Below are positions 1-64,000 of a stretch of DNA of 64,000 bases, one piece after another. The position numbers and the translations under genes were made by a program. Numbering within the stretch: the stretch's first letter is position 1; every line of letters starts with the position of its first letter. Origin of the DNA: a virus. Under the pieces are notes generated by a model. The model did not search any database, was not told the origin of the DNA, and saw only the letters and a list, made by a program, of their open reading frames with translations. The stretch is from IMG/VR virus record IMGVR_UViG_3300027843_000001, one strand, 5' to 3'.

Positions 1-833
1 GTATCATCGTACACGATTAGGCCGGCGGAGGTTGTCCCTTTGGAGTAAGAGTACCGGTCGCCAAAGGTAGTCGGCGTATATTCATCAGAAAGGAAGGTTT
101 CTATCGCTTCTGATATAGAATAGCTCCTACAAAAAGCACCTATTATACCTTTTTTCGTTCTGGGGTCTTCTTGCTTCCTTACAGCGGTTTTTACGTCTTG
201 GAAGTTCTTATCGGCGGTAGGCCACAGGCTAGTGTCTGTCCAGTCTATGTAATAGCCAAGAACCTCATCCACATCTATCCAAGCGCCATCTTGGAATTCG
301 AAGGAGTAAGTAGAATCTTTAGGTGTAGAAGGCCAAAACATTAACCGGTTAACCTCAAAAGTAGTATTGTCGAAGAGGTCTATGCCTAATAGTCCTGCCA
401 CTTGTCGGGCAGTGGCCTCATATTCGTCTGGCGAACATTCGCGTGACAGGGGCATGACTAGCCGGTATCTGGGGTTGGCGTCGCAGTGCTTATGCGTAGA
501 GTGAAGGACTGCTGCGTTATCGAACTGCAACGTGAAATCATCCCAGAAGTCCTTAGTTGCAAAGTCTATGTCTAAGGTAAGGAGCTGTCGGTTGACAACA
601 TTTTCAGGCTTTCTACGGCCATTTCTCAGGTAGCCACCAACGTAGCCCCCAATGTCCTTAACACGAGATTGGTCTTCCTTTGAGGCATTGATAAATTCTT
701 TGTAGGTCTCGTTTGTCTTGAGTCCTTTTTCAAGCTTATCTACAAGTTCAGACCAAGAGAATACCTTATTTTTCCATAACTTTGATTTGGCACTCATTCC
801 GAGTGCAAGTGTAAAGGAACCGTCGTATATCAT
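1..833 (-). CDS. VirE-type (virulence-associated E) primase/helicase, 5' part; runs off the window
   Basis: Manual translation from ATG at 833: MIYDGSFTLALGMSAKSKLWKNKVFSWSELVDKL...KDIGGYVGGYLRNGRRKPENVVNRQLLTLDIDF, the typical N-terminus of phage VirE primase-helicases. Lies directly after the polymerase stop. Absent from the ORF track because it is incomplete. Confidence 0.8.
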   Translation of the reverse strand, partial: MIYDGSFTLALGMSAKSKLWKNKVFSWSELVDKLEKGLKTNETYKEFINASKEDQSRVKDIGGYVGGYLRNGRRKPENVVNRQLLTLDIDFATKDFWDDFTLQFDNAAVLHSTHKHCDANPRYRLVMPLSRECSPDEYEATARQVAGLLGIDLFDNTTFEVNRLMFWPSTPKDSTYSFEFQDGAWIDVDEVLGYYIDWTDTSLWPTADKNFQDVKTAVRKQEDPRTKKGIIGAFCRSYSISEAIETFLSDEYTPTTFGDRYSYSKGTTSAGLIVYDD

Positions 834-835
834 TG

Positions 836-2791
836 TTAGTCTTTTTTGTAAAATGGAGTAATATAACCGGCGGCGTTTAGTGGGAGTCCGGCAGCCCAAT
901 CAGGTACTATGCACATAGTTTTGCACATATCATCTAATTTAGCACTGGCCATATCGGACTCGACCTCACAAGCTACTTCATCGTGGACATGTAGAACCAT
1001 CTTGTAGTTCTTCCTATATAATCCTGCCATTGCTAAGGCCAGAAGGTCTCTTGAGATGCCTTGGATTATATTTTCGGTGAGTTTACCACCATAAGTTTCA
1101 AGGTCTTCCCATTTTTTAGTTTCTTGGTTCATGCCCTTGTAGATTACGCTGGCGTTACCAAAGCGGTTAGAACCCATTTTAGCATCTTGGTAAAACAACT
1201 TTCTTCCCGATGGCAGTTGAATTGTCATAGCCATATCGTCGCATTCAAAAAGAAGTGACCTTAATCTATAAGGCTTTTTAGATTCTACAGCCCTCTTAGC
1301 GGCTTTGTCAATGTCTGCCCACAGCTTAACTATTTTTGGATTAGCTTTTCTCCACCTGTCAACGATTATTTTCATTTCTGGTACGGACAACCCCATACGT
1401 TCACCGCCCATAGTCTTTAAGGCACCAACGGAACCTTCATATCCTAAGGCTAATTCTGCTACCTTGCCTTTTTGACGAAGTGGCGATCCTTTACCAATAG
1501 ACTCGATAGGTACCCCAAACATCATAGACGCAGAAGCCTCATATATCTTGCCATGAGTTCTAAATACGTCCAGTCTCCATTCTTCCCCCGCTAGCCAAGA
1601 CAAGACCCTTGCTTCGATAGCACTAAAATCTGCTACCGCAAAAACGTGTCCTTCCGGGGCAATAAGCGCAGTCCTTATTAGTTCAGAGAGTACGGTTGGA
1701 ATATTTCCGTACAGCATTTCTGCTAAGTCATAATCATTGTCGGATATAACGCTCCTCGCTAAATCCAAGTCCGGCATGTGGTTCTGTGGTAAATTCTGTA
1801 ACTGTATCAATCTGCCTGCCCATCGGCCAGTTCTCATTGCACCGTAGAACTGAAACAAGCCGTGCGCCCTGCTGTCTTTGCAAGCGCAAGACAGCATAGC
1901 ATTATATTTCTTCGTAGAGGATTTGGCCATAAGTGCCCGGCCTTTAAGAACATCCGAAGCAGCCCCAGCATCAATTTCTTTTAAAAGGTCTTGAACTGAA
2001 TCTTTTGCCAGTGATTGTATACTTTTTCCCGTGGCATTATTCAACCAAGCTTTTAATTGTGCGGGACTGTTCGGATTTTCTAGTCCAGTTAATTCCTTAA
2101 CTTTGCTGGAAATTTCTTCTTTAAAAATGGCATCAATGCGTACCGCGTTATTGGCCATATTAATATCAACCAATACGCCGGTATCGTTTATATGCTGATC
2201 TATTAGGTACGTTAATCTGTCAAACTCCGGTATATTATATCCTTCTAGTCTACGGCAAATCTCTCTTTCCGCTTCAACGTCATTTATGCAGTACCTTTTA
2301 AAGTCTGACCACTTTTCGAGATCGTGTTTGGGCAAATTTCTTTCCCTCATGTTGTTGGCCTTTGATGGCTTACAGGGAATGCTGAAATACCGGATAAGTG
2401 CTTTTCCTGTTGATAATTTCCCTTTCTCCTCTAATTGCATAGCTTTAGATACGCCATCCAAACTCAATGGCAGCCCACAATAAGCTGCTTTAACAGCAGA
2501 GCAGTACCACTGTTCTACAGGTACATTGAAACCATACTTTGCAAAAGACAAACGCTCAAATACGGCATTGTGCGCCCATTTTTCTATTTCGGGATCGTTC
2601 ATAGCCTCCACAAACTCTTCCGGAATAAGTTCTCCTTGCGCTAAATCTATAATCTTTATAGGCTCGTCATCCAAGGCGTAGGCTATAAGGAGTATCTCGA
2701 AATCGTCGGATTCTATATATTTATAGGCACCGCAGGATGCTATATCAGCAGAACTGAAAGTCTCTATATCAACGTGTAATTTTTTTGGCAT
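836..2791 (-). CDS. Phage DNA polymerase, family A
   Basis: Exonuclease motif LHVDIETFS, motif A ADFSAIEAR, motif B RQKGKVAELALGY, motif C LHVHDE. Probable start is MPKKL at 2791. The track's extension to 2941 runs through the tRNA-like element. Confidence 0.95.
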   Translation of the reverse strand: MPKKLHVDIETFSSADIASCGAYKYIESDDFEILLIAYALDDEPIKIIDLAQGELIPEEFVEAMNDPEIEKWAHNAVFERLSFAKYGFNVPVEQWYCSAVKAAYCGLPLSLDGVSKAMQLEEKGKLSTGKALIRYFSIPCKPSKANNMRERNLPKHDLEKWSDFKRYCINDVEAEREICRRLEGYNIPEFDRLTYLIDQHINDTGVLVDINMANNAVRIDAIFKEEISSKVKELTGLENPNSPAQLKAWLNNATGKSIQSLAKDSVQDLLKEIDAGAASDVLKGRALMAKSSTKKYNAMLSCACKDSRAHGLFQFYGAMRTGRWAGRLIQLQNLPQNHMPDLDLARSVISDNDYDLAEMLYGNIPTVLSELIRTALIAPEGHVFAVADFSAIEARVLSWLAGEEWRLDVFRTHGKIYEASASMMFGVPIESIGKGSPLRQKGKVAELALGYEGSVGALKTMGGERMGLSVPEMKIIVDRWRKANPKIVKLWADIDKAAKRAVESKKPYRLRSLLFECDDMAMTIQLPSGRKLFYQDAKMGSNRFGNASVIYKGMNQETKKWEDLETYGGKLTENIIQGISRDLLALAMAGLYRKNYKMVLHVHDEVACEVESDMASAKLDDMCKTMCIVPDWAAGLPLNAAGYITPFYKKD

Positions 2792-2810
2792 GTTTCGTGT
2801 GTATAAGTAG

Positions 2811-2903
2811 TAAGGGCGACCGGAGTCGAACCGGCACTTCCTCATTTGTCTTTTTGCATGAGTGTTAGCTGTTACAGCGTCTAACCAATTGCGCCACGCC
2901 CCT
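2811..2903 (-). ncRNA. tRNA-like RNA with non-canonical anticodon arm
   Basis: Acceptor stem AGGGGCG/CGCCCTT plus discriminator A, D arm GCG-CAATTGGTTAGA-CGC, T arm GCCGG-TTCGACT-CCGGT. The centre is CTCAT-12 nt-ATGAG preceded by 14 extra nt. No encoded CCA. Confidence 0.6.
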
Positions 2904-2946
2904 ATTTTTGAAAAGTTAAGCGGGTTTTGCCCGCTTAACAAATTGT

Positions 2947-3474
2947 TTAATCCAAGTCGTCTCCGAAATCTTCTTCGGCAGAAGAAGAACCTCCCCCGAG
3001 GCGTTCTCCATCTTCTAATTTTTGGAGGTTCTGTAAACCGGCAGCGACGCCTTTATTTCCACTCGTGTTGAAGGCAAAGAAATTTATTGACGCGCGCCCA
3101 TAGCAGCCCGAATAAAATTCGTCTTTGTCAAGTATGGCATTTAGGTTTTCATCGACCAAGCCGGGTTTGCGGGTAGAACTGGCATTGATGAAGTACGAAT
3201 TCGCGTATGTTTCATCATCCTCGCGTTCTACGTCACCATCGCGCAAAGGATTTTTATACTGCTTAGGGATTTTACCGCCAAACTTTTTGGCTTCTCCTTC
3301 TTGCAGGGCAGCTTGGATTGCCTTCTCAATTTTTGAGATTGTAACTTTATCCTTCTTGGGGATGATGATAGACACGCCATACTTTGCTTGCGAGTTGTCG
3401 TCCATTGCATGTGGTTCAAACACGTGTGCGTAGCTGAATCTTACTTTTCCTGTGATAACTTTTGTTTCTGACAT
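2947..3474 (-). CDS. Single-stranded DNA-binding protein (DUF2815 / gp2.5-like)
   Basis: VRFSYAHVFEP, NPLRDGD, FYSGCYGRASINF and DGERLGG motifs; acidic C-terminal tail. Confidence 0.9.
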   Translation of the reverse strand: MSETKVITGKVRFSYAHVFEPHAMDDNSQAKYGVSIIIPKKDKVTISKIEKAIQAALQEGEAKKFGGKIPKQYKNPLRDGDVEREDDETYANSYFINASSTRKPGLVDENLNAILDKDEFYSGCYGRASINFFAFNTSGNKGVAAGLQNLQKLEDGERLGGGSSSAEEDFGDDLD

Positions 3475-3496
3475 AATTTTTAAATTTAAAAGTGAA

Positions 3497-4681
3497 TTAT
3501 TTTGAAAAATCTATTTTTGCTTGTTCTACGCCCATAGCGGGTCTTTTATCGGATTCCAAAGCGAGTGTAGGTTTACCGGAAGGTATTACGATGAAGTCTC
3601 CTAATAGCGGATTGAAATTGTTTTTACCTACTAATTTTTCGATTGATGTTATACCCACCAGTTCGGTAGTCGTGAAATCTTTTTTAGCAAAGCCCTCCTT
3701 CTCCAATACGGTGGATACGTCTTCTAAGAGGGATTCGTCGTCAGACCATTTTCTCCGGCTTTTTCCTTCTACGAGTTTATATCCAGACCACTTTTTGCCT
3801 TTGAGTGCTTCTGCTAAAATGTATTCTCCTACTGAGTTAGCCCAATCGGTGAGCATTGGTATTTGTTTAAACACGCCTAGTAATTGCTCGTCACTTAAGA
3901 GGTATGGGTCTTTGAATTCGTGCTTTGCTAATTTGATATTTTCCTCGGCTAGAGAAGCGCACATAGCTTTAACTTTACACCACCGGCACCAACTACCCGC
4001 TTTCTGTTCACCCTCTCCACTATATGCCATTTCCGCTTTTGGCTTTACAACTTCTTCGCCCCATCTTATAAGGTCTTCGGTCGAAATTTCCCACGAAGAT
4101 ATGTGATCCAAACGGGGCTGGACTATTGTCAGCTTTACAGTCTGTATGTCGTACATGAGTTCGAATGCCCGTAACGCTCCTGAGCCGTACAATTTTAACT
4201 GTGAGTTTTCTTCGGCATCTACTGAAACGCCTTTCCCATATTTAAGGTCGATTATTTCAAGAGTCCCATCAGCAACAATGCAAGAGTCCCCGGTACCGAA
4301 TCCCTGCTCTACGAGATGGGAGAAATCTAATCTTTCTTCGATGAGAAGAACAGCATCAGGAGTTTTAACTTTGGCTGCAGCGTAGGTTTCCATAACGTAG
4401 GAAACGTATTTTTCGACCTCAGATTCCATTTCATCGCCGTATAACTTTGACTTTCTTAGCGTTTTAATTTCGGAGTTGAAAGTCTTTTTTTCTATTGAAC
4501 CAGATTTCAGTCGCAGGTTTAATTCCCCAAATTCGTGAGCCAGTGTGCCTTCTTCTGCGTAAGAGGAAGTGGATCCATCGAATTTCTCTTCCAGTCTTGC
4601 ACTGGGCGTACAATTAAGCCACCTCGAAGCTCCGGAAGCAGATAGAAGAGCGTGTTTTCTTTGCGAGTGTTCTACGGCCAT
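3497..4681 (-). CDS. DUF2800 Cas4-like PD-(D/E)xK nuclease
   Basis: HALLSASGASRWLNC, EEGTLAHE, FGTGD, IIDLKYGKG, QLKLYG and CRWCKVKAMC motifs; usual neighbour of DUF2815 and PolA. Confidence 0.9.
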   Translation of the reverse strand: MAVEHSQRKHALLSASGASRWLNCTPSARLEEKFDGSTSSYAEEGTLAHEFGELNLRLKSGSIEKKTFNSEIKTLRKSKLYGDEMESEVEKYVSYVMETYAAAKVKTPDAVLLIEERLDFSHLVEQGFGTGDSCIVADGTLEIIDLKYGKGVSVDAEENSQLKLYGSGALRAFELMYDIQTVKLTIVQPRLDHISSWEISTEDLIRWGEEVVKPKAEMAYSGEGEQKAGSWCRWCKVKAMCASLAEENIKLAKHEFKDPYLLSDEQLLGVFKQIPMLTDWANSVGEYILAEALKGKKWSGYKLVEGKSRRKWSDDESLLEDVSTVLEKEGFAKKDFTTTELVGITSIEKLVGKNNFNPLLGDFIVIPSGKPTLALESDKRPAMGVEQAKIDFSK

Positions 4682-5100
4682 TACTTCAAGGCATTAAGAT
4701 AATCGTAAAATTCCTGGTACTTATCAGTTGGTACAGAAGAAACATTCTTTGCGCCAAGGCCCTTTAGTTTGGCCTTAATTTCATCCCGGTGGGTATCCTT
4801 ATGCTTTGCCACCAAAATTCTGATGCCTTCGATCTTAATTTCTGATTCAGATTCTTTTGCTTCATCCGTAGAGGTTTCCGGTGTTGCTTCTTCTGGCACT
4901 TCTGGCTTTAATTCTTTCGGGGCATCCGGTTTTGATTCCTTTGACGGTTCGGGTTTCACTTCTTTTTCCGCGGTTGCTGGAGTGGGTTTTTTAATTGGTG
5001 CTTTCCGATCCGAACCTAAAGCCCCTAAGAAGGTTGTTAACGCTACAACTTGAGCGTAGTCGTCCACATCAATTGATACATTGATTTCTACTTTGTTCAT
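4681..5100 (-). CDS. Hypothetical protein of the replication module
   Basis: 139 aa, acidic/proline linker, C-terminal KLKGLGAKNVSSV motif typical of genes preceding DUF2800. Confidence 0.7.
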   Translation of the reverse strand: MNKVEINVSIDVDDYAQVVALTTFLGALGSDRKAPIKKPTPATAEKEVKPEPSKESKPDAPKELKPEVPEEATPETSTDEAKESESEIKIEGIRILVAKHKDTHRDEIKAKLKGLGAKNVSSVPTDKYQEFYDYLNALK

Positions 5101-5104
5101 GAGA

Positions 5105-5506
5105 CTATCTATTTTTAATGATGGTTTCTATTTCTTTTACATATTCACTTACCGGGATTGTTCCTTTGCAGATAACCGATTCGTGGAATAATGATTTATT
5201 GTGGAATATTTTTGTTATACCGGTATTGGTATCAAGTTCTGCGGTGAAATCTTCTTTAGTTATGGACACAACCCCTTTTTTATTTGAAGGCATCGCTGAC
5301 CAGCGATTAGTATACAGGTCTGTTATTTCTTTTCCGAGAAGCAATGCTAACTTGCTTATCTGCATAGAGCCTAAATCGCCTTCACCTTTTATCACACGAA
5401 GTAAAGCCTTAATAGGAAATTTATGGTCGGGAAATAGGGTTTTAGCTATCGTTTGATAATCGGCACCTGATTCTTTGAGTATTTTTTTTAAGTCTAGTGT
5501 TTGCAT
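5105..5506 (-). CDS. Hypothetical protein, possible HTH-like regulator
   Basis: 133 aa, first gene after a TATGTTTG promoter box; N-terminal helical pattern only. Confidence 0.55.
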   Translation of the reverse strand: MQTLDLKKILKESGADYQTIAKTLFPDHKFPIKALLRVIKGEGDLGSMQISKLALLLGKEITDLYTNRWSAMPSNKKGVVSITKEDFTAELDTNTGITKIFHNKSLFHESVICKGTIPVSEYVKEIETIIKNR

Positions 5507-5530
5507 TTTTGCTGTGTTGTTTTAACGGTA

Positions 5531-5538
5531 CAAACATA
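5531..5538 (-). promoter_or_regulatory. Bacteroidota -7 promoter box (TATGTTTG) of the replication operon
   Basis: Matches TAnnTTTG about 25 nt upstream of the ATG at 5506. Confidence 0.6.
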
Positions 5539-5587
5539 CAAAATAAAAATCATTTTCCTATAAAAAGTAAAATTATTTTCAATAAAA

Positions 5588-5613
5588 AAGCCTATCAAAT
5601 TAATGATAGGCTT
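5588..5613. terminator. Intrinsic terminator hairpin
   Basis: aagcctatca-aattaa-tgataggctt with an adjacent A run. Confidence 0.75.
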
Positions 5614-5647
5614 ATAACGAACCCGACTAAAGGACGTTATTTCGGCA

Positions 5648-5944
5648 CTATGCCGGTTTTTTCGTTGATAAGAATTTAATAATATTTTTCAGCCAGTTCC
5701 ATAAAGCGGCGAGCATAGAATTGCCCGGTACCCATTTTATAAGGGGTATAACTTGCTCCAAAATCCAAGCGATAAAAGTGATAATGCCAAACAGTTTCGC
5801 GTGGGTGGTGATGAAAGCTGGGAATAGATTCCAGATAGTGTCCAGAACACTTGTGTCGGCGACGATAGCCGTCGAATCGGTTTGCGCCATTGCGCAGACG
5901 AATGTGCATAAAATAAGCACAAAAAGGGCGATAAATTTTTTCAT
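5648..5944 (-). CDS. Small membrane protein, holin-like
   Basis: Signal-peptide-like N-terminus, a hydrophobic segment and a basic C-terminus. Confidence 0.55.
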   Translation of the reverse strand: MKKFIALFVLILCTFVCAMAQTDSTAIVADTSVLDTIWNLFPAFITTHAKLFGIITFIAWILEQVIPLIKWVPGNSMLAALWNWLKNIIKFLSTKKPA

Positions 5945-6231
5945 TTTTTGTTCAGTTTAATTATTAAATCGAGCTTCGTGTTTGTTTCTTCCCTCATATC
6001 ATCTACGGCCTTGACCATGCGGCTTTCGGTCATGTTTATTTCTTTTTTAACATCGGCTATTTGCTTATCAACATACGGGTATGGCGCCAACGTCTTTATT
6101 GTTTCATCGTTTCTATCGACCTTATTACCCGCCCTTGTGAATCCAAGTATCACTATCCCTACGAGTATCGGGCAAATTACCATTGCCAAAAGACCTTGCC
6201 AAACCTTCATCGTTCCATTCATTTGCGGCAT
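5941..6231 (-). CDS. Single-TM coiled-coil membrane protein
   Basis: N-terminal hydrophobic helix; ATGA overlap with its neighbour. Confidence 0.6.
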   Translation of the reverse strand: MPQMNGTMKVWQGLLAMVICPILVGIVILGFTRAGNKVDRNDETIKTLAPYPYVDKQIADVKKEINMTESRMVKAVDDMREETNTKLDLIIKLNKK

Positions 6232-6563
6232 TTATAGGTTAAAGAAATGAAAAATATGGTCATACAAATTGTTGTCGTAAAAATAGCAATTGTATCGTAG
6301 TTTTCAAACGATTTACCAAAAAATAGCAGGCCGTTATAGATTATTGATTCCACTTTAAATAGCAGAAGTCCGATAATGATTGAATATTCGGCCAAGGACT
6401 TGCATTTAGGGATTAGAATTAGCAATATAGCTGCTACGAGTAGGTGCTCTTTTAAATGAAACAAGCAGGCAAAATTGATAGACTTCGAGTTGAATAAAAG
6501 GTATGCGACGCTCAGGATTAAATAAATAACCCCAACGTCGCATATTTGCCTTAAAAATTTCAT
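6219..6563 (-). CDS. Multi-pass membrane protein
   Basis: 114 aa with about four hydrophobic segments. Confidence 0.6.
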   Translation of the reverse strand: MKFLRQICDVGVIYLILSVAYLLFNSKSINFACLFHLKEHLLVAAILLILIPKCKSLAEYSIIIGLLLFKVESIIYNGLLFFGKSFENYDTIAIFTTTICMTIFFISLTYKCRK

Positions 6564-6664
6564 TTGCGTTTAGGCTTTGGATCGGCCGTTGGCTCTGGTT
6601 CTGGATCAGTATCTGGACGACGAGCTTTAGAGCCTTTTTTTAACTGCATTTTTGTCTTCTTCAT
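6560..6664 (-). CDS. 34-aa basic/proline-rich peptide
   Basis: Manual translation MKKTKMQLKKGSKARRPDTDPEPEPTADPKPKRK; TGA overlaps the next ATG (ATGA); TATCTTTG box at 6687-6694 upstream. Confidence 0.5.
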   Translation of the reverse strand: MKKTKMQLKKGSKARRPDTDPEPEPTADPKPKRK

Positions 6665-6720
6665 AATAGTACGTTTAAGTGAGAAACAAAGATATATTCT
6701 ATTTTGGATTTCCCAAAGCG

Positions 6721-9108
6721 TTAATTTTCTCCGATATATTCTGCATTAAGATTTGCAAAAAAGGGTGTAAGATTTACAGAGGATGCGTTATCGTGGTGCG
6801 ATCTTAAATCTAAATCTACCGGGACACTCGTTACAGATATAAACCCAGACATTGATCCTGATGAGGTCTCATTCGGGTTTACTATTCGTCTGGATAGATG
6901 TATGCTCGGTACTTCTATGCCTCCTAAAAATACGGTTGTAAACCATGTTACAGAATTAGTATTTATTGAGCTGCTAAAATTAGCAGAAACTCTATATCTA
7001 CCTTTTTTTGTTATGGTTATCTTGTTATTAGCATAATCCGGAGTACAATTTGAGGATAAGCCATTTGTTAAAAATCCGGTTAACTTAGTGTATGTTGTGC
7101 CAGTTGGTATTGATTGCGCGGTTGTCCCATCGGCTATGTATATTTCAGCGTAAGCATTACGCTGTTGCACAATGCCATTACCCGTTATTTCAACTTTGGT
7201 AGCTAAATTATTACCGATTTGCACGATTGCAGCGGTATCATTTATTGTTGAATTAGTTGTATAGTAATAATTCCCACGGGTTAGGTTTGGGTTTGTCGAA
7301 GCATTTAATTTAGAATTGCTATAAAATCTTTGTGTGCCAAAGGCATCGAAATCTGTATAATACCCAGCTTTCCCAAAAATAGCTGAACGAGCTGTCGACC
7401 CGGTTGATACAGAATCAGCGCAAAATGATTTAATGCCATAATGGCTATTGCCATTGGTATTTAGAATAGTTATTCCATATAAATTATTAATATTTATTTT
7501 AAATCCTGTTCCATTGTTTAAATCTAAAGCATACCCTATTCCGGATGCCTTATTCTCATCTATAAGAGTTTGGGATGACGCATTAGAATTAATGTGAATT
7601 TGGGGTTGGTTATTATCGCCAACATATACCTGATTCCCAGAATTTGTAGGACAATAAAGCTGAGTGCCATAATTATTATCGCATGCTATTTGCCTTAAAT
7701 AGTTTTTTGATGCAAATATTTGATTGCCATTATTTATTTTAGTTTTAAATCCATAACTATCCTCAGAAATATTTGGCACACTAATACTCGTATCACTTCC
7801 CAGCCAGTTTTTAAAGCTATTAGCATATAAAGCACCATTCGTCGGATCGAATTCTATTTTTTTAACACCGGATTTATAAAAACGTTGCTGACCAGTTCGG
7901 AGGAAAATAGTAGAATCACCTGTACCGGTATTGCTACGCAATGTTAAAATGTTAGTACCTGATACGGCAAAAGCTTCTAAAGCTGTACCTGTCGAGGACT
8001 TAAAATAGCCCCCGTGGCCGCTTCCTGAAAATCCTTCTACCCCAATACCGGATGAAGATCGACCGTACAGGCCACTTTTAGTCAGGGAATAGGCCTTAAG
8101 GGAGCCTCCAAAGGCTACGGTAGAGTCGTTGCCGATTAATCCGTTATTGTTATTATCCCAATAGAATTTAGCTAAGGAACTAGATACATAAGGGTAAGGC
8201 GCTAATGTCCCGTTTACCGATTTAAAAATTCCTGAATTTAATGAAAAATTGTTATTTGATGACAAAACACCACTACCATCAATTGATAAACCAGTACCAA
8301 CTTTCACACCACCTAAAATTGTTGAACTTGCTGTTGGAAGTGAATAACCTGTTGTGTTAATTGGGACACCATTGATTTTATATCCACCTGTTACGTCAAC
8401 ATATCCTGTTGTTGGGTCTAATTCTATTTTTTTAACACCGGATTTGTAAAAACGCTGTTGACCAGTTCGGAGAAAGACAGTTGTATCACCGTTCAGATGC
8501 CCTAGTAATAAATTATTAGTACCATATTCGCTAAAAATAAAAGCACCTAATCCATAATAGCTTTCTATTATTGCGCCGTTAAAATTAGTACTCGCAAGCC
8601 AAGCTCCACTTTCATTTTCGCTCCATATATCCGCGCCTAATCCATTTCGACTGCCTGCGGTTAAGCCACTTTTATTTTTTGTATAAGCCCCAATTCCGCC
8701 ACTCCATTTTACAATGGTATCAGATGAGTAATTGCTGCTAAATTTATTGCCAAAGTCGTAGAACCATTTGGCCTTATTATTGACTCCTACCGTGTCAGGA
8801 TAGGGCTTAAAAGTTGACCCGTAAGCCTTGAATACCCCATCGGCTAATTGGGTACCAAATTGGGTTTTACTACTCAGCCATTTACTACCGACCTTAACTG
8901 AATCGGCCATTATGGCCTTGTTGAACCGAGAGAATTTCTTATTGGTGTAGTACCTTACGGAGTCCCCGGTAAGTATGGTATTTACGGTATCGCCTTTGTA
9001 CGTTTGACGTATTTCTTTATATGGCAATCTGCCTACATCTTGCCCTTTGGCTACAAAGGTTACAAACAATAGGGCTATTAAGCCCAGTATTCTAATATTC
9101 CTGTCCAT
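6721..9108 (-). CDS. Tail fibre / receptor-binding-like protein
   Basis: G/S/T/N-rich 795 aa; LPTASSTILGGVKVGTGLSID fibre motif; internal duplication FLRTGQQRFYKSGVKKIE; beta-rich C-terminal domain. Confidence 0.6.
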   Translation of the reverse strand: MDRNIRILGLIALLFVTFVAKGQDVGRLPYKEIRQTYKGDTVNTILTGDSVRYYTNKKFSRFNKAIMADSVKVGSKWLSSKTQFGTQLADGVFKAYGSTFKPYPDTVGVNNKAKWFYDFGNKFSSNYSSDTIVKWSGGIGAYTKNKSGLTAGSRNGLGADIWSENESGAWLASTNFNGAIIESYYGLGAFIFSEYGTNNLLLGHLNGDTTVFLRTGQQRFYKSGVKKIELDPTTGYVDVTGGYKINGVPINTTGYSLPTASSTILGGVKVGTGLSIDGSGVLSSNNNFSLNSGIFKSVNGTLAPYPYVSSSLAKFYWDNNNNGLIGNDSTVAFGGSLKAYSLTKSGLYGRSSSGIGVEGFSGSGHGGYFKSSTGTALEAFAVSGTNILTLRSNTGTGDSTIFLRTGQQRFYKSGVKKIEFDPTNGALYANSFKNWLGSDTSISVPNISEDSYGFKTKINNGNQIFASKNYLRQIACDNNYGTQLYCPTNSGNQVYVGDNNQPQIHINSNASSQTLIDENKASGIGYALDLNNGTGFKININNLYGITILNTNGNSHYGIKSFCADSVSTGSTARSAIFGKAGYYTDFDAFGTQRFYSNSKLNASTNPNLTRGNYYYTTNSTINDTAAIVQIGNNLATKVEITGNGIVQQRNAYAEIYIADGTTAQSIPTGTTYTKLTGFLTNGLSSNCTPDYANNKITITKKGRYRVSANFSSSINTNSVTWFTTVFLGGIEVPSIHLSRRIVNPNETSSGSMSGFISVTSVPVDLDLRSHHDNASSVNLTPFFANLNAEYIGEN

Positions 9109-11780
9109 GTTCCTTCAATTGGGTTGTTAAAATAAATAGTTACAGTATTTAAGTCAGTTGCCTGAAATATGCCCGCCGTTGGCTGCTCTATGCCATTATT
9201 ATCGTACAGACTGAGTCTTACTTTCTTGGTGTTCTTATTATGCGCATACGTGTAAGCGTAATTGCCATCGAGATTGGCATTTGTCACGCTAAGAAATATT
9301 GGTGGCGTTACTCCGGTTATGGAGACATATTGCCCTTGCTGATTAAGATATTTGTCAACAGCCCCATTAGTCACAATATAGGACGCCTTGTTCCAGGTTG
9401 TCACGTTGGAAGCGGTGATAGCCCTTACGGTATTATACGCGGAGAAATCGGATTTAAGGGCGTTGTAAGTCCCATCCATAAGGCTTGTTAGAGTTACAGC
9501 ATTTCCGCTATTAGCTACCGAATCTTGAAATGTAAGGTTACTACCTACGCCTCCGTATATTTTTACGGATGAATTTACGAATTGCAAACTGTAATTAGGG
9601 GCTATGACGGTATCGCAGTTAAACTGCCATAGGGCATTATTCAGTTCCCCGTAAACAAGCCCCCCGATATACAATTTGTTTTGCCCGGTCTCTGTGCTTC
9701 CAGCGGCGTTACCTATTAAGACATTACTGTTTGTGTATCTGTAAATGGAGCTTAGGAATTCATTTCCTGCTATGTCGCCATTTACGGTCAGAGCGTAATC
9801 TAAAGAGGTTGGGGAATTTACGCCCACAAATCCGGGATAGTCTATGCCACTGCCAAAAGCAGACCAATAGTTAGTTGCCCCCGATATTAATTGCGATAAT
9901 GTTTTGCTACCCACAGTAACGTCGGTAAACACCATATCATCACCGGCTTTCTTAATATTTACGGTACTAGCCCCTAAGTTTAGCTGCGTAGTAGCTAAAA
10001 TAGTTGGGGCGGATAATACATTTGACAAATAGTTAAGCCCTGAATCCCTCGACAGACCGTTATTGTATATTATCACATCGCCGTTGACCGCATTTTGAAC
10101 TGACAGTGCTTGGTAAGTACCATTATCGGCAAGAAAAGTATATCCTTGCCCTGAATTTATGATATTATCAAGTACGGTTTTGTTGGAATGTGTATGCGAA
10201 TTTGTTGCCGCAGAGTTCCAATTAGTTATATTGACTTGCGTTATGGTCTTAACATAAGATGGAACGGTAGGGTCGGTCTCGGTAAATACGGTTATAAAGC
10301 CGCTATCATTTGTGAATTGACTTAATTTTGTTGGTTTTCCACTCAATGAGTTCCAAGTCCCGTCAAAAAAGGTGGGCTTATTAGTTACGTTCCCCCAATG
10401 TACTTGTGCTTGACCGGAAGTTTGTAACTGGGTCTTTGTATAGAAATTGGAAGCTACGGCATAGCCTGCGCTTGCATGGTTTCCCCAGCTAAAAGCAGAA
10501 TTCCAATTAGCTATATTCGCTGCTGTGATTGCGGTTACCGATGCGTATGCTGAAAAATCCGATTTTAAAGCGTACCCGCTAAGGGACGCTCCGGTCAAAT
10601 AACCGGCTAAAGCATGGTTGCCCCAACCAAAAGCCGAATTCCAGTTGCTTAGGTTCTGCGTGGTTACTGCCGTAACAGCTCCGTAATCCGCAAAATCTGT
10701 TTTAAGGGCATAGCCCGTCGCCCCTGTAAGGGAATGATATTGACCATCACCTCCTAAGTAGTCACTTGCATTTCCCGATAATGCAGGGGTCATGCCCGGG
10801 GTTGACTGATTGGCCAATGCAAATGATAGTACTTGATTACCATTTATTGTGGTACCATAAGCACGATTAGCATCTATGGATACGGGGGAATGTGTCGAAC
10901 TAGAACCGTGATTGATGAATGGCGTTATTTCTTCTACACTTGGTGTCGGAATAACGTCATTTAATTGCTGCCATATATTTACGGCTTGCTGATAAGCAGC
11001 GTACAGGTCATTATAATACAGGGCTTGGTCATACTCCAAATAGGCGGAACCAATAAGAAGCATACGGTCTTTTAGGTTATACGCTAAATCCCTGTCCGTT
11101 TTAAGGGCATTATAGTATCTTAGCCTTAGCACTTCCACATACCCTCTTATAACATCCATATCTGGGTTATACGCAAATACAGTCTGCGTAGAACTCAGAG
11201 TCAATTGCAGGATTAAGTTGTTGTGCGTGTATTCGAGTACCGAAGATACGGAGGTAGTCCAAAGCCCCGACCAGATATTTGCAGAATACGATATTGCGCT
11301 ATTAGCCGACGTTTGAGGAGAAAGCGAACTACCCGTGGGGGGCGTAACCGTATGAGTCCTTGTCAGGGAATCGTAAGTACCATAATCCGTTGCATCCAAA
11401 GAGCCAAAAGTACTGTTGTAGCCGTCCGGTGTTTGCGTTATCGCTATTTCGGGCAATATGAAACTGTAAGTATAGGTCTGCGTTAAGGTCGTGACAGCGT
11501 TGTTTATGTTTACCGAATAGGTGATAACATACGTACCTTTAGAAGTATAACCCTTTACGTCAGGGGGCAGGGAGAAATATTGCGAAAATACTGACGAGGC
11601 GGGCGATATATCAGGTGAGTTGTAGTTCTCATTTTGGTATATCGCCCCCTTGGGCGTATTTATTGTAAGTACGCCCTTAACATCCGATAAAGACACGCCT
11701 TGCCCCAGATAATTGGACGTATCCTTAATCCTTACCTTTCGGGTGTTTAAGTCAAAGTATGTACTTATGGATATTATCAT
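9078..11780 (-). CDS. Large virion structural / fibre protein
   Basis: 900 aa with repeated ALKSDFSAY...NWNSAFxWGNHAxAGY units. Confidence 0.6.
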   Translation of the reverse strand: MIISISTYFDLNTRKVRIKDTSNYLGQGVSLSDVKGVLTINTPKGAIYQNENYNSPDISPASSVFSQYFSLPPDVKGYTSKGTYVITYSVNINNAVTTLTQTYTYSFILPEIAITQTPDGYNSTFGSLDATDYGTYDSLTRTHTVTPPTGSSLSPQTSANSAISYSANIWSGLWTTSVSSVLEYTHNNLILQLTLSSTQTVFAYNPDMDVIRGYVEVLRLRYYNALKTDRDLAYNLKDRMLLIGSAYLEYDQALYYNDLYAAYQQAVNIWQQLNDVIPTPSVEEITPFINHGSSSTHSPVSIDANRAYGTTINGNQVLSFALANQSTPGMTPALSGNASDYLGGDGQYHSLTGATGYALKTDFADYGAVTAVTTQNLSNWNSAFGWGNHALAGYLTGASLSGYALKSDFSAYASVTAITAANIANWNSAFSWGNHASAGYAVASNFYTKTQLQTSGQAQVHWGNVTNKPTFFDGTWNSLSGKPTKLSQFTNDSGFITVFTETDPTVPSYVKTITQVNITNWNSAATNSHTHSNKTVLDNIINSGQGYTFLADNGTYQALSVQNAVNGDVIIYNNGLSRDSGLNYLSNVLSAPTILATTQLNLGASTVNIKKAGDDMVFTDVTVGSKTLSQLISGATNYWSAFGSGIDYPGFVGVNSPTSLDYALTVNGDIAGNEFLSSIYRYTNSNVLIGNAAGSTETGQNKLYIGGLVYGELNNALWQFNCDTVIAPNYSLQFVNSSVKIYGGVGSNLTFQDSVANSGNAVTLTSLMDGTYNALKSDFSAYNTVRAITASNVTTWNKASYIVTNGAVDKYLNQQGQYVSITGVTPPIFLSVTNANLDGNYAYTYAHNKNTKKVRLSLYDNNGIEQPTAGIFQATDLNTVTIYFNNPIEGTWTGILEYWA

Positions 11781-12094
11781 TTTCCTACGCAGTAGGTAAG
11801 TGTTGTCGGTAAGGTTCCACCATCCGTACTCGCTCTAATCTGGATAAACAAAGCGGGCAGAAATTCCCAAGCTTGCAACGTTATTGTCCGGGCAGTTCCT
11901 TCCGGTGTTCTGGGTAATCTTGCTCTAAAGGTAGCAGGAGAATCGGAGGCATTTCTAATATTGAATTGCTCCCCCGCGAGGTCAAACCATTCTTGAGCCG
12001 GTACGGGGATCATATCCGACCAATTATACACATTGTATATTTCCTCAGTCCTTCTTGACTTAGCATCGAGTGTCCACGACGTAGTTACGGCCAT
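11777..12094 (-). CDS. Hypothetical protein
   Basis: 105 aa ORF coupled to the next gene by an ATGA overlap. Confidence 0.7.
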   Translation of the reverse strand: MAVTTSWTLDAKSRRTEEIYNVYNWSDMIPVPAQEWFDLAGEQFNIRNASDSPATFRARLPRTPEGTARTITLQAWEFLPALFIQIRASTDGGTLPTTLTYCVGK

Positions 12095-12161
12095 AGCATT
12101 AAAGTTTTTATTTACAAAAGTATAAAAATTAATACTATGGCCATTAATAAGGGCTGAAAAA

Positions 12162-12479
12162 TTATTTAGCCGCTAAGTATGCTTTCTCTACTTGCGCCCT
12201 ATCAATCTCCCCCGCAATGAATCCAACCACAATGGCGGAGAATAATTTACCGCAAGCCTCTTTTACGCGCATTACGTCGTCTTCACGCATTTCAAAATTG
12301 CCTTTCAACTGACTGGCAAATTTACTATCTGCTACCTTCTGATCGAAAGTTTTTTTGTCTTGGTCGTAATTGCAGATAGCCCATTGGATAGCACTACCAA
12401 CTGTCCAAATCCTGAATTCGTCCCTTTTGATAGGCGTACCGTCAAAGTCGGTGATGATCTTTTCACAATCAATGGTCAT
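12162..12479 (-). CDS. Hypothetical protein, possibly tail-fibre-associated chaperone
   Basis: 105 aa; position only. Confidence 0.6.
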   Translation of the reverse strand: MTIDCEKIITDFDGTPIKRDEFRIWTVGSAIQWAICNYDQDKKTFDQKVADSKFASQLKGNFEMREDDVMRVKEACGKLFSAIVVGFIAGEIDRAQVEKAYLAAK

Positions 12480-12595
12480 AATTTTTTCATTATAAAGTTT
12501 GGGTAAAAATACGGGCTTTATATTTTTTTTGCAATATGTTATAGAGCATATTTATTTTTGAAATTAAATACATATTTTTGAGAAAAATTAATTTT

Positions 12596-12841
12596 ATGGC
12601 TCAGATCATATATGCCGTCGAATACGACAAGTCTGTAAATCAAGAAGGTGACATACAAACTAACAGCAAGGAGCTGGATAAAGAATACTCGAATGAGTTT
12701 TCAGGCGAGGCGAGAAAAGTTACGGCCATAATGCAGGAATTTAGTTACGGCAATAGGACTGTCATAATTAATTTTGATAATGGCGAAAGCGAAGAAATTT
12801 TTGATATAAATAGAATTTTTAGAAAATACCAAACCATTTAA
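12596..12841 (+). CDS. Hypothetical protein
   Basis: Probable start MAQIIY at 12596, after TATTTTTG boxes at 12553 and 12573. Confidence 0.65.
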   Translation: MAQIIYAVEYDKSVNQEGDIQTNSKELDKEYSNEFSGEARKVTAIMQEFSYGNRTVIINFDNGESEEIFDINRIFRKYQTI

Positions 12842-12842
12842 C

Positions 12843-13589
12843 ATGGATGCACCTTTAGAATTGACTCCTGAGGAGCTTAATAATTTCAGAGTGAACGGAA
12901 ACTACGTTCTGGTCGAAATAACGCATCACGTGGCCGATGATAGAACCAAATCCGGTATCTACATTGTGAATGATATGTCTGAGATCAGAGCGAACAGCAT
13001 AGAGAGCGGGGAAGCCGTTGACCTGTCAGCGCATCTCGACCGCTTCGGCACGGTAGTAAAAGTACCCAGCACTTTAGCATTCTCCGGCGAAGGCAAGTTA
13101 GACCCCAATAAAATGGAGTGGAAAACTATGGTGGAGACCGAAATAGGCGATACCGTCTGGTTCGATTACCGCAATGGTTACTATTCGCAGCGTTTTAAGT
13201 GCGAAGGCAGGGACTTAAGGCTCATACCATATTCAGCTCTTATTGTAGCGAAGAAAAGCGACACAATAAAACCTTTGAACGGTTATGTTATATGTACCCG
13301 GATAAACGAAGGGTTAAAATCTAAATATCTTATTCTGGAAGAAAAGATAAATACCCAAAGGGGCATAGTTAAGTACGTTGGCAAACCCAACAAAGCTTAT
13401 GCCAACCCGAAGAACCCCATCATCAAAGAGGGGGCTATAAATGTAGGGGATACGGTCACTTTCTCGCAAAATTTTGAGGTACTGTTGGAAAATGTACTAC
13501 ATTTGCATTTAGACAATGACAAAGAAGAACTTAGGTGCATTCAAGACAGATACATAGTCGGAGTATATGGAAAAGAGGATAATAATTGA
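12843..13589 (+). CDS. Tandem GroES-like co-chaperonin protein
   Basis: Two GroES-like repeats: NYVLVE...RTKSGIYI...GTVVKVP...IGDTVWF and PLNGYVIC...GIVKYVG...VGDTVTF. Confidence 0.75.
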   Translation: MDAPLELTPEELNNFRVNGNYVLVEITHHVADDRTKSGIYIVNDMSEIRANSIESGEAVDLSAHLDRFGTVVKVPSTLAFSGEGKLDPNKMEWKTMVETEIGDTVWFDYRNGYYSQRFKCEGRDLRLIPYSALIVAKKSDTIKPLNGYVICTRINEGLKSKYLILEEKINTQRGIVKYVGKPNKAYANPKNPIIKEGAINVGDTVTFSQNFEVLLENVLHLHLDNDKEELRCIQDRYIVGVYGKEDNN

Positions 13590-13953
13590 GTTTACTGACG
13601 ATCTGAGTAAGATTAGAAATTCGGGAACGGGCGATTATTTCTATAACGAAGAAGGGCATCTTATAGTCAGGGCATGGCTTAAGGACGCGGACAGTTTAAA
13701 TGAGGCGTGGCTAATAGCTATGCACGAGCTGATTGAACAACGCCTTACAGAGAGTAGGGGCATAAAAGAAGAAACCATAGACGCCTTCGACAGAGCAATA
13801 GACGAAACGGGGGGCATTTCTGATGAAGCCGGCAATGAACCGGACTGTCCTTACAAGCAGGAACACCGGTTCGCAGAAAACGTGGAAAGGCAATTAGCCC
13901 TCGAGTTAGGGGTAGATTGGTTCGACTATTACGAAAATTATAATCCTTCATAG
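13567..13953 (+). CDS. Hypothetical protein with HExxE-like motif
   Basis: AMHELIEQ and a distal EHRFAENVE suggest possible metal ligands. Confidence 0.6.
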   Translation: MEKRIIIEFTDDLSKIRNSGTGDYFYNEEGHLIVRAWLKDADSLNEAWLIAMHELIEQRLTESRGIKEETIDAFDRAIDETGGISDEAGNEPDCPYKQEHRFAENVERQLALELGVDWFDYYENYNPS

Positions 13954-13956
13954 AAA

Positions 13957-16341
13957 ATGGCTAACCTTAAAGATAAGACAGTACTTGTTATTGATAACGG
14001 GCAGTTTCATTCGTTTGCCAGTCATTTGGCTTTGACTAAAGCTTTTAAGAAGGTTTATTACTATACGAGATTCGATTGCAAGGGATTTGCTAGTCCGAAC
14101 AATGCTTATCCTGGATTTGGCTTTGAAGAAATAGAAGTCGTACCCTACATGTTTGCGTATTCGACTAAAGAGAACGAATACTCATTCGATAAAGTAGATT
14201 TGTTCTGCTTTTTTGATTTGTATTACGGTGATATACAAGAGCATCTAAAGAGATTGGGTAAACGCGTATGGGGATCGGGCACGGGCGAAAAATTGGAACT
14301 CGACAGACAATTTTTTGAAAAGACACTCATCAAATACGATTTGCCGGTAGTACCCTATAAGCGCATAAAGGGCATTGAGAATTTAAGAGAGCATCTTAAA
14401 AATGTCAAGGATAAGTACGTTAAGCTATCAAAATATAGGGAGATACAAGAAACATTTCATCACGAAGATTATTTTTTGACAAAACCCATATTGGATAGAT
14501 TGCAAGTTAAATTGTCGCCCTTTATGTACACAAAGGACATGAACGCCTATGACATAGAGTTCATAGTTCAGGATTCCATAAATGCGATTGTAGAGTATGG
14601 GTATGACGGGTATGTAGTTAATGGAGATTATCCTAAGAAGTCCATGTTCGGTGTCGAGATAAAGGATTGCGCTTTCCTTATGAAGCACATGGATTATTAC
14701 GATTTACCGAAGCCCTTACTTGAAATAAATTCCGAATTTTCTGACTATTTTAAGAAAGTAGGTTATAACGGGCATTTTTCTACAGAGATAAGGGGCGTGA
14801 GTAAGAATAAAGGGTATTTCACTGACCCGACATGCTTCTCTAAAGACACGGAAGTATTAACAGATAATGGATGGAAATTTTTCTATGAATTGGGCAATCG
14901 GGATAGGGTATGTACTTTAAACCCTGAAAATAATAACATAGAGTATCACAAGCCAATAAATTATTTTGAGTATAATTTTAATGGCGATATGGTACTCCTA
15001 ACAAACAAGGCTAAGACGGTTGAGTGCTTAATCACTCCCGACCACAATGTTTGGCATTACAATAGACTTAAAAAGAACTTAAAATGTACTAAGGCCAAGG
15101 ATTTAAAAGATAGGATATACATACCCAGAACAGGAAATTGGATCGGCGAGGATACAAAGTATTTTGTATTACCCGAGTACCATAATGAATGGGATTCTGG
15201 CATGGATCATCAGATACATAAAGTAAAGCACTGTGAGCCAAAAAGTATTTTGATGGAAGACTGGCTTAGATTTTTAGCCCTGTATTTATCGGATGGAAGC
15301 ATCAGGGTCAAATCCAATCACCAGACGTCCATAGCCCAATTCGATAAAATAGAGGAATACGAATCGGTATTAGCTAAATTGCCATTCGAGTATAGTAGAA
15401 ACGAGGGGGGCTTCACGATCAGCGATGTGCAACTCACAACATACTTGAAACAATTCGGTAAATGCAATGAGAAATTTATACCCTCATTTATTAAATCCCT
15501 ATCAAGTAGATTGATAAATGTATTTTTAGAAGCCTACACATTAGCTGACGGTAGTAAAAGACCGGATAGAGTGAGTCCAAATATATTTTTCACCACCTCT
15601 AAGCAATTAGCCGATGACCTACAAGAGTTAATATTCAAAACCGGTAAGGTAGGATATATATCCCGTAAGAACACGGCCGGGACTACCATGGTGGCTCCTA
15701 TAGGAAAGACAAAGGATTATGTCAGAAATTATGATGGGTACGTTATATCTGAACGTACTAAGTATATCGACTTTTACGTAGATGTCACGGGAAAAAGATC
15801 CAAGGATTATGTAAAGAAAATTGCATACAACGATAAAGTATATGACGTGGAGGTTCCAAACCATATACTCTACGTCAGAAGAAATGGTAAACCTTTTTGG
15901 TCTGGCAATTGCAGACTCCCCAGCCCTCCCTCAGAATTATATCAAGAATTTATATCGAATTGGCCGGAGATAATATGGCACGGTAGCGAAGGCGTACTCG
16001 TAGAGCCAGAATATACAGCGAAGTATGCGGGTGAAGCTATAATGACATCGGAATGGCTATCGGATGACAACTGGCAGCCCATTAGCTTTCCCGAAAAAAT
16101 AAAGAAAAATGTTAAGCTGCGATACGCCTGTAAAATAGGAAAAGATTATTATTGCATACCGCAGGGGTTTCCTGAGGTTGGAGCTATAGTAGCGACGGGG
16201 GACTCCGTGGAGGAAGTGACCAGCAAATTATCTGAGATAGCGGATCAAATAAAGGGTTACGATATTAAGATAAAAACAGATAAATTAAAGGATGCTTCCG
16301 AGGCTGTTAAAAAGATGGAAATATTGGGCGTAAAATTTTAA
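13957..16341 (+). CDS. ATP-grasp (PurD-like) ligase containing an intein
   Basis: VWGSG...LELDR, YVKLS, FIVQD, EYGYDG and FSTEIR motifs; splices to about 435 aa. Confidence 0.8.
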   Translation: MANLKDKTVLVIDNGQFHSFASHLALTKAFKKVYYYTRFDCKGFASPNNAYPGFGFEEIEVVPYMFAYSTKENEYSFDKVDLFCFFDLYYGDIQEHLKRLGKRVWGSGTGEKLELDRQFFEKTLIKYDLPVVPYKRIKGIENLREHLKNVKDKYVKLSKYREIQETFHHEDYFLTKPILDRLQVKLSPFMYTKDMNAYDIEFIVQDSINAIVEYGYDGYVVNGDYPKKSMFGVEIKDCAFLMKHMDYYDLPKPLLEINSEFSDYFKKVGYNGHFSTEIRGVSKNKGYFTDPTCFSKDTEVLTDNGWKFFYELGNRDRVCTLNPENNNIEYHKPINYFEYNFNGDMVLLTNKAKTVECLITPDHNVWHYNRLKKNLKCTKAKDLKDRIYIPRTGNWIGEDTKYFVLPEYHNEWDSGMDHQIHKVKHCEPKSILMEDWLRFLALYLSDGSIRVKSNHQTSIAQFDKIEEYESVLAKLPFEYSRNEGGFTISDVQLTTYLKQFGKCNEKFIPSFIKSLSSRLINVFLEAYTLADGSKRPDRVSPNIFFTTSKQLADDLQELIFKTGKVGYISRKNTAGTTMVAPIGKTKDYVRNYDGYVISERTKYIDFYVDVTGKRSKDYVKKIAYNDKVYDVEVPNHILYVRRNGKPFWSGNCRLPSPPSELYQEFISNWPEIIWHGSEGVLVEPEYTAKYAGEAIMTSEWLSDDNWQPISFPEKIKKNVKLRYACKIGKDYYCIPQGFPEVGAIVATGDSVEEVTSKLSEIADQIKGYDIKIKTDKLKDASEAVKKMEILGVKF
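14833..15909 (+). mobile_element. Intein with LAGLIDADG homing endonuclease (359 aa)
   Basis: Starts CFSKDTEVLT, ends HILYVRRNGKPFWSGN followed by +1 Cys; LAGLIDADG-like motifs FLALYLSDGS and FLEAYTLADGS. Confidence 0.92.
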
Positions 16342-16360
16342 TTTTTAGTAATTTTGTGCT

Positions 16361-16804
16361 ATGGAATTCGTAAGAACCAATATAGAAAAAAGTTTTATTC
16401 GAAAATGTTTTTCGGAAGACGATAATTTTATCAAAAATACGTACGTTATTGACGATAAAACTGTGGAAGCTTGCGTGGCCGACATCGTTTCTAAGTTGAA
16501 AGAGAAAGACGATACGGGTAATCAGGCCGAATTCTATTTTATTATCGAAAATGATTTGAATATAGGCTTTTTTGCGATAAATTATTACAACGGGGTTAAA
16601 GTGCTAAGAACTTTTTTTATTCGTCCTGCTTACAGGGATAGGAAGAATGAGTTCCTGGATAAACTCAAAAAGCAAGGAAGTTTCGATGCAGTCATATACA
16701 ACCAAAATAAAAAGGCCGTAAGGTACTTCAATAATAACGGAGGGCTTATAACCGGTATTATTGAGGTTGAGGATGACTTAAAGGGACTAATTTTCAAATT
16801 CTAG
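16361..16804 (+). CDS. GNAT-like acetyltransferase-fold protein
   Basis: IGFFAI...LRTFFIRPAYR...NKKAVRYF pattern; sits just before the ejection proteins. Confidence 0.55.
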   Translation: MEFVRTNIEKSFIRKCFSEDDNFIKNTYVIDDKTVEACVADIVSKLKEKDDTGNQAEFYFIIENDLNIGFFAINYYNGVKVLRTFFIRPAYRDRKNEFLDKLKKQGSFDAVIYNQNKKAVRYFNNNGGLITGIIEVEDDLKGLIFKF

Positions 16805-16807
16805 GAC

Positions 16808-17479
16808 ATGCCATTAATAGGTGGAGCAATAGCAGGTGGTGTCGGTTTGGTTAAGACCGTCGGAGGACTTTTTCAATCGGGTGCTGCAAAAAGAAAAATG
16901 CGTCAATTAGAACGTAATAAGCCCATATACACTCGACCGGATGAGGCCAAACAGTATTTAGAATTGGCTAAGACGGGGGCTAATGCAAATATGCCGGGTA
17001 TGCAGCAAGCACAACAGAACTTAGAACAAAGTTCCGCCGCGGGCATGACTACCGCATCAGATATAGGAGGCGCGGCTGGTTTAGCTGCCGCTCAGAATCT
17101 TGCAAGGCAAGAGGCTGCCGCTTATTCGGGATTATCCGTTCAGAATGCTCAATTTCATCAACAAAACACGCAACGGTTAATGTCAGCTTTGCAAGAAAAT
17201 GCTAAGTATTCAGACCAAGAATTTGAATTTAACGTAAATCAACCTTGGCAGAGGGTATACAATCAAGCGATAGCTAAAAAGGAAGCGGGGCAGGGTATGT
17301 TGGAAAGTGGATTGAGCGGCTTGTCAAGCGCGGGGATGGGTCTGGCTACTTCAGGGGTGAACCTGCTCGGTGCAAAAGGTGGCGTTCCTACCAAAGAAGA
17401 TATTGCATTCGCTAAAAGTCCAGAAACTCAAATGGAGGCTCTAAAAACGCAGGCTCGGGATACGGGCTTAAAATATTAG
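16808..17479 (+). CDS. Putative internal virion (ejection) protein
   Basis: G/A/Q-rich amphipathic protein starting MPLIGGAIAGGVGLVK. Confidence 0.7.
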   Translation: MPLIGGAIAGGVGLVKTVGGLFQSGAAKRKMRQLERNKPIYTRPDEAKQYLELAKTGANANMPGMQQAQQNLEQSSAAGMTTASDIGGAAGLAAAQNLARQEAAAYSGLSVQNAQFHQQNTQRLMSALQENAKYSDQEFEFNVNQPWQRVYNQAIAKKEAGQGMLESGLSGLSSAGMGLATSGVNLLGAKGGVPTKEDIAFAKSPETQMEALKTQARDTGLKY

Positions 17480-17483
17480 CATA

Positions 17484-19127
17484 ATGGCAATAACCACCTA
17501 TACCCGTGCTCCAAAAGAGAGTGACTTTTCAGGGGTCGATCCTAGCAGGCAGTATGCTTCCTATATTGCGCAATTGCGCAAAGAAAAGATGGCGGAAGAG
17601 CAGAGGGTTTATGAGGAAGCTAAGGAAACCCGAAAAAGGAATGAGGCCGAATACATGGCATTGGCTAAAGACACCAAGCCTACCTTCACCATGTCAGAAT
17701 ATTGGCAGGGCAAACAAGTTGATTATATAAAGGACTTGACCGGTCGCCTTGGCGAAATATACCACCGGAATAACAATAAGCCTTCTTTAGATGATCGCGT
17801 GGAAGCACAAAATCTGATAAACGGTTTGGCTACATATCAGCAAAATTTACAGAAGCAGCAAAAAGATTACGAAGCAGCCCTACCCCTTATACAAAAGAAC
17901 CTTAAAGGCGATTTAGATCAGGATAAGTTTTCTGAAATAGTGGATAACTGGAAGAAAACGGGCAAGATGTTTTACAATGACATTGACGAAAAGGGAAATA
18001 AATATGAAGTGCCAGTAGATTCTTTTGTCCATCCAGCTAAATACGAAAATCTGGGGGGATATTTAGAAGGTAAAAAATTTGTAGCATCTAAAACCGAATC
18101 CCTAGTTAATAAACACGGGCAGAAAGAATACGTAACAGTAAACGCTAAACCTGAGGAAATAAAAGCCTTTATGGGCAACATACTCCAAGAGCCTAGGGTC
18201 ACTATGACGGTAATGGATGAGTTTAAGAAATTGCCCGTGCAAGAGAAAGCGAAATACTTGAAGCCGCATGAAGGCAAAGACCCTTCTGAGAATACGGCCA
18301 TACTCGATTATTTCTATGATAAATACAATCAGAATCTTTTGAAATATGACACAAAGCTCCAAAAGAAAAGTGGCCTCACAATCAATTTAGGCGGCGGTGC
18401 TTTAGGCCAGCAGGGCGAGGCGGTGTTGGCTAAGGGCGACGAACCTATAGATTATTCGACTGTAACAAGAAAAGAAGCTAAACTGTCACCCGTCAAAGTG
18501 GGTGGCGTATCTATATCCAATGAGAATGATTACGCCCGCATAAATGCTAAAGCCAGTAAGACTGAGGATGAAAAAGATGCCATACGTACTTGGGCTGCCC
18601 AAAAAGGGGGCATGGGGGAAATGACAAAAGCCGAGAAGGAATTACCTAATTGGGGGAATATACCACTTACGCAGGGGTCGGTTGTCAAGACCGGGGCGAC
18701 TAAGATGTTTGACAACGAAGGAAATCCGGTAAAACCTTTTGAGGGAGAGAAGTTATTACGCGACACAAAGATAGTTTACTACGCCTATAACCCTGAGACC
18801 GGTAAAATAGCCCTTAAAAATGAGCAGGGAGCCGGATGGGATAAGAGAGCGTTCTTACTTGGTAAATATAAAGAAGGAAGCAGAGAAAAGGAAGTGGCTG
18901 TTCCGCTTACCAAATCGCACGTAAGCGCGATAGTCAAACACGAGACGACGGTAACTGGCAAGTCAAAATTGCCAAAAGAAGGAATACGATTAAGCCTTGG
19001 GGGGTTTTCAGGTGAAGCACCGGCAGCGGAAGAAGAAACGCCTAAAACTAAGGAGGCGGTGCCAAAAGGCAAAGCAGTAGCACCAGAAGCTAAAAAGGGA
19101 TTGGATAGATTGGGATTGGGTATTTAA
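17484..19127 (+). CDS. Putative internal virion (ejection) protein
   Basis: Charged helical 547 aa protein within the ejection cluster. Confidence 0.6.
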   Translation: MAITTYTRAPKESDFSGVDPSRQYASYIAQLRKEKMAEEQRVYEEAKETRKRNEAEYMALAKDTKPTFTMSEYWQGKQVDYIKDLTGRLGEIYHRNNNKPSLDDRVEAQNLINGLATYQQNLQKQQKDYEAALPLIQKNLKGDLDQDKFSEIVDNWKKTGKMFYNDIDEKGNKYEVPVDSFVHPAKYENLGGYLEGKKFVASKTESLVNKHGQKEYVTVNAKPEEIKAFMGNILQEPRVTMTVMDEFKKLPVQEKAKYLKPHEGKDPSENTAILDYFYDKYNQNLLKYDTKLQKKSGLTINLGGGALGQQGEAVLAKGDEPIDYSTVTRKEAKLSPVKVGGVSISNENDYARINAKASKTEDEKDAIRTWAAQKGGMGEMTKAEKELPNWGNIPLTQGSVVKTGATKMFDNEGNPVKPFEGEKLLRDTKIVYYAYNPETGKIALKNEQGAGWDKRAFLLGKYKEGSREKEVAVPLTKSHVSAIVKHETTVTGKSKLPKEGIRLSLGGFSGEAPAAEEETPKTKEAVPKGKAVAPEAKKGLDRLGLGI

Positions 19128-19139
19128 TAAAATAGCATC

Positions 19140-22100
19140 ATGCCAAACGATAAACTTACGATAGATCAATTCGCTGAGAAAATAAAAGCAAAATATCCTG
19201 AATATAAAGAAGTAGATAATTCGGAACTTGCTAACAGAATAATTCAAAAATATCCTGAATATAAGGATGCCGTCGATTTACAATCGGCAAAAAAAAAAGT
19301 ATCTACTACCGAATCATTCACCTCTGGGATTCCATTACAAAAAGAGCGCGATATTACTGGCAAAAGCCCGTTAAAAGAGGCCGCCCAAGAACCAGAAAAA
19401 CCTACGAAGTCTTTGGCTACCGTATCCAAATCACAAAAACAAGAGTATGAGCCTTTAGAAAGCAGGATCGCAAGATTCAACCCTTCTAATGTTAACAACG
19501 ATATTTCTGCCCCCGTAACGGTCAACGATTTCCTTAAAAAGCATCAAGCTACTGAGGATGAAATTGATTACAGGGCGGGTAATATGGATAAGGTGTTACA
19601 ACCCGAAGACCAATTGGAATTACTTCGCAAGATTGACTTAAAGCGATCCATAAGAAAGGCAAACGAAGCGCAATTGCACAAACCCGAAGATAGTTACTTT
19701 TGGGGCTTCGTAAAAGGGGTCAATAAGCAATTGACTAGTACACTACGAGACGTTGTAGCCCCTGCCGAGCGCATAGTAAGGAATGCTATTATAACTACGA
19801 AATTTGGAACAGCGAGTGAGGCTATTAAGGAAAGGGCTAAAAAAGAGCCAACTATTTCAGAAAAATTAGCCGATGTTGGGGACGAACATTTGGTTAACAA
19901 TTTAGCCGATGCCCCGGATAATATTATGGGTAGGGTGGCGTCCTCGGTAGGTCAGATGGCAGTAGATGTACCCCTAATGATCGCAACTCCCGAAGTAAAA
20001 CTTAAATATATCGCGGAAGCTACTAACGGATTGGTTAAGAGCATACCGTCCGTTGTATCTTACCTTGCCCTCACCAATGCAGCAAAGACTTACGAAGACG
20101 AAAGTAAAAAGGGTACGCCCGAATTTCAAAAAATACTAAAATCGGCCCAATCCGCCCAGAGCGGAGCAGTAGAGGGCGCGGTTATGCACTCTTTCGGGCT
20201 TGTATCAGGTAAGACAGGCGAATTTGTGAAAGGTATTACCGGCAGCAATGTTGCAGACGTTATGAGCCGCATGGTGACAAACGCAGCGTCAGGGGCAGCG
20301 ATGACAGCCGGAGACCAATTATTACAAGGCAAAGAACTTGAAGGCAAAGAAATAGCGGCCAGTGCTGTTACTTTTGCAGCTATGGGACTTCCCGATGTAG
20401 CAAAGGCTTTTGCCAAGAAGGCGTCAGACAGATACTTCACGTCTTCCATTGACGACATAAAGAAGATAAATGATTTGCCTCAGTCCGTCAGCCAATTGCG
20501 TGAAAAGCAATTAGACATACAGACCAAAGCAGATGCAGAAACAGACCCCGTAAAGAAAGAGCAACTTCAAGTAGCGTCCAATAGCATAGACGCTGTTATA
20601 GATGTTAAGGCCGTAAACAATCAGGTGTTGTCCGATCCCGCGACGGCGATAAATTCCATAAAAGCGGATGAATCACTTACTCCGGAAGAAAAAGACTTCG
20701 GCATACAAAAAATAAATGAAGCCGTTGCCGGTACAGACCCCCGAATCCAAGCGGCGCAACCGATGATGGACGAAATGGAAAGGAACAAGCAGAACATAGA
20801 AGCTACGCAGAATAATACGGCTATGCCCGAAGTAACGAAGCAAGCTTTTATTAACTCCGCCAACAAAAGAAATGAAGAATTAGGTAAGTTAATAGAGAAG
20901 GAATTAAGTAAACCCTTAACTTTGGGGGAACTAAATAAACAATCAAAAATTGAAGACTATGAAGAAGGAAAAGCAGAAAACGGTGGCCCCGGCAGTGAGA
21001 CCGACATCTCGCGTAGGCGGGAAGGATATGAACCGCCCAGTAGAGAACTACGGGAAGAAATCGCAAGTAAAGAAAGCGAAAAAGTAGAACCCCGTGCCGC
21101 TAAAGAAGGGAAAATCGAAGAAGGTCGTGAGCGAGAATATAAAGGAATTCCACAAAGGGAAGACCTACCAATCGACCAAAAAGAAGTTCGGGAAACCGAA
21201 GGCGGACAAGCAGGCCGTGGCGGTAGCCTTGAGCGAGGCGCGGAGATCAAAGAAAAAGAAGTGAAGGAAGCCCCGGAAAAAATAGCCGGGGCTACTTCTG
21301 CAACTCCCAAAGAAGCAAAAAGCATTATCAAATCAACGGGTAAGAAAATATTATCCGATTTTGACGATACCCTGTTCGATACTAAGACGGAGGGATTAAC
21401 AGAGTTAGGAAAAGATGTTAAGAACCGTATAGCTGCGGGTGAAGAAGTCAAGGTATTAACACACAGAGAAGATACGCCCGAAAACAGGAAGCAAATATCC
21501 GATATGCTCGGCATAAAGGATGAAAATATAAAAATGGGGCTTTCCCCTGAGGCCAAAGCGGAGGAAGCTGCCAAAGAACAGGATGCCCTATTCCTCGATG
21601 ACAAATCTAAGAATATAGAGGCCGTTGCCGGCAAGGGCGTCGAAGCGGTTAAAGTAGAAGCTCCGGAAGAAGAAATAAAACCTGAAAAAGCTCCTAGAGA
21701 ATTATCTTTCGCGGAACAATCCTCGATTTCTAAGTCATTTGCCGCCATTGACAGTAAGAGCGAAAAATACAAAGAAAGATTAGCCACAGAAAAACAAAGA
21801 CTTAAAGACACGGTAAAGAGCCTCAAAGATAAATTCAGAGGGCAAAAGAAGGAATTGCGTGGTTCTCTTAAAGAAAAATACGAATCAAAATTAGCCGATC
21901 TTAAATCGCAGTACAAGAACAAAATTGCGTACGAAAAGAAAAAAGCCGAGTTAGACCGTACTTTTATGAAGGAAGAAGCCAAGGTGTCTGTCGAAATAGA
22001 GAAAAGCCGGATAAAGGTCTATAAGCAGCAAATAAATGACTTTTTAGAGGCCAACAAGGAATCCATTCGTAAAATGACAGGTGCAAAAGTGGACAGGCTG

Positions 22101-25100
22101 GCTAAAAAAGTAAATGGCGTATCTACTCAGCGACAATTAGAGAAAGCTCTCGATTGGATAGATAAGGCCGTATCCGATACGGAGTATCTTAAAAGTCTGG
22201 ACGAAATAAAAGGGCACCAAGAAACAATATCCAAATATCTAAAGAAGGGGGAATTTTCCAAAGGGGCTAGTGAATATTACGATATGGCCTCTAAAATAGT
22301 AGGCATAAGTAGTAAAATTATCGACAATATGCCTGCCGATATGCTAAAAGATTTAGCGTCCGTATCATCCGAACTGGCTAGGAAAAAGGTATCCGATGTT
22401 AAGAACTTGACCAAATTTTACAATGAGTACAAGGAATGGGCAGAGGACGTATATGATACACCAGAAGAATTTAAAGTAGCCACGGCAGATAGCCTCGGTA
22501 AGTTATCCAATTTGGTTACAGATTTTATAAAAACCGATACTTCTAAATTCACTTCTATAGAAGATTTCCTATCGCATAAAAGAAAAGCGGGGCTTATTCA
22601 GAAGAGGATAGAAGGGTTGTTGCTTGCAAAGGACTTATCATTCGTTGATGGCAAATTCGTAGGGGCTGACGGGAAGGACAGCTCTTATGAACCGGAGTTA
22701 GCGGAGGCCTATTCTAAATTAACGGATATTCTTAACGATAAGGACGCGCTTAATAAATTCTCTGCCGAAGAACTTAAAGCCGCTGAGGATGGGGTTAAGA
22801 GTAAATTACTTGACGAATCAAAACTTTATTTAGAAGTAAAAGGTAAGCGGTACACGAATATTGACAGAACTGATTTTAACGAGGCGGACAACGAATTAAT
22901 AGATAATCTATATTTGGCCTTCACCGATAAAAATGCTTCTTACTTGACCCTTAATGAAGCAGATTTGCTTAATAAGGTTGCAGAGCAGTTGACATACGGC
23001 AATGCCCCTTCTAAGCTGTCGGAAGTTATAAGGGCGCTCGACAGGGGGGACTATCAGGGCATGATTGAAAATAACTTCATAGGCGATATTCGCAGAATCT
23101 CGGCTTCCGAAGCAAGGGTTAAAAAAACCTTTGAGAATCTTAAACGTGGAGAATTCTATAAGCAATTAACAGGCATAACACAGAAAGGCCGCCAAGGGCA
23201 ACCCGCATACTTATCTGACATAGGCAAAAAATACGGTATAAACAAGACTTTTGGCCGCGTATTAGACTATGCAACGGAGAGGGCTTTTGCACAGTCGGAA
23301 TCAAAAACTAACGACCGTAAGAACGAATTGATGGATAAGTACCTCGCTAACGGTGCTATGCAAAAGCTATTCACTTACAAGTTGCCTTGGGGTAAACTGA
23401 TAGGCAAGGAAAAAATAGAACTCTACGAAAGGGAAGTCCAATTGATTCAAAAAATACTTAATTGGCAGACAAATATACCGGATGTTGCTCTTGAAAAGAT
23501 AGCAAAACGCTTTGATCTATCGTCTCCAAGCGAAGCCCTGCATTGGGGGGAATTGGCATTCGAATCCGATAAGGGGTCTAAAATATTTGCCGACCAAGAT
23601 AAGACTCTGCATTACACGCAGGAGCAGCACGATTGGGACAGGAAGGCTTACGACAATTTGAAAAAACGCAATGGCGGAAAGCCTATTCTGTTTGATAAGA
23701 ACCTATCCGATACGGAACTATTGGGGCAAGCCAAAAAACTCCTCTCAAATAACCAGTATAAGCATTTAACCTCTTTGATGGACGGGTACAAGGCTCAACT
23801 TAAAGAGACTATGGTCAATGCCAGAAATCAGGGTGTAGATTTTACAAGCCTTCGTTTCTATACTCCGGACAGGGTTATAGACAGAACGGTAGATGAGTGG
23901 GATGCCAATAAGGACTTTGTAGATCAGTTGAATGGTGGCTCTTACGTAAAACCCACCAATACTAATGGCCATGTGAATGAAAAAACATGGGACTTTCACT
24001 TTGTACGGTTAAACGCTACCGAGAATTTTAAGAATTACACTTCTCTCAATATGATGAACTACTTTATGAGGGAGCCGGTTAATTCGCTTCTCGGCGCTAT
24101 GGCCGCCACAAAAAATGCAGGCATAAAAAATGGGGATTTAAGCAATAAGGAAATTCAATTAGTATCGGAGTTGTCGCAGGGTTTGAAGCAACGGATGGTG
24201 ATGGCCTACGCCACTAAGCCGAATGTCGATGCCGTTACTAATGTTATGAGATGGGCATCCGAGGTTGGCCGTATCATCCTTATAAATCCTTTCAAAATAA
24301 CGTATGAGCATTTGTCTAATGCCTTAACGGCGGTAGGGCAAGTCAGAAACCCTTTAAAGTTAGCGGAACTGCTAGTCTTAAAAGCGGGGGATAAAGATAT
24401 AAATGCGTTAGCTAAAGAGGAAGGCGCGGTATTTGATACGAGTTTAGCTGCTGAGTATTCAGAAGATTCAAAAATGACCCGTAAGCAATTTGACTTTTTA
24501 AGCTTCTCGGATAGTAGAACGTCTCAAAAAGTATTTCACGATACTTTTGTAGATGCTTTTAAGCACTTCGCAGGATACGATATTGACCCGATTAGATACA
24601 GAGAAGATATGGAGTATAAGCGGGATAACCGGGAATATTTTAATAAGGCCATGGCCGAAGCACGGCACGCTGCTGTTGATATGTTCCCTTCTACCCTAAA
24701 GATCATAAACACCAAAAAACCGCCAACGAGTTTGGCCTTCTGGAATAATTTTATGATGTCATTCAATATGCGGGATGCGCATCGTTTTGTGGACGCTATA
24801 AGGGATATTCCACTAAATACAAATGAAGGCAGCCTAATAGCGGCTAAAAAGCTGGCCTCTTATTCAGCATCAGGGGTGCTGTACGGGATGGGTATGGTCG
24901 TTAATTCTGCTGCTATTGCTTACGCGGGCGGTGCGTTAATGACGGCATGGGATGAAGAGTCTGGCGAGAAAGTAAAGGAACGCGCCAAGAAAAAAGTAAG
25001 CCGTCTTAGCACCATGGATGGCCTCCTGGGAGAAACTTTTGCCGATGTATTGCAAATACCCATGGGTTATAAAGGCAATCTTATAAAGTATTCTGGCAAA

Positions 25101-25946
25101 GCCTTTTTATCTCTTGCCGATAACCTTATAGCCCAAGGTCGCTCTACGGAGCAATTACGCGATGAGATGCCTAACCTTATGGCCTTTAATGATTATATAA
25201 AAGAGCAGTTCTATATAACCCCGATAATGCTAAAGGATAAGCCTACTAAGCTAATCGAGAGTACCCTTGAGCTTGCTGGGCAGCTAAAACCAATAATAGA
25301 AACCATGGCTATCGGGGCTAACGATACTTACGTCATAGGTAAGAAACTTGTAGAAGGAGAGCAACTTAACAGTACCGACTATAACTTATACAGTGCTTTA
25401 CGGCTGGTTAATTGGGCTGTATCGGCTAAATGGATTCACATGGGTTCGGGCTTTGCAGAAAAAGAGCTGAGAACTTTGTCGTATGAGCAGCAGACCAAGA
25501 TGGCCTACGCCGGCAAAGAATGGCAATCAAAACAAAGAGAAATACTTAAAACGGGGGGCTATCAGGATATTATATTCAAGGCCGAAAAAGTTAAAGAGAA
25601 AGCAGAAACTCTCGCTAAGGAAAAAAGCGAAGAAGATGCGCTCAAGTATTTAAGAACAAATAGGCTTGAGGATTATTATTCCTTCGTAAAAAATAATTCC
25701 GAAGAAATCAATACACTTAAAAATGCTTCTAAAGTGCTATCCACCATGTCTCCTAAAGACCCGGATTACAAAGAATACGACAAAGCTTTGAAGCAGGATA
25801 TAGAAGATGCAACTAAGGCATTTAAGGATAAGGAACGGATAAAATTAAGCGAAGAAACTTACGACCTTGAGGCAAAACAAAGTGAAGAAAAAGCTAGGAA
25901 GGAAGAAGCCGTTGATAAATTACGAGGCGAGATTGGGGCTGATTAA
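19140..25946 (+). CDS. Giant (2268 aa) putative ejection / polyvalent protein with embedded HAD-like domain
   Basis: N-terminal KYPEY repeats, long coiled coils; HAD motifs DFDDT, VLTHR and FLDD at about 21345-21660. Confidence 0.7.
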   Translation: MPNDKLTIDQFAEKIKAKYPEYKEVDNSELANRIIQKYPEYKDAVDLQSAKKKVSTTESFTSGIPLQKERDITGKSPLKEAAQEPEKPTKSLATVSKSQKQEYEPLESRIARFNPSNVNNDISAPVTVNDFLKKHQATEDEIDYRAGNMDKVLQPEDQLELLRKIDLKRSIRKANEAQLHKPEDSYFWGFVKGVNKQLTSTLRDVVAPAERIVRNAIITTKFGTASEAIKERAKKEPTISEKLADVGDEHLVNNLADAPDNIMGRVASSVGQMAVDVPLMIATPEVKLKYIAEATNGLVKSIPSVVSYLALTNAAKTYEDESKKGTPEFQKILKSAQSAQSGAVEGAVMHSFGLVSGKTGEFVKGITGSNVADVMSRMVTNAASGAAMTAGDQLLQGKELEGKEIAASAVTFAAMGLPDVAKAFAKKASDRYFTSSIDDIKKINDLPQSVSQLREKQLDIQTKADAETDPVKKEQLQVASNSIDAVIDVKAVNNQVLSDPATAINSIKADESLTPEEKDFGIQKINEAVAGTDPRIQAAQPMMDEMERNKQNIEATQNNTAMPEVTKQAFINSANKRNEELGKLIEKELSKPLTLGELNKQSKIEDYEEGKAENGGPGSETDISRRREGYEPPSRELREEIASKESEKVEPRAAKEGKIEEGREREYKGIPQREDLPIDQKEVRETEGGQAGRGGSLERGAEIKEKEVKEAPEKIAGATSATPKEAKSIIKSTGKKILSDFDDTLFDTKTEGLTELGKDVKNRIAAGEEVKVLTHREDTPENRKQISDMLGIKDENIKMGLSPEAKAEEAAKEQDALFLDDKSKNIEAVAGKGVEAVKVEAPEEEIKPEKAPRELSFAEQSSISKSFAAIDSKSEKYKERLATEKQRLKDTVKSLKDKFRGQKKELRGSLKEKYESKLADLKSQYKNKIAYEKKKAELDRTFMKEEAKVSVEIEKSRIKVYKQQINDFLEANKESIRKMTGAKVDRLAKKVNGVSTQRQLEKALDWIDKAVSDTEYLKSLDEIKGHQETISKYLKKGEFSKGASEYYDMASKIVGISSKIIDNMPADMLKDLASVSSELARKKVSDVKNLTKFYNEYKEWAEDVYDTPEEFKVATADSLGKLSNLVTDFIKTDTSKFTSIEDFLSHKRKAGLIQKRIEGLLLAKDLSFVDGKFVGADGKDSSYEPELAEAYSKLTDILNDKDALNKFSAEELKAAEDGVKSKLLDESKLYLEVKGKRYTNIDRTDFNEADNELIDNLYLAFTDKNASYLTLNEADLLNKVAEQLTYGNAPSKLSEVIRALDRGDYQGMIENNFIGDIRRISASEARVKKTFENLKRGEFYKQLTGITQKGRQGQPAYLSDIGKKYGINKTFGRVLDYATERAFAQSESKTNDRKNELMDKYLANGAMQKLFTYKLPWGKLIGKEKIELYEREVQLIQKILNWQTNIPDVALEKIAKRFDLSSPSEALHWGELAFESDKGSKIFADQDKTLHYTQEQHDWDRKAYDNLKKRNGGKPILFDKNLSDTELLGQAKKLLSNNQYKHLTSLMDGYKAQLKETMVNARNQGVDFTSLRFYTPDRVIDRTVDEWDANKDFVDQLNGGSYVKPTNTNGHVNEKTWDFHFVRLNATENFKNYTSLNMMNYFMREPVNSLLGAMAATKNAGIKNGDLSNKEIQLVSELSQGLKQRMVMAYATKPNVDAVTNVMRWASEVGRIILINPFKITYEHLSNALTAVGQVRNPLKLAELLVLKAGDKDINALAKEEGAVFDTSLAAEYSEDSKMTRKQFDFLSFSDSRTSQKVFHDTFVDAFKHFAGYDIDPIRYREDMEYKRDNREYFNKAMAEARHAAVDMFPSTLKIINTKKPPTSLAFWNNFMMSFNMRDAHRFVDAIRDIPLNTNEGSLIAAKKLASYSASGVLYGMGMVVNSAAIAYAGGALMTAWDEESGEKVKERAKKKVSRLSTMDGLLGETFADVLQIPMGYKGNLIKYSGKAFLSLADNLIAQGRSTEQLRDEMPNLMAFNDYIKEQFYITPIMLKDKPTKLIESTLELAGQLKPIIETMAIGANDTYVIGKKLVEGEQLNSTDYNLYSALRLVNWAVSAKWIHMGSGFAEKELRTLSYEQQTKMAYAGKEWQSKQREILKTGGYQDIIFKAEKVKEKAETLAKEKSEEDALKYLRTNRLEDYYSFVKNNSEEINTLKNASKVLSTMSPKDPDYKEYDKALKQDIEDATKAFKDKERIKLSEETYDLEAKQSEEKARKEEAVDKLRGEIGAD

Positions 25947-25996
25947 AAAATATGAATTTTTTCATTGCCTCTGGGTAACAATCGGGCATAAAAAAA

Positions 25997-26019
25997 GCCG
26001 TTAGTCAATGATTAACGGC
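25997..26019. terminator. Terminator hairpin between convergent genes
   Basis: gccgtta-gtcaatgat-taacggc preceded by an A run. Confidence 0.65.
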
Positions 26020-26039
26020 CCTTGGTCAAAAGTTAAAGG

Positions 26040-26789
26040 CTAAATAATAGTATAAGTACTTATTATTTTTTTTGCTATTAATTTAGCCATTTTTTTTCTA
26101 CCTGTAATAGATGGATGAAGGCCATCATATAGGTCCTGCCCTTGAGATTGCCATATTTCTAAATCTTTAACTATCCCGCTTTCGTTAGTGGCATCTATTA
26201 TAATTATGTTGTATCTATTCGCCATTAATCTTATTGCATCATATAATGACTGCAATGATTTAGGTTCAGTATCAGCTCTTTGTATAGGTAAAATAGCATA
26301 CATTATAGCTTGAGGCCAATAAATTCTTGCTTGCCAATAATTATATCTTAAAGATTCGTATAATAGTGTTTTGTCTAAATCTGTAATTAATGTTTTAGCC
26401 ATAGCTGTATCATAGCTTCCTAGTAAAGTTATTCCATCATTAGTACCTGCCGAAAAAATAATAATATTAACATCCGTCTGAGAAGATGCTTGAGATAATT
26501 GGTATGTAATTTTTTGCCAATTAGTCACTCCATCTCTATCTCTATAAGCTGCCCCAGATTTAGCATAATTAGACCAATTTGTAATCCCTAGATAAGGTAT
26601 TGCATAATTAGGCCAATTATCACGAGGATTTAAAGCTTCTGTTGTTGTTTCGGTTATACTATCGCCGAATATTATTACTTTAGCTTCTGAAAAAGTAGCC
26701 GATTTATGTAGTTCATTTGCCATATTGTTTATTTCCGTAGCTGGCAAATTATCCAAAGAATTGTATGTTTTTAACGGAATGTAACTCAT
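26040..26789 (-). CDS. SGNH/GDSL hydrolase domain protein
   Basis: GDSIT, GTND and DGLHP blocks. Confidence 0.85.
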   Translation of the reverse strand: MSYIPLKTYNSLDNLPATEINNMANELHKSATFSEAKVIIFGDSITETTTEALNPRDNWPNYAIPYLGITNWSNYAKSGAAYRDRDGVTNWQKITYQLSQASSQTDVNIIIFSAGTNDGITLLGSYDTAMAKTLITDLDKTLLYESLRYNYWQARIYWPQAIMYAILPIQRADTEPKSLQSLYDAIRLMANRYNIIIIDATNESGIVKDLEIWQSQGQDLYDGLHPSITGRKKMAKLIAKKIISTYTII

Positions 26790-27637
26790 GATAGCATAAA
26801 GTCTTTAAATTGTGTTAATCCTAGTAATCCTAAAGGTTCAAAAAAAAAATAATTGCAATATTTATTTAATAAATTTTGAACTTTATTTGATATATTCGTA
26901 CTATCTAATGTATTTGATATTAGCAAAAAATATAAATCCATATTACTATAATAAACAAGCCCTCCAGTTGCTCCTAATGTTATTTTAGATAGAGTATTTG
27001 GGGTAATAGTTTGAGAAATTGGGGTATTTGTATTTAATTGAAATCTTGAAGCACCTGAATTATTTAAAATTCTAGTAATTAAAGAATTTGATGAAATTAA
27101 AGGGCTTATTCTTGATGTAAAAGATTGGGCAGAAATATCTGGAGTAGATACTGCTTGGAATAATCTACATGTATTATTTACTTGCCCATCCATAATCGTC
27201 GATCCGTCAGACCAAGCGTTCATTTTTACGCCTATATATTGCGAAGATACTGGCATTATATTACTTGTAGATACCGTATATTTTGTTCCATCAAAAATAG
27301 CCCTTGAAATACCATTGCTTAATAAATATGTTGGTCTCTTAGTTGGTGTAGCTTGAATAAAATTTGTTGAATCGTTTAAACTATAAATGATAGATCCATC
27401 TGATTTCATTCCAAATATTTGAGGAAACACTAATATATTTATATTAGATAGTGTTTTTGAATTATAAATTTTCATTAATTCATATAAAAAGTTAGTAATT
27501 AATGATAAACTTATAGTTGTCGTGCCTTGCGATTGAATAGATTGGTATCTTTGATTAGCTAGCGATCTAGCGGCTACCATAAAAGGGTCTATTCTACCCG
27601 CCCCAATCTCATTCCCAATTTTATTTATTATCGCCAT
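26786..27637 (-). CDS. Hypothetical beta-rich protein (possible lectin-like domain)
   Basis: 283 aa, S/N/T/I-rich, very AT-rich DNA. Confidence 0.55.
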   Translation of the reverse strand: MAIINKIGNEIGAGRIDPFMVAARSLANQRYQSIQSQGTTTISLSLITNFLYELMKIYNSKTLSNINILVFPQIFGMKSDGSIIYSLNDSTNFIQATPTKRPTYLLSNGISRAIFDGTKYTVSTSNIMPVSSQYIGVKMNAWSDGSTIMDGQVNNTCRLFQAVSTPDISAQSFTSRISPLISSNSLITRILNNSGASRFQLNTNTPISQTITPNTLSKITLGATGGLVYYSNMDLYFLLISNTLDSTNISNKVQNLLNKYCNYFFFEPLGLLGLTQFKDFMLS

Positions 27638-27639
27638 TT

Positions 27640-28161
27640 TTACAAGATTAAAAGTAAAATACCAACCCCGGAAGCTAAACCGCCACTAATCCATCCCAAA
27701 ACACGGCCTTTTTCTTTTAGCTTAATATTTTGCTGCGCCAACACCCAATTGACTGAATCTTTTTGTATCAAAGATTTTTTAATCGAATTTATCATTGAAT
27801 CTTTGATGTCATTAGAATTTTGGCAAACGACATAGGCTTTAATAGATGCAATTAAAGACGATTGAAGGTAAACTATTTTTGCGGTATCTGTTTTAATACT
27901 TTCGACAATCGGTTTAATCGTATCGGCGTTATTTAAGGTGGGTTTAAACTTAATAGCCTTTATTAAAGTTTTTTGCTTAATTCTTAAATAAGCGTTCAAT
28001 TTTACTATCGAATCCGATAATGCTTGCTGCTTTTCGGTAAGCCCCGAAGAAATGATAATAGGATTTCGGACGATTAATTTATCCGATTTTAAATGATATC
28101 CAATTGCGAAGCCTATTAAAAAAAATACAAATATTAGTAGGATATACCAGTACCATTTCAT
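27640..28161 (-). CDS. Membrane-anchored coiled-coil lysis accessory protein (spanin-like)
   Basis: N- and C-terminal hydrophobic segments; follows the endolysin. Confidence 0.5.
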   Translation of the reverse strand: MKWYWYILLIFVFFLIGFAIGYHLKSDKLIVRNPIIISSGLTEKQQALSDSIVKLNAYLRIKQKTLIKAIKFKPTLNNADTIKPIVESIKTDTAKIVYLQSSLIASIKAYVVCQNSNDIKDSMINSIKKSLIQKDSVNWVLAQQNIKLKEKGRVLGWISGGLASGVGILLLIL

Positions 28162-28652
28162 GCGAAGTACCCTCTTATTTTAGTGTTCATTTGATTTTTA
28201 AGTGCTGATTCTATCTCGCTTTTAAGTATCTGGCCATTTTTATCCAAGTCGAAAATTGGATTTTGTTTTGCCACTGTCGAATTACCTACTTTATAAGTAT
28301 TTGATTTACCAACGGCTGCCGGCCAAAAAATAGCACAATACAAATCAGTAATCGATTTATATTGACCTTTAAATCTGGATAGATGCTTTTTAACATAATC
28401 GAGCTGGTCAACGTTTGACATAATCTTTAGGGCTTCAACCGTTGTGCCCAAACCCTTAGCCGTGTCTGGCATGAATTGGATAAGCCCTGTTGCTTTAATG
28501 GAATTTTGGATATGACTATTTAAGGTGTGGGCTGTTTCAAACCACATCACGAACATAAGCCATTCCGGTTTTACCCCCAGATAGGCCGATATTTCTGTGA
28601 CTTTAGCAATAAAAGCCTCCTTATTTTCCTTTATCAGTTCGTCAAAAATCAT
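28158..28652 (-). CDS. Endolysin, lysozyme/lytic-transglycosylase-like
   Basis: MWFET and ATGLIQFMP motifs; probable start MIFDEL at 28652. Confidence 0.8.
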   Translation of the reverse strand: MIFDELIKENKEAFIAKVTEISAYLGVKPEWLMFVMWFETAHTLNSHIQNSIKATGLIQFMPDTAKGLGTTVEALKIMSNVDQLDYVKKHLSRFKGQYKSITDLYCAIFWPAAVGKSNTYKVGNSTVAKQNPIFDLDKNGQILKSEIESALKNQMNTKIRGYFA

Positions 28653-28751
28653 GGCTATATTTTTCTGTAAATATACAAAATTATTGTAACAGCCTAAAGC
28701 GAATTGCGCCTCATAAAAAGTTATTGAGTATCTTTGCAAAAAGCACAGACC

Positions 28752-31700
28752 ATGATAGATATTGTCCAATTTTCCCAAAGTGGCATCAACACCGACGCAG
28801 CCCCGGAACTGGTACCGAAAGGCGATTCCGATTATAGATTGAATTGCGTTATATCAAATAAAGGTAGATACGGGGTTATAACCAACATAAAAGGCAATGA
28901 AAAAATAACGGATATTTCTACGTGGTTTCCGGAAGGCAGTAACCCTACTTGCATTGGAAGTTGCTTGGACGAATCTCGGGATAGGATTATTTTCTTTGTA
29001 AAATCAGACACGGTTAATCACGCTATCTTCTATTTAGACGTAGCTACTCGTAACCTTGGACTTGTACTACAAGCATCTTACCTTGATTTCGGAGACTACG
29101 TAGAAGCTAATGTGGTACAGGATTATTTAATATGGACAGACGGTGTTAATGAGATAAGGGAGATAAATTATATTCGCGCCTATAATTATAATAATTCGGT
29201 ATCGACGACGTATATATACGACGCCATTGATGCGGATACGATATTACTGTACAAGAGGCCATACAATCTACCTTTGTATCCGGTAGGGAATGGGTCAACC
29301 TCCGGTAAACTCCGAGGCAAATCATTTCAGTTTGCTGTTAGGCTTGTTTATTTTGATGGCCAAAAGAGTGTTTTATCCCAATACTCTGGTTTATTCTGGG
29401 GGGACATATTTTCCAGTGTCAATGGCAAAGGGGATTATACAGAAGGGGATGCTTGGGATTCAATAGACCTGCCAATTTATCTCACATACAATGACCTAGA
29501 GAAGTGCGAAATACTCGTAAGGGATAACGAATTAAGCAATTGGTATTTGTACGACAGCGTGTCTGGGGCAGAAGGGAATTTTATTTACAATTTTGATGAT
29601 TCTAAATTAAGGCAGCAAGTCGATCAGAATGATCTAATCAGACCCTACGACTACATCCCTAAGCTGAATGGGCATCAAGAAATAATTGAAAAAAATAGAT
29701 TGTGTTTAGGACTTGTAACAGAGGGCTTTGCTCCGACAAACGTAGATGTTTCTGCCGGTCTTAACATAGTGGATGTGACAGACGTATTGGAGGGTAGGGT
29801 AGGCAGCGAATGGATACAGACTGACGGAAATGGTGACTACCATTATTTTACATACACGGGGTACTACCCTCAAAAAAGCACGTTCATTTTCAGCCTTTCC
29901 GTCTCCTGTTTTTCCAAAGTAATTAATGATCCGTGGCACATTATTGGCGTACCCCTCGCAGATGCGGCTACTCAAAACATGACCTTGACTTGGCAGTACA
30001 ACGCTTCTCCCAGCACAACGGTACATGATATAATGATGTACTTCCACAAACAATTACTTGCGTTATTCAACAACACATGGCAAGCTGTTTACCACTTAGA
30101 CCTTGGGAATTTCGGAGGTTACCCCGACGCCATCCGTATAAACCAGCACGTAGTGGCCATAGACCCTTCCAAGTTCAACGGCCTTGGTTATGTGCTTATA
30201 AGATCTGCCAACATATATAGCTTTGCTCCAAAGCGTACTGCCTACCCGACCGTGGTACCACTTGATAGTTATTTGGGGGAGATAACATATTACGACCGTA
30301 ATATGCGGTACTCAACAGCGAATAGATTCGCCACCCAAATAGACACCCCAAAGACTGTGTACAAAAGTGCGCTCAATTTTAAAATCAGAATAAAAAACAA
30401 GCCCCCTTTATGGGCGCACTATTACTCCGTAGGATTCTCTAAAAGGACTAAGAGGGGGTACTACGTGCAGTTAAAAATAAAGCAAGGGGACGATTATTTT
30501 TTCGGGGAAGACAGGCTGATGCGCATACGGGTGCAGTCCCTTATAAACTCCGCGCATACACTAAACCCAAATTGCAATATCGCCAATTATGAATATCAAG
30601 ATGGGGACAGGATTGTAATAAGAGAGTGCTTTTACGGGTCTGAATATTTCATATTGGCCACCTCGGAAACAGAATACTATGTGCAAGGGCAGGAATACCC
30701 CCAAGATGACCAATCTTACAAAAAGGATTACTCAACAAATAAAGCTTATTTGTTAGACGCGAACGGGAATAAAGTGTATGATACGTCGAGTACTTTTATA
30801 ATTGTTCCAATACTCGATACAACAACGTTCGATGGGTATGAGGCCTCTTGGTTTGGGTGGTTTTCCATAGAGCTGTACCGTCCGCAGAAGACTACGGACA
30901 AGCAGTTTTACTATCACGATAGTATATGCGCTATAGGAAACCCCGGAACGCCCCAAAATTATCACACGGGTAATATTCAAAACCAAAACCCGAACGCGCC
31001 CTCAGCAACACCAGCCATTTTTATTTCTAATTTTGCGGACTCCTATATAAAATTAAGGCTGTGCAAATACGTATTTGCCTGCTACGATTCAAATCATTCT
31101 GACTATCACGAATCCTCTTTTTACGGTTTTGGGCAGGCTAACTTCTATGACGAACACCAGAAAGAAAAAACATATTCAGAGAGGCTGCGATGGGGCGGCA
31201 AGATAGTAGAAGAATCCACCATAAACAATGTCAATAAATTTTTTGGGCTCGACTTTTTAGACCTAAGATCAAAGCACGGAAGTATTAACAGATTAGCAGA
31301 ATCGGGAGATATTCTCACCGTTCTTCAAGATAGAAAAGAATCCTCAATCTATGAGGGGCGTACTGAAATGATGAACGCTGATGGCTCTGGTAATGTGGTT
31401 GCTAATACCTCCGTATTAGGAACCGTCAATAGCAGGGACGAAGAATATGGGACTATTTTTGGTCAATCGGTTATCACTATAAACCGATCTACTTATTATT
31501 TTGACGTTTATAGTGCCGATGTGCTGCGGTCGTCCCCGAATGGAGCGATACCAATAGGTAGCAGATATGGGGCTTCCAAATACTTCACAACAAAATCCGC
31601 ACAGATACTTGCGGATGGTATTGACAATGTGAGCGTATTAGGCGGTTACGATAAGACAAATGAGATGTACGTACTTACTTTCGCTTTCAAACTCCACCCC

Positions 31701-32234
31701 GAGTACAACGAAACGATAGGTTTCTATGAGCCTCTTAACAAATGGGTTGGTATGTTCTCCTTCATCCCCGAAAACTATGCAAGGTCAGGCCAAGTCATGC
31801 TTTCGTTTGAGAATGGGAATGCCCTAATGCACAATTCTGACGCCGTTGCAAGATGCACTTTCAACGGAGTTAAATATCCTCAAGTGGTCAATTGGTATAG
31901 CAATGACCGAGGAGGAGTTAAGAAGATATTCAGAGCTTTGAGAATAAATAGCAACGTAGCTTGGAGCATCGACAATGTAACGATAGAACCAGATGCTACA
32001 TACGCGAGAGGGATGCAGTCCAAAATAGATAAGAAGCTGTTTAAGCTAAAAGAAGGTCATTTTGAGGCCCATTACATGAGAAACATGCTTACTAAGAACG
32101 GAAGTGCTTCGATGCTGCAATTAGTTAATGGTGATGAACTAAGGGGCTACTTTGTGAAAAACGAGATGTCTAATACTTCGGACGATGAAGTATGGCTGCT
32201 AGATATAGAAGTGAATTACCAAGACAGCTTATAA
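28752..32234 (+). CDS. Tail stabilisation / muzzle protein (crAss-like, P22 gp10-like)
   Basis: About 1160 aa beta-rich; N-terminal GINTD...DYRLNC...NIKGN and YLIWTDG motifs; C-terminal YFDVY and WVGMFSFIPE. TATCTTTG box at 28729-28736 argues for a start at 28752. Confidence 0.7.
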   Translation: MIDIVQFSQSGINTDAAPELVPKGDSDYRLNCVISNKGRYGVITNIKGNEKITDISTWFPEGSNPTCIGSCLDESRDRIIFFVKSDTVNHAIFYLDVATRNLGLVLQASYLDFGDYVEANVVQDYLIWTDGVNEIREINYIRAYNYNNSVSTTYIYDAIDADTILLYKRPYNLPLYPVGNGSTSGKLRGKSFQFAVRLVYFDGQKSVLSQYSGLFWGDIFSSVNGKGDYTEGDAWDSIDLPIYLTYNDLEKCEILVRDNELSNWYLYDSVSGAEGNFIYNFDDSKLRQQVDQNDLIRPYDYIPKLNGHQEIIEKNRLCLGLVTEGFAPTNVDVSAGLNIVDVTDVLEGRVGSEWIQTDGNGDYHYFTYTGYYPQKSTFIFSLSVSCFSKVINDPWHIIGVPLADAATQNMTLTWQYNASPSTTVHDIMMYFHKQLLALFNNTWQAVYHLDLGNFGGYPDAIRINQHVVAIDPSKFNGLGYVLIRSANIYSFAPKRTAYPTVVPLDSYLGEITYYDRNMRYSTANRFATQIDTPKTVYKSALNFKIRIKNKPPLWAHYYSVGFSKRTKRGYYVQLKIKQGDDYFFGEDRLMRIRVQSLINSAHTLNPNCNIANYEYQDGDRIVIRECFYGSEYFILATSETEYYVQGQEYPQDDQSYKKDYSTNKAYLLDANGNKVYDTSSTFIIVPILDTTTFDGYEASWFGWFSIELYRPQKTTDKQFYYHDSICAIGNPGTPQNYHTGNIQNQNPNAPSATPAIFISNFADSYIKLRLCKYVFACYDSNHSDYHESSFYGFGQANFYDEHQKEKTYSERLRWGGKIVEESTINNVNKFFGLDFLDLRSKHGSINRLAESGDILTVLQDRKESSIYEGRTEMMNADGSGNVVANTSVLGTVNSRDEEYGTIFGQSVITINRSTYYFDVYSADVLRSSPNGAIPIGSRYGASKYFTTKSAQILADGIDNVSVLGGYDKTNEMYVLTFAFKLHPEYNETIGFYEPLNKWVGMFSFIPENYARSGQVMLSFENGNALMHNSDAVARCTFNGVKYPQVVNWYSNDRGGVKKIFRALRINSNVAWSIDNVTIEPDATYARGMQSKIDKKLFKLKEGHFEAHYMRNMLTKNGSASMLQLVNGDELRGYFVKNEMSNTSDDEVWLLDIEVNYQDSL

Positions 32235-32249
32235 GCTGTCTTGGTAATT
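32214..32249. repeat. Perfect 36-bp palindrome centred next to the stop codon
   Basis: aattaccaagacagctta|taagctgtcttggtaatt. Confidence 0.9.
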
Positions 32250-32328
32250 TAAGTTTTTGTTCGCAAATCCTTAAAATTTCGTGGTGTTTCATGCTGATAC
32301 TCAGATTGGTTTAGATATATAATAGTTA
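32248..32328 (+). mobile_element. Platform A: attI-like site plus integrase 5' stub (81 bp)
   Basis: Copy of 46042-46122; encodes MKHHEILRICEQKLK on the minus strand; ends at the GTTA junction of the first cassette. Confidence 0.85.
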
Positions 32329-32332
32329 TGCT

Positions 32333-32635
32333 TCATGCTAAAGAAGCCTCTGCGATAATTTGGTCTGATAATGAATAAACCATTCTTTTAGCAGTTAAAA
32401 AAAGACTTCCAAAATCATCGGGTTGCCTTTGTCTTAGTTTTGCAAAGAATTTCATATCGGTTTTTACTTTGTCCAAAAATTCAGTTATCCAACCAACAGA
32501 AGTATCTCCTTGTGGTGGTAAATTACCATCGTGCATTACCCTGTAAAGTTCCACGCTCATCCAACTGTCAGTTGATTCCCACACATTATGAGATTCATTT
32601 ATTGAGTATTTCTCAAATAATTCTTGTTTTGTCAT
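32333..32635 (-). CDS. Cassette A1 gene 2, hypothetical
   Basis: Probable start MTKQELFEKY directly after the upstream TAA. Confidence 0.7.
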   Translation of the reverse strand: MTKQELFEKYSINESHNVWESTDSWMSVELYRVMHDGNLPPQGDTSVGWITEFLDKVKTDMKFFAKLRQRQPDDFGSLFLTAKRMVYSLSDQIIAEASLA

Positions 32636-32636
32636 T

Positions 32637-32855
32637 TTAGTAAATGTTATTTTCAGGTGTTTCAAAATCTTGTCTTTGTTCCAATCTGTCAGCAGTATCA
32701 CGCAAATGTTTAATCATATCCTCTCTATTTGCCGTTGATATGTAATTTGCTACTGCTGGGTTTCCATAAGGAAAAACTAAAATAGTACAACCGAAATCTT
32801 TAGGTAAGAATTTAAGCACACTATCTGCCATTTTTTGCATTGCTATTTTACTCAT
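32637..32855 (-). CDS. Cassette A1 gene 1, hypothetical
   Basis: 72 aa with an AT-rich leader. Confidence 0.7.
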   Translation of the reverse strand: MSKIAMQKMADSVLKFLPKDFGCTILVFPYGNPAVANYISTANREDMIKHLRDTADRLEQRQDFETPENNIY

Positions 32856-32901
32856 TTATATTTAGTTTTAAATTTATAATTAATTGAAATAAAGCACGAA
32901 A

Positions 32902-33030
32902 GCATAACACAAGCTATAACCAATAAAGGTTTTAGTGGTTTATTTAGCGTTGTAGCTCGCATCCAGTTCAGTATCGTTTGATAGCGCATCGTACCGTAAT
33001 CCTTTACTGGTCATAGCTTCAACGTTATAA
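32902..33030 (+). mobile_element. attC-like site A1 (129 bp)
   Basis: GCATAAC-ACAAG-CTATAACCAATAAAGG ... CCTTTACTGGTCATAG-CTTCAAC-GTTATAA. Confidence 0.85.
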
Positions 33031-33101
33031 GCAAGGCGGGGAAGTGCTTCTATTTAAGGTCATCGGTAATTTGATGAAAAATAAAAGCCCCCGCCAGCAA
33101 A

Positions 33102-33551
33102 TTAAGGAATGACAATACAATCAATTCCAAGTTCAACAGCAATATCATATTCCTCTTTTACGCCTTCAATCATATTACCAATAAATATTGCTACACCGTT
33201 TGTTTTCTTAATGTTTTCTAACATTAGCCTTCTATCCCAAACCAAAGCATCGCCGTCTAATGTTGTGCCGTACCAGCAAACAATGTGTTCAGATACCTTT
33301 TCCAAAAAATCCCAAACAGTTAATGGAATATTTTTTTCAATCAAAGTCTTTTTTGGTAAAAAGCAATGATGCAAAACTGAACGAGGTTCATCGTATTCCA
33401 TTTGAACATCATCCATTTTGTAACTTCTTTCTGAAAAATCAAATTGCCCTTGGTATTTATCACTTTCAAGCCATTCGTTAAATTTTTTATCTACACTTTC
33501 AACCGTTTGGTTTTTAATTGTGAAATGCAGCGAAATATCATACTTTTTCAT
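33102..33551 (-). CDS. Cassette A2 gene, hypothetical
   Basis: Probable start MKKYDISL; cassette ends GTTATAAGC / GCTTATAAC are complementary. Confidence 0.7.
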   Translation of the reverse strand: MKKYDISLHFTIKNQTVESVDKKFNEWLESDKYQGQFDFSERSYKMDDVQMEYDEPRSVLHHCFLPKKTLIEKNIPLTVWDFLEKVSEHIVCWYGTTLDGDALVWDRRLMLENIKKTNGVAIFIGNMIEGVKEEYDIAVELGIDCIVIP

Positions 33552-33633
33552 ATCGTTATGGGTTTTACAACGCCCGCCCAAGGCTTTTATTTTTAGTGTT
33601 TCAATTCAAGTTTAGTAAGTAAAATCGCCCAGC

Positions 33634-33763
33634 TTATAACACGTGGTATAAAACAAAGCGGTTTTAGTGGTTCTCTAAGCGTTGTACCCCGTACCATTTT
33701 TCCCTGCATCGGGAAAATGGTTTCTCCGCTCTCCGCTTCGATTTCATACCACAGCCGTTAGCT
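33634..33763 (+). mobile_element. attC-like site A2 (130 bp)
   Basis: TTATAAC-ACGTG-GTATAAAACAAAGCGG ... CCGCTTCGATTTCATAC-CACAGCC-GTTAGCT. Confidence 0.85.
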
Positions 33764-33770
33764 GCCATTC

Positions 33771-33841
33771 CTCAACAAATAAAGGTATTAATACCCGAAT
33801 AAAAAATATGTTATGCAGCACATAAAATTGGTATATTTGCA
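33771..33841 (+). promoter_or_regulatory. Promoter block (ATGTT-N4-AGCA motif plus TATATTTG)
   Basis: Related to the blocks at 48851-48917 and 52491-52557; precedes the ORF at 33864. Confidence 0.65.
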
Positions 33842-33863
33842 TAAACATTAATCCATTAGAACT

Positions 33864-34724
33864 ATGGCAAATTTAGTTAAATTAACCGTTTTAGACGGTG
33901 GTCGTTTGACCAGAAGGACGGGCAGCATGTACTTTAACACTTCCCGTATTATTAGTTTCAAAACTGTAACAGCCGGGACTTTGCTGTTCTACAATGACAA
34001 TCGTAACGGGTGGCGGGAAAAGCCCGCTAAGATTTTAGTTAGTGACTCGTATGCCACCATAGCCGCTGCCGCTGCCATCTATGCCCCCGGCAACCGAATC
34101 TCGGTCAGCATCTTACAGAAAGGTAGCGACGTTTATGCTTCGGCTGTAACCGGTAGTCTTTGCGTGGATGACATCGTACTGGCCTATGCCAACCCCGGAA
34201 ACACTTCTACCCAGACTTATTTGCTCTTGCAGCATGGTATTTGGACTGCTGTAGAATACGTTATAAGTTCTTCCATTGCTGCTTTCTACAATGCTTCTAA
34301 AAAGATTACCGATGGCGTTAATACTTTAGTGGTTACTATTGGTAGCATTGGATCGACTACGGACGACTACAAATTCACTTCCGCCGCAAATACCACTGAG
34401 CAGGTTATTACCCTTACAGGGGCTATCCCCGCTTTTGCTCGTATTTTGGATTGGGCGGTTATCACAACAACAGCTTTCACCGGTATAACCGGCCTCACTA
34501 CCGCAGTCGGTACAACCTCGAGTGGAACGGAATTGGTTACAGATACCTCCAACCTTGCTGCGAATACCATTCTCAGCGGAGCTATAGCTGGCGCGCCGTA
34601 CCTTGCGGGTTCTGCTACTGCGCAAAATATTTTCATCAGTTGTAACCCGACCGGTAACTGGTCAACTATGACGGGAGGGCAGTTGAAGGTAGTCATAACT
34701 TATGTTGATAGGGCTAATGCCTGA
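33864..34724 (+). CDS. Putative virion protein
   Basis: 286 aa, T/A/G-rich beta-type C-terminal domain; followed by a terminator. Confidence 0.6.
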   Translation: MANLVKLTVLDGGRLTRRTGSMYFNTSRIISFKTVTAGTLLFYNDNRNGWREKPAKILVSDSYATIAAAAAIYAPGNRISVSILQKGSDVYASAVTGSLCVDDIVLAYANPGNTSTQTYLLLQHGIWTAVEYVISSSIAAFYNASKKITDGVNTLVVTIGSIGSTTDDYKFTSAANTTEQVITLTGAIPAFARILDWAVITTTAFTGITGLTTAVGTTSSGTELVTDTSNLAANTILSGAIAGAPYLAGSATAQNIFISCNPTGNWSTMTGGQLKVVITYVDRANA

Positions 34725-34736
34725 TAACGCTTAACA

Positions 34737-34762
34737 GAAGGAGGCCGCCAACCTCCTTCTTC
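34737..34762 (+). terminator. Intrinsic terminator
   Basis: gaaggagg-ccgccaa-cctccttc. Confidence 0.65.
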
Positions 34763-34784
34763 ATTTCATAAAACACACGAACTT

Positions 34785-35468
34785 ATGGAGCTGACTAAAA
34801 AAGATATTAACGTATCCAAGCTAAAGTATGACCCTTTTGACCCGAAGACAGTCAAAGCTTTGCAGGAGTACGAGGAGTTTAAGCAGGATTTTGGGGTGGA
34901 TAAGCAAAAGTTGTTTGCGTACATAATTTTGATGTACGACATGGGTAGCGACTTACGCCATAAAATAGAATGGCTTAATCCCCGTAAAAAGCAAGCCGCG
35001 GAGCTTGCTAATTTTCCTAAAGCCGACAGGGGCAGCACATTTGAACCTAATTATGAGAATATCATCATAGGGGGCAACAAAAAAGCCAACTCGGCCATAT
35101 CCCGGTACATACGTCTATTTGCAAATCCAAAATACACGTTACTCATATATTATCAAACCATTTTAGCATCGGAGTTTGATAACCTTAATGACCGTAGCGC
35201 AAAATCTAGTGACTACAATAAGATACTCGGCAATATAAAAGCTTGCGATGCCGGCATAGAGAACTGTACTAGCGCATTATTTGGTGGTGATGAAGAAATA
35301 TCAAGCATAAAACTAGCCCTTTACGAAGACGCTGAGAGGGAAAACCTCGGCCTAAGACCAGAAGACGTAGCCTTAGACCTGAGTATCCTCGACGACATAA
35401 TAGCCAACAGTAATCCTTACGGCAAAGGTTATAAGCCAAGAGAATTAAAGTTTAAAGGGGATAAGTAG
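34785..35468 (+). CDS. Hypothetical protein, possible small terminase
   Basis: Helical 227 aa protein immediately upstream of TerL. Confidence 0.5.
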   Translation: MELTKKDINVSKLKYDPFDPKTVKALQEYEEFKQDFGVDKQKLFAYIILMYDMGSDLRHKIEWLNPRKKQAAELANFPKADRGSTFEPNYENIIIGGNKKANSAISRYIRLFANPKYTLLIYYQTILASEFDNLNDRSAKSSDYNKILGNIKACDAGIENCTSALFGGDEEISSIKLALYEDAERENLGLRPEDVALDLSILDDIIANSNPYGKGYKPRELKFKGDK

Positions 35469-35469
35469 T

Positions 35470-37785
35470 ATGAAATATAATTATCTACCCGCTGATGAGT
35501 CATTTGTGGTTAATAATGGGCATCCTAAAGGGATTGACCGGGATTCCTATCTAAAGCCAATCCGCGTATTACTCCCTGAACCGCCTCCTTTAGAACTTAT
35601 TGAAGGATACGGCCTCCCCCCGAAAGAACAGAGATGGAGACCCCCAAAAATGCCGGATAAATTAACCTTGCTGCAAAAAAAGATAATAAGGGATTTCAGC
35701 GATGACGATAAGCAGAAAAGCTATTACGTTGTTGTTGACAGGATATGGGAAGAAATAGAAAATAACCAGGAAGACTATAAGGACGAAATAGAATGGATAA
35801 AGTACCAATGGTATTATAGAACGCAAGGGTATTGGTTCTTTAACAACGGTAAGCCTACATATATAACCGGATGGCATTGGTTCTTTTTATCCTATTGGCA
35901 CTTGGAGGGGGTTAAATTACCGGAATACAGGGATAGGACTAGGCGTACTTTTCTGTTCTGGGATTACATATCTAAAACAAGGGAGTCTTTCAAGTATCTG
36001 GATGCTGATGGCAACGCCATATCCAATGACGACGGGACTTACGATATGATAGAAATGCCAGTACGTACCTTTTATGGCGTTGGTCAGGGCAAAGGCCGGC
36101 GGGAGGGCGTGTCCAATATGTCGCAAGCTGCCCAATTTGAGACCTGCTCACGGGAACAGGGAGCCATAGGCGCCATCTTTTCAATGAACGCTACGAGTGC
36201 ATACAAGTTGTTTTACGAAAAAACCGTACAAGCTTTTTCTAAGATACCTTTCTTTTTCCTGCCTAAGTGGGATGGCTACTTTAAGCAATCTACTTCTATC
36301 GACTTCGAAAATCCAAAAAATGTTACTTCTGGTTTGGAACTAAAAAGCGCAATATCTTATGCGCAGTCAGCTTTTGGCGATGCTTATGATGGCGGTAAAC
36401 TCCGGTTCGCCATATTTGATGAAAGTGGAAAGACTAAGGACTGCGATATAACAAAAAGATGGGATACACATAAGAGGGGGTTAGCCCTTGGTGAAGGTGC
36501 CAGCATATTTGGCTTTTGTATTCACCCATCTACTACCGAAGATATGGAACTTAAAGGTGGGGCTAATTATCAGAAATTTCTTATTGACTCGGATTTTTAT
36601 AACCGAAACCCTGTAAACGGGCAGACAAAAACGGGATGCGCTAATATCTTTCTACCTTTCTATGATGGTATGGAGAGTTTTATTGACCCTTTCGGTAACT
36701 CCATAATAGATGAACCAACGGATGAGCAAATAAAAACTGGTTTTAAGTTCCGGACAGGCTCCTACCAATTTCTTAAATCGGGCCGGGACAGACTCCTAAA
36801 CAGCAAAGACCCCAGAGATATGGTCAAATACAGGGAAATGGTAGTCAAGCAGCCCTTCAACTTTATGGAGATGTTCTCGCTGTCTTCCGGCAACCCTATT
36901 TTCAACCTTGACATAGTTAATAAGCGTTGCTCAGAGTTGGCCACAATGCCAGACCCTTATATACGTGGTAATTTTGAGTTCACGGGCGAAGAATTTAATA
37001 GTGACGTTAGGTTCATACCTTGCTCTGATGGCCGTTGTGAGGTATCACTCGTGCTATCCCCTGAGCAAGCCAATTTGCGGCATAAAGAGTTCATATTAGA
37101 CAGGTTCACTGGTGAACAACGCGAAGTATGGGCACCAAATTTACAGCATATTGGTGTCGTAGGCGTTGACCCTTATAAGTCAAGCGGGGGTGATAAAAAG
37201 ATGGCGGCCAAGACTGGTTACTATGCGTCAGATGGAGGCATAGCAGCTTTTAAGATAGGCGACAAATACGAACTTAGTGAGGAAGCATTATCATTCGAAT
37301 ACCCCAGGTTCGTTGTCGTTTACCGCAACAGGCCACTGAGTAAAATATTTTATAAAGATGCGATAGCTATTGCGCAATATTACGGGTTTATGATATATCC
37401 GGAAACCAACGTTGATCAGTTTCTTGATTTTGTATCTGACCATAACTACGACGGGTATTTCCTGTACGACTGGGACGAGAATAAGATGGACTTCAAGCAG
37501 AAGCCGGGGGTGTTTCAATTAACAGCCAGCAAAGAGATAGGCTGGGACGAAATACGTAATTATATAGAGTTCCGGGGTCATAAGGAACGGCATTCGTCTC
37601 TACTTAAAGAGTTTTCTCAACTTAGTACTTTCGAGGATTTAGGGCGCAATGACATGGCCGCTGCCGCATTGTGCGCGTTACTTGGAGCGCGAGGTTTGTC
37701 CCGACGATACAAAAGGGCTGAGATGGTAGAAGAAACAAACGGCTATGACGATTGGGCTTCTATGGATGATGACTTTATGCTGTAA
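35470..37785 (+). CDS. terL: Terminase large subunit (crAss-like type)
   Basis: GKGRREGVS ATPase motif, Walker B FAIFDESGK, nuclease motifs VGVDPY and IYPETN. Confidence 0.9.
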   Translation: MKYNYLPADESFVVNNGHPKGIDRDSYLKPIRVLLPEPPPLELIEGYGLPPKEQRWRPPKMPDKLTLLQKKIIRDFSDDDKQKSYYVVVDRIWEEIENNQEDYKDEIEWIKYQWYYRTQGYWFFNNGKPTYITGWHWFFLSYWHLEGVKLPEYRDRTRRTFLFWDYISKTRESFKYLDADGNAISNDDGTYDMIEMPVRTFYGVGQGKGRREGVSNMSQAAQFETCSREQGAIGAIFSMNATSAYKLFYEKTVQAFSKIPFFFLPKWDGYFKQSTSIDFENPKNVTSGLELKSAISYAQSAFGDAYDGGKLRFAIFDESGKTKDCDITKRWDTHKRGLALGEGASIFGFCIHPSTTEDMELKGGANYQKFLIDSDFYNRNPVNGQTKTGCANIFLPFYDGMESFIDPFGNSIIDEPTDEQIKTGFKFRTGSYQFLKSGRDRLLNSKDPRDMVKYREMVVKQPFNFMEMFSLSSGNPIFNLDIVNKRCSELATMPDPYIRGNFEFTGEEFNSDVRFIPCSDGRCEVSLVLSPEQANLRHKEFILDRFTGEQREVWAPNLQHIGVVGVDPYKSSGGDKKMAAKTGYYASDGGIAAFKIGDKYELSEEALSFEYPRFVVVYRNRPLSKIFYKDAIAIAQYYGFMIYPETNVDQFLDFVSDHNYDGYFLYDWDENKMDFKQKPGVFQLTASKEIGWDEIRNYIEFRGHKERHSSLLKEFSQLSTFEDLGRNDMAAAALCALLGARGLSRRYKRAEMVEETNGYDDWASMDDDFML

Positions 37786-37789
37786 AAAA

Positions 37790-37821
37790 ATCCCAAGTGA
37801 GCATCACTGCTGACTTGGGAT
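37790..37821. terminator. Bidirectional terminator hairpin
   Basis: atcccaagt ... acttgggat between convergent genes. Confidence 0.7.
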
Positions 37822-37894
37822 AACCAATAGTGTTGAAATGAAATGTAATTCTGAGAACAAAGTAAACTAATTTATGGTGAATAAAAAATATGTT

Positions 37895-38839
37895 TTACGG
37901 CATAGATTTTCGAGCCTTCATTAGACCTTCCACTCTTTTACGATAATCTTCGGGCTGCTTAGATAAGTCCACTTGCTCTACGTATTTAGATTTTATAGAA
38001 GCAGGCAACTTGTTAAACCCTTTCCATTTTTCGTATTCCGCTTCGTCTATGTCCTTAGTTGAACCGTCGTGATACTTTATTCTAAACCTCCTACCGGGTT
38101 TGTTCATACGGGTTTCCCCCTTATCATTAACAGAATAATAACTGTTGTCGTATGAGGGTTCTACACTCTCCACTTGTCGATAATAGCTTTCTGGACTTTT
38201 TTCCGATTCGGTACTCGTAAATTTTTGGGGCTTGTAATCGATAGCGGTGCCAGATATTATAATTGGATTACCCTGCGCGTCAATTTTATATTTTTCATAT
38301 TTACCCGTGGATTTGTTCTTTATGTAGGGGCCTTCCGCAAATTTTATCACGTCACTTTTATCATAATTGCCTTTCCCAAAAACGCCCGGCTGAGTACTAC
38401 TGTACTTACTCTCTAACTGCTTATATGTCGGATCATCAGACGCTATTTTGCGAAGCGATGGGGTCTCGGGGTCTAAGTAATAGCCTAATTTTTTGCCGAA
38501 GGTCTGGTTATACCGATCAATATATGATCGAGACAGGTTGGTAACTTTGGGCGCTTCATCCTCAGACGAGGGTCGAAACAGCACATGAGCATATCTATTT
38601 ATACTTTCGGGATCTCTGTATAAATTAGGATTAGATGCACCACCCGCTTCATTTATTTCCTTCGCCGCCTCATAGGACATAGATCCCTCTGGACGTGTAA
38701 TTAAAGATGCCTTATAAGCTGCGTCCCCCTTTAGCTTTGGGATCGGGTTCCGGTTAAAATAATCAGCAAATTGCGGATTCTTGTTTACAAAAGCCGCTAC
38801 CTCAGAATCGGAATACTCGTTTTTTTTATCTTCTGGCAT
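37895..38839 (-). CDS. Hypothetical protein
   Basis: 314 aa ORF following the portal gene. Confidence 0.7.
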   Translation of the reverse strand: MPEDKKNEYSDSEVAAFVNKNPQFADYFNRNPIPKLKGDAAYKASLITRPEGSMSYEAAKEINEAGGASNPNLYRDPESINRYAHVLFRPSSEDEAPKVTNLSRSYIDRYNQTFGKKLGYYLDPETPSLRKIASDDPTYKQLESKYSSTQPGVFGKGNYDKSDVIKFAEGPYIKNKSTGKYEKYKIDAQGNPIIISGTAIDYKPQKFTSTESEKSPESYYRQVESVEPSYDNSYYSVNDKGETRMNKPGRRFRIKYHDGSTKDIDEAEYEKWKGFNKLPASIKSKYVEQVDLSKQPEDYRKRVEGLMKARKSMP

Positions 38840-38843
38840 GACG

Positions 38844-41141
38844 TTATCTTTGTGGTTTTTGTTCTGCTTCTTTCTCTCTCATGTAGGCTTCGTGCTCTTG
38901 GGCGCGGCCTAATTGCTCCATCTTTCCTTCTTGTTTCTTGTCTTCTATCAACAATTGCCCCTGCGTTTTTAATTGCAATTTACCGGCCTCCCCCTGCGTT
39001 TTGGCCTCCGCATTCTGCTGATTAATCTGACCCTGATATTGCATATTCTGTTGCTGCAAAGCGTCCTGTCTTGCCTGCTCTTTATTTATTGCATTTGTAA
39101 GGTACCGACGTATCTGTCTTAAATTACCACCGTTAAGCAATTTCTCTATAAGGTAGAATTTAATATCAAAACGCAATAATGGCGACCCGTTTTTACCCGG
39201 GGCTGCTGCTCTCTCAATTTCCTGCAACAACATTTGTCTATCCTGCGTAGTGGGTCGTGGTATCATCTTAATACCTATTTCCCTTGCTTCGTATTCGCTG
39301 TCAACTAAGGCTTCGATGTCATTCTTGCCTATGATACGGGCATAGGAACTGTACACTTTCTTATCGTTTCTTACGCCCAGACGAATCGCCTCGGCCAGAA
39401 ATTCCGAAGATTTTTCCTTTAAGAATAAAATATTTGCCACTATTGGCTTCAATATTTTAGAAGTGGCCTGCATAGCTATCTCATTGGAGCCTACTTGAGA
39501 CGAATTTGAGGGCTGCTGGCCTAATGCTATTGGGTTGAAACCCGTTAACATTTCCACCATGCTTATACATTGATTAAAGGATTGCATGCACTCGTTGATG
39601 GCATTTAGCGTGGTGCTTGGTATCTTTTCGATAGGCTTAACATTTCCGCCCTCATACCTTCCCCTGAACCCTAATGACCTGTAAGGGAATACCCCTGTTC
39701 GCTTCATAAGGTCTATCAATCCCAGAAAATCCATTTTTTTACCCTTTATGTCAATCTTATCTATCATTGATAAATCGACAAGGAATATTTCGTCATGCAA
39801 TTGCTGTAACCTCTTCTGAAATTTAAGCCATGTGTTTTGAAACAAGTCATATACCGGCACTAGGCGGGGCGTTAAAGCCTGCTCATTGCCCACGTATATA
39901 TGATATGGCGAGATGGGCTTTTTCGAAGATGCATTAACCGGTTGGCTTGGCGACAATTTAACATCGTAAACCATATTTGTACCTATTAGCCAATTGGCTT
40001 GGTACATTCTCTTTACTGTGGTAACAACTGTTTTATTATTGTCAGTATTTTTATTCTTAGCCCATTTATCCTGCGAGAAAATGGTGCGCTTCCCGTATCT
40101 GTCCTTGTTCTCGATATACTTTTCATTATCATTTTCAATCCAATGAAAACTTAACACCCCTACTTTGTAAAAGTCATATAGCCAATTACCGTATCGGTCT
40201 AAATTGAGGTATTTATCCCATTCGTTAAGGGGCGGGTTTCCAGTTCCGGGGTACTGACTCCAAAGTTTACCGACCTGCTGTATTTCTTCCTGCGTATAAC
40301 CAGCGGCCTCAAGGCGTTGTCTAATATCCGATATTGGTATAAACTGAATATGCCCCCAATAACAAGAGTCATTGCAATCCCTTTTGTCACTGTATTGGAC
40401 TATTAAACGGGTTACATCAACATATTCGACTTTATATTTATCTTCCGTGTGATCGAACACTTCCCTTATCGCACAAGCATTAAAATCCCGAATATCCTTT
40501 ATCAGCTTAACCCTTATATAGTCCCAATCCGATACTTCAAAAGTATGCTTATTCAACTTCTCTAACGCGGAAGCTACGGAGGACTTAAAATCGCCCATAT
40601 CCTTCATAAGTTCTAACTCATCAAGGTCGGTGGGGTATAGCGTCGGCGATTCTGCGGGTATCCCGGCATTCTGCTTGATCCGCTTTATCTGCTCGTAATG
40701 CTGACCTATTGCATAAGCTTCGCTCGCTTTTTGTTCCTGCTCATATACCGAATCCGGGTCTATAAGATCAGCTACGACCTCATAATCTATTTCGGCTAAA
40801 TTACCTAATAAGGCATCGGTTATACGCGGAGCTATTGCAGCAATATCCCAATTAATGTTCCCTTCCCCCCTGCGGTCATACTCACTTGGAGAGTTACTGT
40901 TCTTCTTACCCTTAAATATTTCCTTATATTTATTCACATCCTGCTTTCCCTCCGCATAAGCCCTTATCCGGTCAAAATCATTGACCAATGAATACGGCAC
41001 AGCGCAGCCATCACCAACGTAAGTTGACAATATCGCTTCCCCCATTTTTCGGGCGTATTTGGGAGTTAATTTATCCTTCGGGTCTATGTTTGAAGATGGA
41101 AATACGAATCTCTCAGAACTGTATCGGCTAAATGCTTCCAT
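38844..41141 (-). CDS. Portal protein (crAss-like)
   Basis: 765 aa; R.YAEGKQDVNKYK and INWDIAAIAPRI N-terminal motifs; Q-rich C-terminus. Confidence 0.85.
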   Translation of the reverse strand: MEAFSRYSSERFVFPSSNIDPKDKLTPKYARKMGEAILSTYVGDGCAVPYSLVNDFDRIRAYAEGKQDVNKYKEIFKGKKNSNSPSEYDRRGEGNINWDIAAIAPRITDALLGNLAEIDYEVVADLIDPDSVYEQEQKASEAYAIGQHYEQIKRIKQNAGIPAESPTLYPTDLDELELMKDMGDFKSSVASALEKLNKHTFEVSDWDYIRVKLIKDIRDFNACAIREVFDHTEDKYKVEYVDVTRLIVQYSDKRDCNDSCYWGHIQFIPISDIRQRLEAAGYTQEEIQQVGKLWSQYPGTGNPPLNEWDKYLNLDRYGNWLYDFYKVGVLSFHWIENDNEKYIENKDRYGKRTIFSQDKWAKNKNTDNNKTVVTTVKRMYQANWLIGTNMVYDVKLSPSQPVNASSKKPISPYHIYVGNEQALTPRLVPVYDLFQNTWLKFQKRLQQLHDEIFLVDLSMIDKIDIKGKKMDFLGLIDLMKRTGVFPYRSLGFRGRYEGGNVKPIEKIPSTTLNAINECMQSFNQCISMVEMLTGFNPIALGQQPSNSSQVGSNEIAMQATSKILKPIVANILFLKEKSSEFLAEAIRLGVRNDKKVYSSYARIIGKNDIEALVDSEYEAREIGIKMIPRPTTQDRQMLLQEIERAAAPGKNGSPLLRFDIKFYLIEKLLNGGNLRQIRRYLTNAINKEQARQDALQQQNMQYQGQINQQNAEAKTQGEAGKLQLKTQGQLLIEDKKQEGKMEQLGRAQEHEAYMREKEAEQKPQR

Positions 41142-41163
41142 AAGGAATCAATAATTTATATCG

Positions 41164-41223
41164 CAAATGTATGATTTTTAACACAAAAATATATGCTCTA
41201 CAACATATAAAATACTATTTTTG
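41164..41223. promoter_or_regulatory. Divergent promoters for portal and scaffold, with a palindromic motif between them
   Basis: TACATTTG (minus, 41164-41171), TATTTTTG (plus, 41216-41223), atatgctctacaacatat at 41191-41208. Confidence 0.6.
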
Positions 41224-41251
41224 TGCTGTAAAACACATATAACACACGGAT

Positions 41252-42460
41252 ATGAGTATAGAACAGGAAATTTACAATGCCTATAAAAACTCCGGGGGCG
41301 GAAAATCCCCCGAGGGAGCCGAAGCTTCTGCCACTTCGGATAGTCAGGCGGCACCAACTGAAACGCAGCCGGAGCAAGTAAATGCTGCTGCGGCAAATAA
41401 CGAGGCGGCTAATACCGCGCCTGAGTTTGACCTGAGCGATTTTAACTCAAAGATTGGCCAGCATTTTGGCTATGAGGCCAAGTCCGCGGACGACTTAAAA
41501 TCACTGTTCGAATTAAGAACAAAGTATTCTGACCTTGAGAATCAGTTTAAAACTGCTGCGCAAGAGAAAGAATCCATCCAAACCGAATTCAGTTCTGCGA
41601 AAGAAAAATTTGAAAGCGTAGGAAAATATGTTGACATAAAAAGTTATTTTGCTAATGAGGAGCTTTTCAAAACAAATCAAATGCTGTTGAAGTATCCGGA
41701 TAAGGACGCTTCGATAATGGCTAAGATAAGCTCCATCAATTTGGCGGAGCCAAGTACCGATGTTTCCAAGAATATGGATTTGTTGGTGCTAAAGGAACGC
41801 TTAGATAGCCCGGAAGTCTATGCCGAAATGACGGATGAGGACGTAAGGGAGATCATAGCTTCTAATATGAATATTGATCTTGACGACATGGAATCTTTGG
41901 ATAAAGTCGCCAAAGCAAAACTACTCAAGGAAGCCAAAAATGCTCGCGAGGAATTCTTGGGCTACCAGAATGTAGAATTGCCAGATAAGGTCGATATTGA
42001 TAAGTTGCGAACAGATTGGGTCGCAGCGGAAGCCACCAAATTTGAATCAGCAAAAAAAACTGCGGAAACCGTTGTATCTAAAATGGTATCCGATTTTGGT
42101 TCTAAGGAATTGTCTATAAAAGATTCTGAGGGTAAGGAGTTACTATCTTTTAAAGTAACGCCCAACGAAGATTTTAACAGACAATTAAGCATCTACGTAG
42201 AAGGGCTTGCAAGGCAAGATATAGACTTTTCGGATGAGGGAAATGTTGCTGAAATATACGAGCAAATTCACCGTATAGCTGCTGCACAGTTTCTTCCCGA
42301 AATACTGCAAGCCAATTCAAAAAGAGTAGCTACCGAATCTTATGACCATTACCATAACAAGATACACAACGATGCTCCACTATCTAGTCAACAGCAAGTA
42401 AACACCGGTTCCGCTCAAAAAACGCAAGAGTGGATGACTAAAATTAACAAATACATTTAA
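41252..42460 (+). CDS. Putative scaffolding / head assembly protein
   Basis: Acidic helical 402 aa protein directly upstream of the capsid gene. Confidence 0.65.
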   Translation: MSIEQEIYNAYKNSGGGKSPEGAEASATSDSQAAPTETQPEQVNAAAANNEAANTAPEFDLSDFNSKIGQHFGYEAKSADDLKSLFELRTKYSDLENQFKTAAQEKESIQTEFSSAKEKFESVGKYVDIKSYFANEELFKTNQMLLKYPDKDASIMAKISSINLAEPSTDVSKNMDLLVLKERLDSPEVYAEMTDEDVREIIASNMNIDLDDMESLDKVAKAKLLKEAKNAREEFLGYQNVELPDKVDIDKLRTDWVAAEATKFESAKKTAETVVSKMVSDFGSKELSIKDSEGKELLSFKVTPNEDFNRQLSIYVEGLARQDIDFSDEGNVAEIYEQIHRIAAAQFLPEILQANSKRVATESYDHYHNKIHNDAPLSSQQQVNTGSAQKTQEWMTKINKYI

Positions 42461-42472
42461 AAATAGATAGCT

Positions 42473-43957
42473 ATGGCTTATACTCCTTACACTTCGAACT
42501 CTAGTTCGAATGCTCTTACCGAAAAAGAGCTGAGTTTATATTCCTATGAACTCCCCCCACAAGTCCTACAGGGTATTGTAAAAGGCTGGGGCGCAGGCTT
42601 TGACCTGTATGATTTCCTCAATATCGCCGGTTCCCGATTCGGACTTAAAGGCCGAAGCTTAAGAACTTTCGAAATTTACCCTTTCGAAAAACTTATCACA
42701 CTGGCCGATGTAGGGTCAGGGGTTGGTATTGCTACCAACAGTTCTGGTGCTGACATCACTTTCAAATTGGACTCCGGGGATTACGATTCCAACGGTAATG
42801 CCGTTCTTCGTGTATCAGACCATATCTTAGTACCATCGGCCTACATTTCCGGTAGCGTAAATGGTATGGACTACGAATACCGCATCAACTCTATCACTGG
42901 CTCAGGGGCAGCAAAAGTATATACCGCCAGTCCTCTTCTTGCTAATAGCTCGACTACCGGGTTTACCGCAGCTCAGATTACTGTTGCTGTTCCTATCGGA
43001 ACAAAATTGGCAATCACCACGGATTCGCATGGTCTCGGAACTGACGTTCCGAAAGGGCTTACTTCGCACTCCCTGTATTACGACTTTCTTACGGGTACTC
43101 ACAAATCTACTTTCCAGATTTCTGGCGGTATGCAATCGCAGGAAAGCTATCTGGAAAATGTACCTCTCCGGGGAGGCAAGGGAACAGGACGTGTCAACCT
43201 TTTAGCTATCCAACATCAATTTGACCACAACCGTAAGATCAATTACTCGATGTGGACTGGTCAAGAAAACGACAACAGCGCACTTACTGTTACCAATTTC
43301 AACGGTGAAACTGTAAAAGCCAATGCTACCCGTGGGTTATTGCCATGGCTGTATAAACGTGCCGGACAATACCAGTATCAGGATAAATTTGAGATTTTTG
43401 ATTTGGACGAAATCGCTCAGTATCATTTATCTCAAGGTGTACTTGCTCAGGAAGTAATGATCGGATGCGGCGACTTGGCTTATACCTCCATTGAGAATAG
43501 CAACTACTCTTTCATCAAAGAGTATGGCCATGACAATGTAATGACCAAAATGGATGAAATCGGTCTTAACTTCCGGGTTATTAAAAAGAACAACTTCAAC
43601 TATGTGATGAAGCAGTTCTGGACTCTCTCCAATCCTAACGGACTTGGTTCTGCCGCTTATGCTAACAAATACCGTAATATGATGTTTACCATCCCAATGG
43701 GTGAAAACAAAGTGACCATTGCCAATGGCCCTCTCATGGATGGTGAAGTTAAGCTCGGAAACCTCATGTTAGGGTATCCGGATCACGGTGGTGAAAATCG
43801 CGAATACCAAATTGAGTACTTCAACGGTATGACCGGTCTCGACGGTTTCGGAAAACCAGTTTGGACAGCAGACTGGGCAGAAGGTGTTATCCAATCGGAA
43901 CACATGCTCATCGCTACCAAGGTAAATCAAATGATGCTTATTCAGCAAGCACAATAA
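42473..43957 (+). CDS. Major capsid protein (crAss-like)
   Basis: 494 aa; strongly C/T-ending codon bias suggesting high expression; strong terminator downstream; position after the scaffold gene. Confidence 0.8.
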   Translation: MAYTPYTSNSSSNALTEKELSLYSYELPPQVLQGIVKGWGAGFDLYDFLNIAGSRFGLKGRSLRTFEIYPFEKLITLADVGSGVGIATNSSGADITFKLDSGDYDSNGNAVLRVSDHILVPSAYISGSVNGMDYEYRINSITGSGAAKVYTASPLLANSSTTGFTAAQITVAVPIGTKLAITTDSHGLGTDVPKGLTSHSLYYDFLTGTHKSTFQISGGMQSQESYLENVPLRGGKGTGRVNLLAIQHQFDHNRKINYSMWTGQENDNSALTVTNFNGETVKANATRGLLPWLYKRAGQYQYQDKFEIFDLDEIAQYHLSQGVLAQEVMIGCGDLAYTSIENSNYSFIKEYGHDNVMTKMDEIGLNFRVIKKNNFNYVMKQFWTLSNPNGLGSAAYANKYRNMMFTIPMGENKVTIANGPLMDGEVKLGNLMLGYPDHGGENREYQIEYFNGMTGLDGFGKPVWTADWAEGVIQSEHMLIATKVNQMMLIQQAQ

Positions 43958-43963
43958 TCAATT

Positions 43964-43996
43964 AGTAGGGTAGATTCCTTTCTACCCTACTTTTTT
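43964..43996 (+). terminator. Intrinsic terminator after the capsid gene
   Basis: agtagggtaga ... tctaccctact followed by a T run. Confidence 0.85.
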
Positions 43997-44026
43997 ATTC
44001 ACACACACGAACCAAAAAAATTATTT

Positions 44027-45046
44027 ATGCTGTACAAAAACGACGAGCGCGTCAACGTAAAGGAAGAATGCCCGGACGAATTTAAGGCCATACAAGGTCT
44101 TCCTTCCATAATCCGGATTATTTCAAAATCAAGAAAGGAAATGAACCCATCTGGTATGCCAGAACCCTATCCGCCATCTCGGTGGCCTTTTATCGCTACC
44201 GTTGAGGATGAAGACGGAATCCTTAATACATGGTCATATTCAAAAGCGGCCGTTAAAATGGTTGATGGCTTACCTGAGCTGTCCACAAAAGGTATTTGGG
44301 TGTATGATGGCCGCATTATCGTAGAACCCAAGAAGGACGTGGAATTAGCTTACTTCCTTTTATACCTTAGTCCTATTTGCCGGAGCGGTTTATTCGAACT
44401 TGAGGACTTAACCAAAGAGGCCAAAGCCAAAGTAGAAGAACTCTCGATAGAAGCCGAACTTCAATTCCTGCTTTTTGGAAAAAATTCGCCGCTTAACAAA
44501 TCGGAATCTAAGCTTAGACTTCTTGCAGGAGCTTGGGGCGTACCGAATGCTGACTCCCTTGATACAAACATGGTCAAGATAAAATTAAGGGACAGCGTAT
44601 TGCTGTCAGAAAAGAATTACAAAGTAACTGGCCGGGGCATCGCAGACTTCGTTAATGAAGCCAATCAAGATGATCCTATGAACGTTTTCCGTTCTACCGT
44701 CCAGTTTGCTATTGACAATAAGGTCATAACCTTTAACGAAAAGGAAGGAGGCTGGTTCTTTATTGATTCTAAAACTGGGGAACAAACGGGCTATATCTGC
44801 CCTGTTCTGATAACGCAGGTATCGCAGAAACGTGATATTCTTATTAGTTTCCTTAAGTATAAGCCAGAGGCTTTTGAAACGATGAAGCAGGCTATCCAGT
44901 TGTTTAAAAACTCGGAATCCTATAGGGACTTATCATGGCCTGAACTTAGAAAATTAGCAGTGGAAAAGGGATTGACTGTTCAGCCCAGTGAAAAAAGAGC
45001 TGACGTAGAGCGGAGACTACACGAGCTGGAAAATACATCCTTGTAG
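44027..45046 (+). CDS. Conserved post-capsid protein (crAss-like), C-terminal HeH/SAP-like motif
   Basis: 339 aa following MCP; ends LSWPELRKLAVEKGL. Confidence 0.6.
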   Translation: MLYKNDERVNVKEECPDEFKAIQGLPSIIRIISKSRKEMNPSGMPEPYPPSRWPFIATVEDEDGILNTWSYSKAAVKMVDGLPELSTKGIWVYDGRIIVEPKKDVELAYFLLYLSPICRSGLFELEDLTKEAKAKVEELSIEAELQFLLFGKNSPLNKSESKLRLLAGAWGVPNADSLDTNMVKIKLRDSVLLSEKNYKVTGRGIADFVNEANQDDPMNVFRSTVQFAIDNKVITFNEKEGGWFFIDSKTGEQTGYICPVLITQVSQKRDILISFLKYKPEAFETMKQAIQLFKNSESYRDLSWPELRKLAVEKGLTVQPSEKRADVERRLHELENTSL

Positions 45047-45072
45047 GTTTGTAGCTCGTGTGTTTTACTCTT

Positions 45073-45105
45073 GAACCCTGGGTCTGGCAACCCGGGGTTC
45101 TTTAT
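45073..45105. terminator. Terminator hairpin
   Basis: gaaccctggg ... cccggggttc followed by a T-rich tail. Confidence 0.7.
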
Positions 45106-45285
45106 TTTATGACAGATAGCAAAGTCCTGTCAGATAACTTCGCATGCTTACTGCAAACATTTATGATGTAGCTACAGTGCCTATCCGATACGGTCTTAGT
45201 TATAAGATTGGTGGCAGATAAACAATATAAGCAAGCGCCAGTGTCTAGTCTTTCTACTTTCAAAATAATATTTTTATGAGTGACG

Positions 45286-46086
45286 TCATAAAGGTAAAGC
45301 AATTTTTTGAAGCAACGCCGTTGATACATGCGTGTAAATCTCCGTTGTTTTACCGCTAGAATGCCCAGCCATTTTTTGAATAATCCGCAAATCCGTTCCG
45401 CTCTCTAAAAGGCTAGTAAAGCATGAATGCCTAAGTATATGGAAATGACTGTGACTATCAATATACTTTTTAAAAATTTTCTGACAACTACCTACAGAAT
45501 ATTTTGGTTCAAACTGGCCATTAAAAAGATATTCCTTAGGCTTAAACTGCCGATAATATTCACGGAGCAATAGCAGAATGTTTTCCGATAATGGCACGAT
45601 CCTATCTTTGCGGCCTTTACCATTCTTAATAGTTATCAGCATACGTTTGCTGTCAATATCTGTGAGTTTAAGATTAACCACTTCACTTACACGCAGTCCG
45701 ACCGAAAACGCAAGCGACAGAATTGCCCTATGCTTTATGTTTTCAATTTTGTTTATCTGGTTTATAATAAAGTTTTTATCAATAACTTGCGGAAGATGCC
45801 GCTCACTACGCGGACGCTCAAACGAAACCTTATCATACTTCTTATCCAGTACCTTTTCATAAAGGAACTTGATGGCATTAATGACTTGGTTTTGTTGCGA
45901 AATGGACGTGAACTTGAAAGCATCCAAATAAGTTTGAAAGTCCGCAGCAACAATATGCTGCGGGTATTTATCCACCTTTTCGAGAAATTTAATAATATAG
46001 TGCGAGTACATGTCTCGCGTCCTCGGCGAGTAGTTTAAGTATTTAAACTTTTGTTCGCAAATCCTTAAAATTTCGTGGTGTTTCAT
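45286..46086 (-). CDS. Tyrosine recombinase, integron-integrase-like
   Basis: Catalytic R (GLRVSE), K (GKGRKDR), HxxR (HILRHS), H (AGHSS) and Y (IYTHV); N-terminal SAM-like domain (NYSPRT...YSHYI, QNQVINAIKFLYE). Confidence 0.95.
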   Translation of the reverse strand: MKHHEILRICEQKFKYLNYSPRTRDMYSHYIIKFLEKVDKYPQHIVAADFQTYLDAFKFTSISQQNQVINAIKFLYEKVLDKKYDKVSFERPRSERHLPQVIDKNFIINQINKIENIKHRAILSLAFSVGLRVSEVVNLKLTDIDSKRMLITIKNGKGRKDRIVPLSENILLLLREYYRQFKPKEYLFNGQFEPKYSVGSCQKIFKKYIDSHSHFHILRHSCFTSLLESGTDLRIIQKMAGHSSGKTTEIYTHVSTALLQKIALPL

Positions 46087-46122
46087 GTTGATAATCAGAT
46101 GGGTTCAGATATATAATAGTTA
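46042..46122 (+). mobile_element. Platform B: attI-like site overlapping the integrase 5' end
   Basis: ...cagatatataataGTTAGCAAC; the first cassette junction is 33 nt from the integrase ATG. Confidence 0.85.
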
Positions 46123-46410
46123 GCAACAATTGTCTAAGACGGTTTTCCAGTCGATAGATTTTCCGCAATATGGGCAGAAATTAAATCTATGAATGTATCC
46201 CTTTCTACCATCGACAATTTGTTTTGCTGTTAATGGCTCGCCTTTTAATAATCCATATTTTTTTAGCTCTGGCTGCAATTTTACAACATCTTCAACCTGT
46301 CTTTTTATGTCGGAAAGTTTTATATCTTCTCCGCTCAAAAATCCGATGAAACAATCACAACTGTTGCTAACACTATGTATAAGCGATTTGAGTTTTACTG
46401 CGCTTGTCAT
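46120..46410 (-). CDS. Cassette B1 gene, small protein with CPYCG zinc-finger-like motif
   Basis: ATG lies inside the attC B1 loop; the TAA is the complement of the junction TTA. Confidence 0.65.
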   Translation of the reverse strand: MTSAVKLKSLIHSVSNSCDCFIGFLSGEDIKLSDIKRQVEDVVKLQPELKKYGLLKGEPLTAKQIVDGRKGYIHRFNFCPYCGKSIDWKTVLDNCC

Positions 46411-46492
46411 ATCCTGTGATTTTTATAAAATTATTACTGTGATATAGTTTGCGGCTTCTAATCCCAAACCGCTCATACATTTTTCGTTAGCC
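46365..46492 (+). mobile_element. attC-like site B1 (128 bp)
   Basis: TGCTAAC-ACTAT-GTATAAGCGATTTG ... CAAACCGCTCATAC-ATTTTTC-GTTAGCC. Confidence 0.85.
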
Positions 46493-46497
46493 ACAAT

Positions 46498-47121
46498 TTA
46501 GTCAATACCCAAAAAGAAGGCTCCGAGTTCACCCGAAGATATCTCTTCCTCTTTTTTAGGTTCTGATTGATTTTCTTGTGGTTGTTTAGGTTCTTCCTTT
46601 GGTGTGTTTTGAATAGCTTCAAATAGTTTCTTCATTTCACCAAGGCACATTGTAAAACCTTTTTTGTAATACCTAAACGCACGGCTCATTGAGCTTGCAG
46701 GATAAGTAATTTTATTTATCATTAATTGCCTTTTTGCAAGGTCAATAAACGTGGTTTCTCCGAGGTATATTTTTTCATGGTCAACAGCAAACATTGAAAC
46801 AGTAAAATCAAACGCCTCAATCGTTGTTTGCGGGTCTGCAAAAAACTTCTTTACAAGGTCGTAAGTACATTCTTTATATTTCATCTTGCAGCCGTTATTG
46901 CTTTCCCATTTTATTTCGCAGTCTTTTGCTTTAAAATATGTACGTGCCTTTTCGTACTCTATTTCATTTGGGAAAAACATATCGTAATCAGTTTTTACAG
47001 GCACACCCATAAAGTAATCACGTAAAGCACCGCCAGCAAGCCAACATTTTATATCAGCTTCTTTCATTTCGTTTAAAATAATCTTGCCATATCTTTGAAC
47101 GGCATTTTCAAATTGAATCAT
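46498..47121 (-). CDS. Cassette B2 gene: nucleotidyltransferase (CCA-adding / poly(A) polymerase head-like)
   Basis: LAGGALRD...DYDMFF and FDFTVSMFA motifs; probable start MIQFEN. Confidence 0.75.
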   Translation of the reverse strand: MIQFENAVQRYGKIILNEMKEADIKCWLAGGALRDYFMGVPVKTDYDMFFPNEIEYEKARTYFKAKDCEIKWESNNGCKMKYKECTYDLVKKFFADPQTTIEAFDFTVSMFAVDHEKIYLGETTFIDLAKRQLMINKITYPASSMSRAFRYYKKGFTMCLGEMKKLFEAIQNTPKEEPKQPQENQSEPKKEEEISSGELGAFFLGID

Positions 47122-47157
47122 ATCGTTTGTTATTAATAGTTTAAAAATAAAAACTGT

Positions 47158-47289
47158 GGCTAACACGGGCTCATACGCAACTGGGGTTTAAGTAGTTACG
47201 TCAAATGTACATCTTTTTTTTTACTTTGGTGTATGTTGAAAATTTAGTAGCTCCGATTCCCCAGCTGCGCATAGCCCCATCCGTTAGTG
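47158..47289 (+). mobile_element. attC-like site B2 (132 bp)
   Basis: GGCTAAC-ACGGG-CTCATACGCAACTGGGG ... CCCCAGCTGCGCATAG-CCCCATCC-GTTAGTG; unpaired C in the left arm. Confidence 0.88.
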
Positions 47290-47338
47290 GCAAGCGGAAG
47301 AACTGCTCCGATTGAACGTCCGTGCATTGGTAATTAAG

Positions 47339-47665
47339 TTACTTGTTTAAAACATTTGAAAGGAATCCGTGAAGAATTGGGTCGTTGTCAAATATTTCCA
47401 AGTCTTTGCCCGTAAACGAACTTCTTATTGTTGCTTCAATCGCAATCTTATTGTCATTATCAGCATTATTCCATTCATGGTGGTATTTAGCTAATTGCTG
47501 GCGTTTACCATCGTAGTAGCTTTGTGTTTGCTCAAATACCTCACGCCTTGCGTTTTCTTTACGTACACCCCAAAAGCGTGTACCAAATATTTCAAACTCG
47601 TTAGCTGCAAAAATCAAAGCAAATAAGCCAATAATTGAAGCAATTGTTATTAGTGCTATTTTCAC
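47339..47665 (-). CDS. Cassette B3 gene 2, membrane-anchored hypothetical
   Basis: N-terminal TM helix; 108 aa. Confidence 0.7.
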   Translation of the reverse strand: MKIALITIASIIGLFALIFAANEFEIFGTRFWGVRKENARREVFEQTQSYYDGKRQQLAKYHHEWNNADNDNKIAIEATIRSSFTGKDLEIFDNDPILHGFLSNVLNK

Positions 47666-47667
47666 GG

Positions 47668-48180
47668 CTATTGTAATTTAAAAGGTGAAACCAATACTTT
47701 AGGCTCAATATATACGGGTCTGGGCTGGTTATCATTTGGGTCAATCATCATTAACCAAGTTCCCTCAGCACTCGAAGGCATAAACAACCCGTTTGGGTCT
47801 GCTTGCGGCCTAACTGCACATCCTCGTTCTGAAATGCCAGGAGTTTCTAAAGTCATTGGGTTTGTGTATTGGGTTGCATAAGGTATACCATATCCGATAC
47901 ATTTACCTAAAAATACGGGCTCTCCAGTCATTTCAGGTACTATGTAAGCATAACAAATTAAGTTTTCTTGGTCACGTAGTTCTAAAATCATTTTCATAAG
48001 CTTGCGTTCCTGAAAGTTCTTAATTGCTGGCATTCCTACCTGTGCATTAGCCTCTTTCATTAAAACTTCTTGTTTTGCGGCTAATACATCATTAGTTGTT
48101 GGTTGTTGGTCACAACTCGAATTACTCATAAGTAGCATCATTATAGCTACTAAACTAAAAATTGAAATAGCTTTTTTCAT
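47668..48180 (-). CDS. Cassette B3 gene 1, lipoprotein-like hypothetical
   Basis: Signal peptide ending NSSC; CIGYGIPYATQYTNP and QADPNGLF motifs. Confidence 0.75.
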   Translation of the reverse strand: MKKAISIFSLVAIMMLLMSNSSCDQQPTTNDVLAAKQEVLMKEANAQVGMPAIKNFQERKLMKMILELRDQENLICYAYIVPEMTGEPVFLGKCIGYGIPYATQYTNPMTLETPGISERGCAVRPQADPNGLFMPSSAEGTWLMMIDPNDNQPRPVYIEPKVLVSPFKLQ

Positions 48181-48233
48181 TTTGTTTGTTTTAAATTATT
48201 AATATATAGTAAATTATAAATAAAATGCACTGG

Positions 48234-48324
48234 TACTAACACCGTATATAAAACATAGCCAGATAGTTTACTGCTTAATTGCAAGGCTTGTGCATGGCTA
48301 CGTTTCATATAAGAACCGTTGTGC
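48234..48324 (+). mobile_element. attC-like site B3 (91 bp)
   Basis: TACTAAC-ACCGT-ATATAAAACATAGCC ... GGCTACGTTTCATAT-AAGAACC-GTTGTGC. Confidence 0.85.
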
Positions 48325-48328
48325 GCAA

Positions 48329-48541
48329 TTAACCCAACTCCCAATATTCGATAGCTCTTTCTTTTCCTGTTGTATTCAAAAATTCAGTTTCTCCAAAATG
48401 AGAAATAACTTCTTCGATAGAGAAATGCTCGAGAATTTCCGATATACTTGCGCTATCAGCTTCTATTCTTACTTCACTTTTTCCATTTGGCTCAATTGTA
48501 CAATTTGAAGCTGAAAAACTTAAATCTACTTCTTCATTCAT
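48329..48541 (-). CDS. Cassette B4 gene, acidic hypothetical
   Basis: 70 aa; cassette ends GTTGTGCG / CGCACAAC are complementary. Confidence 0.7.
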   Translation of the reverse strand: MNEEVDLSFSASNCTIEPNGKSEVRIEADSASISEILEHFSIEEVISHFGETEFLNTTGKERAIEYWELG

Positions 48542-48587
48542 AATATTATATTTAATTTATTAACAATGATTTACAAACAATAACTAC

Positions 48588-48690
48588 GCACAACAAGCGG
48601 TCATAAAACAAAGCGGGTTAAGTGCAATTTACAAGTTCATTAACTCGCTCGTAGTTCGGTATCGGCGGATAGTTTCACAGCCCGTTCACC
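48588..48690 (+). mobile_element. Truncated attC-like site B4 (left arm only)
   Basis: GCACAAC-AAGCG-GTCATAAAACAAAGCGGG; complementarity stops after CCCG at about 48684. Confidence 0.65.
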
Positions 48691-48823
48691 GTACTCGGCC
48701 ATTACTCGGAACGAATATGTTATATTTCGTGGTACTCTTGTCCTTGCACCCTACGCTAGAAACTAACGCCAACCTAAAGCGCAGACAAATTGCTGCTGTA
48801 CTGATTAAATTTTTACGTTTCAT
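48686..48823 (-). CDS. 45-aa ORF, possible truncated lipoprotein
   Basis: Manual translation MKRKNLISTAAICLRFRLALVSSVGCKDKSTTKYNIFVPSNGRVR. Confidence 0.3.
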   Translation of the reverse strand: MKRKNLISTAAICLRFRLALVSSVGCKDKSTTKYNIFVPSNGRVR

Positions 48824-48850
48824 AAGTTTGTCGGTTTGTATTAAATCCAC

Positions 48851-48917
48851 CAACAAATTAACTTATTAATCCTCATATAAAAAATATGTTAGAAAGCATA
48901 AAAATTATACCTTTGCA
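48851..48917 (+). promoter_or_regulatory. 67-bp promoter block, repeated at 52491-52557
   Basis: caacaaattaact...atataaaaaatatgttagaaagcataaaaattaTACCTTTGca. Confidence 0.75.
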
Positions 48918-48938
48918 ATACACAATATTATAGGCGCT

Positions 48939-49688
48939 ATGACTTTAGACCAGATACTCCACTTAGTTAATTACGTCTGCGTGAAGGAACGCTCGGGGGG
49001 AACTCTATCGCCGGATCAGCTTAATTTTATACTGCCGGCGGCTAATATGAACATGTTCAACCGCAATGTCGAGGCTGCTCAGTTATACACCGTCCAGAAA
49101 AATATTCCTTTTATAGAAGGTATTTATGTCTTTAAATCATTAAATGATTTTCGCAGAAAGGTCGATATAACTTTTACTGCCGGCGCTTACGATTTGAGTA
49201 ATACTTCCGATTATGGCCATTACGCAAGTTTATTCACTAGCTACAATGGCGCTTATAGGCGCATAGACATCTTAACAGATTCCGGATTAGCTGAAAGGCG
49301 TAGCAATATGTTAGCCCCCCGGTTATCGGAGCATCCGGCAGCCGTTATAAATGGTACGGATATTCTCATATATCCCACAGATATTACCGCTGCCGAATTT
49401 ACTTACCTGAAACTACCCAGCATTCCGGTGTACGATTATTACCTGACCTCCTATGGTGAACAAATCGCTTTAGCGGCTGGTCAGACATACACTTTGCAAA
49501 CGGGTGAAATTGGCTCCGCCGGGCAGACTTCCGGTAGTGTGTCATCGACTACGGTAGAATTGGAATGGAGTCCACTATACCATATCGAATTTGCGAATGA
49601 ACTTCTAAAGATGGTGGGCGTAAATCTTAAAGACGAACAAGTGCGTCAATATGCTTCTGCCGCACAGCAAGATAATAGGCCAATATGA
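48939..49688 (+). CDS. Tail ring / head-tail connector protein (crAss-like)
   Basis: Paralogous to 52560-53240 (MTLDQIL vs MNLDSIL; ELEWSPLYH vs QFEWPEAYH). Confidence 0.65.
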   Translation: MTLDQILHLVNYVCVKERSGGTLSPDQLNFILPAANMNMFNRNVEAAQLYTVQKNIPFIEGIYVFKSLNDFRRKVDITFTAGAYDLSNTSDYGHYASLFTSYNGAYRRIDILTDSGLAERRSNMLAPRLSEHPAAVINGTDILIYPTDITAAEFTYLKLPSIPVYDYYLTSYGEQIALAAGQTYTLQTGEIGSAGQTSGSVSSTTVELEWSPLYHIEFANELLKMVGVNLKDEQVRQYASAAQQDNRPI

Positions 49689-50296
49689 CAAAAAACCAAA
49701 TCATAGAGCTGTATAGGCTACAAGTATTGGGGCAGTCATTAACCGATGACCAATCATTCAAAGCGGATGAGAGGGTTATTGAGCTAATGATAACGGCTGC
49801 TTTGAACGAAGTCTATTTTAAGATATTCAAGAAAGACCCTTCAAACTTTGACAGGTACTGTAAACTTTATAAGAATGTAGAGATAAAATACGATTCCGAC
49901 ATCGACCAATACTATTCCGACCTCCCCGCAAAAGTTATTCAGTATCCGATATTAGGCGATGGCGTTTGGAGCATAGGAACCATGCAAGGCTCTACCGTAG
50001 AGTTCGTACCCATATCGCAGGATGACGCAGAGGGCATGACCGGATCAGAATCCTTTCTCATTGACGACGTGGTAAAATATGCCGTTGTTGGCAACCAAGT
50101 CTATTACTTCGGTATAGACCCCGTGAATCCCATAACAGCAGTTAAGATGTTCCTTGTCGTCGAATTTACTGAATGGGGCGCTACGGAAAATGTGCCTATG
50201 CCCTCCGGGCAGGACTTCGATATTATGCAATTAGTTTTGCAGGGATACCGTGCTAAGGATAAGGACAAAGCGAATAATCAAAATAGTATAGCCTAA
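49685..50296 (+). CDS. Tail ring / connector protein
   Basis: 203 aa, translationally coupled within the structural operon. Confidence 0.55.
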   Translation: MTKNQIIELYRLQVLGQSLTDDQSFKADERVIELMITAALNEVYFKIFKKDPSNFDRYCKLYKNVEIKYDSDIDQYYSDLPAKVIQYPILGDGVWSIGTMQGSTVEFVPISQDDAEGMTGSESFLIDDVVKYAVVGNQVYYFGIDPVNPITAVKMFLVVEFTEWGATENVPMPSGQDFDIMQLVLQGYRAKDKDKANNQNSIA

Positions 50297-51006
50297 TGGA
50301 TACCCCCGGAGTACAGACAGTAAAACGCATAGTAACAGACATTGTTTTCTTTTGCCAACTTGGTAAGGATAAGTGGAATTTTGTGTATAAGTTGGTGATT
50401 GATGCCATAAGGGAAATACACATGTTCCACACCGATGAATACAAGGTGGTGAAGGTAAATGTCGATTCCGCACTTAATACGATAGACTGGCCGGATGACT
50501 ATCTGGGTTTTGTGTTCTTAGGGATTCCCCTTAATGGCACTATCTGGACGCTGACAAAGGATAACGACTTAATAACGACTACTACCCTTGTCAATGGGCA
50601 GGAAACCTTAGATAGCGAAGCGGGGGAGGGCGTAACAATTAGTAAACGAACCCGACCCGGATACGCAGTTAAGGGTGGGGTCAATAAATTTTACTACAAA
50701 GAAGACCCCGCCAACAGGCGCATATTCATAAACGGAATTAACCCAGCCAATGTCTTATTAGGGTACGTCAGCTCCGGCGTTACTGACGCAGGAACGTTAG
50801 TACCGATGAAGTACAAAAGCCTTATCGAGAACTATGTCCGGAGCAAATTATTTCTTCTTGGTGACAAACCAGATACCAACAGCTCCGAATATTTTCTTCG
50901 CCTGTATTATGATGAAGTGTCAAAACTCAAAATATTTGAAAGCCCAACCTTAGACGAGATTTATGATGGGCTATCGGAGATATTTACCGGAGTTATGACT
51001 AAATGA
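50296..51006 (+). CDS. Tail ring / tubular protein
   Basis: 236 aa; RRIFIN...VLLGYVSSG...VPMKYKSLIENYV pattern. Confidence 0.6.
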   Translation: MDTPGVQTVKRIVTDIVFFCQLGKDKWNFVYKLVIDAIREIHMFHTDEYKVVKVNVDSALNTIDWPDDYLGFVFLGIPLNGTIWTLTKDNDLITTTTLVNGQETLDSEAGEGVTISKRTRPGYAVKGGVNKFYYKEDPANRRIFINGINPANVLLGYVSSGVTDAGTLVPMKYKSLIENYVRSKLFLLGDKPDTNSSEYFLRLYYDEVSKLKIFESPTLDEIYDGLSEIFTGVMTK

Positions 51007-51017
51007 CGTAGAAAGTA

Positions 51018-51098
51018 TTTAAGTTTTTGTTCGCAAATCTTTAAAATTTCGTAGCGTTTCGTGCTGATACTTAGATTGGTTTAGATATGTAATAGTTA
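51018..51098 (+). mobile_element. Platform C: attI-like site plus integrase stub (start codon ATG changed to ACG)
   Basis: 81-bp copy, 6 mismatches to platform A. Confidence 0.85.
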
Positions 51099-51121
51099 TA
51101 TGCAAGGCTAAGACCGTGCAT

Positions 51122-51952
51122 TTAATCAACATTTGTGGGTTCATCCGTAAAAGAAAAAAGCCCACGCTCTTTTGCTTTTTCAAAGCAATTAGGGTTTATG
51201 TCGCAACCTATAAAGTTTCGTTTCAAATCTTTGCATACTTCGGCAGTTGTAAAACTTCCAGAATAAAAGTCTGCAACTAAATCTCCTTCATTGCTACTTG
51301 CTTTAATAATTCGCTCAATTAATGCTTTTGGTTTTTGGGTATCATATCCAAGTCTTTCAGAGTTAGTCGGCCCCAAATTATTCAATTCCCAAACATCATC
51401 AATAGGTGTTGAATCTTGTATTTTATAAACAACATCACCATTTTCGTCCCTTTTCATTACCTTTTTACCATCTTTCACATCTACTTTATTTTTCTTTCTT
51501 GGTGTCTCTAATGGCAATCTTAATTCATTAAATATTATTTTGTCAGTTTTGCCATAAAATATAAGTATATCGTGGTTTTTAGCAAACGCCTTTTGCTTTA
51601 TACTCCATTTATTGTAACTCCAAATAACCTCATTCACAAAATTATCGTATCCAAATATGTCATCCATTATACACCTAATCCAATGGTTTATTTTGGTATC
51701 CATTTGTAAATAAATACTTCCTGTTGGTTTCAATATTCGGTGCATTTCTTTTATTCGTGGTATATAGTGGCTTTCAATTTCACTTCTTATGGGTTTCAAA
51801 TCTTGGTAGTCTTTAAACTTCCTGCCAGTTCCATAAAGTATATCACAATAAATTAAGTCTATCGTGTTATCTTTAATTTCTGCCATCAATTCTAAATTGT
51901 CGCAAATTCTAAGGTCTAAAAAACCATCCCCATTTTTTTCTTTTACTATCAT
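51122..51952 (-). CDS. Cassette C1 gene: DNA methyltransferase (N6-A/N4-C, beta-type order)
   Basis: IYCDILYGTG, LKPTGSIY, NEVIW, YDTQKPKALIERII and ADFYSGSFTT motifs. Confidence 0.9.
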   Translation of the reverse strand: MIVKEKNGDGFLDLRICDNLELMAEIKDNTIDLIYCDILYGTGRKFKDYQDLKPIRSEIESHYIPRIKEMHRILKPTGSIYLQMDTKINHWIRCIMDDIFGYDNFVNEVIWSYNKWSIKQKAFAKNHDILIFYGKTDKIIFNELRLPLETPRKKNKVDVKDGKKVMKRDENGDVVYKIQDSTPIDDVWELNNLGPTNSERLGYDTQKPKALIERIIKASSNEGDLVADFYSGSFTTAEVCKDLKRNFIGCDINPNCFEKAKERGLFSFTDEPTNVD

Positions 51953-51993
51953 TTATTCATTTAATTAAGTTTCTACTAATTTTACCGCCCAGC

Positions 51994-52093
51994 ATATAAC
52001 ACGTTGTATATGTCAGTTTTGCCAATTGGCTTTCGTGCTTTGAATAGGAATGTGTGCGTGGCAAAACCGAACACATACAACCATCCGTTAGCG
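51994..52093 (+). mobile_element. attC-like site C1 (100 bp)
   Basis: ATATAAC-ACGTT-GTATATGTCAGTTTTGCC ... GGCAAAACCGAACACATAC-AACCATCC-GTTAGCG. Confidence 0.85.
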
Positions 52094-52402
52094 GGCATTG
52101 TAATGAACACAGCCGAACCAACTTTTAGTTGAATATTCAAATCCTAATCCATCATGAACACATATAGGATATGATTGCATTCCAGTTTTTTCAGTATCAG
52201 GGTATTCTTCTTTTGGATATGTTTTCCCCGTTATTTCAGTTCCATTTTCAATCCATTTTCCAGAAAGTATTAAGCATTCGCCCATATCTTTTGAATATTC
52301 GGATTCTTCTTTTTTATTCCAATTTTTACATGATAAACAACGACCCGCTAACACACGGTTAGCGCAATTGCCGTTTTTGTGGTTATTCGTAGTTTCTACC
52401 AT
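52088..52402 (-). CDS. Cassette C2 gene, Cys-containing hypothetical
   Basis: ATG inside the attC C2 loop; CLSCKNW and FGCVHY motifs; stop codon in the junction. Confidence 0.7.
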   Translation of the reverse strand: MVETTNNHKNGNCANRVLAGRCLSCKNWNKKEESEYSKDMGECLILSGKWIENGTEITGKTYPKEEYPDTEKTGMQSYPICVHDGLGFEYSTKSWFGCVHYNAR

Positions 52403-52476
52403 TTTATTAAGTTTTTAGTAAATTGATAATTAAGTTCTTTTTAGTCGGCAACTTCGCTAACCGTCAGCCGTTATCG
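52346..52476 (+). mobile_element. attC-like site C2 (131 bp)
   Basis: CGCTAAC-ACACG-GTTAGCGCAATTGCCG ... CGGCAACTTCGCTAAC-CGTCAGCC-GTTATCG. Confidence 0.85.
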
Positions 52477-52490
52477 CTCCTGTAATTACT

Positions 52491-52557
52491 CAACAAATTA
52501 ACTCGTTAATACACATATAAAAAATATGTTAGAAAGCATAAAAATTATACCTTTGCA
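52491..52557 (+). promoter_or_regulatory. 67-bp promoter block, repeat of 48851-48917
   Basis: Nearly identical copy; TACCTTTG at 52548-52555. Confidence 0.75.
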
Positions 52558-52559
52558 GT

Positions 52560-53240
52560 ATGAACTTAGACTCTATACTAAATACGGTCAGAACCATTAT
52601 TAACCAAGTAAGCCCTTCCTTACAGCTTACGGAGGATATGTTTTCGGACGTGTGCCAATTGGTCAACCTGGATTACTTCAAGTTGTGGTGCGGACTTCCG
52701 GAAGACTGGGCACCGGGGCAGCCGGTTTCCCGAAGGGGCTGGCAGGTGTCGAGCCAAAACACGGAAGCACTCAAGACGTTCTTAGTTGACGAGGCTACGT
52801 ACTCTGTCACCATAGCCGGTAAGTTGACATACCCCGCCAACTTTGTCCATATTGATCTTATAAAGTTCAACTACCAAGGCACTGAAATATCGGTCACAGA
52901 AAAGGATCATCAGGAAATAGGGAACTTACTTAAAAGCCCTATTCTTGCACCTACTTCGCAATACCCCATTTTCACCTATTACGGGGCTTACCTTCAATTT
53001 TATCCTAAGGATTTAGCCAATGTAACGATGAGCTACTTCCGGCTTCCTACGACCCCGAAATATGTCATAAAGGAGGAGAACGGGGTCAACGTATACGACC
53101 CTGATAATTCAGTTCAATTCGAATGGCCGGAGGCTTACCACAATGACTTGGTTAAAATGATTCTCTCCTATTTGGGCATAAGCTCAAAGGATGTCAATGT
53201 GGCTAATTACGCAGAAAGTGTTAAGGCTAAAGGGGCTTAA
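52560..53240 (+). CDS. Tail ring / connector protein, paralog of 48939-49688
   Basis: Shared N- and C-terminal motifs, and YFRLPTTP vs YLKLPSIP. Confidence 0.65.
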   Translation: MNLDSILNTVRTIINQVSPSLQLTEDMFSDVCQLVNLDYFKLWCGLPEDWAPGQPVSRRGWQVSSQNTEALKTFLVDEATYSVTIAGKLTYPANFVHIDLIKFNYQGTEISVTEKDHQEIGNLLKSPILAPTSQYPIFTYYGAYLQFYPKDLANVTMSYFRLPTTPKYVIKEENGVNVYDPDNSVQFEWPEAYHNDLVKMILSYLGISSKDVNVANYAESVKAKGA

Positions 53241-53250
53241 GCCCTTTTAG
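53227..53250. terminator. Stop-codon-centred palindrome (one G:T pair)
   Basis: ctaaaggggctt|aagcccttttag. Confidence 0.65.
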
Positions 53251-53269
53251 GAAAAATTTTATTGTATCC

Positions 53270-53512
53270 TCATCGATTGTACCAATCTTGCGAAGACTTT
53301 ATAATGTTTTTAAGCTCTGCTAGCTCTTTGGCAGAGGAACTTAACAGCGATGGCTCCCTCCACGTATAGGTTTTAACACCATCTTCTACTAAAATCCTTA
53401 CAAATCGGCGATACGGATATTTTGGACGTACGCTACATAACTGCTTAACTCTGTAGCTGTAAGCGAAGAAGGGATCTATCGCCTTTATTTCTTCTAGAAG
53501 TTCATCTTTCAT
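53270..53512 (-). CDS. Hypothetical protein
   Basis: Probable start MKDELLEE. Confidence 0.55.
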   Translation of the reverse strand: MKDELLEEIKAIDPFFAYSYRVKQLCSVRPKYPYRRFVRILVEDGVKTYTWREPSLLSSSAKELAELKNIIKSSQDWYNR

Positions 53513-53522
53513 AATAATCGGT

Positions 53523-53714
53523 TTATAGCGCCATAGGTGGATCAGTAACTTTGTATATGCAATACCCGTCGGCATCCGCCCTTTTTGCCGTTGGGTTCAT
53601 TATGTACTGGCGCCAGAGTTTATTGATTGTGTCCTCATCCGTTTGTACCCTTACGCCGTTGGCGTCTTCGTACCATTGATCCCGGCCTTTTTCACCAAAA
53701 ATATGTACTTCCAT
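53523..53714 (-). CDS. Hypothetical protein
   Basis: 63 aa; starts 5 nt from the platform D stub. Confidence 0.6.
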   Translation of the reverse strand: MEVHIFGEKGRDQWYEDANGVRVQTDEDTINKLWRQYIMNPTAKRADADGYCIYKVTDPPMAL

Positions 53715-53718
53715 AGGT

Positions 53719-53799
53719 TTTAAGTTTTTGTTCGCAAATCCTTAAAATTTCGTAGTGTTTCATGCTGATACTCAGATCGGTTTAGATATATAATAGTTA
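53719..53799 (+). mobile_element. Platform D: attI-like site plus integrase stub
   Basis: 81 bp, 2 mismatches to platform A. Confidence 0.88.
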
Positions 53800-53806
53800 T
53801 ATGAAA

Positions 53807-53992
53807 TTATTCAATCCACCGCCTAACAACTTCAAACTCATTGTTATTAGTCCAGCATTTCAAATAATCTCTTTCTAACAATATTTCAACTAATGAACTT
53901 ATTTCAAAGTCATCTAAATCAACTGTAATTTCAAACTGCTTATATTTTAAGCTTCCTGTATTTACTTTTATTTCATAATGTATGTTAATCAT
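53807..53992 (-). CDS. Cassette D1 gene, hypothetical
   Basis: Probable start MINIHY; cassette ends GTTATATG / CATATAAC. Confidence 0.6.
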   Translation of the reverse strand: MINIHYEIKVNTGSLKYKQFEITVDLDDFEISSLVEILLERDYLKCWTNNNEFEVVRRWIE

Positions 53993-54011
53993 ATATTTAA
54001 ATATAAACCTC

Positions 54012-54142
54012 ATATAACATCGGCTCATATTTCATAAGGGTTTAAGTGCGATGTGTAACTTTTCCCCTCGTAGGTAATTATTTGTAATTTGACAGGCTTG
54101 TGCTTCGATTACCCTTACGAAACATAGCCGTGTTCGTTAGCC
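54012..54142 (+). mobile_element. attC-like site D1 (131 bp)
   Basis: ATATAAC-ATCGG-CTCATATTTCATAAGGG ... CCCTTACGAAACATAG-CCGTGTTC-GTTAGCC. Confidence 0.88.
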
Positions 54143-54850
54143 ACCATATACAAACAGCCTTTCGACAGTTTTGTAAGTTAATGTGGTATTCATTGAATTT
54201 GTTACTTCTTTCGACCAAACACAAATAAAGTCATTTGGTGCTTGATATTCGGAAATAAATACTTTATGTCCTTGATTTGTCATATCTCTACACCATCCCC
54301 AAAATTTATTATGGTTAAAGTTTTTTGAAGTTGCATATTGTTTTGTGTTTTGGTACGGAATGTCGCAATAAATTATAGAATTTTCAAATAGTTCAATGTC
54401 AGAATAGTTTCCACTTATAAATATTGCACCTTTTAAAAATTCAACTTGTTTTAATGTATTTCTAATTTGTTCATCAACATAATCCCTTGTTGCTGTTTTA
54501 CCTGAATATCCACCATCGAAAAACCTACCATTAAAAGAAGCCATCCACCCAATCCACCCAATCATAAAATCGTCAAATTCTATGTTAGTCCCATTATTAT
54601 ATTCTGATCTTGCTTTTGAATATAACTCTTTCGATATTTCCATTGGTTTATCTCTATTTTCTTGCAATCCTTTCCACATTGCAATCAAATATTTGTTTTT
54701 ATCAATAGCAATCCTATTTCCAGAAACTTTGTCAAATGTTCCTAAACCACCACAAAACGGCTCAATATAGTATTGATTATCTTTTCTGTCTTTTAATATA
54801 ATCGGAAGTATTTCTTTTGCTATCCGATTTTTTGAACCCATGTATTTCAT
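54137..54850 (-). CDS. Cassette D2 gene: Dam-like (D12 class) DNA adenine methyltransferase
   Basis: YMGSKNRIAK, YIEPFCGG, IYCDIPY and VFISEY motifs; stop codon in the junction. Confidence 0.9.
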   Translation of the reverse strand: MKYMGSKNRIAKEILPIILKDRKDNQYYIEPFCGGLGTFDKVSGNRIAIDKNKYLIAMWKGLQENRDKPMEISKELYSKARSEYNNGTNIEFDDFMIGWIGWMASFNGRFFDGGYSGKTATRDYVDEQIRNTLKQVEFLKGAIFISGNYSDIELFENSIIYCDIPYQNTKQYATSKNFNHNKFWGWCRDMTNQGHKVFISEYQAPNDFICVWSKEVTNSMNTTLTYKTVERLFVYGG

Positions 54851-54883
54851 TTATCTATATTTTAATTTATTACTAAATACGGT

Positions 54884-55014
54884 GGCTAACAATGTGTAGC
54901 ACCAATAAGGGTTTTACTGCAAATTTTAAGCGTTGTAGTCCGCTTGTTGGTCGGTATAGTTTGATAGGTTTGAACTCCGCAATCCCTTACTTGTGCTACA
55001 CTCGTCCGTTATAA
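54884..55014 (+). mobile_element. attC-like site D2 (131 bp)
   Basis: GGCTAAC-AATGT-GTAGCACCAATAAGGG ... CCCTTACTTGTGCTAC-ACTCGTCC-GTTATAA. Confidence 0.88.
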
Positions 55015-55060
55015 CCAATGCAAGAACGCTCCTTGGATAGTTCCTGCATTAGATTAAAGT

Positions 55061-55540
55061 TTACTCTTTCAAAAGAAGTTTAGCAACATCTTCTTTTAAC
55101 ATTCCGTTTTCGTGCAATTTTGCTACAATTTGAGAAGCAAAAAGCATATCGTAACGGTCTTTAAGCTCTTTTGATATTTTATCAGAAGTTTTTGTCGTTT
55201 GAGAGTTTAAAAAATCTCTCAATTTGTTTTCGCTTAATTGCGTTCTTTCCAATTCTTCTGTTATCCATTCGGAAATAGAAATCATGTCATTGGAATTGTA
55301 ACGCTTTTTAACTTTGGCGTTTACAACAAGCTCATTTAAGGCACTTATTATAAATTGCTCCTTTTGCTTTTCAATTTCCGCAATCACGGCACTATTAAAT
55401 TCAGCACCTATTTTTGCTTTCCAATCGGCTAAAATTTGTTGCCTTACATTATAGGCAATTGCACTTTTAATTTGCTCCGAAAAAGAGCTTTCGTCTTCTG
55501 AATAAAAATCAGATAAATCTACTGTTACATTAATTTTCAT
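55061..55540 (-). CDS. Cassette D3 gene, helical hypothetical
   Basis: 159 aa; cassette ends GTTATAACCA / TGGTTATAAC. Confidence 0.75.
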   Translation of the reverse strand: MKINVTVDLSDFYSEDESSFSEQIKSAIAYNVRQQILADWKAKIGAEFNSAVIAEIEKQKEQFIISALNELVVNAKVKKRYNSNDMISISEWITEELERTQLSENKLRDFLNSQTTKTSDKISKELKDRYDMLFASQIVAKLHENGMLKEDVAKLLLKE

Positions 55541-55586
55541 TTCTTTAAGTATTTAGTTATTAATAATTTAAAATAAAATGCACTGG

Positions 55587-55717
55587 TTATAACACACGCT
55601 CATACGTAACGTTGGTTTTAGTGCCTATTTTATGCGGTCTGCTTCTAATTTAGTTCGGTAACGTGGGATAAGTAACCGCTTCGAAATCCCACGCTACGCA
55701 TAGCGGAAACGTTAAAT
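55587..55717 (+). mobile_element. attC-like site D3 (131 bp)
   Basis: TTATAAC-ACACG-CTCATACGTAACGTTGG ... CCACGCTACGCATAG-CGGAAAC-GTTAAAT. Confidence 0.85.
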
Positions 55718-55869
55718 ACACAATCACGCATTACATCTCTACCCGGAGCAATAACTAATAATGTTTTCATAATTTAAAATTTACTGTATTTTGATAAATA
55801 TGTTTTTCGATTTCCGATACTTTTCACAGAAACCAACAAATCGGGTTTTATAATATTCTGCTGTTTAGT

Positions 55870-56097
55870 TTAATTCTCCATATACCTTTTCTGATGCGCA
55901 ATTAAGTTGAGCATACCCGCAGAATTTTTTTCTGCTTCCGAAAATAATTCTGTTAGTGTTTTGTTATACACCTTATTTTGCTTTTCAAAATCCCTACTGA
56001 CTTTTCTGTTTGCAAAGAATATAGCCACTGCTGCTAATATGCCAACGGCATCTATGACAAGTGCTGTATAAGCTAATATGTCTATTACGTTTTTCAT
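55870..56097 (-). CDS. Small membrane protein
   Basis: N-terminal TM segment. Confidence 0.6.
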   Translation of the reverse strand: MKNVIDILAYTALVIDAVGILAAVAIFFANRKVSRDFEKQNKVYNKTLTELFSEAEKNSAGMLNLIAHQKRYMEN

Positions 56098-56306
56098 GCT
56101 TTCTCAAAATAAATTCTTAAGTCATAATGAATCCCGACATAATCCCAATTAAAGAAGCAAGTCTCTTTTGGTATAGGGTACTCTTGGAATCCGTAAACAG
56201 CCAAATCGCGTTTCAAATGGTCAAAGTTAAGGTAATCCTTAGATAACTCCCGGCCATTGCCGTATCGCTTTGTATCCAGTTTGGCATAATAAAAATTTTT
56301 CTCCAT
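56094..56306 (-). CDS. Hypothetical protein
   Basis: 70 aa; AAAGCCATG start context. Confidence 0.6.
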   Translation of the reverse strand: MEKNFYYAKLDTKRYGNGRELSKDYLNFDHLKRDLAVYGFQEYPIPKETCFFNWDYVGIHYDLRIYFEKA

Positions 56307-56333
56307 GGCTTTATTTATAATTTGTTTGCGTTA

Positions 56334-56690
56334 TTACAGCATTTGACCTTCGTGAGCGTTACCTAGTATAACATAACGTTCTGATTCAAATGAGTCGTTT
56401 AAGAATTGTTGGCCCCTAGATATTTCCGGATGCGGGTTACCAATAATTTTTATCCGGTTAGCAATTAATACGTAGCCCCTCCACTATATGAGGTATATAA
56501 CTGTCCCAGTCACAAGGTATTCTTTGTAAGGGTCTCTGCTACGCCCATCATACCCATCATAGTAATGATTATTCATTATTAGGGTCTCTGTAATAGCTGT
56601 GTAATCCCCCTCCCGCATAAGTTGGCCGTTCTTATCCTCGAAGGATGTTAAAAACAGGTGCCTACTGCTATCTAATTCTTTTTTCTCCAT
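56334..56690 (-). pseudogene. YopX-like gene interrupted by an in-frame TAG (56484-56486)
   Basis: FEDKNGQLMREGD before the TAG; the frame stays open for 49 codons after it and ends VILGNAHEGQML (YopX C-terminal IGNIHE-like). Confidence 0.7.
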
Positions 56691-56698
56691 GACTTTAT

Positions 56699-56938
56699 TT
56701 ATCTGTATTTTATTTTCAACATTAAAACATAATTCTCTACGCTCTTAAGCAAATCTGATTCGCTGCCCGGTACAAACTGCTTACCGTGCAAAGAACTCAA
56801 TGCTATTCTGTAGTACCTGAGGGCTTTTATTTCATCCCTCAGGCCGGTACCATTATCCGACAATGCTTTTTTATCTAATTGGGTTATGAACTTTGTCAGA
56901 TCATTTATGAATTTTTCTTTGTAGGTCATAGGTTCCAA
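56699..56938 (-). CDS. Hypothetical protein
   Basis: 79 aa ORF in the early operon. Confidence 0.6.
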   Translation of the reverse strand: MEPMTYKEKFINDLTKFITQLDKKALSDNGTGLRDEIKALRYYRIALSSLHGKQFVPGSESDLLKSVENYVLMLKIKYR

Positions 56939-57129
56939 CTTTTTATTTCTTTGACCATCCTTACGGAATCTTTACGGAATACCATAATAAAGGAATCCTT
57001 TTTCAACTTGTTGCATGACCCCTCAAGATAGCCATTTGTATAGATATACATTACGTTCGTTAATGCTAAATTCGATATTCGCGTACAGGATACGAGCGAT
57101 AAGGCAGCCATTGCTATAATCGTTTTCAT
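56926..57129 (-). CDS. Small lipoprotein-like protein
   Basis: Probable start MKTIIAMAALSLVSC. Confidence 0.55.
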   Translation of the reverse strand: MKTIIAMAALSLVSCTRISNLALTNVMYIYTNGYLEGSCNKLKKDSFIMVFRKDSVRMVKEIKSWNL

Positions 57130-57130
57130 A

Positions 57131-57325
57131 CTACCTACAATTAAATTCATCGTTTATGGGCATTGCGAAGCAAGTGGAAAACCTGCCCTCCCAGAACCGG
57201 CCATTGTGCGAAAACTTAGGCGGCTTTTGGGGCTTATCGGTAGAGGCAACATAGTGATGACCCTTTTCATCAATGGCCATTAGTGTCTGGCCAGATTTTG
57301 ATAACTCAAAAGTAAGTTTTTCCAT
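57131..57325 (-). CDS. Hypothetical protein
   Basis: 64 aa, directly after the platform E stub. Confidence 0.6.
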   Translation of the reverse strand: MEKLTFELSKSGQTLMAIDEKGHHYVASTDKPQKPPKFSHNGRFWEGRFSTCFAMPINDEFNCR

Positions 57326-57348
57326 GACGTTTTTATTTTAGTTTGTTG

Positions 57349-57410
57349 ATCCTTAAATTTTCGTGGTGTTTCATGCTGATACGCAGATTGGTTTAGATAT
57401 ATAATAGTTA
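57349..57410 (+). mobile_element. Platform E: attI-like site plus shortened integrase stub
   Basis: atccttaaattttcgtggtgtttcatgctgatacgcagattggtttagatatataataGTTA. Confidence 0.82.
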
Positions 57411-57417
57411 TGTGGCA

Positions 57418-57852
57418 TTAAAAGATCCACGCTTTGATAATTTCGTAAAGATTTAATTTTAAGTGATACGAATTAATTATTACGAACACGCCAAATACTA
57501 ATCCTACAACCGAATTTAACCAGTGTAATACCGTATATGCTGGGCTAAATTTAAACAGCTTACTTATTGGAGCTATTACAATAAAATTAAAAGCAATAAT
57601 TGAAACAAAGGCAACCCAATTAAATGTCAATAGTCCTGCAAACATCCATAAAGCAAATATTAAACTTGGCAGTCCTCGACTAATTAAAATGTCTTTATAA
57701 TCTTGTGGGTATTCATCCCACTTTTTGCCTTTATTTTGTTTCGTGAGTTCTTTGAATTTCTTTGATTTTTCAGTGTATTCAACTGGGCTTATTAGCCAAA
57801 GAACTTCATGTATTATAAAGCAAATTCCGATAAAATAAAAAATGTGTTTCAT
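57418..57852 (-). CDS. Cassette E1 gene, multi-pass membrane protein
   Basis: Probable start MKHIFYF; about four hydrophobic segments; cassette ends GTTATGTGGC / GCCACATAAC. Confidence 0.75.
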   Translation of the reverse strand: MKHIFYFIGICFIIHEVLWLISPVEYTEKSKKFKELTKQNKGKKWDEYPQDYKDILISRGLPSLIFALWMFAGLLTFNWVAFVSIIAFNFIVIAPISKLFKFSPAYTVLHWLNSVVGLVFGVFVIINSYHLKLNLYEIIKAWIF

Positions 57853-57893
57853 TGTTATAATTTTTAAGTTATTAATATTCAATAATTAACGCC

Positions 57894-58023
57894 ACATAAC
57901 ACGCGGTCATACGTAACTGGGACTTAATCAGTATGCGAGGCATGTAGCTCGTATTGTCGTTTGGTGTAAGTTGATAGTTCGTAGCTTCGATTACCTCAGC
58001 TACGCATACCGCAATCGTTAGCC
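57894..58023 (+). mobile_element. attC-like site E1 (130 bp)
   Basis: ACATAAC-ACGCG-GTCATACGTAACTGGG ... CTCAGCTACGCATAC-CGCAATC-GTTAGCC. Confidence 0.85.
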
Positions 58024-58028
58024 TAAAA

Positions 58029-58205
58029 TTATCGCTCCGATTTCAGTTTGTTCTTTAGCCTTTTAATTAGTTTCCTATAGTACCTTCTTTCTAAATAAGG
58101 CGCTATTATGTAAATGTAAAGGGCTATGCAGACACAAGCTACACCAATGAGTAGCCCGATAAGGACTACGACCGCGAAGAACAGCCAAATTATAAAATCT
58201 GTCAT
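58029..58205 (-). CDS. 58-aa single-TM protein
   Basis: Manual translation MTDFIIWLFFAVVVLIGLLIG...RKLIKRLKNKLKSER; ATGA overlap with the upstream gene. Confidence 0.6.
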   Translation of the reverse strand: MTDFIIWLFFAVVVLIGLLIGVACVCIALYIYIIAPYLERRYYRKLIKRLKNKLKSER

Positions 58206-58423
58206 TTGTATTCGATTAAAGGTTTGTCACTAAAGGCTATTACTTCACCCTGCGATAATTTTCTGTAAATATCGGCTATTGTCATGGAGTCAATATATAA
58301 TTTTTTGGTGTCTCCAGGGGTGTATCTGTCGTCTTCAATCTCCATTAAGGCCAGTATGACATCGGAAAAAGATGCCCGGCCTTTTTGGTAATTGTCAAAT
58401 ATACGTACGATTTTTTTCTCCAT
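58202..58423 (-). CDS. Hypothetical protein
   Basis: 73 aa early gene. Confidence 0.6.
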   Translation of the reverse strand: MEKKIVRIFDNYQKGRASFSDVILALMEIEDDRYTPGDTKKLYIDSMTIADIYRKLSQGEVIAFSDKPLIEYK

Positions 58424-58489
58424 GGCTTTATATATTAAATTGTGGTGCCATTATGCGTATTTGCACGAATTCATGCCCTACGCAGTTGT

Positions 58490-58777
58490 TTAAAAGTTAA
58501 GTACTGGAATACTCTTACCTATTTCTGTGCCTTCAAACGGCCTGTATCTGGGTATAGGCAAGCCGTTTTTAGTGAAGGTAAGATAATTGTATAGCCTTAA
58601 TTTTGCTTCGTACCGTGTGTCTATGAACACGGTTTTGGTTTGAACCAAACGAAAAGCTCCGGGTCTGTCGGGAACGGGTTCCCATGTTTGGATGTTGCGC
58701 AATGATGGTTCCGTGTTAGTCTCCGTTACCTGACGCGTTTTATCACAAATCGTTGTGTACTTATATGGTTTCTTCAT
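58490..58777 (-). CDS. Hypothetical protein
   Basis: 95 aa early gene. Confidence 0.6.
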   Translation of the reverse strand: MKKPYKYTTICDKTRQVTETNTEPSLRNIQTWEPVPDRPGAFRLVQTKTVFIDTRYEAKLRLYNYLTFTKNGLPIPRYRPFEGTEIGKSIPVLNF

Positions 58778-58781
58778 GGCT

Positions 58782-59354
58782 TTATATAGGATAATATATC
58801 CCGTCTGTTAAGATTTTCATATTACCTTCTATGAAAGCAAAGGTTTTAAAAGATTTTTCCTGTATCAAATACAATCCCATATTTGTTGGTTTGTATCCGA
58901 TTACTTTCTCCTTCGTCATTGCTTCTATTTCTTCAATAAAAGATCTAAATTTACTGCTTTCTTTAAGATGACTCGTTGTTTTAACTTCAAAAAAGTCTAA
59001 CATCTTTTGCAAGTCATTTCTCGCGGCATCTAAATTTTTAGTATAGCCTTTTATAGGGACGTTGTATTCTGCTTGGCCGTTATTCTGGAACGTTGGTATT
59101 TCGTTTTTGGTTTTCTTAGATCTAATAATTGTGTCCGTATCCTTTACTACTAGTATCCTGTTATATTCTAACTTGGTATTACCAGAATAATTGCGATGTA
59201 TTTTAATACTGCCATCCGTCAAACCCTTTTCTATGCGGTTTAACTCCTTAGCTCTGCGTTTAAGTTCGTTAATTATCTCAATATTTTGCCTGTCAAAATT
59301 GTATTCTGCTTTGTCGGTATTCTGGAACGTAGGTATTTCGTTTTTTGTCTTCAT
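58782..59354 (-). CDS. Hypothetical protein with duplicated N-terminal motif
   Basis: KTKNEIPTFQNxxxAEYN occurs twice. Confidence 0.65.
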   Translation of the reverse strand: MKTKNEIPTFQNTDKAEYNFDRQNIEIINELKRRAKELNRIEKGLTDGSIKIHRNYSGNTKLEYNRILVVKDTDTIIRSKKTKNEIPTFQNNGQAEYNVPIKGYTKNLDAARNDLQKMLDFFEVKTTSHLKESSKFRSFIEEIEAMTKEKVIGYKPTNMGLYLIQEKSFKTFAFIEGNMKILTDGIYYPI

Positions 59355-59367
59355 GGCTTTATTTATT

Positions 59368-59562
59368 TTAATGAAAATTATAATGGTTAAGTATGTGCTT
59401 TACTTTCTCCGCTGGGTCAGTGTCTTCTTTTATAAGGCACCCGATGAACGGGCTACGCTCTTTGCCCCTGTAAATGTGGAGCGTTATATTATAGCTGGAA
59501 TCCGTTTCAAAGTTCTTGAGATCAAACCTGTAGCTTTTATTTTTGTACTGTATCCGTTTCAT
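59368..59562 (-). CDS. Hypothetical protein
   Basis: Probable start MKRIQYK in an ATGA overlap. Confidence 0.55.
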   Translation of the reverse strand: MKRIQYKNKSYRFDLKNFETDSSYNITLHIYRGKERSPFIGCLIKEDTDPAEKVKHILNHYNFH

Positions 59563-59870
59563 TTTCTGATAAATTTTAAATATGTGCATCGGTAAACTTG
59601 TGGTAATGGGCTTTTGTGTAGCCCTAACCCCGTGAAAAATAATCCTATTTGGCAAGCCGGCGCGGAGGCTTTTAAATACTTTCGCCCGGTTTCGTCTTTC
59701 CTTAGTTCGTAATTAATGGATAACTTTTTAAGTTCATCGCAAATACCTTGTATTTGTTGATTAACGACCGGATAAATTTTTATTGCTATGTGTTCGGTTA
59801 TTGATAAGGATAATTGAACGGTTAAATCAGTTGTTAATGCGAACTTGTTATTGGATTGTTTGGCTATCAT
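59559..59870 (-). CDS. Hypothetical protein
   Basis: 103 aa, coupled to both neighbours. Confidence 0.55.
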   Translation of the reverse strand: MIAKQSNNKFALTTDLTVQLSLSITEHIAIKIYPVVNQQIQGICDELKKLSINYELRKDETGRKYLKASAPACQIGLFFTGLGLHKSPLPQVYRCTYLKFIRK

Positions 59871-60799
59871 TTTTCTAACTTAAAAGTTAAACCCATCAGC
59901 CCTTCGTCTGCATTAAAAGAATTCATTAATTGATTTAATTGTTCGGCTGTTATCTTTGCTGCATAACTTTTCCAGTTAAATTTAACTTCTTTAGAGTGCT
60001 GATAATAGATAAAGTTATCGAAGAACCAGCCGCCTGGAAAACCTAAAATTTCAGCTTTGTCCTTTATTTTGTTTTCAACATCCAACTCATTCAAAGAGTT
60101 TCGATAGTCTTTTTCTACTTTTTGAAGTGCTTCTTCTTTTGCCTTTTCAATTTTGGCTTTCCTTTCAGCTTTTACCCGCGCGGCTTTTACTTCGGAGTCG
60201 TAATAGCCATCCTCTTTATAGGCTCTAAACTTTTCTATTTCCTGATCGCACGGGGGCGTAAATTGCGATTTTTTGGAGTCAATTATAAATTCGTCCCCGG
60301 TCAAAGATTCTAATAATTTTATAGCGCTGTTTGCCTCTTCTTTCCACCGTGCTACAATGCCGCTGTCAATTAGAATCATCGCGAACTCAATTTCGTCCTC
60401 TGCGTATCTTAAAGCGTCATAATCCTCCGGTGTTACCCGGTAATAATCACAATACGCGCTTTTTTGCGTTTGCCCTGGTTCTAGCCTTTCAAAGCCTTTT
60501 CGGATATGATACAAACCATTTGCTTGCGGATACATTGGGGCGCCTAAATAGTCGCAAAGGTGCAATTTTATGAACGGTTTGAGGTGCGGAAAATGTTCGC
60601 CCAAAATTTCGTGAATACAACCGCCCAATGAGGGATTTCCTTTCCTATCCCCCAGAAAGTAAACCTCTCCGGTTATTGCAAAATCTTGATGTCCGTTTTT
60701 ACATTCATCGTTAAGCCTTACATTTGCAATAACTCTACATTCTTTACCGTCTATGATAATGGTTTTTGTTTCCTTGTACTTTAAAGAATTTGTTTTCAT
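59867..60799 (-). CDS. Hypothetical early protein
   Basis: 310 aa; LNDECKNGHQDFAITG and GGCIHE motifs. Confidence 0.75.
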   Translation of the reverse strand: MKTNSLKYKETKTIIIDGKECRVIANVRLNDECKNGHQDFAITGEVYFLGDRKGNPSLGGCIHEILGEHFPHLKPFIKLHLCDYLGAPMYPQANGLYHIRKGFERLEPGQTQKSAYCDYYRVTPEDYDALRYAEDEIEFAMILIDSGIVARWKEEANSAIKLLESLTGDEFIIDSKKSQFTPPCDQEIEKFRAYKEDGYYDSEVKAARVKAERKAKIEKAKEEALQKVEKDYRNSLNELDVENKIKDKAEILGFPGGWFFDNFIYYQHSKEVKFNWKSYAAKITAEQLNQLMNSFNADEGLMGLTFKLEK

Positions 60800-60876
60800 A
60801 ATTTCATTTTTTTTCTATTGGTTTGACGGCCTTATTAGGCCGTTTCGTCTTAATTTTCAAAGACTCATCGGAAACC

Positions 60877-61062
60877 TTAATTGAGTAATAATTTTTCGTT
60901 TAGTTTTGATTCTAGGGCTATTATCTTTGTCGCGCCCGTGTTCGTAATGTTTATCCAAGAGAGTGGTGTGATTTGTGAGCGCATAAATAGTAGAGCTGTG
61001 CAAATAGTGGGAAAGGTGCCGACCACTTTAGTTCGGTTAAATACTATAAAGGGAGTTTTCAT
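60877..61062 (-). CDS. Hypothetical protein
   Basis: 61 aa; AAAGCCATG start context. Confidence 0.5.
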   Translation of the reverse strand: MKTPFIVFNRTKVVGTFPTICTALLFMRSQITPLSWINITNTGATKIIALESKLNEKLLLN

Positions 61063-61291
61063 GGCTTTATTTATTATTGATTACAAGCGCAAAAGCGCCT
61101 AATGATATGGATATGATCGCGCCAAAAGAGGCCACGGGTGCGCTGGTAAATATGGCCGCGAATGTAAAATTTGGAAAAGTGAACAGAGCGACGGTCGCTA
61201 ATTTTTCTGATATGGCTAAAATCTTTGTTTTCATCGCGCTAAGTATTTAAAGAGGTTTGGGTGTATTTCGCGGGCTTGCTTTTCATGGCTT

Positions 61292-61843
61292 TCAAGCGTG
61301 ATTGAGGTTGTATTTTCCGTTTACAAAAAAGTCGGGGTTTTGGTCTATGACTTCAAAATAAACATTCCTGACGAGCGTGTAATTTTTACGATCTCCAAAA
61401 ATACGGGCAGCTCGATTTCCCCACCTTGTTCTTCGGGTGTGTGAATTACCTTCATTGCTCCGCCAGTCTGGTTTGTTTTTGTCTATGTAAGCAATTATGA
61501 CCTTCTTTAATTCTTCGGTTTCCTTCTCTGCTCGTTCCCTTAAGGCCTGTGCTTGTAGTTCTTTTTCATGCTTTTCATTCTGCAATCTGGTTTTTAAAAT
61601 TCTCAAATGCTTTTTAAAAGTGGCCTCTTTAACTTCTCTACCCGCAAAATAAAAATATTTTCCGTACGTTCTTTTTTCAATGATGATGCCATTGCTTTTG
61701 TAAATGGTGGCCGTTGAGCCACTGACCGAAACTAGGCAGTCGAATAGGTGGATGTCTGTGTAATTAAAAGATCTGCCCCTCTTTGTTGATTCAACATACT
61801 TTACAGTCGCTTTCACGTAGAAAGCTAAGGTTTGTTTTTTCAT
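61292..61843 (-). CDS. Hypothetical early protein
   Basis: 183 aa, basic. Confidence 0.65.
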   Translation of the reverse strand: MKKQTLAFYVKATVKYVESTKRGRSFNYTDIHLFDCLVSVSGSTATIYKSNGIIIEKRTYGKYFYFAGREVKEATFKKHLRILKTRLQNEKHEKELQAQALRERAEKETEELKKVIIAYIDKNKPDWRSNEGNSHTRRTRWGNRAARIFGDRKNYTLVRNVYFEVIDQNPDFFVNGKYNLNHA

Positions 61844-61848
61844 GACTA

Positions 61849-61995
61849 TTAGTTTTTTAGTGTTGGTTTAAAATGTACAAATCCGAAAATTTTGCCTTCG
61901 CACTCCAATTTGATAGGTGCGTTTTTGACCGTGGTTTCAATGTAACCGGCTGCTAACAGCTCTCTACGTTCGTTGATAAAATCTAAAGTTTTCAT
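61849..61995 (-). CDS. 48-aa hypothetical protein
   Basis: MKTLDFINERRELLAAGY...; leader and first codons duplicated from the gene at 62350. Confidence 0.5.
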   Translation of the reverse strand: MKTLDFINERRELLAAGYIETTVKNAPIKLECEGKIFGFVHFKPTLKN

Positions 61996-61999
61996 ATCG

Positions 62000-62350
62000 C
62001 TATTGGTTTTTCATGCCCCATATTTTTAAACCACCTCTACTTTTATAAACCCCTATAATGCAACTTGTTAGCAAGGCTTTGCCTCCGTAGCTATTAATAA
62101 GGGGTATAAGAAGGGGTATTTTGATGGTGCCCATTGATCTACCAACGTAGCCCCTGGTACCATAAGTTTCGTTCCAACTCACGCCGGTTTTAGGGTCACC
62201 AAAATCAAATCTTAGTCTTTCTTTTCTCGCCCCAAACCGGTTTCCTTCTAATAAATATATTAAACTATCCGGGGTTTCTGCATCATAATAAGTACCGTTA
62301 AGAACTTTGTACTGGTTACCTTTTAGAGTTATTACTTCTAAAGTTTTCAT
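62000..62350 (-). CDS. Hypothetical early protein
   Basis: 116 aa; GYVGRSMGTIKIPLL motif; TAAATTTG box at 62405-62412. Confidence 0.7.
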   Translation of the reverse strand: MKTLEVITLKGNQYKVLNGTYYDAETPDSLIYLLEGNRFGARKERLRFDFGDPKTGVSWNETYGTRGYVGRSMGTIKIPLLIPLINSYGGKALLTSCIIGVYKSRGGLKIWGMKNQ

Positions 62351-62422
62351 ATCGCTATTGGTTTTATTTGTTGATGTAAAGATAATGCGTATTACAACGT
62401 ATTACAAATTTATTTGTGTGTT

Positions 62423-62716
62423 CTACAACATGTTTTGCAATTTTCTTAATGCAAATAATGATTCCTTTAGGGCTTGTAAAAAGTCGAACTGCGCCGACGT
62501 CAGTTCTTTGGACTGAAATAGCTTTGCAGTTTCGTCCATATCGGATAAGAGGGAAGCGGCGGCAAATTTAAAAGTGTCTCCGTGTTCATGTACCTGCCGG
62601 ATAAGGGCGGGAATTATAAACGTAGTCAGTTCTTCGCCTTTGGCGGCGGCCAACAGGGTAAGTTCTTCTTTTAGTGGTTCCAGTACACGGATATTTATTG
62701 TAGCGGTTTTTCTCAT
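62423..62716 (-). CDS. Ribbon-helix-helix-like DNA-binding protein
   Basis: MRKTATINIRVLEPLKEELTLLAAAKGEELTTFI matches the RHH beta-alpha-alpha pattern. Confidence 0.65.
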   Translation of the reverse strand: MRKTATINIRVLEPLKEELTLLAAAKGEELTTFIIPALIRQVHEHGDTFKFAAASLLSDMDETAKLFQSKELTSAQFDFLQALKESLFALRKLQNML

Positions 62717-62896
62717 AGCATTATCATTTCGTCGTTTATTGCTTTCTCGATTATTTTCTTAATCCGATCTTTACCCAGGGCATCTATAATAGATGGTCGG
62801 ATATAGAAAGGAAATTGTATTTTTTTGTCAGGATTGGTTTTTCGTCCTCGCGTCATAGTGCTTATTTTTTAATTGTTTATGCAAATTTAAGTTATT

Positions 62897-63961
62897 TCAC
62901 AATAGATTAAATTAAATGAGGTATGTTGTGCAGCATGTTTCGGTATTTTATTGTTTACGGGAGGCTTTTAATTTAATCTATTGCGAAATTAATTTAATCT
63001 ATTGCAAAATTAGGTGCGTAAACAATAGAAACTACAAAGATAAACAATGGTCGTTTACATTGTTTACCGCTAAGGTCGGGGGATTAAGGCCAATAAACAA
63101 TGTAAACAATAAAGTACTATAAAACATAGCATAGTAATATTATTATATATTAGGTATATATAAATAGTAAATATAGGGATATTATATTTATTATATACGC
63201 AATATAGATTTATAGAAAACATTGTTTCTATTGTTTCATTGTTTACGCGATTGTTTACAGGGCTAAAAAGAGGGCTTTTTGTAGGTGTGTTAGTTGTTCC
63301 TAAATAGGAATGATCCTTACTTAGGAATGATTCCTATTTAGTAGATATTCTTATTTGAATGTAAATTATTGAGTAAAAGGATACTAGGGTATATAATAGG
63401 ATTTTTGGGAATAGGGGGATAAGATTTTTTACTCTTTTCCGCAAAATTCCCGCAAACTTTTGCATAGATTTGCGCTCAAACCTACAAGAATTGCAAGTCA
63501 TGAAAGCTAATTTCGTATTTATTGATTTAAAAACAATGGAAACAAGTGTGTCCTCTGACCTGTCAGCCCTAGCAAGGCATACGGGCGCCAGTTTATCCGC
63601 TTTATACAATGGTTTGAGGCATTCCAGAGTTCTTATAAAAAAGGATTACATTGTTTCCCGTGTTTCCAGCAGGGTACCGAGCGCCAGGGCGAAGGGCAAC
63701 CTTTACGGAAAAGGAACCTTTCGATGGACGCGTGAGCCAATCCCCCAACAAGGCGAATAGTTTTATTCAGCTCGTCGGAATGTTGACCAGCATAACACTG
63801 ACATAATTAGGTTTTTTAGTTGTTGATTATTTTTCCATGATTCATAAGCTTGTTACCTGCGAGGGCCACAAGCTTTTTTAATTTCGCAATAGATTAAATT
63901 AACCTAATTTCGTAATAGATTAAATTGAACCCCTTCACTTAATTTCGCAATAGATTAAATT
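62897..63961. repeat. AT-rich region with 22-bp repeats (TAATTTCGCAATAGATTAAATT) and TAAACAAT repeats
   Basis: Two minus-strand copies at 62969-63012, three plus-strand copies at 63879-63961, a partial copy at about 62897-62915, and about ten TAAACAAT/ATTGTTT copies at 62950-63260. Confidence 0.85.
63500..63760 (+). CDS. Small basic protein, possible HTH/NUMOD1-like DNA binder
   Basis: Probable start MKANFVFIDLK; SDLSALARHTGASLSALYNGL resembles an HTH. Confidence 0.5.
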   Translation: MKANFVFIDLKTMETSVSSDLSALARHTGASLSALYNGLRHSRVLIKKDYIVSRVSSRVPSARAKGNLYGKGTFRWTREPIPQQGE

Positions 63962-64000
63962 AGATTATCCACAAATTAACTTCGTTAAGCTTCCAAGAGT

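Follow-up and report, generated by a model that had tools for sequence, protein, structure and literature searches.

A tRNA-shaped element without an anticodon arm occupies a conserved slot between the SSB and DNA polymerase genes of Bacteroidota phages

We identified a non-decoding tRNA-shaped element of 93 nt in the virus record IMGVR_UViG_3300027843_000001, at positions 2811..2903 on the minus strand of a 64,000-nt stretch of its DNA (hereinafter the window). Its position between the genes for a single-stranded DNA-binding protein (SSB) and a family A DNA polymerase (PolA) is shared across a clade of PolA proteins, and sequence comparisons indicate that an old "tRNA slot" separates these two genes in a clade of Bacteroidota phages, with the element, itself probably tRNA-derived, as one of its occupants. 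The function that we prefer for it, and in which we place about half of our confidence, is that of a t-element-like RNA, tRNA-shaped and non-decoding, that would be cut from the replication transcript by host RNase P and the 3′ tRNA endonuclease.

Results

A tRNA top half with a replaced anticodon arm

Over its whole length (positions 1-71), the Rfam tRNA model (RF00005) aligned to the element, reaching 28.4 bits where the gathering score is 29 (local E = 4e-4; E = 2.3e-5 when the 71-kb genome is searched), and this was the sole tRNA-like match to that model in the 71-kb CheckV-complete virus record. The original prediction of a tRNA mimic had placed it at the correct coordinates and left its strand unstated; as it lies on the minus strand, we number it from position 1 at 2903 to the discriminator A73 at 2811. 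Read in this direction, the sequence and the Rfam alignment give an acceptor stem (5′ strand 2897..2903, 3′ strand 2812..2818) in which all seven pairs are formed (A1-U72, G2-U71 as the single G-U pair, then five G-C/C-G pairs), a D arm at 2877..2894 (3 bp and one mismatch) with a GG in its loop that pairs with the T loop, and a T arm at 2819..2835, whose 5-bp stem contains one G-U pair and whose loop is the canonical one of 7 nt. U8 and G9 (2896-2895) and the discriminator A73 were read directly from the sequence, and the bases downstream of A73 are C, U and A. These are the constituents of a canonical tRNA top half (7-bp acceptor, consensus T arm, D arm with GG, and U8), with no CCA, in agreement with the well-formed acceptor stem, D arm and T arm that had been described for it. 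The T-loop core is invariant in an alignment of relatives; the D arm is closest, and nearly identical, to those of a relative (L083) and of phage P2559Y; and bacterial tRNA-Gly and tRNA-Trp genes in many phyla share an identical 21-mer with it, which runs across T arm and acceptor.

The segment between the D and T arms is where the element departs from tRNA, with 37 nt versus 18 in tRNA (19 extra nt). In a constrained fold, the anticodon-arm replacement (2836..2876, minus strand) begins with a 7-nt linker (2876-2870) and continues as an interrupted helix, whose 3-bp and 5-bp segments are separated by a 4x2 internal loop and whose cap is a 12-nt loop (2857-2846). As originally claimed, the hairpin with the 12-nt loop, which spans 2862-2841, is preceded by 14 nt. 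The replacement has neither a 7-nt loop nor a U33 context: Rfam, ARAGORN and the constrained fold all failed to yield a canonical anticodon arm, no alternative folding gave a canonical cloverleaf with a 7-nt anticodon loop, and instead of a 5-bp anticodon stem with a 7-nt loop and U33 the sole stable hairpin is the one with the 12-nt loop. The view of the element as tRNA-shaped and non-decoding is thereby upheld. The detection scores likewise fall short of a decoding tRNA, being below 29 bits for Rfam and giving no default call for ARAGORN, which reported 0 tRNA genes in the window whether or not introns were allowed and called the element only at 80% stringency, with a model that has a 3-bp anticodon stem with mismatches.

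The unconstrained minimum free energy of the element is -26.8 kcal/mol (z = -0.65), and the cloverleaf-constrained fold, with the acceptor, D and T stems enforced, has -24.5 kcal/mol, with the middle forming the 3-bp plus 5-bp interrupted helix; the 5-bp hairpin of the middle is present in the unconstrained fold too. Folding energy alone is uninformative either way, and the case against chance is comparative and not thermodynamic. A search for close homologues of the middle found none, and the replacement helix is without covariation support of its own. Similarly, searches of GenBank phages by DNA similarity to the element returned no match, and a scan of IMG/VR with its D-arm plus T-arm pattern returned 0 matches. 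The element is also distinct from three other tRNA-related classes, namely tmRNA (none found in the window by ARAGORN), YrlA-type Y RNA (no Rfam family at its gathering threshold in the window, and ends that form an acceptor stem) and intron-containing tRNA (no Intron_gpI match in the window with Rfam, and an insertion of only 19 nt).

The SSB-PolA slot in a clade of phages

Upstream of the element lies the gene for an Enc34/gp2.5-type SSB (2947..3474, minus strand; PF10991, E = 2.5e-73; phrog_112) and downstream that for PolA (836..2791, minus strand, with its ATG at 2791; PF00476; phrog_17), after which the gene order continues with a primase-helicase. A listed ORF that runs from a TTG at 2941 through the element was rejected as an artefact, since relatives align from residue 1 of the protein that begins at ATG 2791. 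We retrieved relatives of PolA from IMG/VR and public metagenomes, scanning also the IMG/VR relatives of P2559Y and BF503P1, and found that all retrieved relatives with a PolA identity of at least 57% have a tRNA or a look-alike on the gene strand in the same place. A structure-only scan (T-loop consensus, 4-5-bp T stem and 6-7-bp acceptor on the same strand, with the end at most 250 nt from the PolA ATG) recovered an acceptor/T-arm minihelix upstream of the PolA ATG in 162 of the 176 loci of this group, for a background of 0.016 expected per locus (250 nt), and in 0 of 77 sister relatives; most of the 14 apparent misses have the element with a single deviation. The conservation that the original prediction called for is evident in these counts. 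In a quick maximum-likelihood tree of PolA the carriers formed one clade (SH-aLRT 100; 28 of 29 rows), with the non-carriers as its sister clade, and the slot is kept across PolA divergence to about 50% identity. The window element has the full set of features of this family, namely a minihelix between SSB and PolA on the same strand, C74 with no CCA, and a PolA that belongs to the carrier clade. Our literature searches found no published description of the SSB-PolA slot.

The carrier clade includes two cultured phages, the Croceibacter phage P2559Y and the Bacteroides fragilis phage BF503P1, whose GenBank records leave the slot region unannotated. The occupant in P2559Y is 88 nt long, scores 52 bits with Rfam and has a 21-nt "anticodon loop", for which ARAGORN reports a 4-nt anticodon; it retains a UGC-type loop start. 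BF503P1 and five sibling phages carry an occupant as well. When whole records were checked, all tRNA matches in P2559Y and the L189 contig fell at the slot; three others gave no tRNA match at E 0.01, their elements being too degenerate.

From the end of the element to the next ATG there are 14-42 nt in most clusters, the elements of P2559Y and L180 lying about 560-620 nt from the PolA ATG. In P2559Y, about 550 nt of unannotated, ORF-poor DNA separates the look-alike from the PolA ATG (L162:1945-2500; NC_023614 about 26784-27339), and an Rfam search of this non-coding stretch returned nothing besides the tRNA-like match; in its relatives L167 and L168, only about 20 nt lie between the two. A further arrangement was seen in L003, where three tandem non-canonical look-alikes directly follow SSB (L003:1945-2384) and a 199-aa ORF without a PHROG match (L003:2400-2999) lies between them and PolA, the third look-alike ending 15 nt before the ATG of this ORF.

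The upstream hairpin and the PolA leader

Directly after the SSB stop codon, terminator-likeness scoring picked out an 11-bp G+C-rich hairpin (2915..2939, minus strand). Its terminator-like score is on the plus strand, antisense to the genes, and on the gene strand only four U follow the stem before A-rich sequence. It is likely a terminator or a 3′-end stabilizer for the SSB message and, as a terminator, may be weak or bidirectional. Most relatives have an analogous hairpin with a T-run upstream of the element. In some lineages (L195, L188, L229, L231 and L243, about 40 nt upstream of the element, and L005:2790-2830) the opening 7-8 nt of the acceptor recur in the hairpin's 5′ arm, so that the 3′ strand of the acceptor could pair with either copy; in L211 it is the distal acceptor-like copy that pairs better (7/7 vs 6/7). 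This repeat, which is absent in the window, could have been left by a former tandem copy or could reflect an alternative fold.

On the other side of the element, a 19-nt AU-rich leader without a Shine-Dalgarno (SD) sequence leads to the PolA ATG (2792..2810, minus strand); its first base, at 2810, is C74, and the next is U. An SD core occurs in 0 of 63 unique PolA leaders of the carrier clade, where the mean A+T content is 81%, compared with 33 of 53 leaders in the sister relatives. The SD-less AU-rich leaders, taken with the two cultured members, fit Bacteroidota hosts.

Occupants change while the acceptor and T arm persist

The occupants of the slot fall into 28 sequence-distinct, mutually unalignable clusters, and only about three of the 28 look decodable. 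ARAGORN accepted four of them with a 3-nt anticodon (Ser-GCU, Gln-UUG, Arg-UCG with a weak D arm, and an odd Ser-ACU) and made calls with a 2- or 4-nt "anticodon" for 11 of 78 unique sequences, the rest receiving no call. A 46-nt form, found in a group of 36-kb human-gut phages, is reduced to the acceptor and T arm with a 14-nt linker; a 57-nt form has the acceptor, D and T arms, with an 8-nt linker and no anticodon arm; and other forms, with long inserts, are of 160 nt. Some phages carry two or three look-alikes in tandem.

All 28 clusters keep 6-7 of the 7 acceptor pairs and 4-5 of the 5 T pairs. U8 is found in 23 and A73 in 20 of them, and C74 is present in every one, with the next base never being C. 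The tRNA genes of two Bacteroidota genomes (the MAGs G004 and G005, reached through L264 and L293) read N73, C74 and then a non-C base in 31 of 35 distinct genes, a 3′ context that may characterize tRNA 3′ maturation in the whole phylum. From the occurrence of the C74 pattern in both the occupants and the host-type tRNA genes, we infer that the look-alikes keep the 3′ context of host tRNA genes even where their anticodon arm has been lost altogether.

Conservation within clusters points to an RNA structure in the relatives. Across the 46-nt form (70 unique copies), its stems and a GG in the linker are near invariant, with variation in the 3′ spacer and at three positions of the linker. For one lineage of gut Bacteroides phages, RNAalifold recovered three helices (acceptor, T arm and an 8-bp "replacement" helix), and seven pairs distributed over them are kept through two-sided changes. 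Covariation across homologues, a check proposed along with the original prediction, is hence seen as compensatory changes in this one relative lineage; the window's own middle has no close homologue in which it could be read. A loop motif shared across occupants (CAUU-type or GAC-containing) was also considered and found unconvincing, as remnants of the D loop explain most of the matches.

The turnover of occupants is best seen in three close relatives, L002, L005 and L083, which differ by 0.02-0.035 changes per PolA column, with flanking coding DNA that is 87-95% identical and a near-identical hairpin and spacer. These near-identical phages carry unalignable occupants, namely a tRNA-Ser in L002, a 161-nt look-alike in L005 and a 117-nt look-alike in L083. 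In a similar vein, one identical gut-phage scaffold carries three unalignable middles. The slot is thus old, with a rapid replacement of what it holds.

Two further features of individual occupants were noted. A G3:U70 pair together with A73, which is the alanine identity set, occurs in five clusters (L162:1857-1944; L166; L181:1086-1169 and its cluster; L085:440-521; and L003:2309-2384), and within clusters the G3:U70 pair is kept while neighboring pairs covary. Judged by sequence, these occupants might be charged by alanyl-tRNA synthetase (AlaRS). In the cluster of L181:1086-1169 (8 unique sequences), a perfect 10-bp palindrome lies in the middle of the second tandem look-alike; the pair of bases at its center varies jointly (TA to CG), which preserves the palindrome.

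Discussion

A candidate processing signal in the replication transcript

The conserved parts of the occupants (acceptor, T arm, elbow, A73 and C74) are those read by the enzymes that mature tRNA ends, and it is on this that we base the processing reading. The parts under selection would accordingly be those on which RNase P, the CCA-adding enzyme and the tRNA 3′ endonuclease act, the decoding part being dispensable. The window element itself is a non-canonical cloverleaf that has the T-arm consensus (GGTTCRANYCC) and an acceptor stem, and the fixed spacing of 14-42 nt to the ATG, together with the host-type C74 trailer, lends indirect support to a predicted cleavage at the ends of the element. 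In the excision scheme that we infer for the SSB-PolA transcript, the element would be transcribed within the SSB-PolA replication message, and RNase P would cut at its 5′ end, leaving an SSB message that ends in the upstream hairpin (2939-2915). An RNase Z-type tRNA 3′ endonuclease would then cut after A73/C74 and release a PolA message with an AU-rich leader of about 19 nt and no SD sequence; the excised tRNA-shaped RNA would be a stable by-product that may receive CCA.

The original prediction had offered three roles for a non-decoding RNA at this site, of which a processing signal in the replication transcript is the best fit to the 28 occupants, given that what they conserve are the parts used in tRNA-end maturation. 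The element is unlikely to act as an anticodon-nuclease decoy, the anticodon region being precisely the part that is not conserved and that is absent in the 46-nt and 57-nt relatives; the third role, an intron-like form, fares no better for reasons given below. It had also been proposed that a nucleotidyltransferase encoded elsewhere in the window could act on the element. The corresponding ORF (46498-47166, minus strand, 222 aa) does match phrog_1614 (E = 7e-12), but its match to PF01743 (CCA-adding/poly(A) polymerase head domain) is below threshold at 17.9 bits, and a search for a relative in the PDB found none. A homologue is present in the B. fragilis phage BF503P1 and absent from four other carrier genomes; with just one of five element-bearing genomes having it, there is no obligate coupling to the element, and the proposed link is weak.

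Alternative explanations

Certain observations run against punctuation of the message as the purpose of the element. Some relatives have tandem look-alikes, though one would suffice; the elements of P2559Y and L180 are far from the PolA ATG; and much of the transcription may end at the upstream hairpin, without reaching the element. The unalignable occupants of near-identical phages and the three middles on one scaffold hint that the middle, or the RNA itself, is selected. The main alternative, built on such a view and considered by us somewhat unlikely, is a trans-acting small RNA on a tRNA scaffold, in which the top half would serve only excision and stability and the variable middle would be the working part, for instance as a protein-binding decoy or aptamer in phage-host or phage-phage conflict. 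The near-identical flanks around unalignable occupants in L002, L005 and L083, the three unrelated middles on one identical scaffold, the pairing of the middle helix kept via compensatory changes and the tandem copies all speak for it. However, the 46-nt and 57-nt forms, with linkers of 14 and 8 nt, are without cargo; no convincing motif is shared across the middles; the conserved slot and distance to the ATG are not needed by a trans-acting gene; and in an exact-complement search the best complement of the window's middle in its own genome is 12 nt, vs 10-14 nt for shuffled sequences. A version of this that we deem quite unlikely posits a fast-swapping family of carrier RNAs at the SSB-PolA slot, excised and CCA-tailed by the host, of which either the middle or, in certain members, an aminoacylatable acceptor (G3:U70, A73) would act in trans, for example as a sponge for host defense factors that attack the acceptor ends or elbows of tRNAs. 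Such carriers would account for the unrelated occupants in near-identical phages.

That the element is a decaying tRNA pseudogene with no present function is improbable: the slot of a few relatives does hold a tRNA that could decode (Ser-GCU, Gln-UUG and perhaps Arg-UCG), and the top half of the window element resembles tRNA-Gly and tRNA-Trp genes, but under neutral decay the anticodon arm would be hit no more often than C74, the acceptor and the T arm, and the 28 independent occupants keep the acceptor, the T pairs and C74. Moreover, conservation is higher within the 46-nt form than in the 3′ spacer behind it, and the slot is kept down to about 50% PolA identity. We regard as very improbable a role at the DNA level, whether in integration, with the element as the attP core for a host tRNA gene, or in replication, where it would be an origin or a priming structure of the PolA replisome. 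In favor of such a role, copies of tRNA 3′ halves are common in phage attP sites, the element lies within the replication module, and about 550 nt of non-coding DNA adjoin the P2559Y element; yet both acceptor strands are present and covary, indicating RNA structure, and the element is always on the gene strand. An attP core would be expected beside an integrase and with a block of 3′ identity to the tRNA of a single host, neither of which we found. The only tyrosine recombinase (45286-46086, minus strand, 266 aa; its best NCBIfam models, XerA/integron-integrase, are all below their cut-offs) is about 42 kb away, and the 21-mer matches tRNA-Gly genes of many unrelated phyla and not one host, its scan against bacterial genomes giving no host or attP signal and only generic tRNA-Gly/tRNA-Trp genes. 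This recombinase adjoins cassette arrays. Least credible of all, and hardly to be entertained, is that the element still decodes as a tRNA, either with an intron in it or with an enlarged anticodon loop. With introns allowed, ARAGORN at its default threshold does call the L005 occupant as Glu with a 69-nt intron and that of L083 as Phe with a 27-nt intron, and it calls the window element at 80% stringency, but these models work only with anticodon stems that are mismatched or of 3 bp and with introns at non-canonical positions. The introns of bacterial tRNAs belong to group I and are longer than 200 nt, for which 19 extra nt are too few; no Rfam intron family was matched, and several relatives are without any anticodon arm. 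The broken anticodon stems, the short insertion and the missing intron family likewise make the intron-like form among the originally offered roles unlikely.

Significance and comparison with known systems

If the processing reading is true, a large and partly cultured clade of Bacteroidota phages, which spans abundant human-gut phages, B. fragilis phages and a marine Flavobacteriia phage, would punctuate its replication-gene message via the tRNA-maturation enzymes of the host. Punctuation of mRNA by tRNA is documented for organelles, and in the literature that we searched we found no description of it in phages. With SD-less, AU-rich leaders, formation of a 5′ end near the start codon would be a plausible lever on the dosage of the polymerase. 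For annotation, such elements are missed or miscalled by tRNA finders, as illustrated by the GenBank records of P2559Y and BF503P1, which are blank at this place. The fast turnover of occupants at a fixed slot further raises the question of whether the excised RNA has a part of its own in phage-host conflict.

Several known systems bear comparison with the element. Like the bacterial Y RNA YrlA, it is a non-decoding RNA with tRNA-like T and D arms, and YrlA too is often phage-encoded; however, the 5′ and 3′ ends of YrlA lie on its Ro-binding helix, opposite the acceptor-like end, whereas those of the element form a normal acceptor stem. The species 1 and 2 RNAs of phage T4 (rnaC and rnaD), annotated as small stable RNAs of unknown function beside tRNA genes, are likewise phage-encoded, and rnaC ends in a canonical T arm as the element does. 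Unlike the element, the T4 RNAs sit in a tRNA cluster and not before a polymerase gene, and their acceptor pairing is only 5/7. Bacterial operons are also known that co-transcribe tRNA genes with mRNAs (e.g., thrU-tyrU-glyT-thrT-tufB of E. coli), and RNase P cleaves operon mRNAs. As in the tufB-type operons, a tRNA-shaped unit here would precede a protein gene in one transcript, and there it is the tRNA-processing enzymes that separate the two; but the tRNAs of those operons decode, while the decoding arm of the element is dispensable and mostly gone.

The t-elements of plant mitochondria are non-canonical cloverleaves with a conserved T-arm consensus and an acceptor stem (Forner et al., 2007; PMC1920247). 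Their cleavage by RNase P and RNase Z makes the 5′ and 3′ ends of mRNAs and releases a small RNA with partial CCA (PMC1920247). The element shares with them the T-arm consensus, the acceptor stem and a position directly beside protein-coding genes. It differs in belonging to a phage of bacteria and not to an organelle, and in occupying a single conserved slot of the replication module with a fast turnover of occupants; its cleavage is predicted, whereas that of t-elements is documented. We regard the t-element as the closest documented analogue of the predicted processing signal between SSB and PolA.

Follow-up and report, generated by a model that had tools for sequence, protein, structure and literature searches.

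The 64,000-nt window analysed here derives from the genome of a phage of a Bacteroidota host (IMGVR_UViG_3300027843_000001), 71,116 bp in length and rated 100% complete by CheckV. Five arrays of gene cassettes, designated A to E and holding two, four, two, three and one cassettes, respectively (12 in total), interrupt its structural operon. Each begins at a copy of the same ~78 nt sequence, which we term a platform, and no further copy is found in the complete genome. Platforms and cassettes all lie on the minus strand. The platforms are 92–97% identical to copy A and all terminate in AATAG|TTA (...ATAATAG|TTA); the core of platform C carries a single substitution further upstream (ATGTAATAG in place of ATATAATAG). 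Each is built from an attI core, ...GATATATAATAG|TTA, with a 28-bp inverted repeat ~45 nt away that overlaps recombinase codons 8–16. In platform B (46040–46119), the attI is joined to the intact recombinase gene, codons 1–16 of which fall within the platform. Platform A (32248–32325), located behind the muzzle-protein gene and its terminator palindrome, combines the core with a non-coding copy of these 16 codons. Platforms C (51018–51095), directly behind the structural gene 50296–51006, and D (53719–53796) combine it with a 5′ stub of the recombinase gene, the start codon being mutated to ACG in platform C. Platform E (57330–57407) has an intact core and a partly decayed inverted-repeat module. 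Minus-strand ORFs start just beyond platform D (53523–53714) and platform E (57131–57325). On the plus strand, a promoter-like repeat block (repeat family D2; 33773–33842) with a Bacteroidota-type TAnnTTTG element begins 16 nt past the final attC core of array A, and further copies lie at 48851–48920 and 52491–52560. From its motif, we infer that the block at 33773–33842 acts as a promoter that restarts the plus-strand structural genes.

The gene joined to platform B (45286–46086, minus strand) encodes a 266 aa, Xer-like tyrosine recombinase (Pfam Phage_integrase, 2.3e-35, and Phage_int_SAM_4), the only one in the complete genome (a single PF00589 match genome-wide). The catalytic motif contexts GLRVSE, GKGRKDR, HILRHS, AGHS and IYTH are all found in the protein. 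NCBIfam scores fell under all curated cut-offs, at 170 bits for XerA_Arch and 139 bits, in two pieces, for integrase_gron. Between aligned blocks, the phage recombinase has 35 residues compared with 83 in VchIntIA (2a3v), and ~48 residues of the IntI-specific insertion, which holds the I2 helix, are missing. Because this insertion is missing, we rejected a strict classification of the protein as an integron integrase. The I2-containing insertion is held to have enabled recombination of single-stranded attC (PMC7790495), and its absence counts against the single-stranded attC recombination proposed below for the phage enzyme, an inference made without catalysis data.

The cassettes are described below with the length of perfect start/end complementarity (run) and the covariance-model score of the attC (bits). 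Array A comprises A1 (32325–33026; attC 32906–33026, run 9 nt, 114.5 bits), with ORFs 32333–32701 and 32637–32855, and A2 (33024–33759; attC 33638–33759, run 9 nt, 94.3 bits), with ORF 33102–33581, all of unknown function. In array B, the ORF of B1 (46119–46488; attC 46369–46488, run 10 nt, 96.3 bits) spans 46120–46410 and has its start codon within the attC, while that of B2 (46486–47285; attC 47162–47285, run 10 nt, 113.6 bits), at 46498–47166, has a weak nucleotidyltransferase-like match below the cut-off (PolyA_pol head domain, E = 0.004). B3 (47283–48320; run 6 nt, 26.7 bits) carries two ORFs (47339–47665 and 47668–48180) and a short attC (48238–48320) that is 92% identical to a site of the phage G009, and is possibly a fusion of two cassettes. 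B4 (48318–48725; run 8 nt, 30.1 bits), with ORF 48329–48541, ends in a degenerate terminal attC (~48592–48725). Array C opens with C1 (51095–52089; short attC 51998–52089, run 9 nt), which encodes an N6/N4 DNA methyltransferase (51122–51952; PF01555, 3.2e-47), followed by C2 (52087–52472; run 9 nt, 109.6 bits), whose ORF (52088–52402) has its start codon within an attC (52350–52472) 82% identical to a site of the phage G007. Array D holds D1 (53796–54138; attC 54016–54138, run 9 nt, 108.9 bits), with an ORF of unknown function (53807–54028); D2 (54136–55010; attC 54888–55010, run 10 nt, 112 bits), encoding a D12-class (Dam-like) adenine DNA methyltransferase (54137–54850; PF02086, 5.6e-14); and D3 (55008–55713; run 10 nt, 113.8 bits), with an ORF of unknown function (55061–55540) and an attC (55591–55713) 92% identical to a G009 site. 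The single cassette of array E, E1 (57407–58019; attC 57898–58019, run 10 nt, 100 bits), has an ORF of unknown function (57418–57882) with a weak Colicin_V-family match below the cut-off. The cargo is two orphan DNA methyltransferases together with small genes of unknown function; the methyltransferases probably guard against host restriction.

The first bases of a cassette are the reverse complement of its own last bases, with a perfect run of 9–10 nt in 10 of the 12; B4 (8 nt) and B3 (6 nt) are weak. The complementary run averages 9.1 nt for own ends and 4.5 nt for non-own pairs, and none of 100,000 random pairings in a permutation reached the observed total of own-end runs. In nine sites the AAC and GTT cores are separated by spacers of 114–118 nt (128–132 nt with cores); the spacers are 77 nt in B3 and 86 nt in C1. 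The twelfth site, that of B4 (48588–48725), is degenerate and has no hairpin fold (z = −0.05). Individual sites have modest folding z-scores (−0.05 to −3.9). The structural case rests on covariation: compensatory changes occur in 11 of 14 stem pairs among the nine full-length sites. These sites also have an invariant G.T pair, on the minus strand only, and in 11 of 11 sites a better fold was obtained for the minus strand than for the plus strand. An earlier note, made from the sequence alone, had described five arrays of 2/4/2/3/1 cassettes starting from one attI-like sequence, start/end complementarity in all 12 cassettes and not with neighbours, and eleven complete hairpins, nine of them 128–132 nt long. 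All three observations held, the complementarity with the reservation that B3 and B4 are weak. Its claim of one integrase held in that the complete genome has a single tyrosine recombinase, although not, strictly speaking, an integron integrase.

The same elements are linked across a family of viral loci. On other viral contigs, most of ~45 homologous recombinase genes have the core AAC|TAT(T/C)ATATAT (recombinase strand) 30–50 nt ahead of their start codon, all with co-oriented attC arrays; the repeated sequence is a real attI-type site, as the earlier note had claimed. A covariance model built from the sites of this phage, a check that the note had suggested, gave 149 matches in 47 viral loci encoding homologous recombinases, nearly all upstream of the recombinase and all on the same strand, and a further 132 matches beside less closely related homologs in genomes of Flavobacteriaceae and other Bacteroidota. 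Comparison with related phages, also suggested there, revealed that the multi-platform layout recurs in G006, with five array loci (three full and two core-only platforms), and in G003, with two platforms. Among the cassettes tested in G006 and G009, 12 of 13 have an own-end match of 9–10 nt, beyond which comes a platform or the following attC. G007, also a related phage, has retained attC sites in the absence of a recombinase gene. In the ~45 other viral loci, no second copy of the locus's own platform was present at a distance of up to 10 kb from the recombinase; multiple platforms are therefore not a general property of the family.

Evidence for cassette mobility, a further proposal of the earlier note, comes from copies of two cassettes elsewhere. 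E1 shares 91% nucleotide identity with positions 57872–58391 of G006, the similarity beginning at the attI core, while the core proteins of the two phages are only 28–54% identical. C1 is present in metagenomes of three unrelated types (biogas, wastewater and landfill), at 90–99% identity and without coverage of backbone genes. There the similarity stops at 51095 and 52090, at the AAC/GTT core, and in three independent ~1-kb contigs C1 is joined at AAC| to two different other sequences. C1 and E1 resemble their copies elsewhere far more closely than the backbone does, indicating recent transfer. The comparative evidence thus favours mobility, while recombination activity itself is inferred. 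In one independent sample of this phage, from a wetland (X2), cassette content was unchanged at ≥99% identity. Neither excision circles nor cassette-skipping joints were seen, in a search limited to assembled contigs. The proposals that the platforms are served in trans and that genes are shuffled genome-wide remain inference, the X2 sample showing the same cassette content.

These features are best explained, in our view, by a phage-borne, integron-like system for the site-specific capture of gene cassettes, which we consider likely. What is shown comprises the anatomy, the covariation, the family-wide linkage between recombinase, attI and attC, and the sharing of cassettes between genomes with junctions at the core. 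Catalysis by the phage enzyme, the use of single-stranded substrates, the use of all five platforms in trans and a role for the inverted repeat are all inferred. By analogy with integrons, the recombinase would bind attI as double-stranded DNA and attC as its folded minus (“bottom”) strand, and strand exchange would take place within the common AAC/GTT core. A cassette would be excised as a circle (by attC x attC or attI x attC recombination) and could be reinserted at any platform. Such cycles would leave the mark that is observed, with the first 9–10 nt of a cassette the reverse complement of its last 9–10 nt.

The likeness to classical integrons (IntI, class 1 and Vibrio) is extensive. In both, the 5′ end of the recombinase gene abuts attI and insertion occurs at G|TT; attC is an imperfect hairpin whose AAC/GTT cores are accompanied by an internal loop, a variable loop and a bulged base; folding favours the bottom strand; a cassette begins with bases complementary to those that open its own attC; and cassettes are common to genomes as units. 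Unlike these integrons, the phage system has a recombinase without ~48 residues of the IntI-specific insertion, and cassette genes on the bottom (folding) strand, opposite to the canonical arrangement, so that each hairpin is upstream of its gene and transcription runs toward attI and the recombinase gene. It also differs in having five attI copies in one 71-kb replicon and a phage carrier whose structural operon is interrupted by arrays. Recombinase and cassette genes are likewise co-directional in “inverted-integrase” integrons (Treponema denticola type) and in Flavobacteriaceae arrays. In Polaribacter and other Flavobacteriaceae, the chromosomal arrays use recombinase homologs that are 30–45% identical to the phage enzyme and aligned to it without a long insertion, and the attC sites of these arrays score up to 74 bits against the phage model. 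However, in the bacterial loci the array is downstream of the recombinase and cassette ORFs are opposite the folding strand, whereas in the phage type the array is upstream and ORFs are on the folding strand. XerCD recombines the folded single-stranded attP of CTX phage (a hairpin of ~150 nt) with double-stranded dif; as this is an Xer-type enzyme without the IntI insertion, acting on a folded single-stranded hairpin and a double-stranded site, the precedent makes the proposed chemistry of the phage recombinase plausible. In the CTX case, a whole phage genome is integrated into the chromosome by host enzymes, with no cassettes, arrays or attI platform. Integron cassettes can also be inserted at non-classical genomic sites (bioRxiv 10.1101/2022.09.11.507474), similarly placing them at several points in a genome outside a single attI. 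Those sites are short, degenerate and unrelated to attI, whereas all five phage loci carry the same ~78-nt platform, including the first codons of the recombinase.

Three rival explanations can be weighed against this reading. The arrays and platforms could be fossils, relics of past recombination or of passive uptake from host chromosomal arrays, with nothing moving today and the recombinase now doing another job such as genome-dimer resolution or lysogeny. The constant cassette content of the X2 sample would fit, as would the weak ends of B3 and B4 with the degenerate B4 site, the decayed inverted repeat of platform E and the absence of a recombinase gene from G007. Against it stand the perfect end matches kept in 10 of the 12 cassettes, the 92–97% identity of the platforms, the catalytic motif contexts still present in the recombinase, and the signs of recent transfer of C1 and E1, and we regard it as unlikely. 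Less probable still is a predominantly RNA-level or regulatory function of the hairpins, which would serve each accessory gene, for example, as a 5′-leader structure, an insulator or a processing site. On this view they travelled along with their genes through homologous and not site-specific recombination, as do the regulatory promoter/stem-loop cassettes in T4-type phages. In its favour, the strand that folds corresponds to the mRNA sense, the conserved wobble pair can form as G.U, and a hairpin lies upstream of each ORF, those of B1 and C2 beginning within it. However, it leaves unexplained the own-end complementarity across 220–960 nt, absent toward neighbours, the junctions exactly at AAC| in other genomes, and the arrays beside a tyrosine recombinase in >100 loci. 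An additional RNA-level role alongside recombination is not excluded.

The remaining possibility is that the five-platform layout and rearranged backbone are metagenome assembly errors, contigs having been joined at short repeats. The genome is a viral contig assembled from a metagenome, repeats of 70–80 nt flank each block, and no X2 contig bridges platform D. However, contigs from the independent X2 sample span platforms A, C (contig 50900–51886) and E (contig 57303–57686), and the multi-copy layout is therefore not an assembly artefact. X2 contigs also cross the junction of array C, promoter block and next structural block; the platform copies can be told apart by their few-base differences; and G006 and G003 have a similar layout. 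Assembly error is all but ruled out.

The earlier note had not seen a multi-platform arrangement described; integrase-less clusters of attC sites (CALINs) in virulent phages have already been published (Qi et al. 2023, PMC9892861), for example in Polaribacter phage P12002L, which carries two DNA methyltransferases. As here, attC-type sites and methyltransferase cargo occur in lytic-type phages whose hosts are marine or environmental, one of them a Bacteroidota phage. The virulent phages shown in that study each had two or three sites and lacked both a cognate recombinase and an attI, and the sites were tested with IntI1 from class 1 integrons. We found no published description of the present phage system in the literature searched. 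Unlike the published cases, it is supported by comparative evidence of cassette exchange, and what it adds to the known phage attC clusters is a dedicated recombinase, five conserved attI copies and the orientation of the cassettes.

Repeat finding and alignment identified five copies of a ~78 nt attI-type platform (A–E) in the phage genome, each terminating in AATAG|TTA, past which the five loci share no relatedness in alignment. A whole-genome BLAST search with the platform returned only these five copies, which are 92–97% identical to copy A; platform C carries a single substitution farther upstream within the core. The first cassette in every array begins at the G|TTA of its platform, and the five platforms are followed by two, four, two, three and one cassettes, respectively, giving a total of 12. 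The end of platform B lies 32 nt upstream of the recombinase start codon. As this start codon and the first 16 codons sit inside platform B, what platforms A, C, D and E carry is attI together with a non-coding copy of the 5′ end of the recombinase gene. All cassette ORFs lie on the minus (bottom) strand and read toward attI, with the attC hairpin upstream of its own ORF.

The start of each cassette is complementary to its own end. Ten of the 12 cassettes have a perfect run of 9–10 nt, while that of B4 reaches 8 nt and that of B3 6 nt. Across a 12 × 12 matrix of cassette ends, own-end pairs had a mean perfect run of 9.1 nt and 11.9 matches out of 15, compared with 4.5 nt and 7.2 out of 15 for non-own pairs, and none of 100,000 random pairings reached the observed total. 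In five cassettes (B1, B2, D2, D3 and E1) the perfect run is followed by a plus-strand A opposite C, equivalent to a G.T wobble on the minus strand, and then by 3–4 further matches.

Cargo could be assigned for few of the cassettes. C1 encodes an N6/N4 DNA methyltransferase and D2 a D12-class adenine methyltransferase, while B2 has a weak nucleotidyltransferase match and the other cassettes lack an informative one. In a Pfam search of the 14 cassette ORFs, 9 had no match at all and 3 more had only weak matches below the cut-off. Just past array D, positions 55744–55816 (minus strand) give a weak match (18 bits) to the attC covariance model described below. Between arrays D and E lie six small minus-strand ORFs (55870–57325), which might be old cassettes whose hairpins have decayed.

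The AAC-to-GTT spacing of the attC sites is 114–118 nt in nine cases and 77 and 86 nt in two, and the twelfth site (B4) is degenerate. When the site was folded in its circular form with DNA parameters, the minus strand was more stable than the plus strand in 11 of 11 sites. RNAalifold analysis of the nine long sites gave a consensus that includes a bulge and an internal loop, with a stem of 14 pairs, 11 of which show compensatory changes, and one invariant G.T pair. Covariation is the main structural evidence here, since z-scores from single-sequence folding were modest (−0.05 to −3.9). This is the attC layout, in which AAC/GTT boxes lie outermost, the spacer is unpaired, the inner stem has an extrahelical base, and the loop is variable. 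A search of the window against Rfam, which does not include the curated attC covariance model used by IntegronFinder, gave no match. The E1 attC loop (57898–58019) is strongly diverged from positions 58369–58501 of the related phage G006, while the cassette and the stem bases are ~91% conserved.

The sole tyrosine recombinase of the genome is encoded at 45286–46086 on the minus strand, and its catalytic motif contexts are present. It matches the integron integrase model TIGR02249 (integrase_gron) in two pieces with a score of 139 bits (cut-off 265) and PRK15417 with 103 bits (cut-off 435); scores against XerA_Arch, XerD and XerC were 170, 134 and 133 bits (cut-offs 220, 330 and 335, respectively). 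Thus, every curated NCBIfam cut-off lies above the score of this protein. Archaeal XerA structures align with it end to end. In the Vibrio integron integrase structure VchIntIA (2a3v), 83 residues correspond to only 35 in the phage recombinase, so the IntI-specific insertion, which has been linked to recombination of single-stranded attC sites (PMC7790495), is absent. These results bear on an earlier note made from the sequence alone. Its claim of 12 cassettes arranged 2/4/2/3/1 at five attI-like copies held on repeat finding, alignment and BLAST, as did its claim that cassette starts match their own ends and not those of neighbours, with B3 reaching a run of only 6 nt. It was also correct that a single recombinase is present. 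The enzyme that it calls an integrase is not an integron integrase in the strict sense, as the score is below the integrase_gron cut-off and the IntI insertion is missing.

The system resembles IntI integrons in its attI, in the layout of attC and in having units bounded by core sites, but differs in the IntI insertion and in cassette polarity. An attI adjoins the 5′ end of the recombinase gene, with cassettes inserted at G|TT. The attC sites form imperfect hairpins between AAC/GTT cores; they contain an unpaired spacer and extrahelical base(s), their loop is variable and the bottom strand is favoured. In silico only, cassettes E1 and C1 behave as units bounded by core sites. Two features expected of an integron are not met: an IntI integrase with the additional domain (I2 helix), and a top-strand cassette ORF with attC downstream and the promoter at the attI side. 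Because the insertion and the polarity fail, the system falls outside the integron family as currently defined. In all likelihood it nevertheless works like an integron, with catalysis, the use of single-stranded substrate and the activity of all five platforms being inferred. Formally, the label CALIN, given to two or more attC sites without a neighbouring IntI under IntegronFinder criteria, would apply, as no recombinase gene adjoins arrays A, C, D and E and the sole recombinase would fail the IntI test, yet this label would hide the cognate enzyme and the attI.

Several other readings of these repeats were considered and dropped. Terminal inverted repeats of a transposon or MITE do not fit, since beyond GTTA the repeat sequence differs in every cassette. 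Multiple attP sites served by a lysogeny integrase would not account for the arrays of hairpins. Xer modules of the pdif type have 28 bp double-stranded sites in alternating orientation, a pattern not seen here. An explanation of the hairpins purely at the level of RNA was considered and dropped. Nor does the recombinase qualify as a Xer dimer resolvase (XerC, XerD or XerA), an enzyme type acting at a single dif site: its scores are sub-equivalog and the gene resides in a phage beside cassette arrays, not at a chromosomal terminus. We regard the finding as real, with strong support for a phage-owned integron-like cassette system.

Homologues of the recombinase with 53–70% identity were found at 47 viral loci in IMG/VR, and thousands more are present in metagenomes, annotated merely as XerD or integrase. 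A covariance model built from the nine long attC sites of this phage gave 149 matches in the 47 viral loci, nearly all upstream of the recombinase gene and all on the same strand. The inverted polarity, with attC upstream of a bottom-strand ORF, holds for all 149. In most of about 45 homologous recombinase genes, the start codon is preceded by the core AAC|TAT(T/C)ATATAT at a distance of 30–50 nt, while the exact degenerate platform pattern had no match in viral contigs; the platform sequence is thus lineage-specific and the core alone is common to other viruses. Two complete jumbo phages with terminase genes, G010 (362 kb) and G011 (310 kb), reached through loci L033 and L009, encode the same recombinase family and have arrays of up to nine model matches. 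One of the two, G011, has terminal repeats, and one of its sites lies 16 kb from its main array. A 37 kb phage-like contig with DnaB and NinG-like genes (L140) carries two DNA methyltransferase genes at 5474–8862, each preceded by a model-matching attC on the sense strand, with cassette polarity inverted as in the wetland phage.

More distant homologues (30–45% identity) are encoded, together with model-matching attC arrays, on the chromosomes of Polaribacter and other Flavobacteriaceae. These also align to the phage recombinase without a long insertion. Long attC arrays downstream of a co-oriented recombinase were seen at L066, L074, L099 and other loci (L049–L114). The chromosomal sites lie downstream of the recombinase gene on the opposite strand, and cassette ORFs are on the top strand in all three Flavobacteriaceae loci inspected, so that cassette polarity differs between the phage type and the chromosomal type.

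The multi-platform arrangement proposed in the earlier note recurs in two other viruses. G006 is a complete 76 kb phage with the same structural genes (28–54% protein identity) and a recombinase 70% identical to that studied here; of its five array loci, three have a full platform and the other two only the core. In its two extra full platforms, the start codon is lost and the sequence separating the core from a 28 bp inverted repeat has degenerated, while both modules are retained. This retention suggests that the core and inverted repeat may function at the DNA level, for example as accessory binding sites for the recombinase, an inference made from sequence alone. In the divergent viral contig G003, a second platform copy, including the gene stub, lies 23 kb from the recombinase and adjoins a second attC cluster. 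No second copy of the locus's own platform was found within ~10 kb of the recombinase at about 45 other loci. In G006 and the related phage G009, 12 of 13 cassettes tested had an own-end match of 9–10 nt, followed by a platform or the next attC.

Comparison of cassettes between genomes provided evidence of mobility. Over 520 nt, E1 shares 91% identity with a cassette in G006; their similarity starts at the attI core, and the sequences flanking them are unrelated. Identity between the C1 methyltransferase cassette and one in G009 is 74%. Metagenome contigs from biogas, wastewater and landfill samples cover 51095–52090 at 90–99% identity and stop at cassette boundaries, with no coverage of the phage backbone in those samples. 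Three independent ~1 kb contigs carry C1 at 93% identity and join it, exactly at AAC|, to two sequences distinct from each other and from the attI of the wetland phage. The earlier inference of mobility is thus supported in silico, through the junctions of E1 and C1 at the core. In an independent second wetland sample, contigs of ≥99% identity cross platforms A, C and E, as well as the junction of array C, the promoter-like block and the next structural gene, and their cassette content is identical. This second sample, for which only assembled contigs were available, showed neither within-population shuffling nor any cassette-skipping joint, a result with little bearing on rare circles. Many of the closest homologues of the C1 methyltransferase (P0121, P0126, P0127, P0137 and others) lie on contigs of ~1.0 kb, the length of the cassette, which is the assembly-graph outcome expected when a sample contains one cassette in several contexts.

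The structural module is collinear across the related phages G006, G007 and G009, and is split into blocks in the wetland phage (12578–53240; L126–L129 in G006), with block order largely reversed relative to the relatives and orientation kept. Platforms and arrays come here between homologues of genes that adjoin one another in G006 (the adaptor, three further genes and the muzzle protein), and four breakpoints of the module coincide with platforms A–D. In addition, block 9078–11780 has been both inverted and relocated, and positions 37895–41141 form a local inversion. A promoter-like block with a TAnnTTTG element (33773–33842, 48851–48920 and 52491–52560, all plus strand) is repeated ahead of the three relocated blocks that come after arrays A, B and C, standing in each case just after the array and before the next plus-strand structural gene; copies B and C are 93% identical. 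A further repeat at 37879–37902 is listed with this family. Given the collinearity in the relatives, the block reversal here and the four breakpoints at platforms, a bolder and less likely reading is possible, in which the platforms also reshuffle the structural operon and blocks of essential genes are mega-cassettes moved by the recombinase. Recombination of the last attC of one array with the next attI would excise a circle comprising the late promoter, structural genes and a platform, and this circle would carry an intact attI.

The phage, from a wetland metagenome, is represented by a single contig of 71,116 bp, 64 kb of which form the window, with a CheckV completeness rating of 100%. It encodes a family-A DNA polymerase, an Enc34-type single-strand-binding protein, a DUF2800/PD-(D/E)XK nuclease, an SU10-type adaptor and a protein that weakly matches the C-terminal domain of the crAss-virus muzzle. 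ARAGORN identified no tRNA genes in the window, megablast of positions 32000–48000 against 50,697 phage records gave no match, and no relatives were found for the protein encoded at 33864–34724. The TAnnTTTG element, observed by inspection in the repeated promoter-like blocks, is typical of Bacteroidota promoters, and the bacterial genomes with the most similar recombinases are almost all Flavobacteriaceae and other Bacteroidota; a Bacteroidota host is therefore most likely. A ~57 nt repeated unit spans both ends of the contig, beyond the window, which suggests that the genome is circular or terminally redundant and that its assembly was broken inside a tandem repeat. In mid-protein, a 794-residue ORF at 13957–16341 (plus strand) matches LAGLIDADG_3 and, weakly, an intein-splicing domain. 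Its homologues in G006, G007 and G009 are about 1.28 kb (roughly 427 amino acids), with 293 residues aligned, and a possible intein insertion in the present copy is inferred from these comparisons.

Clusters of attC sites without an integrase are known in virulent phages, including Polaribacter phage P12002L, which has two methyltransferases, and some of these sites are recombined by IntI1 (PMC9892861). In Bacteroidetes proper, the IntegronFinder 2.0 survey recorded only one complete integron, that of Salinibacter ruber (10.1101/2022.02.28.482270). The full-text literature searched, which mostly excludes subscription journals, held no description of a phage system with a cognate recombinase lacking the insertion, several attI copies or inverted cassettes, nor of several identical platforms in one small genome, each with a copy of the first codons of the recombinase.

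Integrons are generally treated as bacterial or archaeal devices defined by the IntI insertion. The consistent linkage of a Xer-like enzyme without this insertion to attC-type arrays makes it possible to ask whether hairpin recombination requires the I2 helix. Systems of this kind belong to phages themselves, jumbo phages of 310–362 kb among them, which are more than carriers of stray attC sites. Their arrays store accessory genes, DNA methyltransferases for example, and at least one methyltransferase cassette is in circulation as a unit, both in communities from wastewater, biogas and landfill and in this wetland phage. The arrays of Flavobacteriaceae constitute an integron-like family in a phylum where IntegronFinder 2.0 records only one complete integron. 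Finally, the multi-platform arrangement could explain the origin of hyperplastic regions in phage genomes.

Follow-up and report, generated by a model that had tools for sequence, protein, structure and literature searches.

Integrons are defined by IntI enzymes and are regarded as bacterial; their attI sites carry extra enzyme-binding repeats beside the crossover. The SSV1-type fusellovirus integrase and Mx8 intP have the attachment site inside their own integrase gene, and integration at a host tRNA or chromosomal target splits or alters that gene. The PeSL cassettes of T4-type phages reportedly consist of a repeated early promoter with a stem-loop, flanking the genes of hyperplastic regions; shuffling through circles is said to have been proposed for them and ascribed to homologous recombination, with no dedicated recombinase. 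Parts of integrons have been reported in phages (Qi et al. 2023, PMC9892861).

In this study, an 81-bp unit, S, was found in five direct copies, all on the minus strand, in a crAss-like phage, of which a stretch of 64,000 nt was analysed (the window). Only one of the five copies (B) is intact, forming the 5' end of a tyrosine recombinase gene, and the other four (A, C, D and E) are orphan stubs. S is probably the attI-equivalent of an integron-like cassette system that is carried by the phage and works with a non-IntI enzyme: it would be the recombination site proximal to the recombinase, and the stubs would be orphan copies of it.

The locus shares with integrons a tyrosine recombinase gene with a composite site at its 5' side, a primary attI-like site beside the integrase gene where cassettes join. 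Single genes or small groups appear to be exchanged exactly at an ..AAC| (= G|TT) core, imperfect palindromes with the potential to form hairpins occur in intergenic positions, one cassette occurs in many contexts, and the second element of S recalls the extra repeats of attI beside the crossover. The differences are that the phage enzyme is only 266 aa long and has no IntI insertion (139 bits against the TIGR02249 cut-off of 265, with a match in two stretches), and that the site overlaps the start codon and first 15 codons of its own gene. Furthermore, the cassette genes face the recombinase instead of being oriented away and read from Pc, the hairpin modules lie upstream of their ORF, and the carrier is a crAss-like phage with four orphan attI-like copies.

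Xer/dif systems and the pdif modules of Acinetobacter plasmids are similar in their enzymes, XerA and XerC/D being the closest families, in the 11-6-11 layout of dif, which is found in a dyad of S (IR1), and in several sites on one replicon that bound gene modules. However, the phage enzyme scores below the cut-off of XerA_Arch (170 against 220 bits), its junctions map to TAAC and not to the dyad, and its sites are direct repeats, not alternating inverted ones, served by a phage-encoded enzyme. S resembles PeSL in the size of the repeat (50-80 bp), in its regulatory appearance and stem-loop, and in bracketing accessory early genes of a lytic-type phage; unlike PeSL, it consists of the 5' end of the recombinase gene itself and has a site-specific junction as its left edge. 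The overlap of recombination site and integrase coding sequence, which links site and gene, is shared with SSV1 and Mx8, whereas here the crossover maps to a point 5' of the ATG, and a second element resides in the coding part.

The closest solved relatives of the recombinase are XerA, IntI4 and XerD, with the alignment to IntI4 (2a3v) falling in two stretches. Scores for PRK15417 (103 bits, cut-off 435), XerD (134, cut-off 330) and XerC (133, cut-off 335) are also low, and the enzyme falls outside both the IntI clade with its specific extra segment and the XerA, XerC, XerD, XerS and XerH equivalogs. Because it is not an IntI, the name attI is valid by analogy only. The family is large, comprising over 8000 relatives with identities of about 70%, most of them on short contigs. 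This shorter non-IntI recombinase family appears to do the job of an integron for Bacteroidota phages.

The five copies of the unit

Copy coordinates were taken from the first T of TAACTAT to the final A of CTTAAA (Table 1). The repeat described in the original prediction is real: all five copies were recovered, the whole 71-kb virus record holds no further copy, and the 14-mer TAACTANNATATAT is confined to the five copies of S, with a chance expectation of 0.9. A looser 14-base pattern gave only chance AT-rich matches, many of them in giant viruses, and was discarded.

Table 1. Features at and around the copies of S (window coordinates; the bar marks a junction)
Feature	Position	Strand	Remarks
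Terminator palindrome	32214-32249	none	Perfect 18+18, between muzzle gene and stub A
Stub A	32248-32328	-	TAAC|TATTATATAT junction motif, ATG and 15 codons, complete dyad IR1 at 32248-32275
Tyrosine recombinase, Xer/IntI type, 266 aa	45286-46086	-	PF00589 and PF13495 matches; all catalytic residues present
Copy B	46042-46122	-	Unit S joined to intact recombinase gene; IR1 at 46042-46069
Cassette, 96-aa Zn-ribbon gene and hairpin leader	46120-46490	-	Ends ..AATTGTTGCTAAC| at left edge of B
Stub C	51018-51098	-	ATG to ACG; six private or shared changes; IR1 complete
Cassette, N4/N6 DNA methyltransferase (gene 51122-51952)	51095-52002	-	Ends ..GCACGGTCTTAGCCTTGCATATAAC| at left edge of C
ORF-less hairpin module GTTGTATGTG...CATATACAAC	52003-52081	-	22-bp stem; kept upstream of N4/N6 methyltransferase in other contigs
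Stub D	53719-53799	-	2 differences from A; ATG of 63-aa ORF 8 nt further on
Dam-like (D12 class) DNA methyltransferase	54137-54850	-	In D-E block
Long imperfect palindrome, attC-like hairpin	54894-55001	-	Between 159-aa gene and Dam-like methyltransferase
Stub E	57336-57410	-	Left 57 nt well kept; dyad region degenerate, 6 nt shorter

Copy B is the true start of the 266-aa ORF, and the TAA within its TAAC also terminates the 96-aa gene upstream. Stub A is directly adjoined by the terminator palindrome, which is bidirectional; the only match obtained from Rfam, to a miRNA, fell on this palindrome and was spurious. Stub C is bordered on one side by the stop codon of the N4/N6 methyltransferase and on the other by the end of a convergent plus-strand gene, and the ATG of a 64-aa ORF lies about 11 nt beyond stub E. 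The earlier counts of differing positions, two between A and D and six between B and the stubs, were borne out, as was the loss of the start codon in stub C. The right ends of the four orphan copies agree to within 0-5 bases, the match of stub C to the integrase extending 4-5 nt beyond that of the others (ATACTT). Stub E, which had been described as simply shorter, did lose 6 nt; aligned with gaps, however, it reaches the same right end (CTAAAAT) with a degenerate right third.

The six differences of B from the stub consensus comprise four in the leader and AAA CTT versus AAG TTT in codons 13-14. Private changes number six in B and five to six in C, thus B is no outlier in divergence, and C and D have the derived change CAC>TAC in common. 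The original prediction derived the stubs from another allele and took B for a possible separate acquisition. A single stub lineage explains the six states common to the four stubs, against B, just as well. As two of B's differences abolish an AAC|TT motif exactly at the stub end, the resident gene may instead have survived by lacking this motif.

Around 128 related loci, each searched within 10 kb, neither BLAST nor nhmmer, with profiles for S as well as for its left part, detected a second copy of S, so orphan sites are no general feature of the recombinase family. Propagation of S as a module, as first proposed, is supported for this genome only. Exact-pattern scans for S in viral contigs and metagenome contigs found none, and phages in GenBank gave no DNA match to this phage. 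Searches of IMG/VR with the 339-aa neighbour protein and with the terminase returned no close phage relatives, so that gain or loss of blocks is not visible there. In the sample survey, which used Logan contigs, the assembled contigs of two wetland runs displayed the reference order only and no recombinant joints, though contigs can hide rare forms. Contig joints and loose ends at S copies were rejected as rearrangements, being copies mapping on each other.

Left and right edges of the unit

The left edge of S, TAAC|TATTATATAT, is a gene-cassette junction, as seen from the contexts upstream of B and C. Gene content upstream of it is variable, contexts part exactly there, and contigs break there. 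The product of the 96-aa gene that precedes B falls into a cluster of 51 proteins with identities of 90% or higher. In 20 contigs this gene invariably ends in ..TTGCTAAC, and past TAAC the DNA takes at least nine different forms. Homologues of the methyltransferase upstream of C, mostly found on contigs about 1 kb long, all share the end ..GCATATAAC, beyond which they enter at least five diverging contexts. A contig from a biogas run has a single mismatch to the window as far as base 51095, the C of TAAC. Contigs L022/L238, L195 and L006 begin no more than 3 nt from TAACTAT, and nine of 79 metagenome contigs begin within -77 to +21 of S. The flanking cassettes are thus mobile. All mapped left-edge junctions fall at ..AAC|; those after ..YTAAC are the complement of GTTR.., and their cores fit RYYYAAC/GTTRRRY loosely. 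Each related locus has a single junction motif, which invariably precedes the recombinase. One cassette junction reads ..GCATATAAC|GTGTTATATGC.

The right edge of S is the end of IR1, an 11-6-11 dyad in codons 6-15 with the sequence TTTAAGGATTT GCGAAC AAAAACTTAAA, and the end of the stubs coincides exactly with it. Two 11-bp inverted arms around a 6-bp centre give IR1 the form of a 28-bp Xer/dif site. IR1 covaries across about 120 related recombinase genes: the covariation score is 0.314 against 0.148 +/- 0.012 for shuffled data, a value reached in none of 500 shuffles, and seven of the 11 pairs have changes on both sides. Among 58 distinct sites, 7.22 of 11 pairs are Watson-Crick, against 6.10 +/- 0.11 with shuffled partners. 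Paired changes between sister sequences include TATAAA..TTTATA, TGTAAA..TTTACA and ATACAA..TTGTAT. In TTACGA..TTGAAG, the largest arm class, good pairing is obtained only when G-T pairs are counted, which is more in keeping with a hairpin in RNA or in a single strand than with binding to a duplex.

The spacing between junction motif and dyad falls into classes of 52/53, 63/64 and 72/73 bp, the last ranging over 71-75 bp, in steps of about one helical turn (~10 bp). Comparison of related loci further reveals that the 5' module was swapped separately from the gene body. The original view that a functional unit reaches from the upstream region into the coding sequence of the integrase is upheld by the left-edge junction, the covarying dyad, the ~10-bp spacing steps and the coincidence of stub end and dyad end.

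A form like that of the stub end, CAAAAAC|TTAAA, was seen outside S, where a wastewater contig diverges exactly at AAATAC|TTAAAG, 9 nt 5' of the ATG of a 159-aa gene; the motif of this ORF-proximal junction is also present in two other cassette leaders. Set side by side, the right-end sequences of int alleles read CAAAAAC|TTAAAT and CAAAAGTTTAAAT. Two candidate elements were rejected. A sigma-70-like promoter on the opposite strand inside S (TTGATA-18-TATAAT) does not keep its spacing in relatives and is not of the promoter type that the hosts use. A second dyad astride the stub end in B, AGTTTA-N6-TAAACT, is not kept in alleles with other codons.

Function and origin of the orphan copies

In the integron-like system that we favor, S would start at the strand-exchange junction ..YTAAC | TATTATATAT, run on through the leader and start codon, and close with IR1, which is probably a second recombinase binding site or else a hairpin in single-stranded DNA or RNA. 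The recombinase would exchange DNA at the S junctions. Because of the overlap between the site and the start of the gene, the former would be inherited and exchanged together with the N-terminal DNA-binding part of the enzyme. The stubs most likely stem from one truncated copy, with the ancestral stub cut at AAC|TT, in codons 13-14 of an integrase allele. Such a cut, suggested as the origin of the right end, is proposed because it has the same form as the lone ORF-proximal junction seen, ..AC|TTAAA before the 159-aa gene, a single outside example; the motif is absent from the resident recombinase gene. The stubs may remain usable sites, and the phage looks like an integron with several docking sites. 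A more far-reaching version, possible but doubtful, takes the orphan copies as live docking sites of a multi-platform integron in a lytic-type crAss-like phage, in which anti-restriction and other accessory genes would be taken up and reshuffled at five places in the genome by one small Xer/IntI-like enzyme. A site inside the first codons of the gene would then let site and DNA-recognition domain move between phages as one specificity module. Note that the A-B interval encloses the terminase, portal and capsid genes, so unrestricted recombination among all copies would harm the phage.

A crossover at TAAC| would place an incoming S body distally and leave the resident one with its gene, which fits the six states shared by the stubs against B. 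The stubs could on this basis be inert scars with no present function, left where related phage DNA with its own S-int joined at the resident junction by cointegration or module insertion and the redundant integrase bodies were deleted. Blocks B-C and C-D do repeat the layout of B-A (S, convergent late genes, late-promoter repeat, early genes) and carry 93%-identical late-promoter repeats and distant paralogues; moreover, E, the farthest copy, is the most decayed, and stubs are found in no relatives. We regard this origin as rather unlikely, however: random deletion is not expected to end four times within 0-5 nt of one base, and by our count changes in the stubs number about 4 over the 182 sites of junction motif and dyad, compared with about 12 over the 195 sites of the stretch between. 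The inserted blocks have no paralogy to the resident late operon, and the cointegrate idea, which predicted such paralogy between blocks and late genes, was abandoned, only a 249-aa and a 226-aa protein being related, at 23% identity.

Other features point to gene expression. An ATG follows D and E at 8-11 nt, with the short ORFs of the stubs stopping at or over it, and A(A/T)ACTTAA(T/A) lies 4-12 nt 5' of the ATG in three cassette genes. E retains its left 57 nt though its dyad has decayed, and the dyad tolerates G-T(U) pairs in the manner of an RNA hairpin. All this would suit a unit whose main role is gene expression, made up of a promoter, a leader, a short ORF and a hairpin. Such a module would have spread through short-homology recombination at the leader motif AAAACTTAAAT, and would drive the genes behind it or couple their translation. 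That reading is quite improbable. A repeat of the PeSL type would be a working promoter before each flanked gene, but A and C have no gene downstream on that strand to drive, A leading straight into the terminator, and TAACTATTATATAT precedes the recombinase and no other gene in each of more than 120 loci, thus being no general promoter. S also lacks the Bacteroidota -7 box (TAnnTTTG), unlike the late-promoter repeats, its motif-dyad distance shifts by steps of one helical turn, and AAACTTAAA is not enriched in the window (72 found, 63 expected). It is most improbable that the dyad in codons 6-15 is itself the true crossover, a dif/lox-like 28-bp site with the five copies as resolution sites and the TAAC junction due to another mechanism. 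Its geometry equals that of dif, XerA, IntI4 and XerD are the enzyme's closest solved relatives, and related loci have a single site beside the gene, as in Cre/loxP. Nevertheless, the homology of the copies runs on past both sides of the dyad spacer, no outside junction falls inside it, all mapped ones being at ..AAC|, and five direct resolution sites would excise capsid genes.

With S as an attI-equivalent, the locus provides an anatomy of the enzyme-side site, consisting of the place of exchange, a second covarying element in coding sequence, a helical register that is kept, and a site swapped together with the N-terminal domain. The window contributes the orphan sites and the anatomy of a site inside its gene. 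If one enzyme serves several docking sites, the four orphan copies would raise the cassette-capture capacity of this 71-kb phage above the single-site level.

Accessory genes and hairpin elements

The orphan copies sit at the downstream ends of accessory gene blocks, which contain two DNA methyltransferases, a nucleotidyltransferase, small ORFs and two virion-protein paralogues. Every cassette ORF that adjoins one of the five copies is encoded on the same strand as the integrase and faces it. The anatomy of S suggests a possible route by which phages trade DNA methyltransferases, which are candidate anti-restriction genes. PADLOC found nothing among eight cassette proteins. The 63-aa ORF after D has two homologues with 10 extra variable N-terminal residues and no stub in front, and the only matches of the 64-aa ORF after E are to repeats within long proteins. 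There are imperfect palindromes of 60-110 nt, and the hairpin modules travel upstream of their ORF. The attC-like palindrome next to the Dam-like methyltransferase recurs after the 96-aa cassette in contigs L281/L282.

Five copies of an 81-bp unit in a crAss-like phage

The source virus is a crAss-like phage. The window covers most of its 71,116-bp IMG/VR record, which is rated complete, and no close relative for comparison was found in IMG/VR or among the GenBank phages. A repeat search of the window revealed one unit in five direct copies, all on the minus strand. No sixth copy exists in the whole virus record, and the 14-mer motif of the unit does not occur in the window outside the copies, against 0.9 occurrences expected by chance. 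The 81-bp part common to the aligned copies comprises TAACTATTATATAT, a 24-nt leader, and a coding part (ATG AAA CAC CAC GAA ATT TTA AGG ATT TGC GAA CAA AAA CTT AAA). Copy B is joined to an intact tyrosine recombinase gene with the complete catalytic set R, K, HxxR, H, Y, and the others are orphan stubs. The five copies divide the 32-58 kb region into blocks, and every copy forms the downstream end of a minus-strand cassette gene run. Some of the cassette genes are separated by hairpin modules of the kind found in other arrays.

Copies of the unit, blocks between them and other features
Feature	Position	Strand	Remarks
Copy A	32248-32328	-	stub
Copy B	46042-46122	-	true recombinase 5' end
Copy C	51018-51098	-	stub
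Copy D	53719-53799	-	stub
Copy E	57336-57410	-	stub
Block E-D			small ORFs, Dam-like methyltransferase
Block D-C			N4/N6 methyltransferase, virion-protein paralogue
Block C-B			nucleotidyltransferase, 96-aa gene, second virion-protein paralogue with two further late genes
Block B-A			recombinase; terminase, portal, capsid genes
Muzzle-type protein gene	28734-32234		
Terminase gene	35470-37785		
Portal gene	38844-41141		
Tyrosine recombinase	45286-46086	-	266 aa, PF13495 + PF00589, 5' end is copy B
96-aa Zn-ribbon protein	46120-46410	-	CPYCGKSIDW
Promoter-like sequence	46088-46117, 53765-53794, 57376-57405	+	opposite strand of unit
70-nt element	33773-33842, 48851-48920, 52491-52560	+	
52-nt repeat	48191-48242, 55544-55595	-	
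Virion-protein paralogues	48939-49688, 52560-53240	+	phrog_14543
63-aa ORF	53523-53714	-	behind stub D
56-nt repeat	32904-32959, 33636-33691		

Alignment of the copies confirmed the original prediction that A and D differ at only 2 positions and that stub C has lost its ATG, which is replaced by ACG. Copy B does differ from the stubs at six positions, but it is not set apart by this count, since C has five or six private changes too. Stubs A, C and D were said to end at almost the same base, which holds, except that the match of C to the gene runs 4-5 nt longer than in the other stubs. Stub E, described as shorter, is full length minus 6 nt with a decayed right third. By our count, the stubs are more changed between the motif and IR1, a dyad in codons 6-15 of the recombinase gene (about 12 changes in 195 sites, versus about 4 in 182 in motif plus IR1), which hints at constraint on these two elements within the stubs.

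The strand opposite to the unit resembles a strong sigma-70-like promoter (TTGATA or CTGATA, 18 nt, TATAAT) directed away from the recombinase. Relatives lack the same spacing, so the resemblance is probably due to chance.

Conserved elements at both borders of the unit

Related loci were collected from IMG/VR (47) and from metagenomes (80), with recombinases 53-80% identical. The motif TAACTATNATATAT is found once per related locus, always 45-75 nt 5' of the recombinase start, and a second copy of the unit was found in 0 of 128 related loci. The 96-aa Zn-ribbon gene adjoins copy B, where the TAA of TAAC serves as its stop codon. Its end, ..AATTGTTGCTAAC, is invariant in 20 fetched contigs and followed after TAAC by at least nine unrelated forms, and its hairpin leader starts directly after another ..YTAAC, upstream of which at least eight different flanks were seen. 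The encoded protein is a member of a 51-protein cluster (at least 90% identity). Relatives of the N4/N6 methyltransferase that lies upstream of stub C number in the hundreds, and most of them are found on short contigs (about 1 kb). Every one examined ends with ..GCACGGnCTTAGCCTTGCATATAAC, after which the sequences split into at least five contexts. One biogas-run contig follows the phage, apart from a single mismatch, as far as the C of TAAC (base 51095) and leaves there. These two genes, which abut copies in this phage, turn out to be portable. Moreover, contig ends accumulate at the left edge: the contigs L022/L238, L195 and L006 begin within 3 nt of TAACTAT, and 9 of 79 metagenome contigs begin at -77 to +21 relative to the first base of the unit. 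The constant cassette ends, diverging contexts and piled-up contig ends therefore place the start of the unit at a point of site-specific exchange, ..YTAAC|, which is complementary to the G|TT core known from integron sites.

The 96-aa protein is better conserved than the recombinase, and its cluster members come from sewage, biogas and other metagenomes in many different neighbourhoods. In several contigs (e.g. L174:2490-2650, plus strand) the ORF after the methyltransferase cassette begins with ATGAAACACAAATTTTCAG, which resembles the first codons of the phage recombinase (ATGAAACACCACGAAATTTTAAG) and could be another fused stub or chance.

At the right edge, IR1 reads TTTAAGGATTT GCGAAC AAAAACTTAAA, with 11-bp inverted arms and 6 bp between them. 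Among 40 distinct family sites, both-sided changes were found in 7 of the 11 arm pairs, and the covariation score is 0.314 versus 0.148 +/- 0.012 after shuffling, with none of 500 shuffles reaching it; the best slid register gives 0.149. Watson-Crick pairs per 11 amount to 7.22, compared with 6.10 +/- 0.11 for shuffled partners (58 distinct sites, 121 loci). Close sisters on the protein tree carry paired arm changes (TATAAA..TTTATA, TGTAAA..TTTACA, ATACAA..TTGTAT), with both encoded residues altered. The final base of the IR1 right arm is also the last base of the stubs. Together with the left junction, this means that elements conserved across the family form both borders of the unit, in support of the earlier claim of a functional site extending into the coding sequence. 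The large TTACGA..TTGAAG class shows good arm pairing only if G-T pairs are allowed; a hairpin role is therefore possible, and IR1 may act as an RNA or single-stranded DNA hairpin rather than a duplex binding site. By their motif-to-IR1 distance the loci form three classes: 52/53 bp in 3 loci (this phage among them), 63/64 bp in 52 and 71-75 bp in 59. These steps of about one helical turn are suggestive, with few independent indels behind them.

A tree was constructed from 115 recombinase bodies, excluding residues 1-22. Spacing class changes 15 times and arm type 27 times on this tree, against 36-44 for shuffled labels. Different 5' modules are found on near-identical bodies (e.g. L187/L194, L217/L204, L253/L040), of which only L187/L194 displays a clean switch, from low to high identity around codon 45-50. 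Judged from these sequences, the site and the N-terminal domain appear to travel together; a site embedded in the gene start stays linked to its recognition domain.

Nature and origin of the stubs

The best reading makes the unit the attI equivalent, i.e. the site beside the integrase, in an integron-like system, with the stubs as orphan copies of it. Against it count the 128 related loci, none of which carries a second copy, the lack of a close relative for comparison, the reference order kept in contigs of two wetland runs and the lack of a gene behind stubs A and C; furthermore, essential genes would be lost if A and B recombined freely. As rival explanations, the stubs would be inert scars of module insertion, the unit an expression module, or IR1 a dif-like crossover.

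The system works like an integron in that a site adjoins the integrase, an AAC/GTT core is the place of exchange, hairpin elements separate genes, and cassettes move between contexts. The differences lie in the enzyme, which belongs to another clade, the orientation of cassette genes, the hairpin position relative to its ORF, and the overlap of the phage site with the recombinase gene. The solved structures closest to the recombinase are XerA, IntI4 and XerD. The enzyme is neither an integron integrase (139 versus a curated threshold of 265 bits, matching in two stretches) nor XerA (170 versus 220 bits). In the literature searched, the only integron parts reported from phages were canonical IntI/attC ones (Qi et al. 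2023, PMC9892861). This window adds orphan sites, an in-gene dyad, spacing classes and module exchange.

The phage and a wastewater contig diverge precisely at AAATAC|TTAAAG, 9 nt 5' of the ATG of the 159-aa gene, whose leader reads ..ATAC|TTAAA... In the leaders of the methyltransferase and a 104-aa gene, ..AAAC|TTAAT.. precedes the ATG by 4-12 nt. The stub ends read ..CAAAAAC|TTAAA, with an ATG 8-11 nt further on in D and E; the resident recombinase gene has CAAAAGTTTAAA at this position, accounting for two of its six differences. From the observed junction, similar leaders and stub ends, we infer an origin of the stubs, and of their fixed right end, by a cut at AAC|TT. An integrase allele carrying AAC|TT internally would have been severed from its body, and the severed stub would have spread together with cassettes, which would account for the six states common to the stubs. 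The surviving gene would be one without the internal site.

Other elements within the blocks

Each 70-nt element ends in a Bacteroidota-type -7 box (TAccTTTG) and immediately precedes a plus-strand late gene; those of the inserted blocks are 93% identical mutually and 64% to the resident one. A possible early promoter or leader is the 52-nt repeat (..CCAGTGCATTTTATTT..), found upstream of two minus-strand genes (170 aa and 159 aa). The repeat also occurs in a wastewater contig, which from base 55549 runs into a different ORF. The two distant paralogues annotated as 'virion structural protein' share 23% identity in neighbouring blocks and may be alternative virion parts imported as modules. Homologues of the 63-aa ORF (59-60% identity) are about 10 residues longer with a variable N-terminus, and its start may have been remodelled at the joining of stub D. 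The 56-nt repeat (73% identity, ATAAC and GTTAT-like ends) is located among the small genes that lie on the minus strand upstream of stub A. It may represent one more hairpin module, belonging to a short array.

Follow-up and report, generated by a model that had tools for sequence, protein, structure and literature searches.

The phage studied here is a 71-kb phage from a wetland metagenome (IMG/VR record IMGVR_UViG_3300027843_000001), of which a stretch of 64,000 nt, referred to as the window, was analyzed. The window contains one recombinase gene and five copies of attI (Table 1). Its 12 attC-type hairpins lie without exception on the plus strand, opposite to the 14 cassette ORFs, every one of which is on the minus strand. 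The phage thus probably carries its own integron-like gene-capture platform, composed of a recombinase, attI and attC-bounded cassettes, with the gene polarity mirrored. A megablast search of the window against the GenBank phages matched the methyltransferase alone and found no close relative of the whole phage, and Rfam at gathering thresholds gave zero matches in the window. A crAss-like label for the phage had two sub-threshold Pfam matches as its only basis and was not relied on.

Table 1. Features of the integron-like arrays in the window. Cassettes are numbered A1–E1 by array, and each consists of an attC followed, in gene sense, by one or more ORFs.
Feature	Position	Strand	Remarks
attI copy A	32248–32329	+	junction G32325|TTAT
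Cassette A1	32326–33024	-	ORFs 32333–32701 and 32637–32855 (-); attC 32904–33024 (+)
Cassette A2	33025–33757	-	ORF 33102–33581 (-); attC 33636–33757
Tyrosine recombinase	45286–46086	-	short (266 aa), Xer/IntI-like; Pfam Phage_integrase (2.3e-35), Phage_int_SAM_4
attI copy B	46041–46123	+	attached to the intact integrase; junction G46119|TTAG
Cassette B1	46120–46486	-	ORF 46120–46410 (-); attC 46368–46486
Cassette B2	46487–47283	-	nucleotidyltransferase-like ORF 46498–47166 (-); attC 47160–47283, bulged base
Cassette B3	47284–48318	-	ORFs 47339–47665 and 47668–48180 (-; phrog_24725); short attC 48237–48318
Cassette B4	48319–48690	-	ORF 48329–48541 (-); degenerate terminal attC ~48590–48690
70-nt block	48851–48920	+	Bacteroidota-type -7 box (TAccTTTG); lies at the distal end of array B and restarts the plus-strand operon
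attI copy C	51017–51099	+	junction G51095|TTAT; metagenome contig X3 match begins exactly at 51095
Cassette C1	51096–52087	-	N6_N4 DNA methyltransferase 51122–51952 (-), Pfam 3.2e-47; attC 51997–52087
Cassette C2	52088–52470	-	ORF 52088–52402 (-); attC 52349–52470
attI copy D	53719–53800	+	junction G53796|TTAT
Cassette D1	53797–54136	-	ORF 53807–54028 (-); attC 54014–54136, bulged base
Cassette D2	54137–55008	-	D12-class adenine methyltransferase 54137–54850 (-), Pfam 5.6e-14; attC 54886–55008
Cassette D3	55009–55711	-	ORF 55061–55540 (-); attC 55589–55711, bulged base
attI copy E	57336–57411	+	left side most diverged; junction G57407|TTAT
Cassette E1	57408–58017	-	ORF 57418–57882 (-); attC 57896–58017, bulged base

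The attI copies, of which there are exactly five in the whole genome, are 82%–98% identical over ~82 nt, and the conservation stops sharply at GTTAT or GTTAG. Copy A is preceded by a perfect 36-nt palindrome (32214–32249). The start codon and first 15 codons of the recombinase lie inside copy B, and each of the remaining four copies has a short stub ORF in the same place. No integrase gene adjoins arrays A, C, D and E, each of which begins with an attI copy bearing this 5′ stub; taken alone they would be called CALINs, yet the attI stubs are present and the same genome encodes the enzyme at another place. The exact attI pattern had no match in the viral contigs. An initial annotation of this DNA had placed attI at the left and a complete hairpin at the right of every array. 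The position of attI stands, whereas the hairpin does not hold for array B, where the terminal site (B4) is degenerate.

The attC sites are imperfect inverted repeats (R″-L″ / L′-R′) with AAC and GTT cores and a variable loop. A covariance model recovers all 12 on the plus strand, with 29–129 bits in the forward direction versus ≤13 bits in reverse, and RNAalifold gives 17 consensus pairs for the window sites, 13 of them with compensatory changes. All sites have an asymmetric unpaired spacer, which is longer on the R′ side. In arm-only folds of the 12 sites, one G of the gene-sense strand bulges from its 3′ arm, equivalent to an unpaired C in the left arm of the plus strand, in exactly B2, D1, D3 and E1, the four sites named in the initial annotation. 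The bulge is at the classical L″ position, and its presence in only 4 of 12 sites is a point against an integron-like explanation. A trimmed MAFFT alignment of attC (A3) misplaced the bulge column and was dropped; alignment A2 was used. As far as the sequence goes, the polarity evidence supports the assignment of the plus strand as the classical attC top strand, with the gene-sense strand as the probable equivalent of the bottom strand, and a recombinogenic strand opposite to that assumed by the initial annotation is not indicated.

The cassette genes had been described as inverted relative to attC and pointing toward attI and the integrase, and this is true of 14/14 ORFs on the minus strand and 12/12 attC on the plus strand. 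Matches to Pfam and PHROG all fall on minus-strand ORFs, including two DNA methyltransferases, a nucleotidyltransferase-like protein and phrog_24725; eight alternative plus-strand ORFs gave no match. Start codons lie 15–45 nt past R″, and two ORFs begin inside the hairpin: the first ~14 codons of the B1 ORF and the N terminus of the C2 ORF overlap an attC arm. At the other end, the stop codon coincides with the junction TTA in B1 (TAA), C2 and D2. The C1 methyltransferase shows 84% nucleotide identity, over part of its length, to a methyltransferase of Polaribacter phage P12002S, and that of D2 shows 68% amino acid identity to an ORF upstream of the integrase in locus L026.

The recombinase gene abuts array B, and the same adjacency is observed in related viral loci. 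The best NCBIfam models for the protein are XerA/integron integrase at 170 bits, below cut-off, and TIGR02249 matches in two stretches with 139 bits (cut-off 265). Residues 178–214 span residues 181–265 of VchIntIA, so that ~48 residues are missing; the IntI-specific additional segment (the I2 helix region, between the catalytic patches) is absent. IntI reads the extrahelical bases with this segment. Its absence from the phage enzyme is a point against an integron-like explanation as far as recognition of a folded site is concerned. The integrase of platform B had also been proposed to be the last gene of the cassette transcript. A 75-aa ORF on the minus strand (45102–45329) overlaps its 3′ end, so it is not strictly the final minus-strand ORF of this island. 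Most relatives have additional co-directional genes beyond the integrase, and a terminal position is therefore not general.

Relatives of the recombinase are numerous, with at least 7,989 matches, the best 120 of which are at least 66% identical and many of which are on phage contigs of 100–360 kb. In 47 related viral contigs the covariance model of the window attC found 205 matches, all 205 on the strand opposite to the integrase and, with few exceptions, upstream of that gene. When ORF strand was called by comparison of the longest ORFs alone, without homology-backed gene prediction, 95 of 124 viral intervals had their longest ORF on the same strand as the integrase, and where it fills at least half of the interval, cassette ORFs were antisense to attC in 48 cases versus 4. 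In the related loci examined, an attI core (TAAC|TATnATATAT) is located 40–55 nt upstream of the integrase ATG. Flanking genes are mostly co-directional, both downstream of the integrase (40/42) and upstream of the array (17/20). Related integrases are also present in cultured Polaribacter and Cellulophaga phages, and the Freya isolates examined have the mirror layout. The reversed layout is therefore common to the whole phage recombinase clade and not peculiar to the window phage.

Comparison between phages locates the ends of the exchanged units. Blocks common to unrelated phage contigs start and stop at TAA|C; a complete 311-bp cassette in two viral loci (L031 and L051) is bounded by TAA|C at both sides, and the shared blocks that contain an ORF all stop at the R′ box, none of them at R″. 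For the window phage the comparison covered assembled contigs. Those of the two wetland samples break at the repeats and gave no reading of cassette presence or absence between the samples; the one informative contig (X3) came from an unrelated metagenome, that of a biogas fermenter. Its match to cassette C1 begins exactly at G51095 and has 1 mismatch over 234 nt. Polaribacter phages Freya_5 and Freya_10 differ by the presence or absence of a 3.2-kb block, which has one end at the R′ side of an attC and the other 47 nt before the integrase ATG, with a hybrid junction that fits an AA|C crossover. These comparisons support insertion or excision at the integrase-proximal end, with break points at R′ and not R″; addition of new cassettes at the right-hand end, which would have told against the initial annotation, is not what the sequences suggest. 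Its placement of attC 5′ of the gene is backed by the break points in other phages, the conserved attI core and the Freya polymorphism.

In contrast, chromosomal relatives have the classical orientation. The same covariance model finds arrays beside 33%–46% identical integrases in chromosomes of Polaribacter, Tenacibaculum and other Flavobacteriaceae. All but two of the 105 attC sites are on the integrase strand, mostly downstream of the gene; the two exceptions are both in a 30-kb MAG contig (L054) with a viral-type layout. Cassette ORFs are sense to attC (24 versus 1), and attI follows the integrase stop codon. A single 100/100 branch of the integrase tree parts the phage from the chromosomal architecture. 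Examination of chromosomal arrays of this attC family, a check suggested in the initial annotation, thus returned the classical sense orientation there.

In the mechanism proposed here, attI would recombine with the R′ box of attC at the core G|TTA, which reads AA|C on the gene strand, so that new cassettes would enter beside attI. The genes occupy the strand equal to the classical attC bottom strand, a mirror of classical integrons and of the Flavobacteriaceae chromosomal arrays. In the phage clade attI is upstream of the integrase and the unit, in most relatives, sits within long one-directional gene blocks; in such a block only ORFs antisense to the attC top strand would be read along with their neighbors. 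We infer that cassettes are expressed by read-through from upstream and not from a Pc at attI. The phages would in this way maintain a separate stock of mirror cassettes, which in the window includes two orphan DNA methyltransferases.

The initial annotation had offered two sources of transcription, the distal end of the array or signals in each cassette's own attC. The co-directional flanks in relatives favor read-through from the distal end, and the lack of -7 motif enrichment behind attC argues against signals in attC. It nevertheless remains conceivable, if unlikely, that each cassette is self-expressed from a promoter in attC or in the AT-rich spacer behind it, perhaps through a phage-specific polymerase or sigma factor, in which case the orientation of neighbors would be irrelevant. 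Arrays A, B and C lie antiparallel between plus-strand operons, so that read-through from neighboring phage genes cannot explain them and some minus-strand promoter is needed; none was found for these arrays in the window. A conserved stretch before the R″ box in several cassettes (family D16) also fits such a promoter. Yet the Bacteroidota -7 motif TAnnTTTG is not enriched within the ~75 nt behind attC (9.6% versus 8% in controls, 135 non-identical sites), the distance from R″ to the start codons is short, with two starts within the hairpin itself, and the strong co-orientation with flanks in relatives would be needless for self-sufficient cassettes. A scan for the sigma-70 consensus, which is unfit for Bacteroidota hosts, gave 54 hits versus 48.7 in shuffles, not above expectation. 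The 70-nt block with a -7 box beyond array B has further copies at 33773–33842 and 52491–52560.

The hairpins could instead be RNA or transcription elements (terminators, processing sites or translation-start structures), with the 82-nt block as a promoter or leader and only a superficial likeness to integrons. They would be transcribed as 5′ leaders of all cassette genes, two overlap start codons, and the attI block bears the integrase start or, in the other four copies, a stub ORF. We consider this very improbable. Sequence similarity between unrelated phages is lost precisely at AA|C, attC and attI delimit the block that distinguishes the Freya isolates, every set of sites examined, viral or chromosomal, adjoins a dedicated recombinase, and one predicted attC from a related Polaribacter phage has been shown to be a substrate of IntI1 (Qi et al., 2023; PMC9892861). 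A regulatory role of the hairpins alongside recombination may exist. Still less probable are conventional gene-then-attC cassettes on the minus strand with distal insertion, where the 82-nt block would be no more than a conserved site at the end of the array. Taken by themselves, the core boxes (TAAC ... GTTA) are indeed nearly symmetric, and some attC sites are common to loci with different flanks on both sides (L029/L048). Such cassettes are difficult to reconcile with shared blocks that stop at R′, with a conserved tail motif upstream of R′ at attC junctions that also precedes the attI junction, with the integrase-proximal Freya polymorphism, and with the spacer asymmetry and bulge, which put the classical bottom strand on the gene-sense strand.

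In classical integrons genes read away from attI under Pc, the textbook means of capturing promoterless genes. As in these systems (class 1; Vibrio), the tyrosine recombinase adjoins attI and reads away from the array, and imperfect hairpins delimit the cassettes, with RYYYAAC / GTTRRRY-like cores, a G|TT crossover and, in 4 of the 12 sites here, an L″ bulge. Unlike them, the phage recombinase has no IntI-specific insertion, every cassette ORF of the window is on the attC bottom-strand side and reads toward attI, and there are five attI in one genome, carried by a phage, with no Pc-type logic possible. In the "inverted-integrase" integrons of the Treponema denticola type, the integrase is upstream of, and co-directional with, sense-oriented cassettes. 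That layout is present in the chromosomal Flavobacteriaceae relatives and not in the window, where the integrase is downstream and ORFs are antisense to attC. The chromosomal arrays resemble those of the phage in attC family, in their short integrase and in the co-direction of integrase and ORFs; they differ in having the integrase upstream, attI after its stop codon and ORFs sense to attC. Xer systems (archaeal XerA, bacterial XerC-XerD) work at one duplex dif site in dimer resolution or IMEX integration. XerA and XerC-like proteins, of the same size as the phage enzyme, are its best structural and profile matches, whereas the enzyme here is associated with many folded sites, attI and mobile cassettes. 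Closest in setting are the phage CALINs, such as the two methyltransferase cassettes of Polaribacter phage P12002L (Qi et al., 2023; PMC9892861), where the orphan DNA methyltransferase genes of virulent flavobacterial phages likewise have attC-type sites on their flanks; P12002S has the same hairpin type as the window 5′ of its methyltransferase genes. That study reports integrase-less clusters and says of site orientation only "divergent directions"; a phage-encoded recombinase with its own attI and a systematic reversal of cassettes are both absent from its account. No description of reversed cassettes or of the phage recombinase clade was found in the literature searched.

It is possible, and we suggest it only tentatively, that phage integrons form a separate, mirror-handed cassette economy, in which exposure of hairpins on transcription couples mobility to phage gene expression. 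The recombinogenic bottom strand would then be the coding (non-template) one, the hairpins would become exposed as single-stranded DNA when the array is transcribed, and the mRNA copy of the hairpin would be the 5′ leader of each gene. An ORF cannot be turned around with respect to its attC by recombination, so that phage and chromosomal cassettes of one attC family could not serve each other in expressed form. The two kinds of array, built on the same attC family, amount to a natural experiment on what fixes cassette orientation, and the mirror layout in the cultured Freya isolates opens these questions to bench work. Standard integron detection requires the IntI segment and presumably misses the phage systems. 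A widespread phage clade thus departs from integron logic, with the same kind of site, the opposite gene polarity and no hallmark IntI segment, and the system gives phages a modular means of swapping accessory genes such as orphan methyltransferases.

The ∼82-nt attI block is present in five copies in the window, 82%–98% identical by repeat search and alignment, and the whole genome contains exactly five. Its conservation breaks off sharply at GTTAT (GTTAG in copy B, which adjoins the integrase gene). Each copy is followed on its right by one to four units, made up of one or two minus-strand ORFs and then an imperfect hairpin whose cores are TAAC and GTTA. Eight long attC sites could be aligned well, and RNAalifold predicted 17 base pairs, 13 of them maintained through two-sided changes. 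With a covariance model built from these eight sites, 12 attC sites were identified in the window; each is on the plus strand and lies in one of the five arrays (A–E), and scores on the reverse strand were negligible. The 14 cassette ORFs are all on the minus strand, as are all the family matches in them (N6_N4 and D12 methyltransferases, a nucleotidyltransferase-like protein, and three PHROGs), and the eight alternative plus-strand ORFs gave no family match. The proposal of the initial annotation that every cassette gene is inverted relative to its attC is borne out by these counts. Its accompanying claim, that each array has a complete hairpin at its right end, holds except in array B, where the last site is degenerate.

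In arm-only folds of the 12 sites, numbered within each array from attI, only B2, D1, D3, and E1 had a single bulged G, located in the 3′ arm of the gene-sense strand; these are exactly the sites listed in the initial annotation as having an unpaired base, and the bulge was also viewed in full-length folds. It lies five pairs into the inner stem, where classical attC sites (attCaadA7 and the VCR structure) have the extra C of L′′ on their top strand. The longer unpaired spacer is on the R′ side in all 12 sites. Where the stop codon is formed by the crossover core (B1, C2, and D2), the ORF ends at the extreme edge of the cassette, and in B1 and C2 the hairpin and the translation start have sequence in common.

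Coordinates of features at attI, attC, and unit borders (window positions unless a locus is named; the slash marks the crossover)
Feature	Site or locus	Position
TAA stop of minus-strand ORF formed by TTA of G/TTA core	B1	46120–46122
TAA stop of minus-strand ORF formed by TTA of G/TTA core	C2	52088–52090
TAA stop of minus-strand ORF formed by TTA of G/TTA core	D2	54137–54139
R′′/L′′ arm overlapping first ∼14–17 codons of cassette ORF	B1	46368–46410
R′′/L′′ arm overlapping first ∼14–17 codons of cassette ORF	C2	52349–52402
Stub ORF (MKHH...), start codon and 13–22 codons	integrase-less attI copies	32244–32290; 51014–51060; 53715–53761; 57326–57365
Tail motif	right of each R′ core in the window	e.g., 33031–33060; 47290–47325
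Tail motif	upstream of attI in L016, L017, L020, L024, L031, L045, L049, L051	
Freya block, present	L127 (Freya_10)	890–4100
Freya block, absent	L129 (Freya_5)	452–464

The same reversed layout was found in other phages. Integrases 53%–70% identical to that of the window, members of a very large protein family, are encoded on 47 viral contigs, and in these loci the covariance model gave 205 attC matches, none of which shares a strand with the integrase and nearly all of which lie upstream of it. Of the 124 intervals between neighboring sites, 95 have their longest ORF on the integrase strand; ORFs that fill at least half of their interval are on that strand in 48 cases versus 4. Polaribacter phage P12002S also has the reversed arrangement, around two methyltransferase genes. 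Phage CALINs have been described, one of them in its relative P12002L, and on the direction of the sites that paper says only that they have “divergent directions” (Qi et al., 2023; PMC9892861). No published description of the phage system was found in the literature searched.

In contrast, the nearest integrases in species-representative bacterial genomes (Polaribacter, Tenacibaculum, Nonlabens, and other Flavobacteriaceae) are only 33%–46% identical and are accompanied by the opposite layout. With the same covariance model, 105 attC sites were found beside these chromosomal integrases, all but two of them on the integrase strand and mostly downstream. The initial annotation had suggested comparing chromosomal Bacteroidota arrays of the same attC family, and there the ORFs, in the clear cases, are sense to attC (24 versus 1). 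Both strand exceptions and the lone ORF exception come from L054, a 30-kb MAG contig with a viral-type layout that groups with the viral clade. An attI-like site with a TAAC-NN-GTT arrangement lies behind the integrase stop codon in the chromosomal loci. Several chromosomal sites inspected by hand showed the same spacer asymmetry, and the strand calls are therefore no artifact of the model. In a maximum-likelihood tree of 91 integrases, 39 viral-type and 50 chromosomal rows are split at a 100/100 branch; wherever sites could be scored, the layout is opposite-strand throughout the viral-type rows and same-strand throughout the chromosomal ones. Both layouts have the integrase at the attI end and ORFs codirectional with it, and the sole difference is handedness relative to attC. 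Because site-specific recombination is unable to change the orientation of an ORF with respect to the attC it belongs to, the phage and chromosomal cassette pools would be largely separate.

The point of exchange can be located from break points between related sequences. Where the upstream sequence of related loci is long enough, a TAAC/TATnATATAT-type core lies 40–55 nt upstream of the integrase ATG, and the loci diverge beyond TAAC. Otherwise unrelated contigs have common blocks, 86%–99% identical, that start or end at TAA/C (gene strand); a complete 311-bp unit in loci L031/L051 has TAA/C at both borders and attC at its 5′ end. A contig from a biogas-fermenter metagenome (run X3) differs from cassette C1 at a single position over 234 nt (51095–51328), the match beginning precisely at G51095 and sequence resembling another attC lying beyond it. 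In the cultured Polaribacter phages Freya_1 to Freya_10, whose integrase is 39.5% identical, the distance of the integrase from the start of the record varies, and a 3.2-kb, seven-gene block of Freya_10 is absent from Freya_5. One border of the block is the R′ end of an attC match and the other lies 47 nt upstream of the integrase ATG; the Freya_5 junction is the expected hybrid. Taken together, these sequence comparisons (shared blocks, attI cores, X3, and Freya) show that units enter or leave at the integrase-proximal site, that the crossover is at the R′ core, and that every unit has attC 5′ of its genes. Cassette entry at the right-hand end, which would have contradicted the initial annotation, was not seen; the break points are at R′ and not at R′′, and the Freya block is integrase-proximal.

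A conserved tail motif is found 5′ of the R′ core at attC junctions and likewise at attI junctions, as predicted by an AA/C crossover. The tail is ∼30 nt long (AATCGAAGCAC ... TTGC ... ATAA/C, gene strand), and its first part recurs within the attC loop beside L′; the tail and its loop copy may, like the attI1 direct repeats, be accessory binding sites. The C1 DNA methyltransferase cassette occurs nearly letter for letter in an unrelated habitat (X3), at high depth and with another context left of the junction.

The ORF at 45286–46086 (minus strand) encodes a 266-aa tyrosine recombinase. Its best models, archaeal XerA/integron integrase and the integron-integrase subfamily, both scored under the cut-off. 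The subfamily model aligns in two pieces, and residues 178–214 align with residues 181–265 of VchIntIA (2A3V), indicating that ∼48 residues, including the IntI-specific segment, are absent. The integrase start codon and first 15 codons fall within attI copy B, and this 5′ stub is retained in the other four copies; the simplest reading is a functional attI of ∼80 bp that overlaps the 5′ end of the integrase gene. The next real gene begins right after the stub in copies D and E. The attI core at 46088–46117 (plus strand), 53765–53794, and 57376–57405 fits the sigma-70 consensus at 11/12 (TTGATA, 18 nt, TATAAT) and is directed into the cassettes, antisense to their genes. This match probably arises as a by-product of the AT-rich core bound by the recombinase, and its use in a Bacteroidota host is unlikely.

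The initial annotation had the cassettes driven either from the distal end or from signals in their own attC. Codirectional flanks favor the former: genes are on the integrase strand downstream of the integrase in 40 of 42 related loci and upstream of the array in 17 of 20, and the Freya annotation has cassettes, integrase, and an HNH endonuclease gene in an unbroken same-strand row. Against signals in attC, no enrichment of the Bacteroidota −7 motif was found behind the sites. In the window, start codons are close behind the hairpin, and two ORFs start inside it. Together these features favor promoterless cassettes that would be transcribed by read-through from upstream. For the present phage this reading is tentative: arrays D and E lie within a long minus-strand block, but A, B, and C are set between plus-strand operons, and no promoter for these three was identified in the window. 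The integrase was also expected to be the last gene of the array B transcript, but a 75-aa ORF lies behind it on the same strand. The mirror form of the cassettes would follow from selection for co-orientation.

The IMG/VR record of the phage is 71,116 bp and rated complete by CheckV, the window being its minus strand; its DNA is present almost fully in one wetland metagenome and to 84% in a second. Repeat search revealed a block with a Bacteroidota-type −7 box that restarts plus-strand operons in the window, and the host is therefore probably a member of Bacteroidota. A crAss-like label was not relied on, as matches to the crAss muzzle and SU10 adaptor domains were below Pfam thresholds. The operon-restart block contains a 24-nt motif (GAATAAAAAATATGTT...) at 33797–33820, 48875–48898, and 52515–52538; a fourth copy, at 37879–37902, lies outside the arrays, between convergent genes at 37.9 kb. 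Convergent transcription meets at a perfect 36-nt palindrome (32214–32249) that adjoins attI copy A on the left, and again at 45073–45100, where a strong terminator-like hairpin ends a plus-strand operon beside the end of minus-strand island B.

The phage system operates as integrons do and shares most of their anatomy, but it has neither the IntI insertion nor cassettes in sense orientation under Pc, which are both defining features. It is therefore classed as an integron-like variant, outside the IntI family proper. The strand presumed to be recombinogenic would be the coding, nontemplate strand, and as a consequence of this layout transcription could favor extrusion of the attC hairpin. The Freya isolates of one cultured phage provide a ready experimental system.
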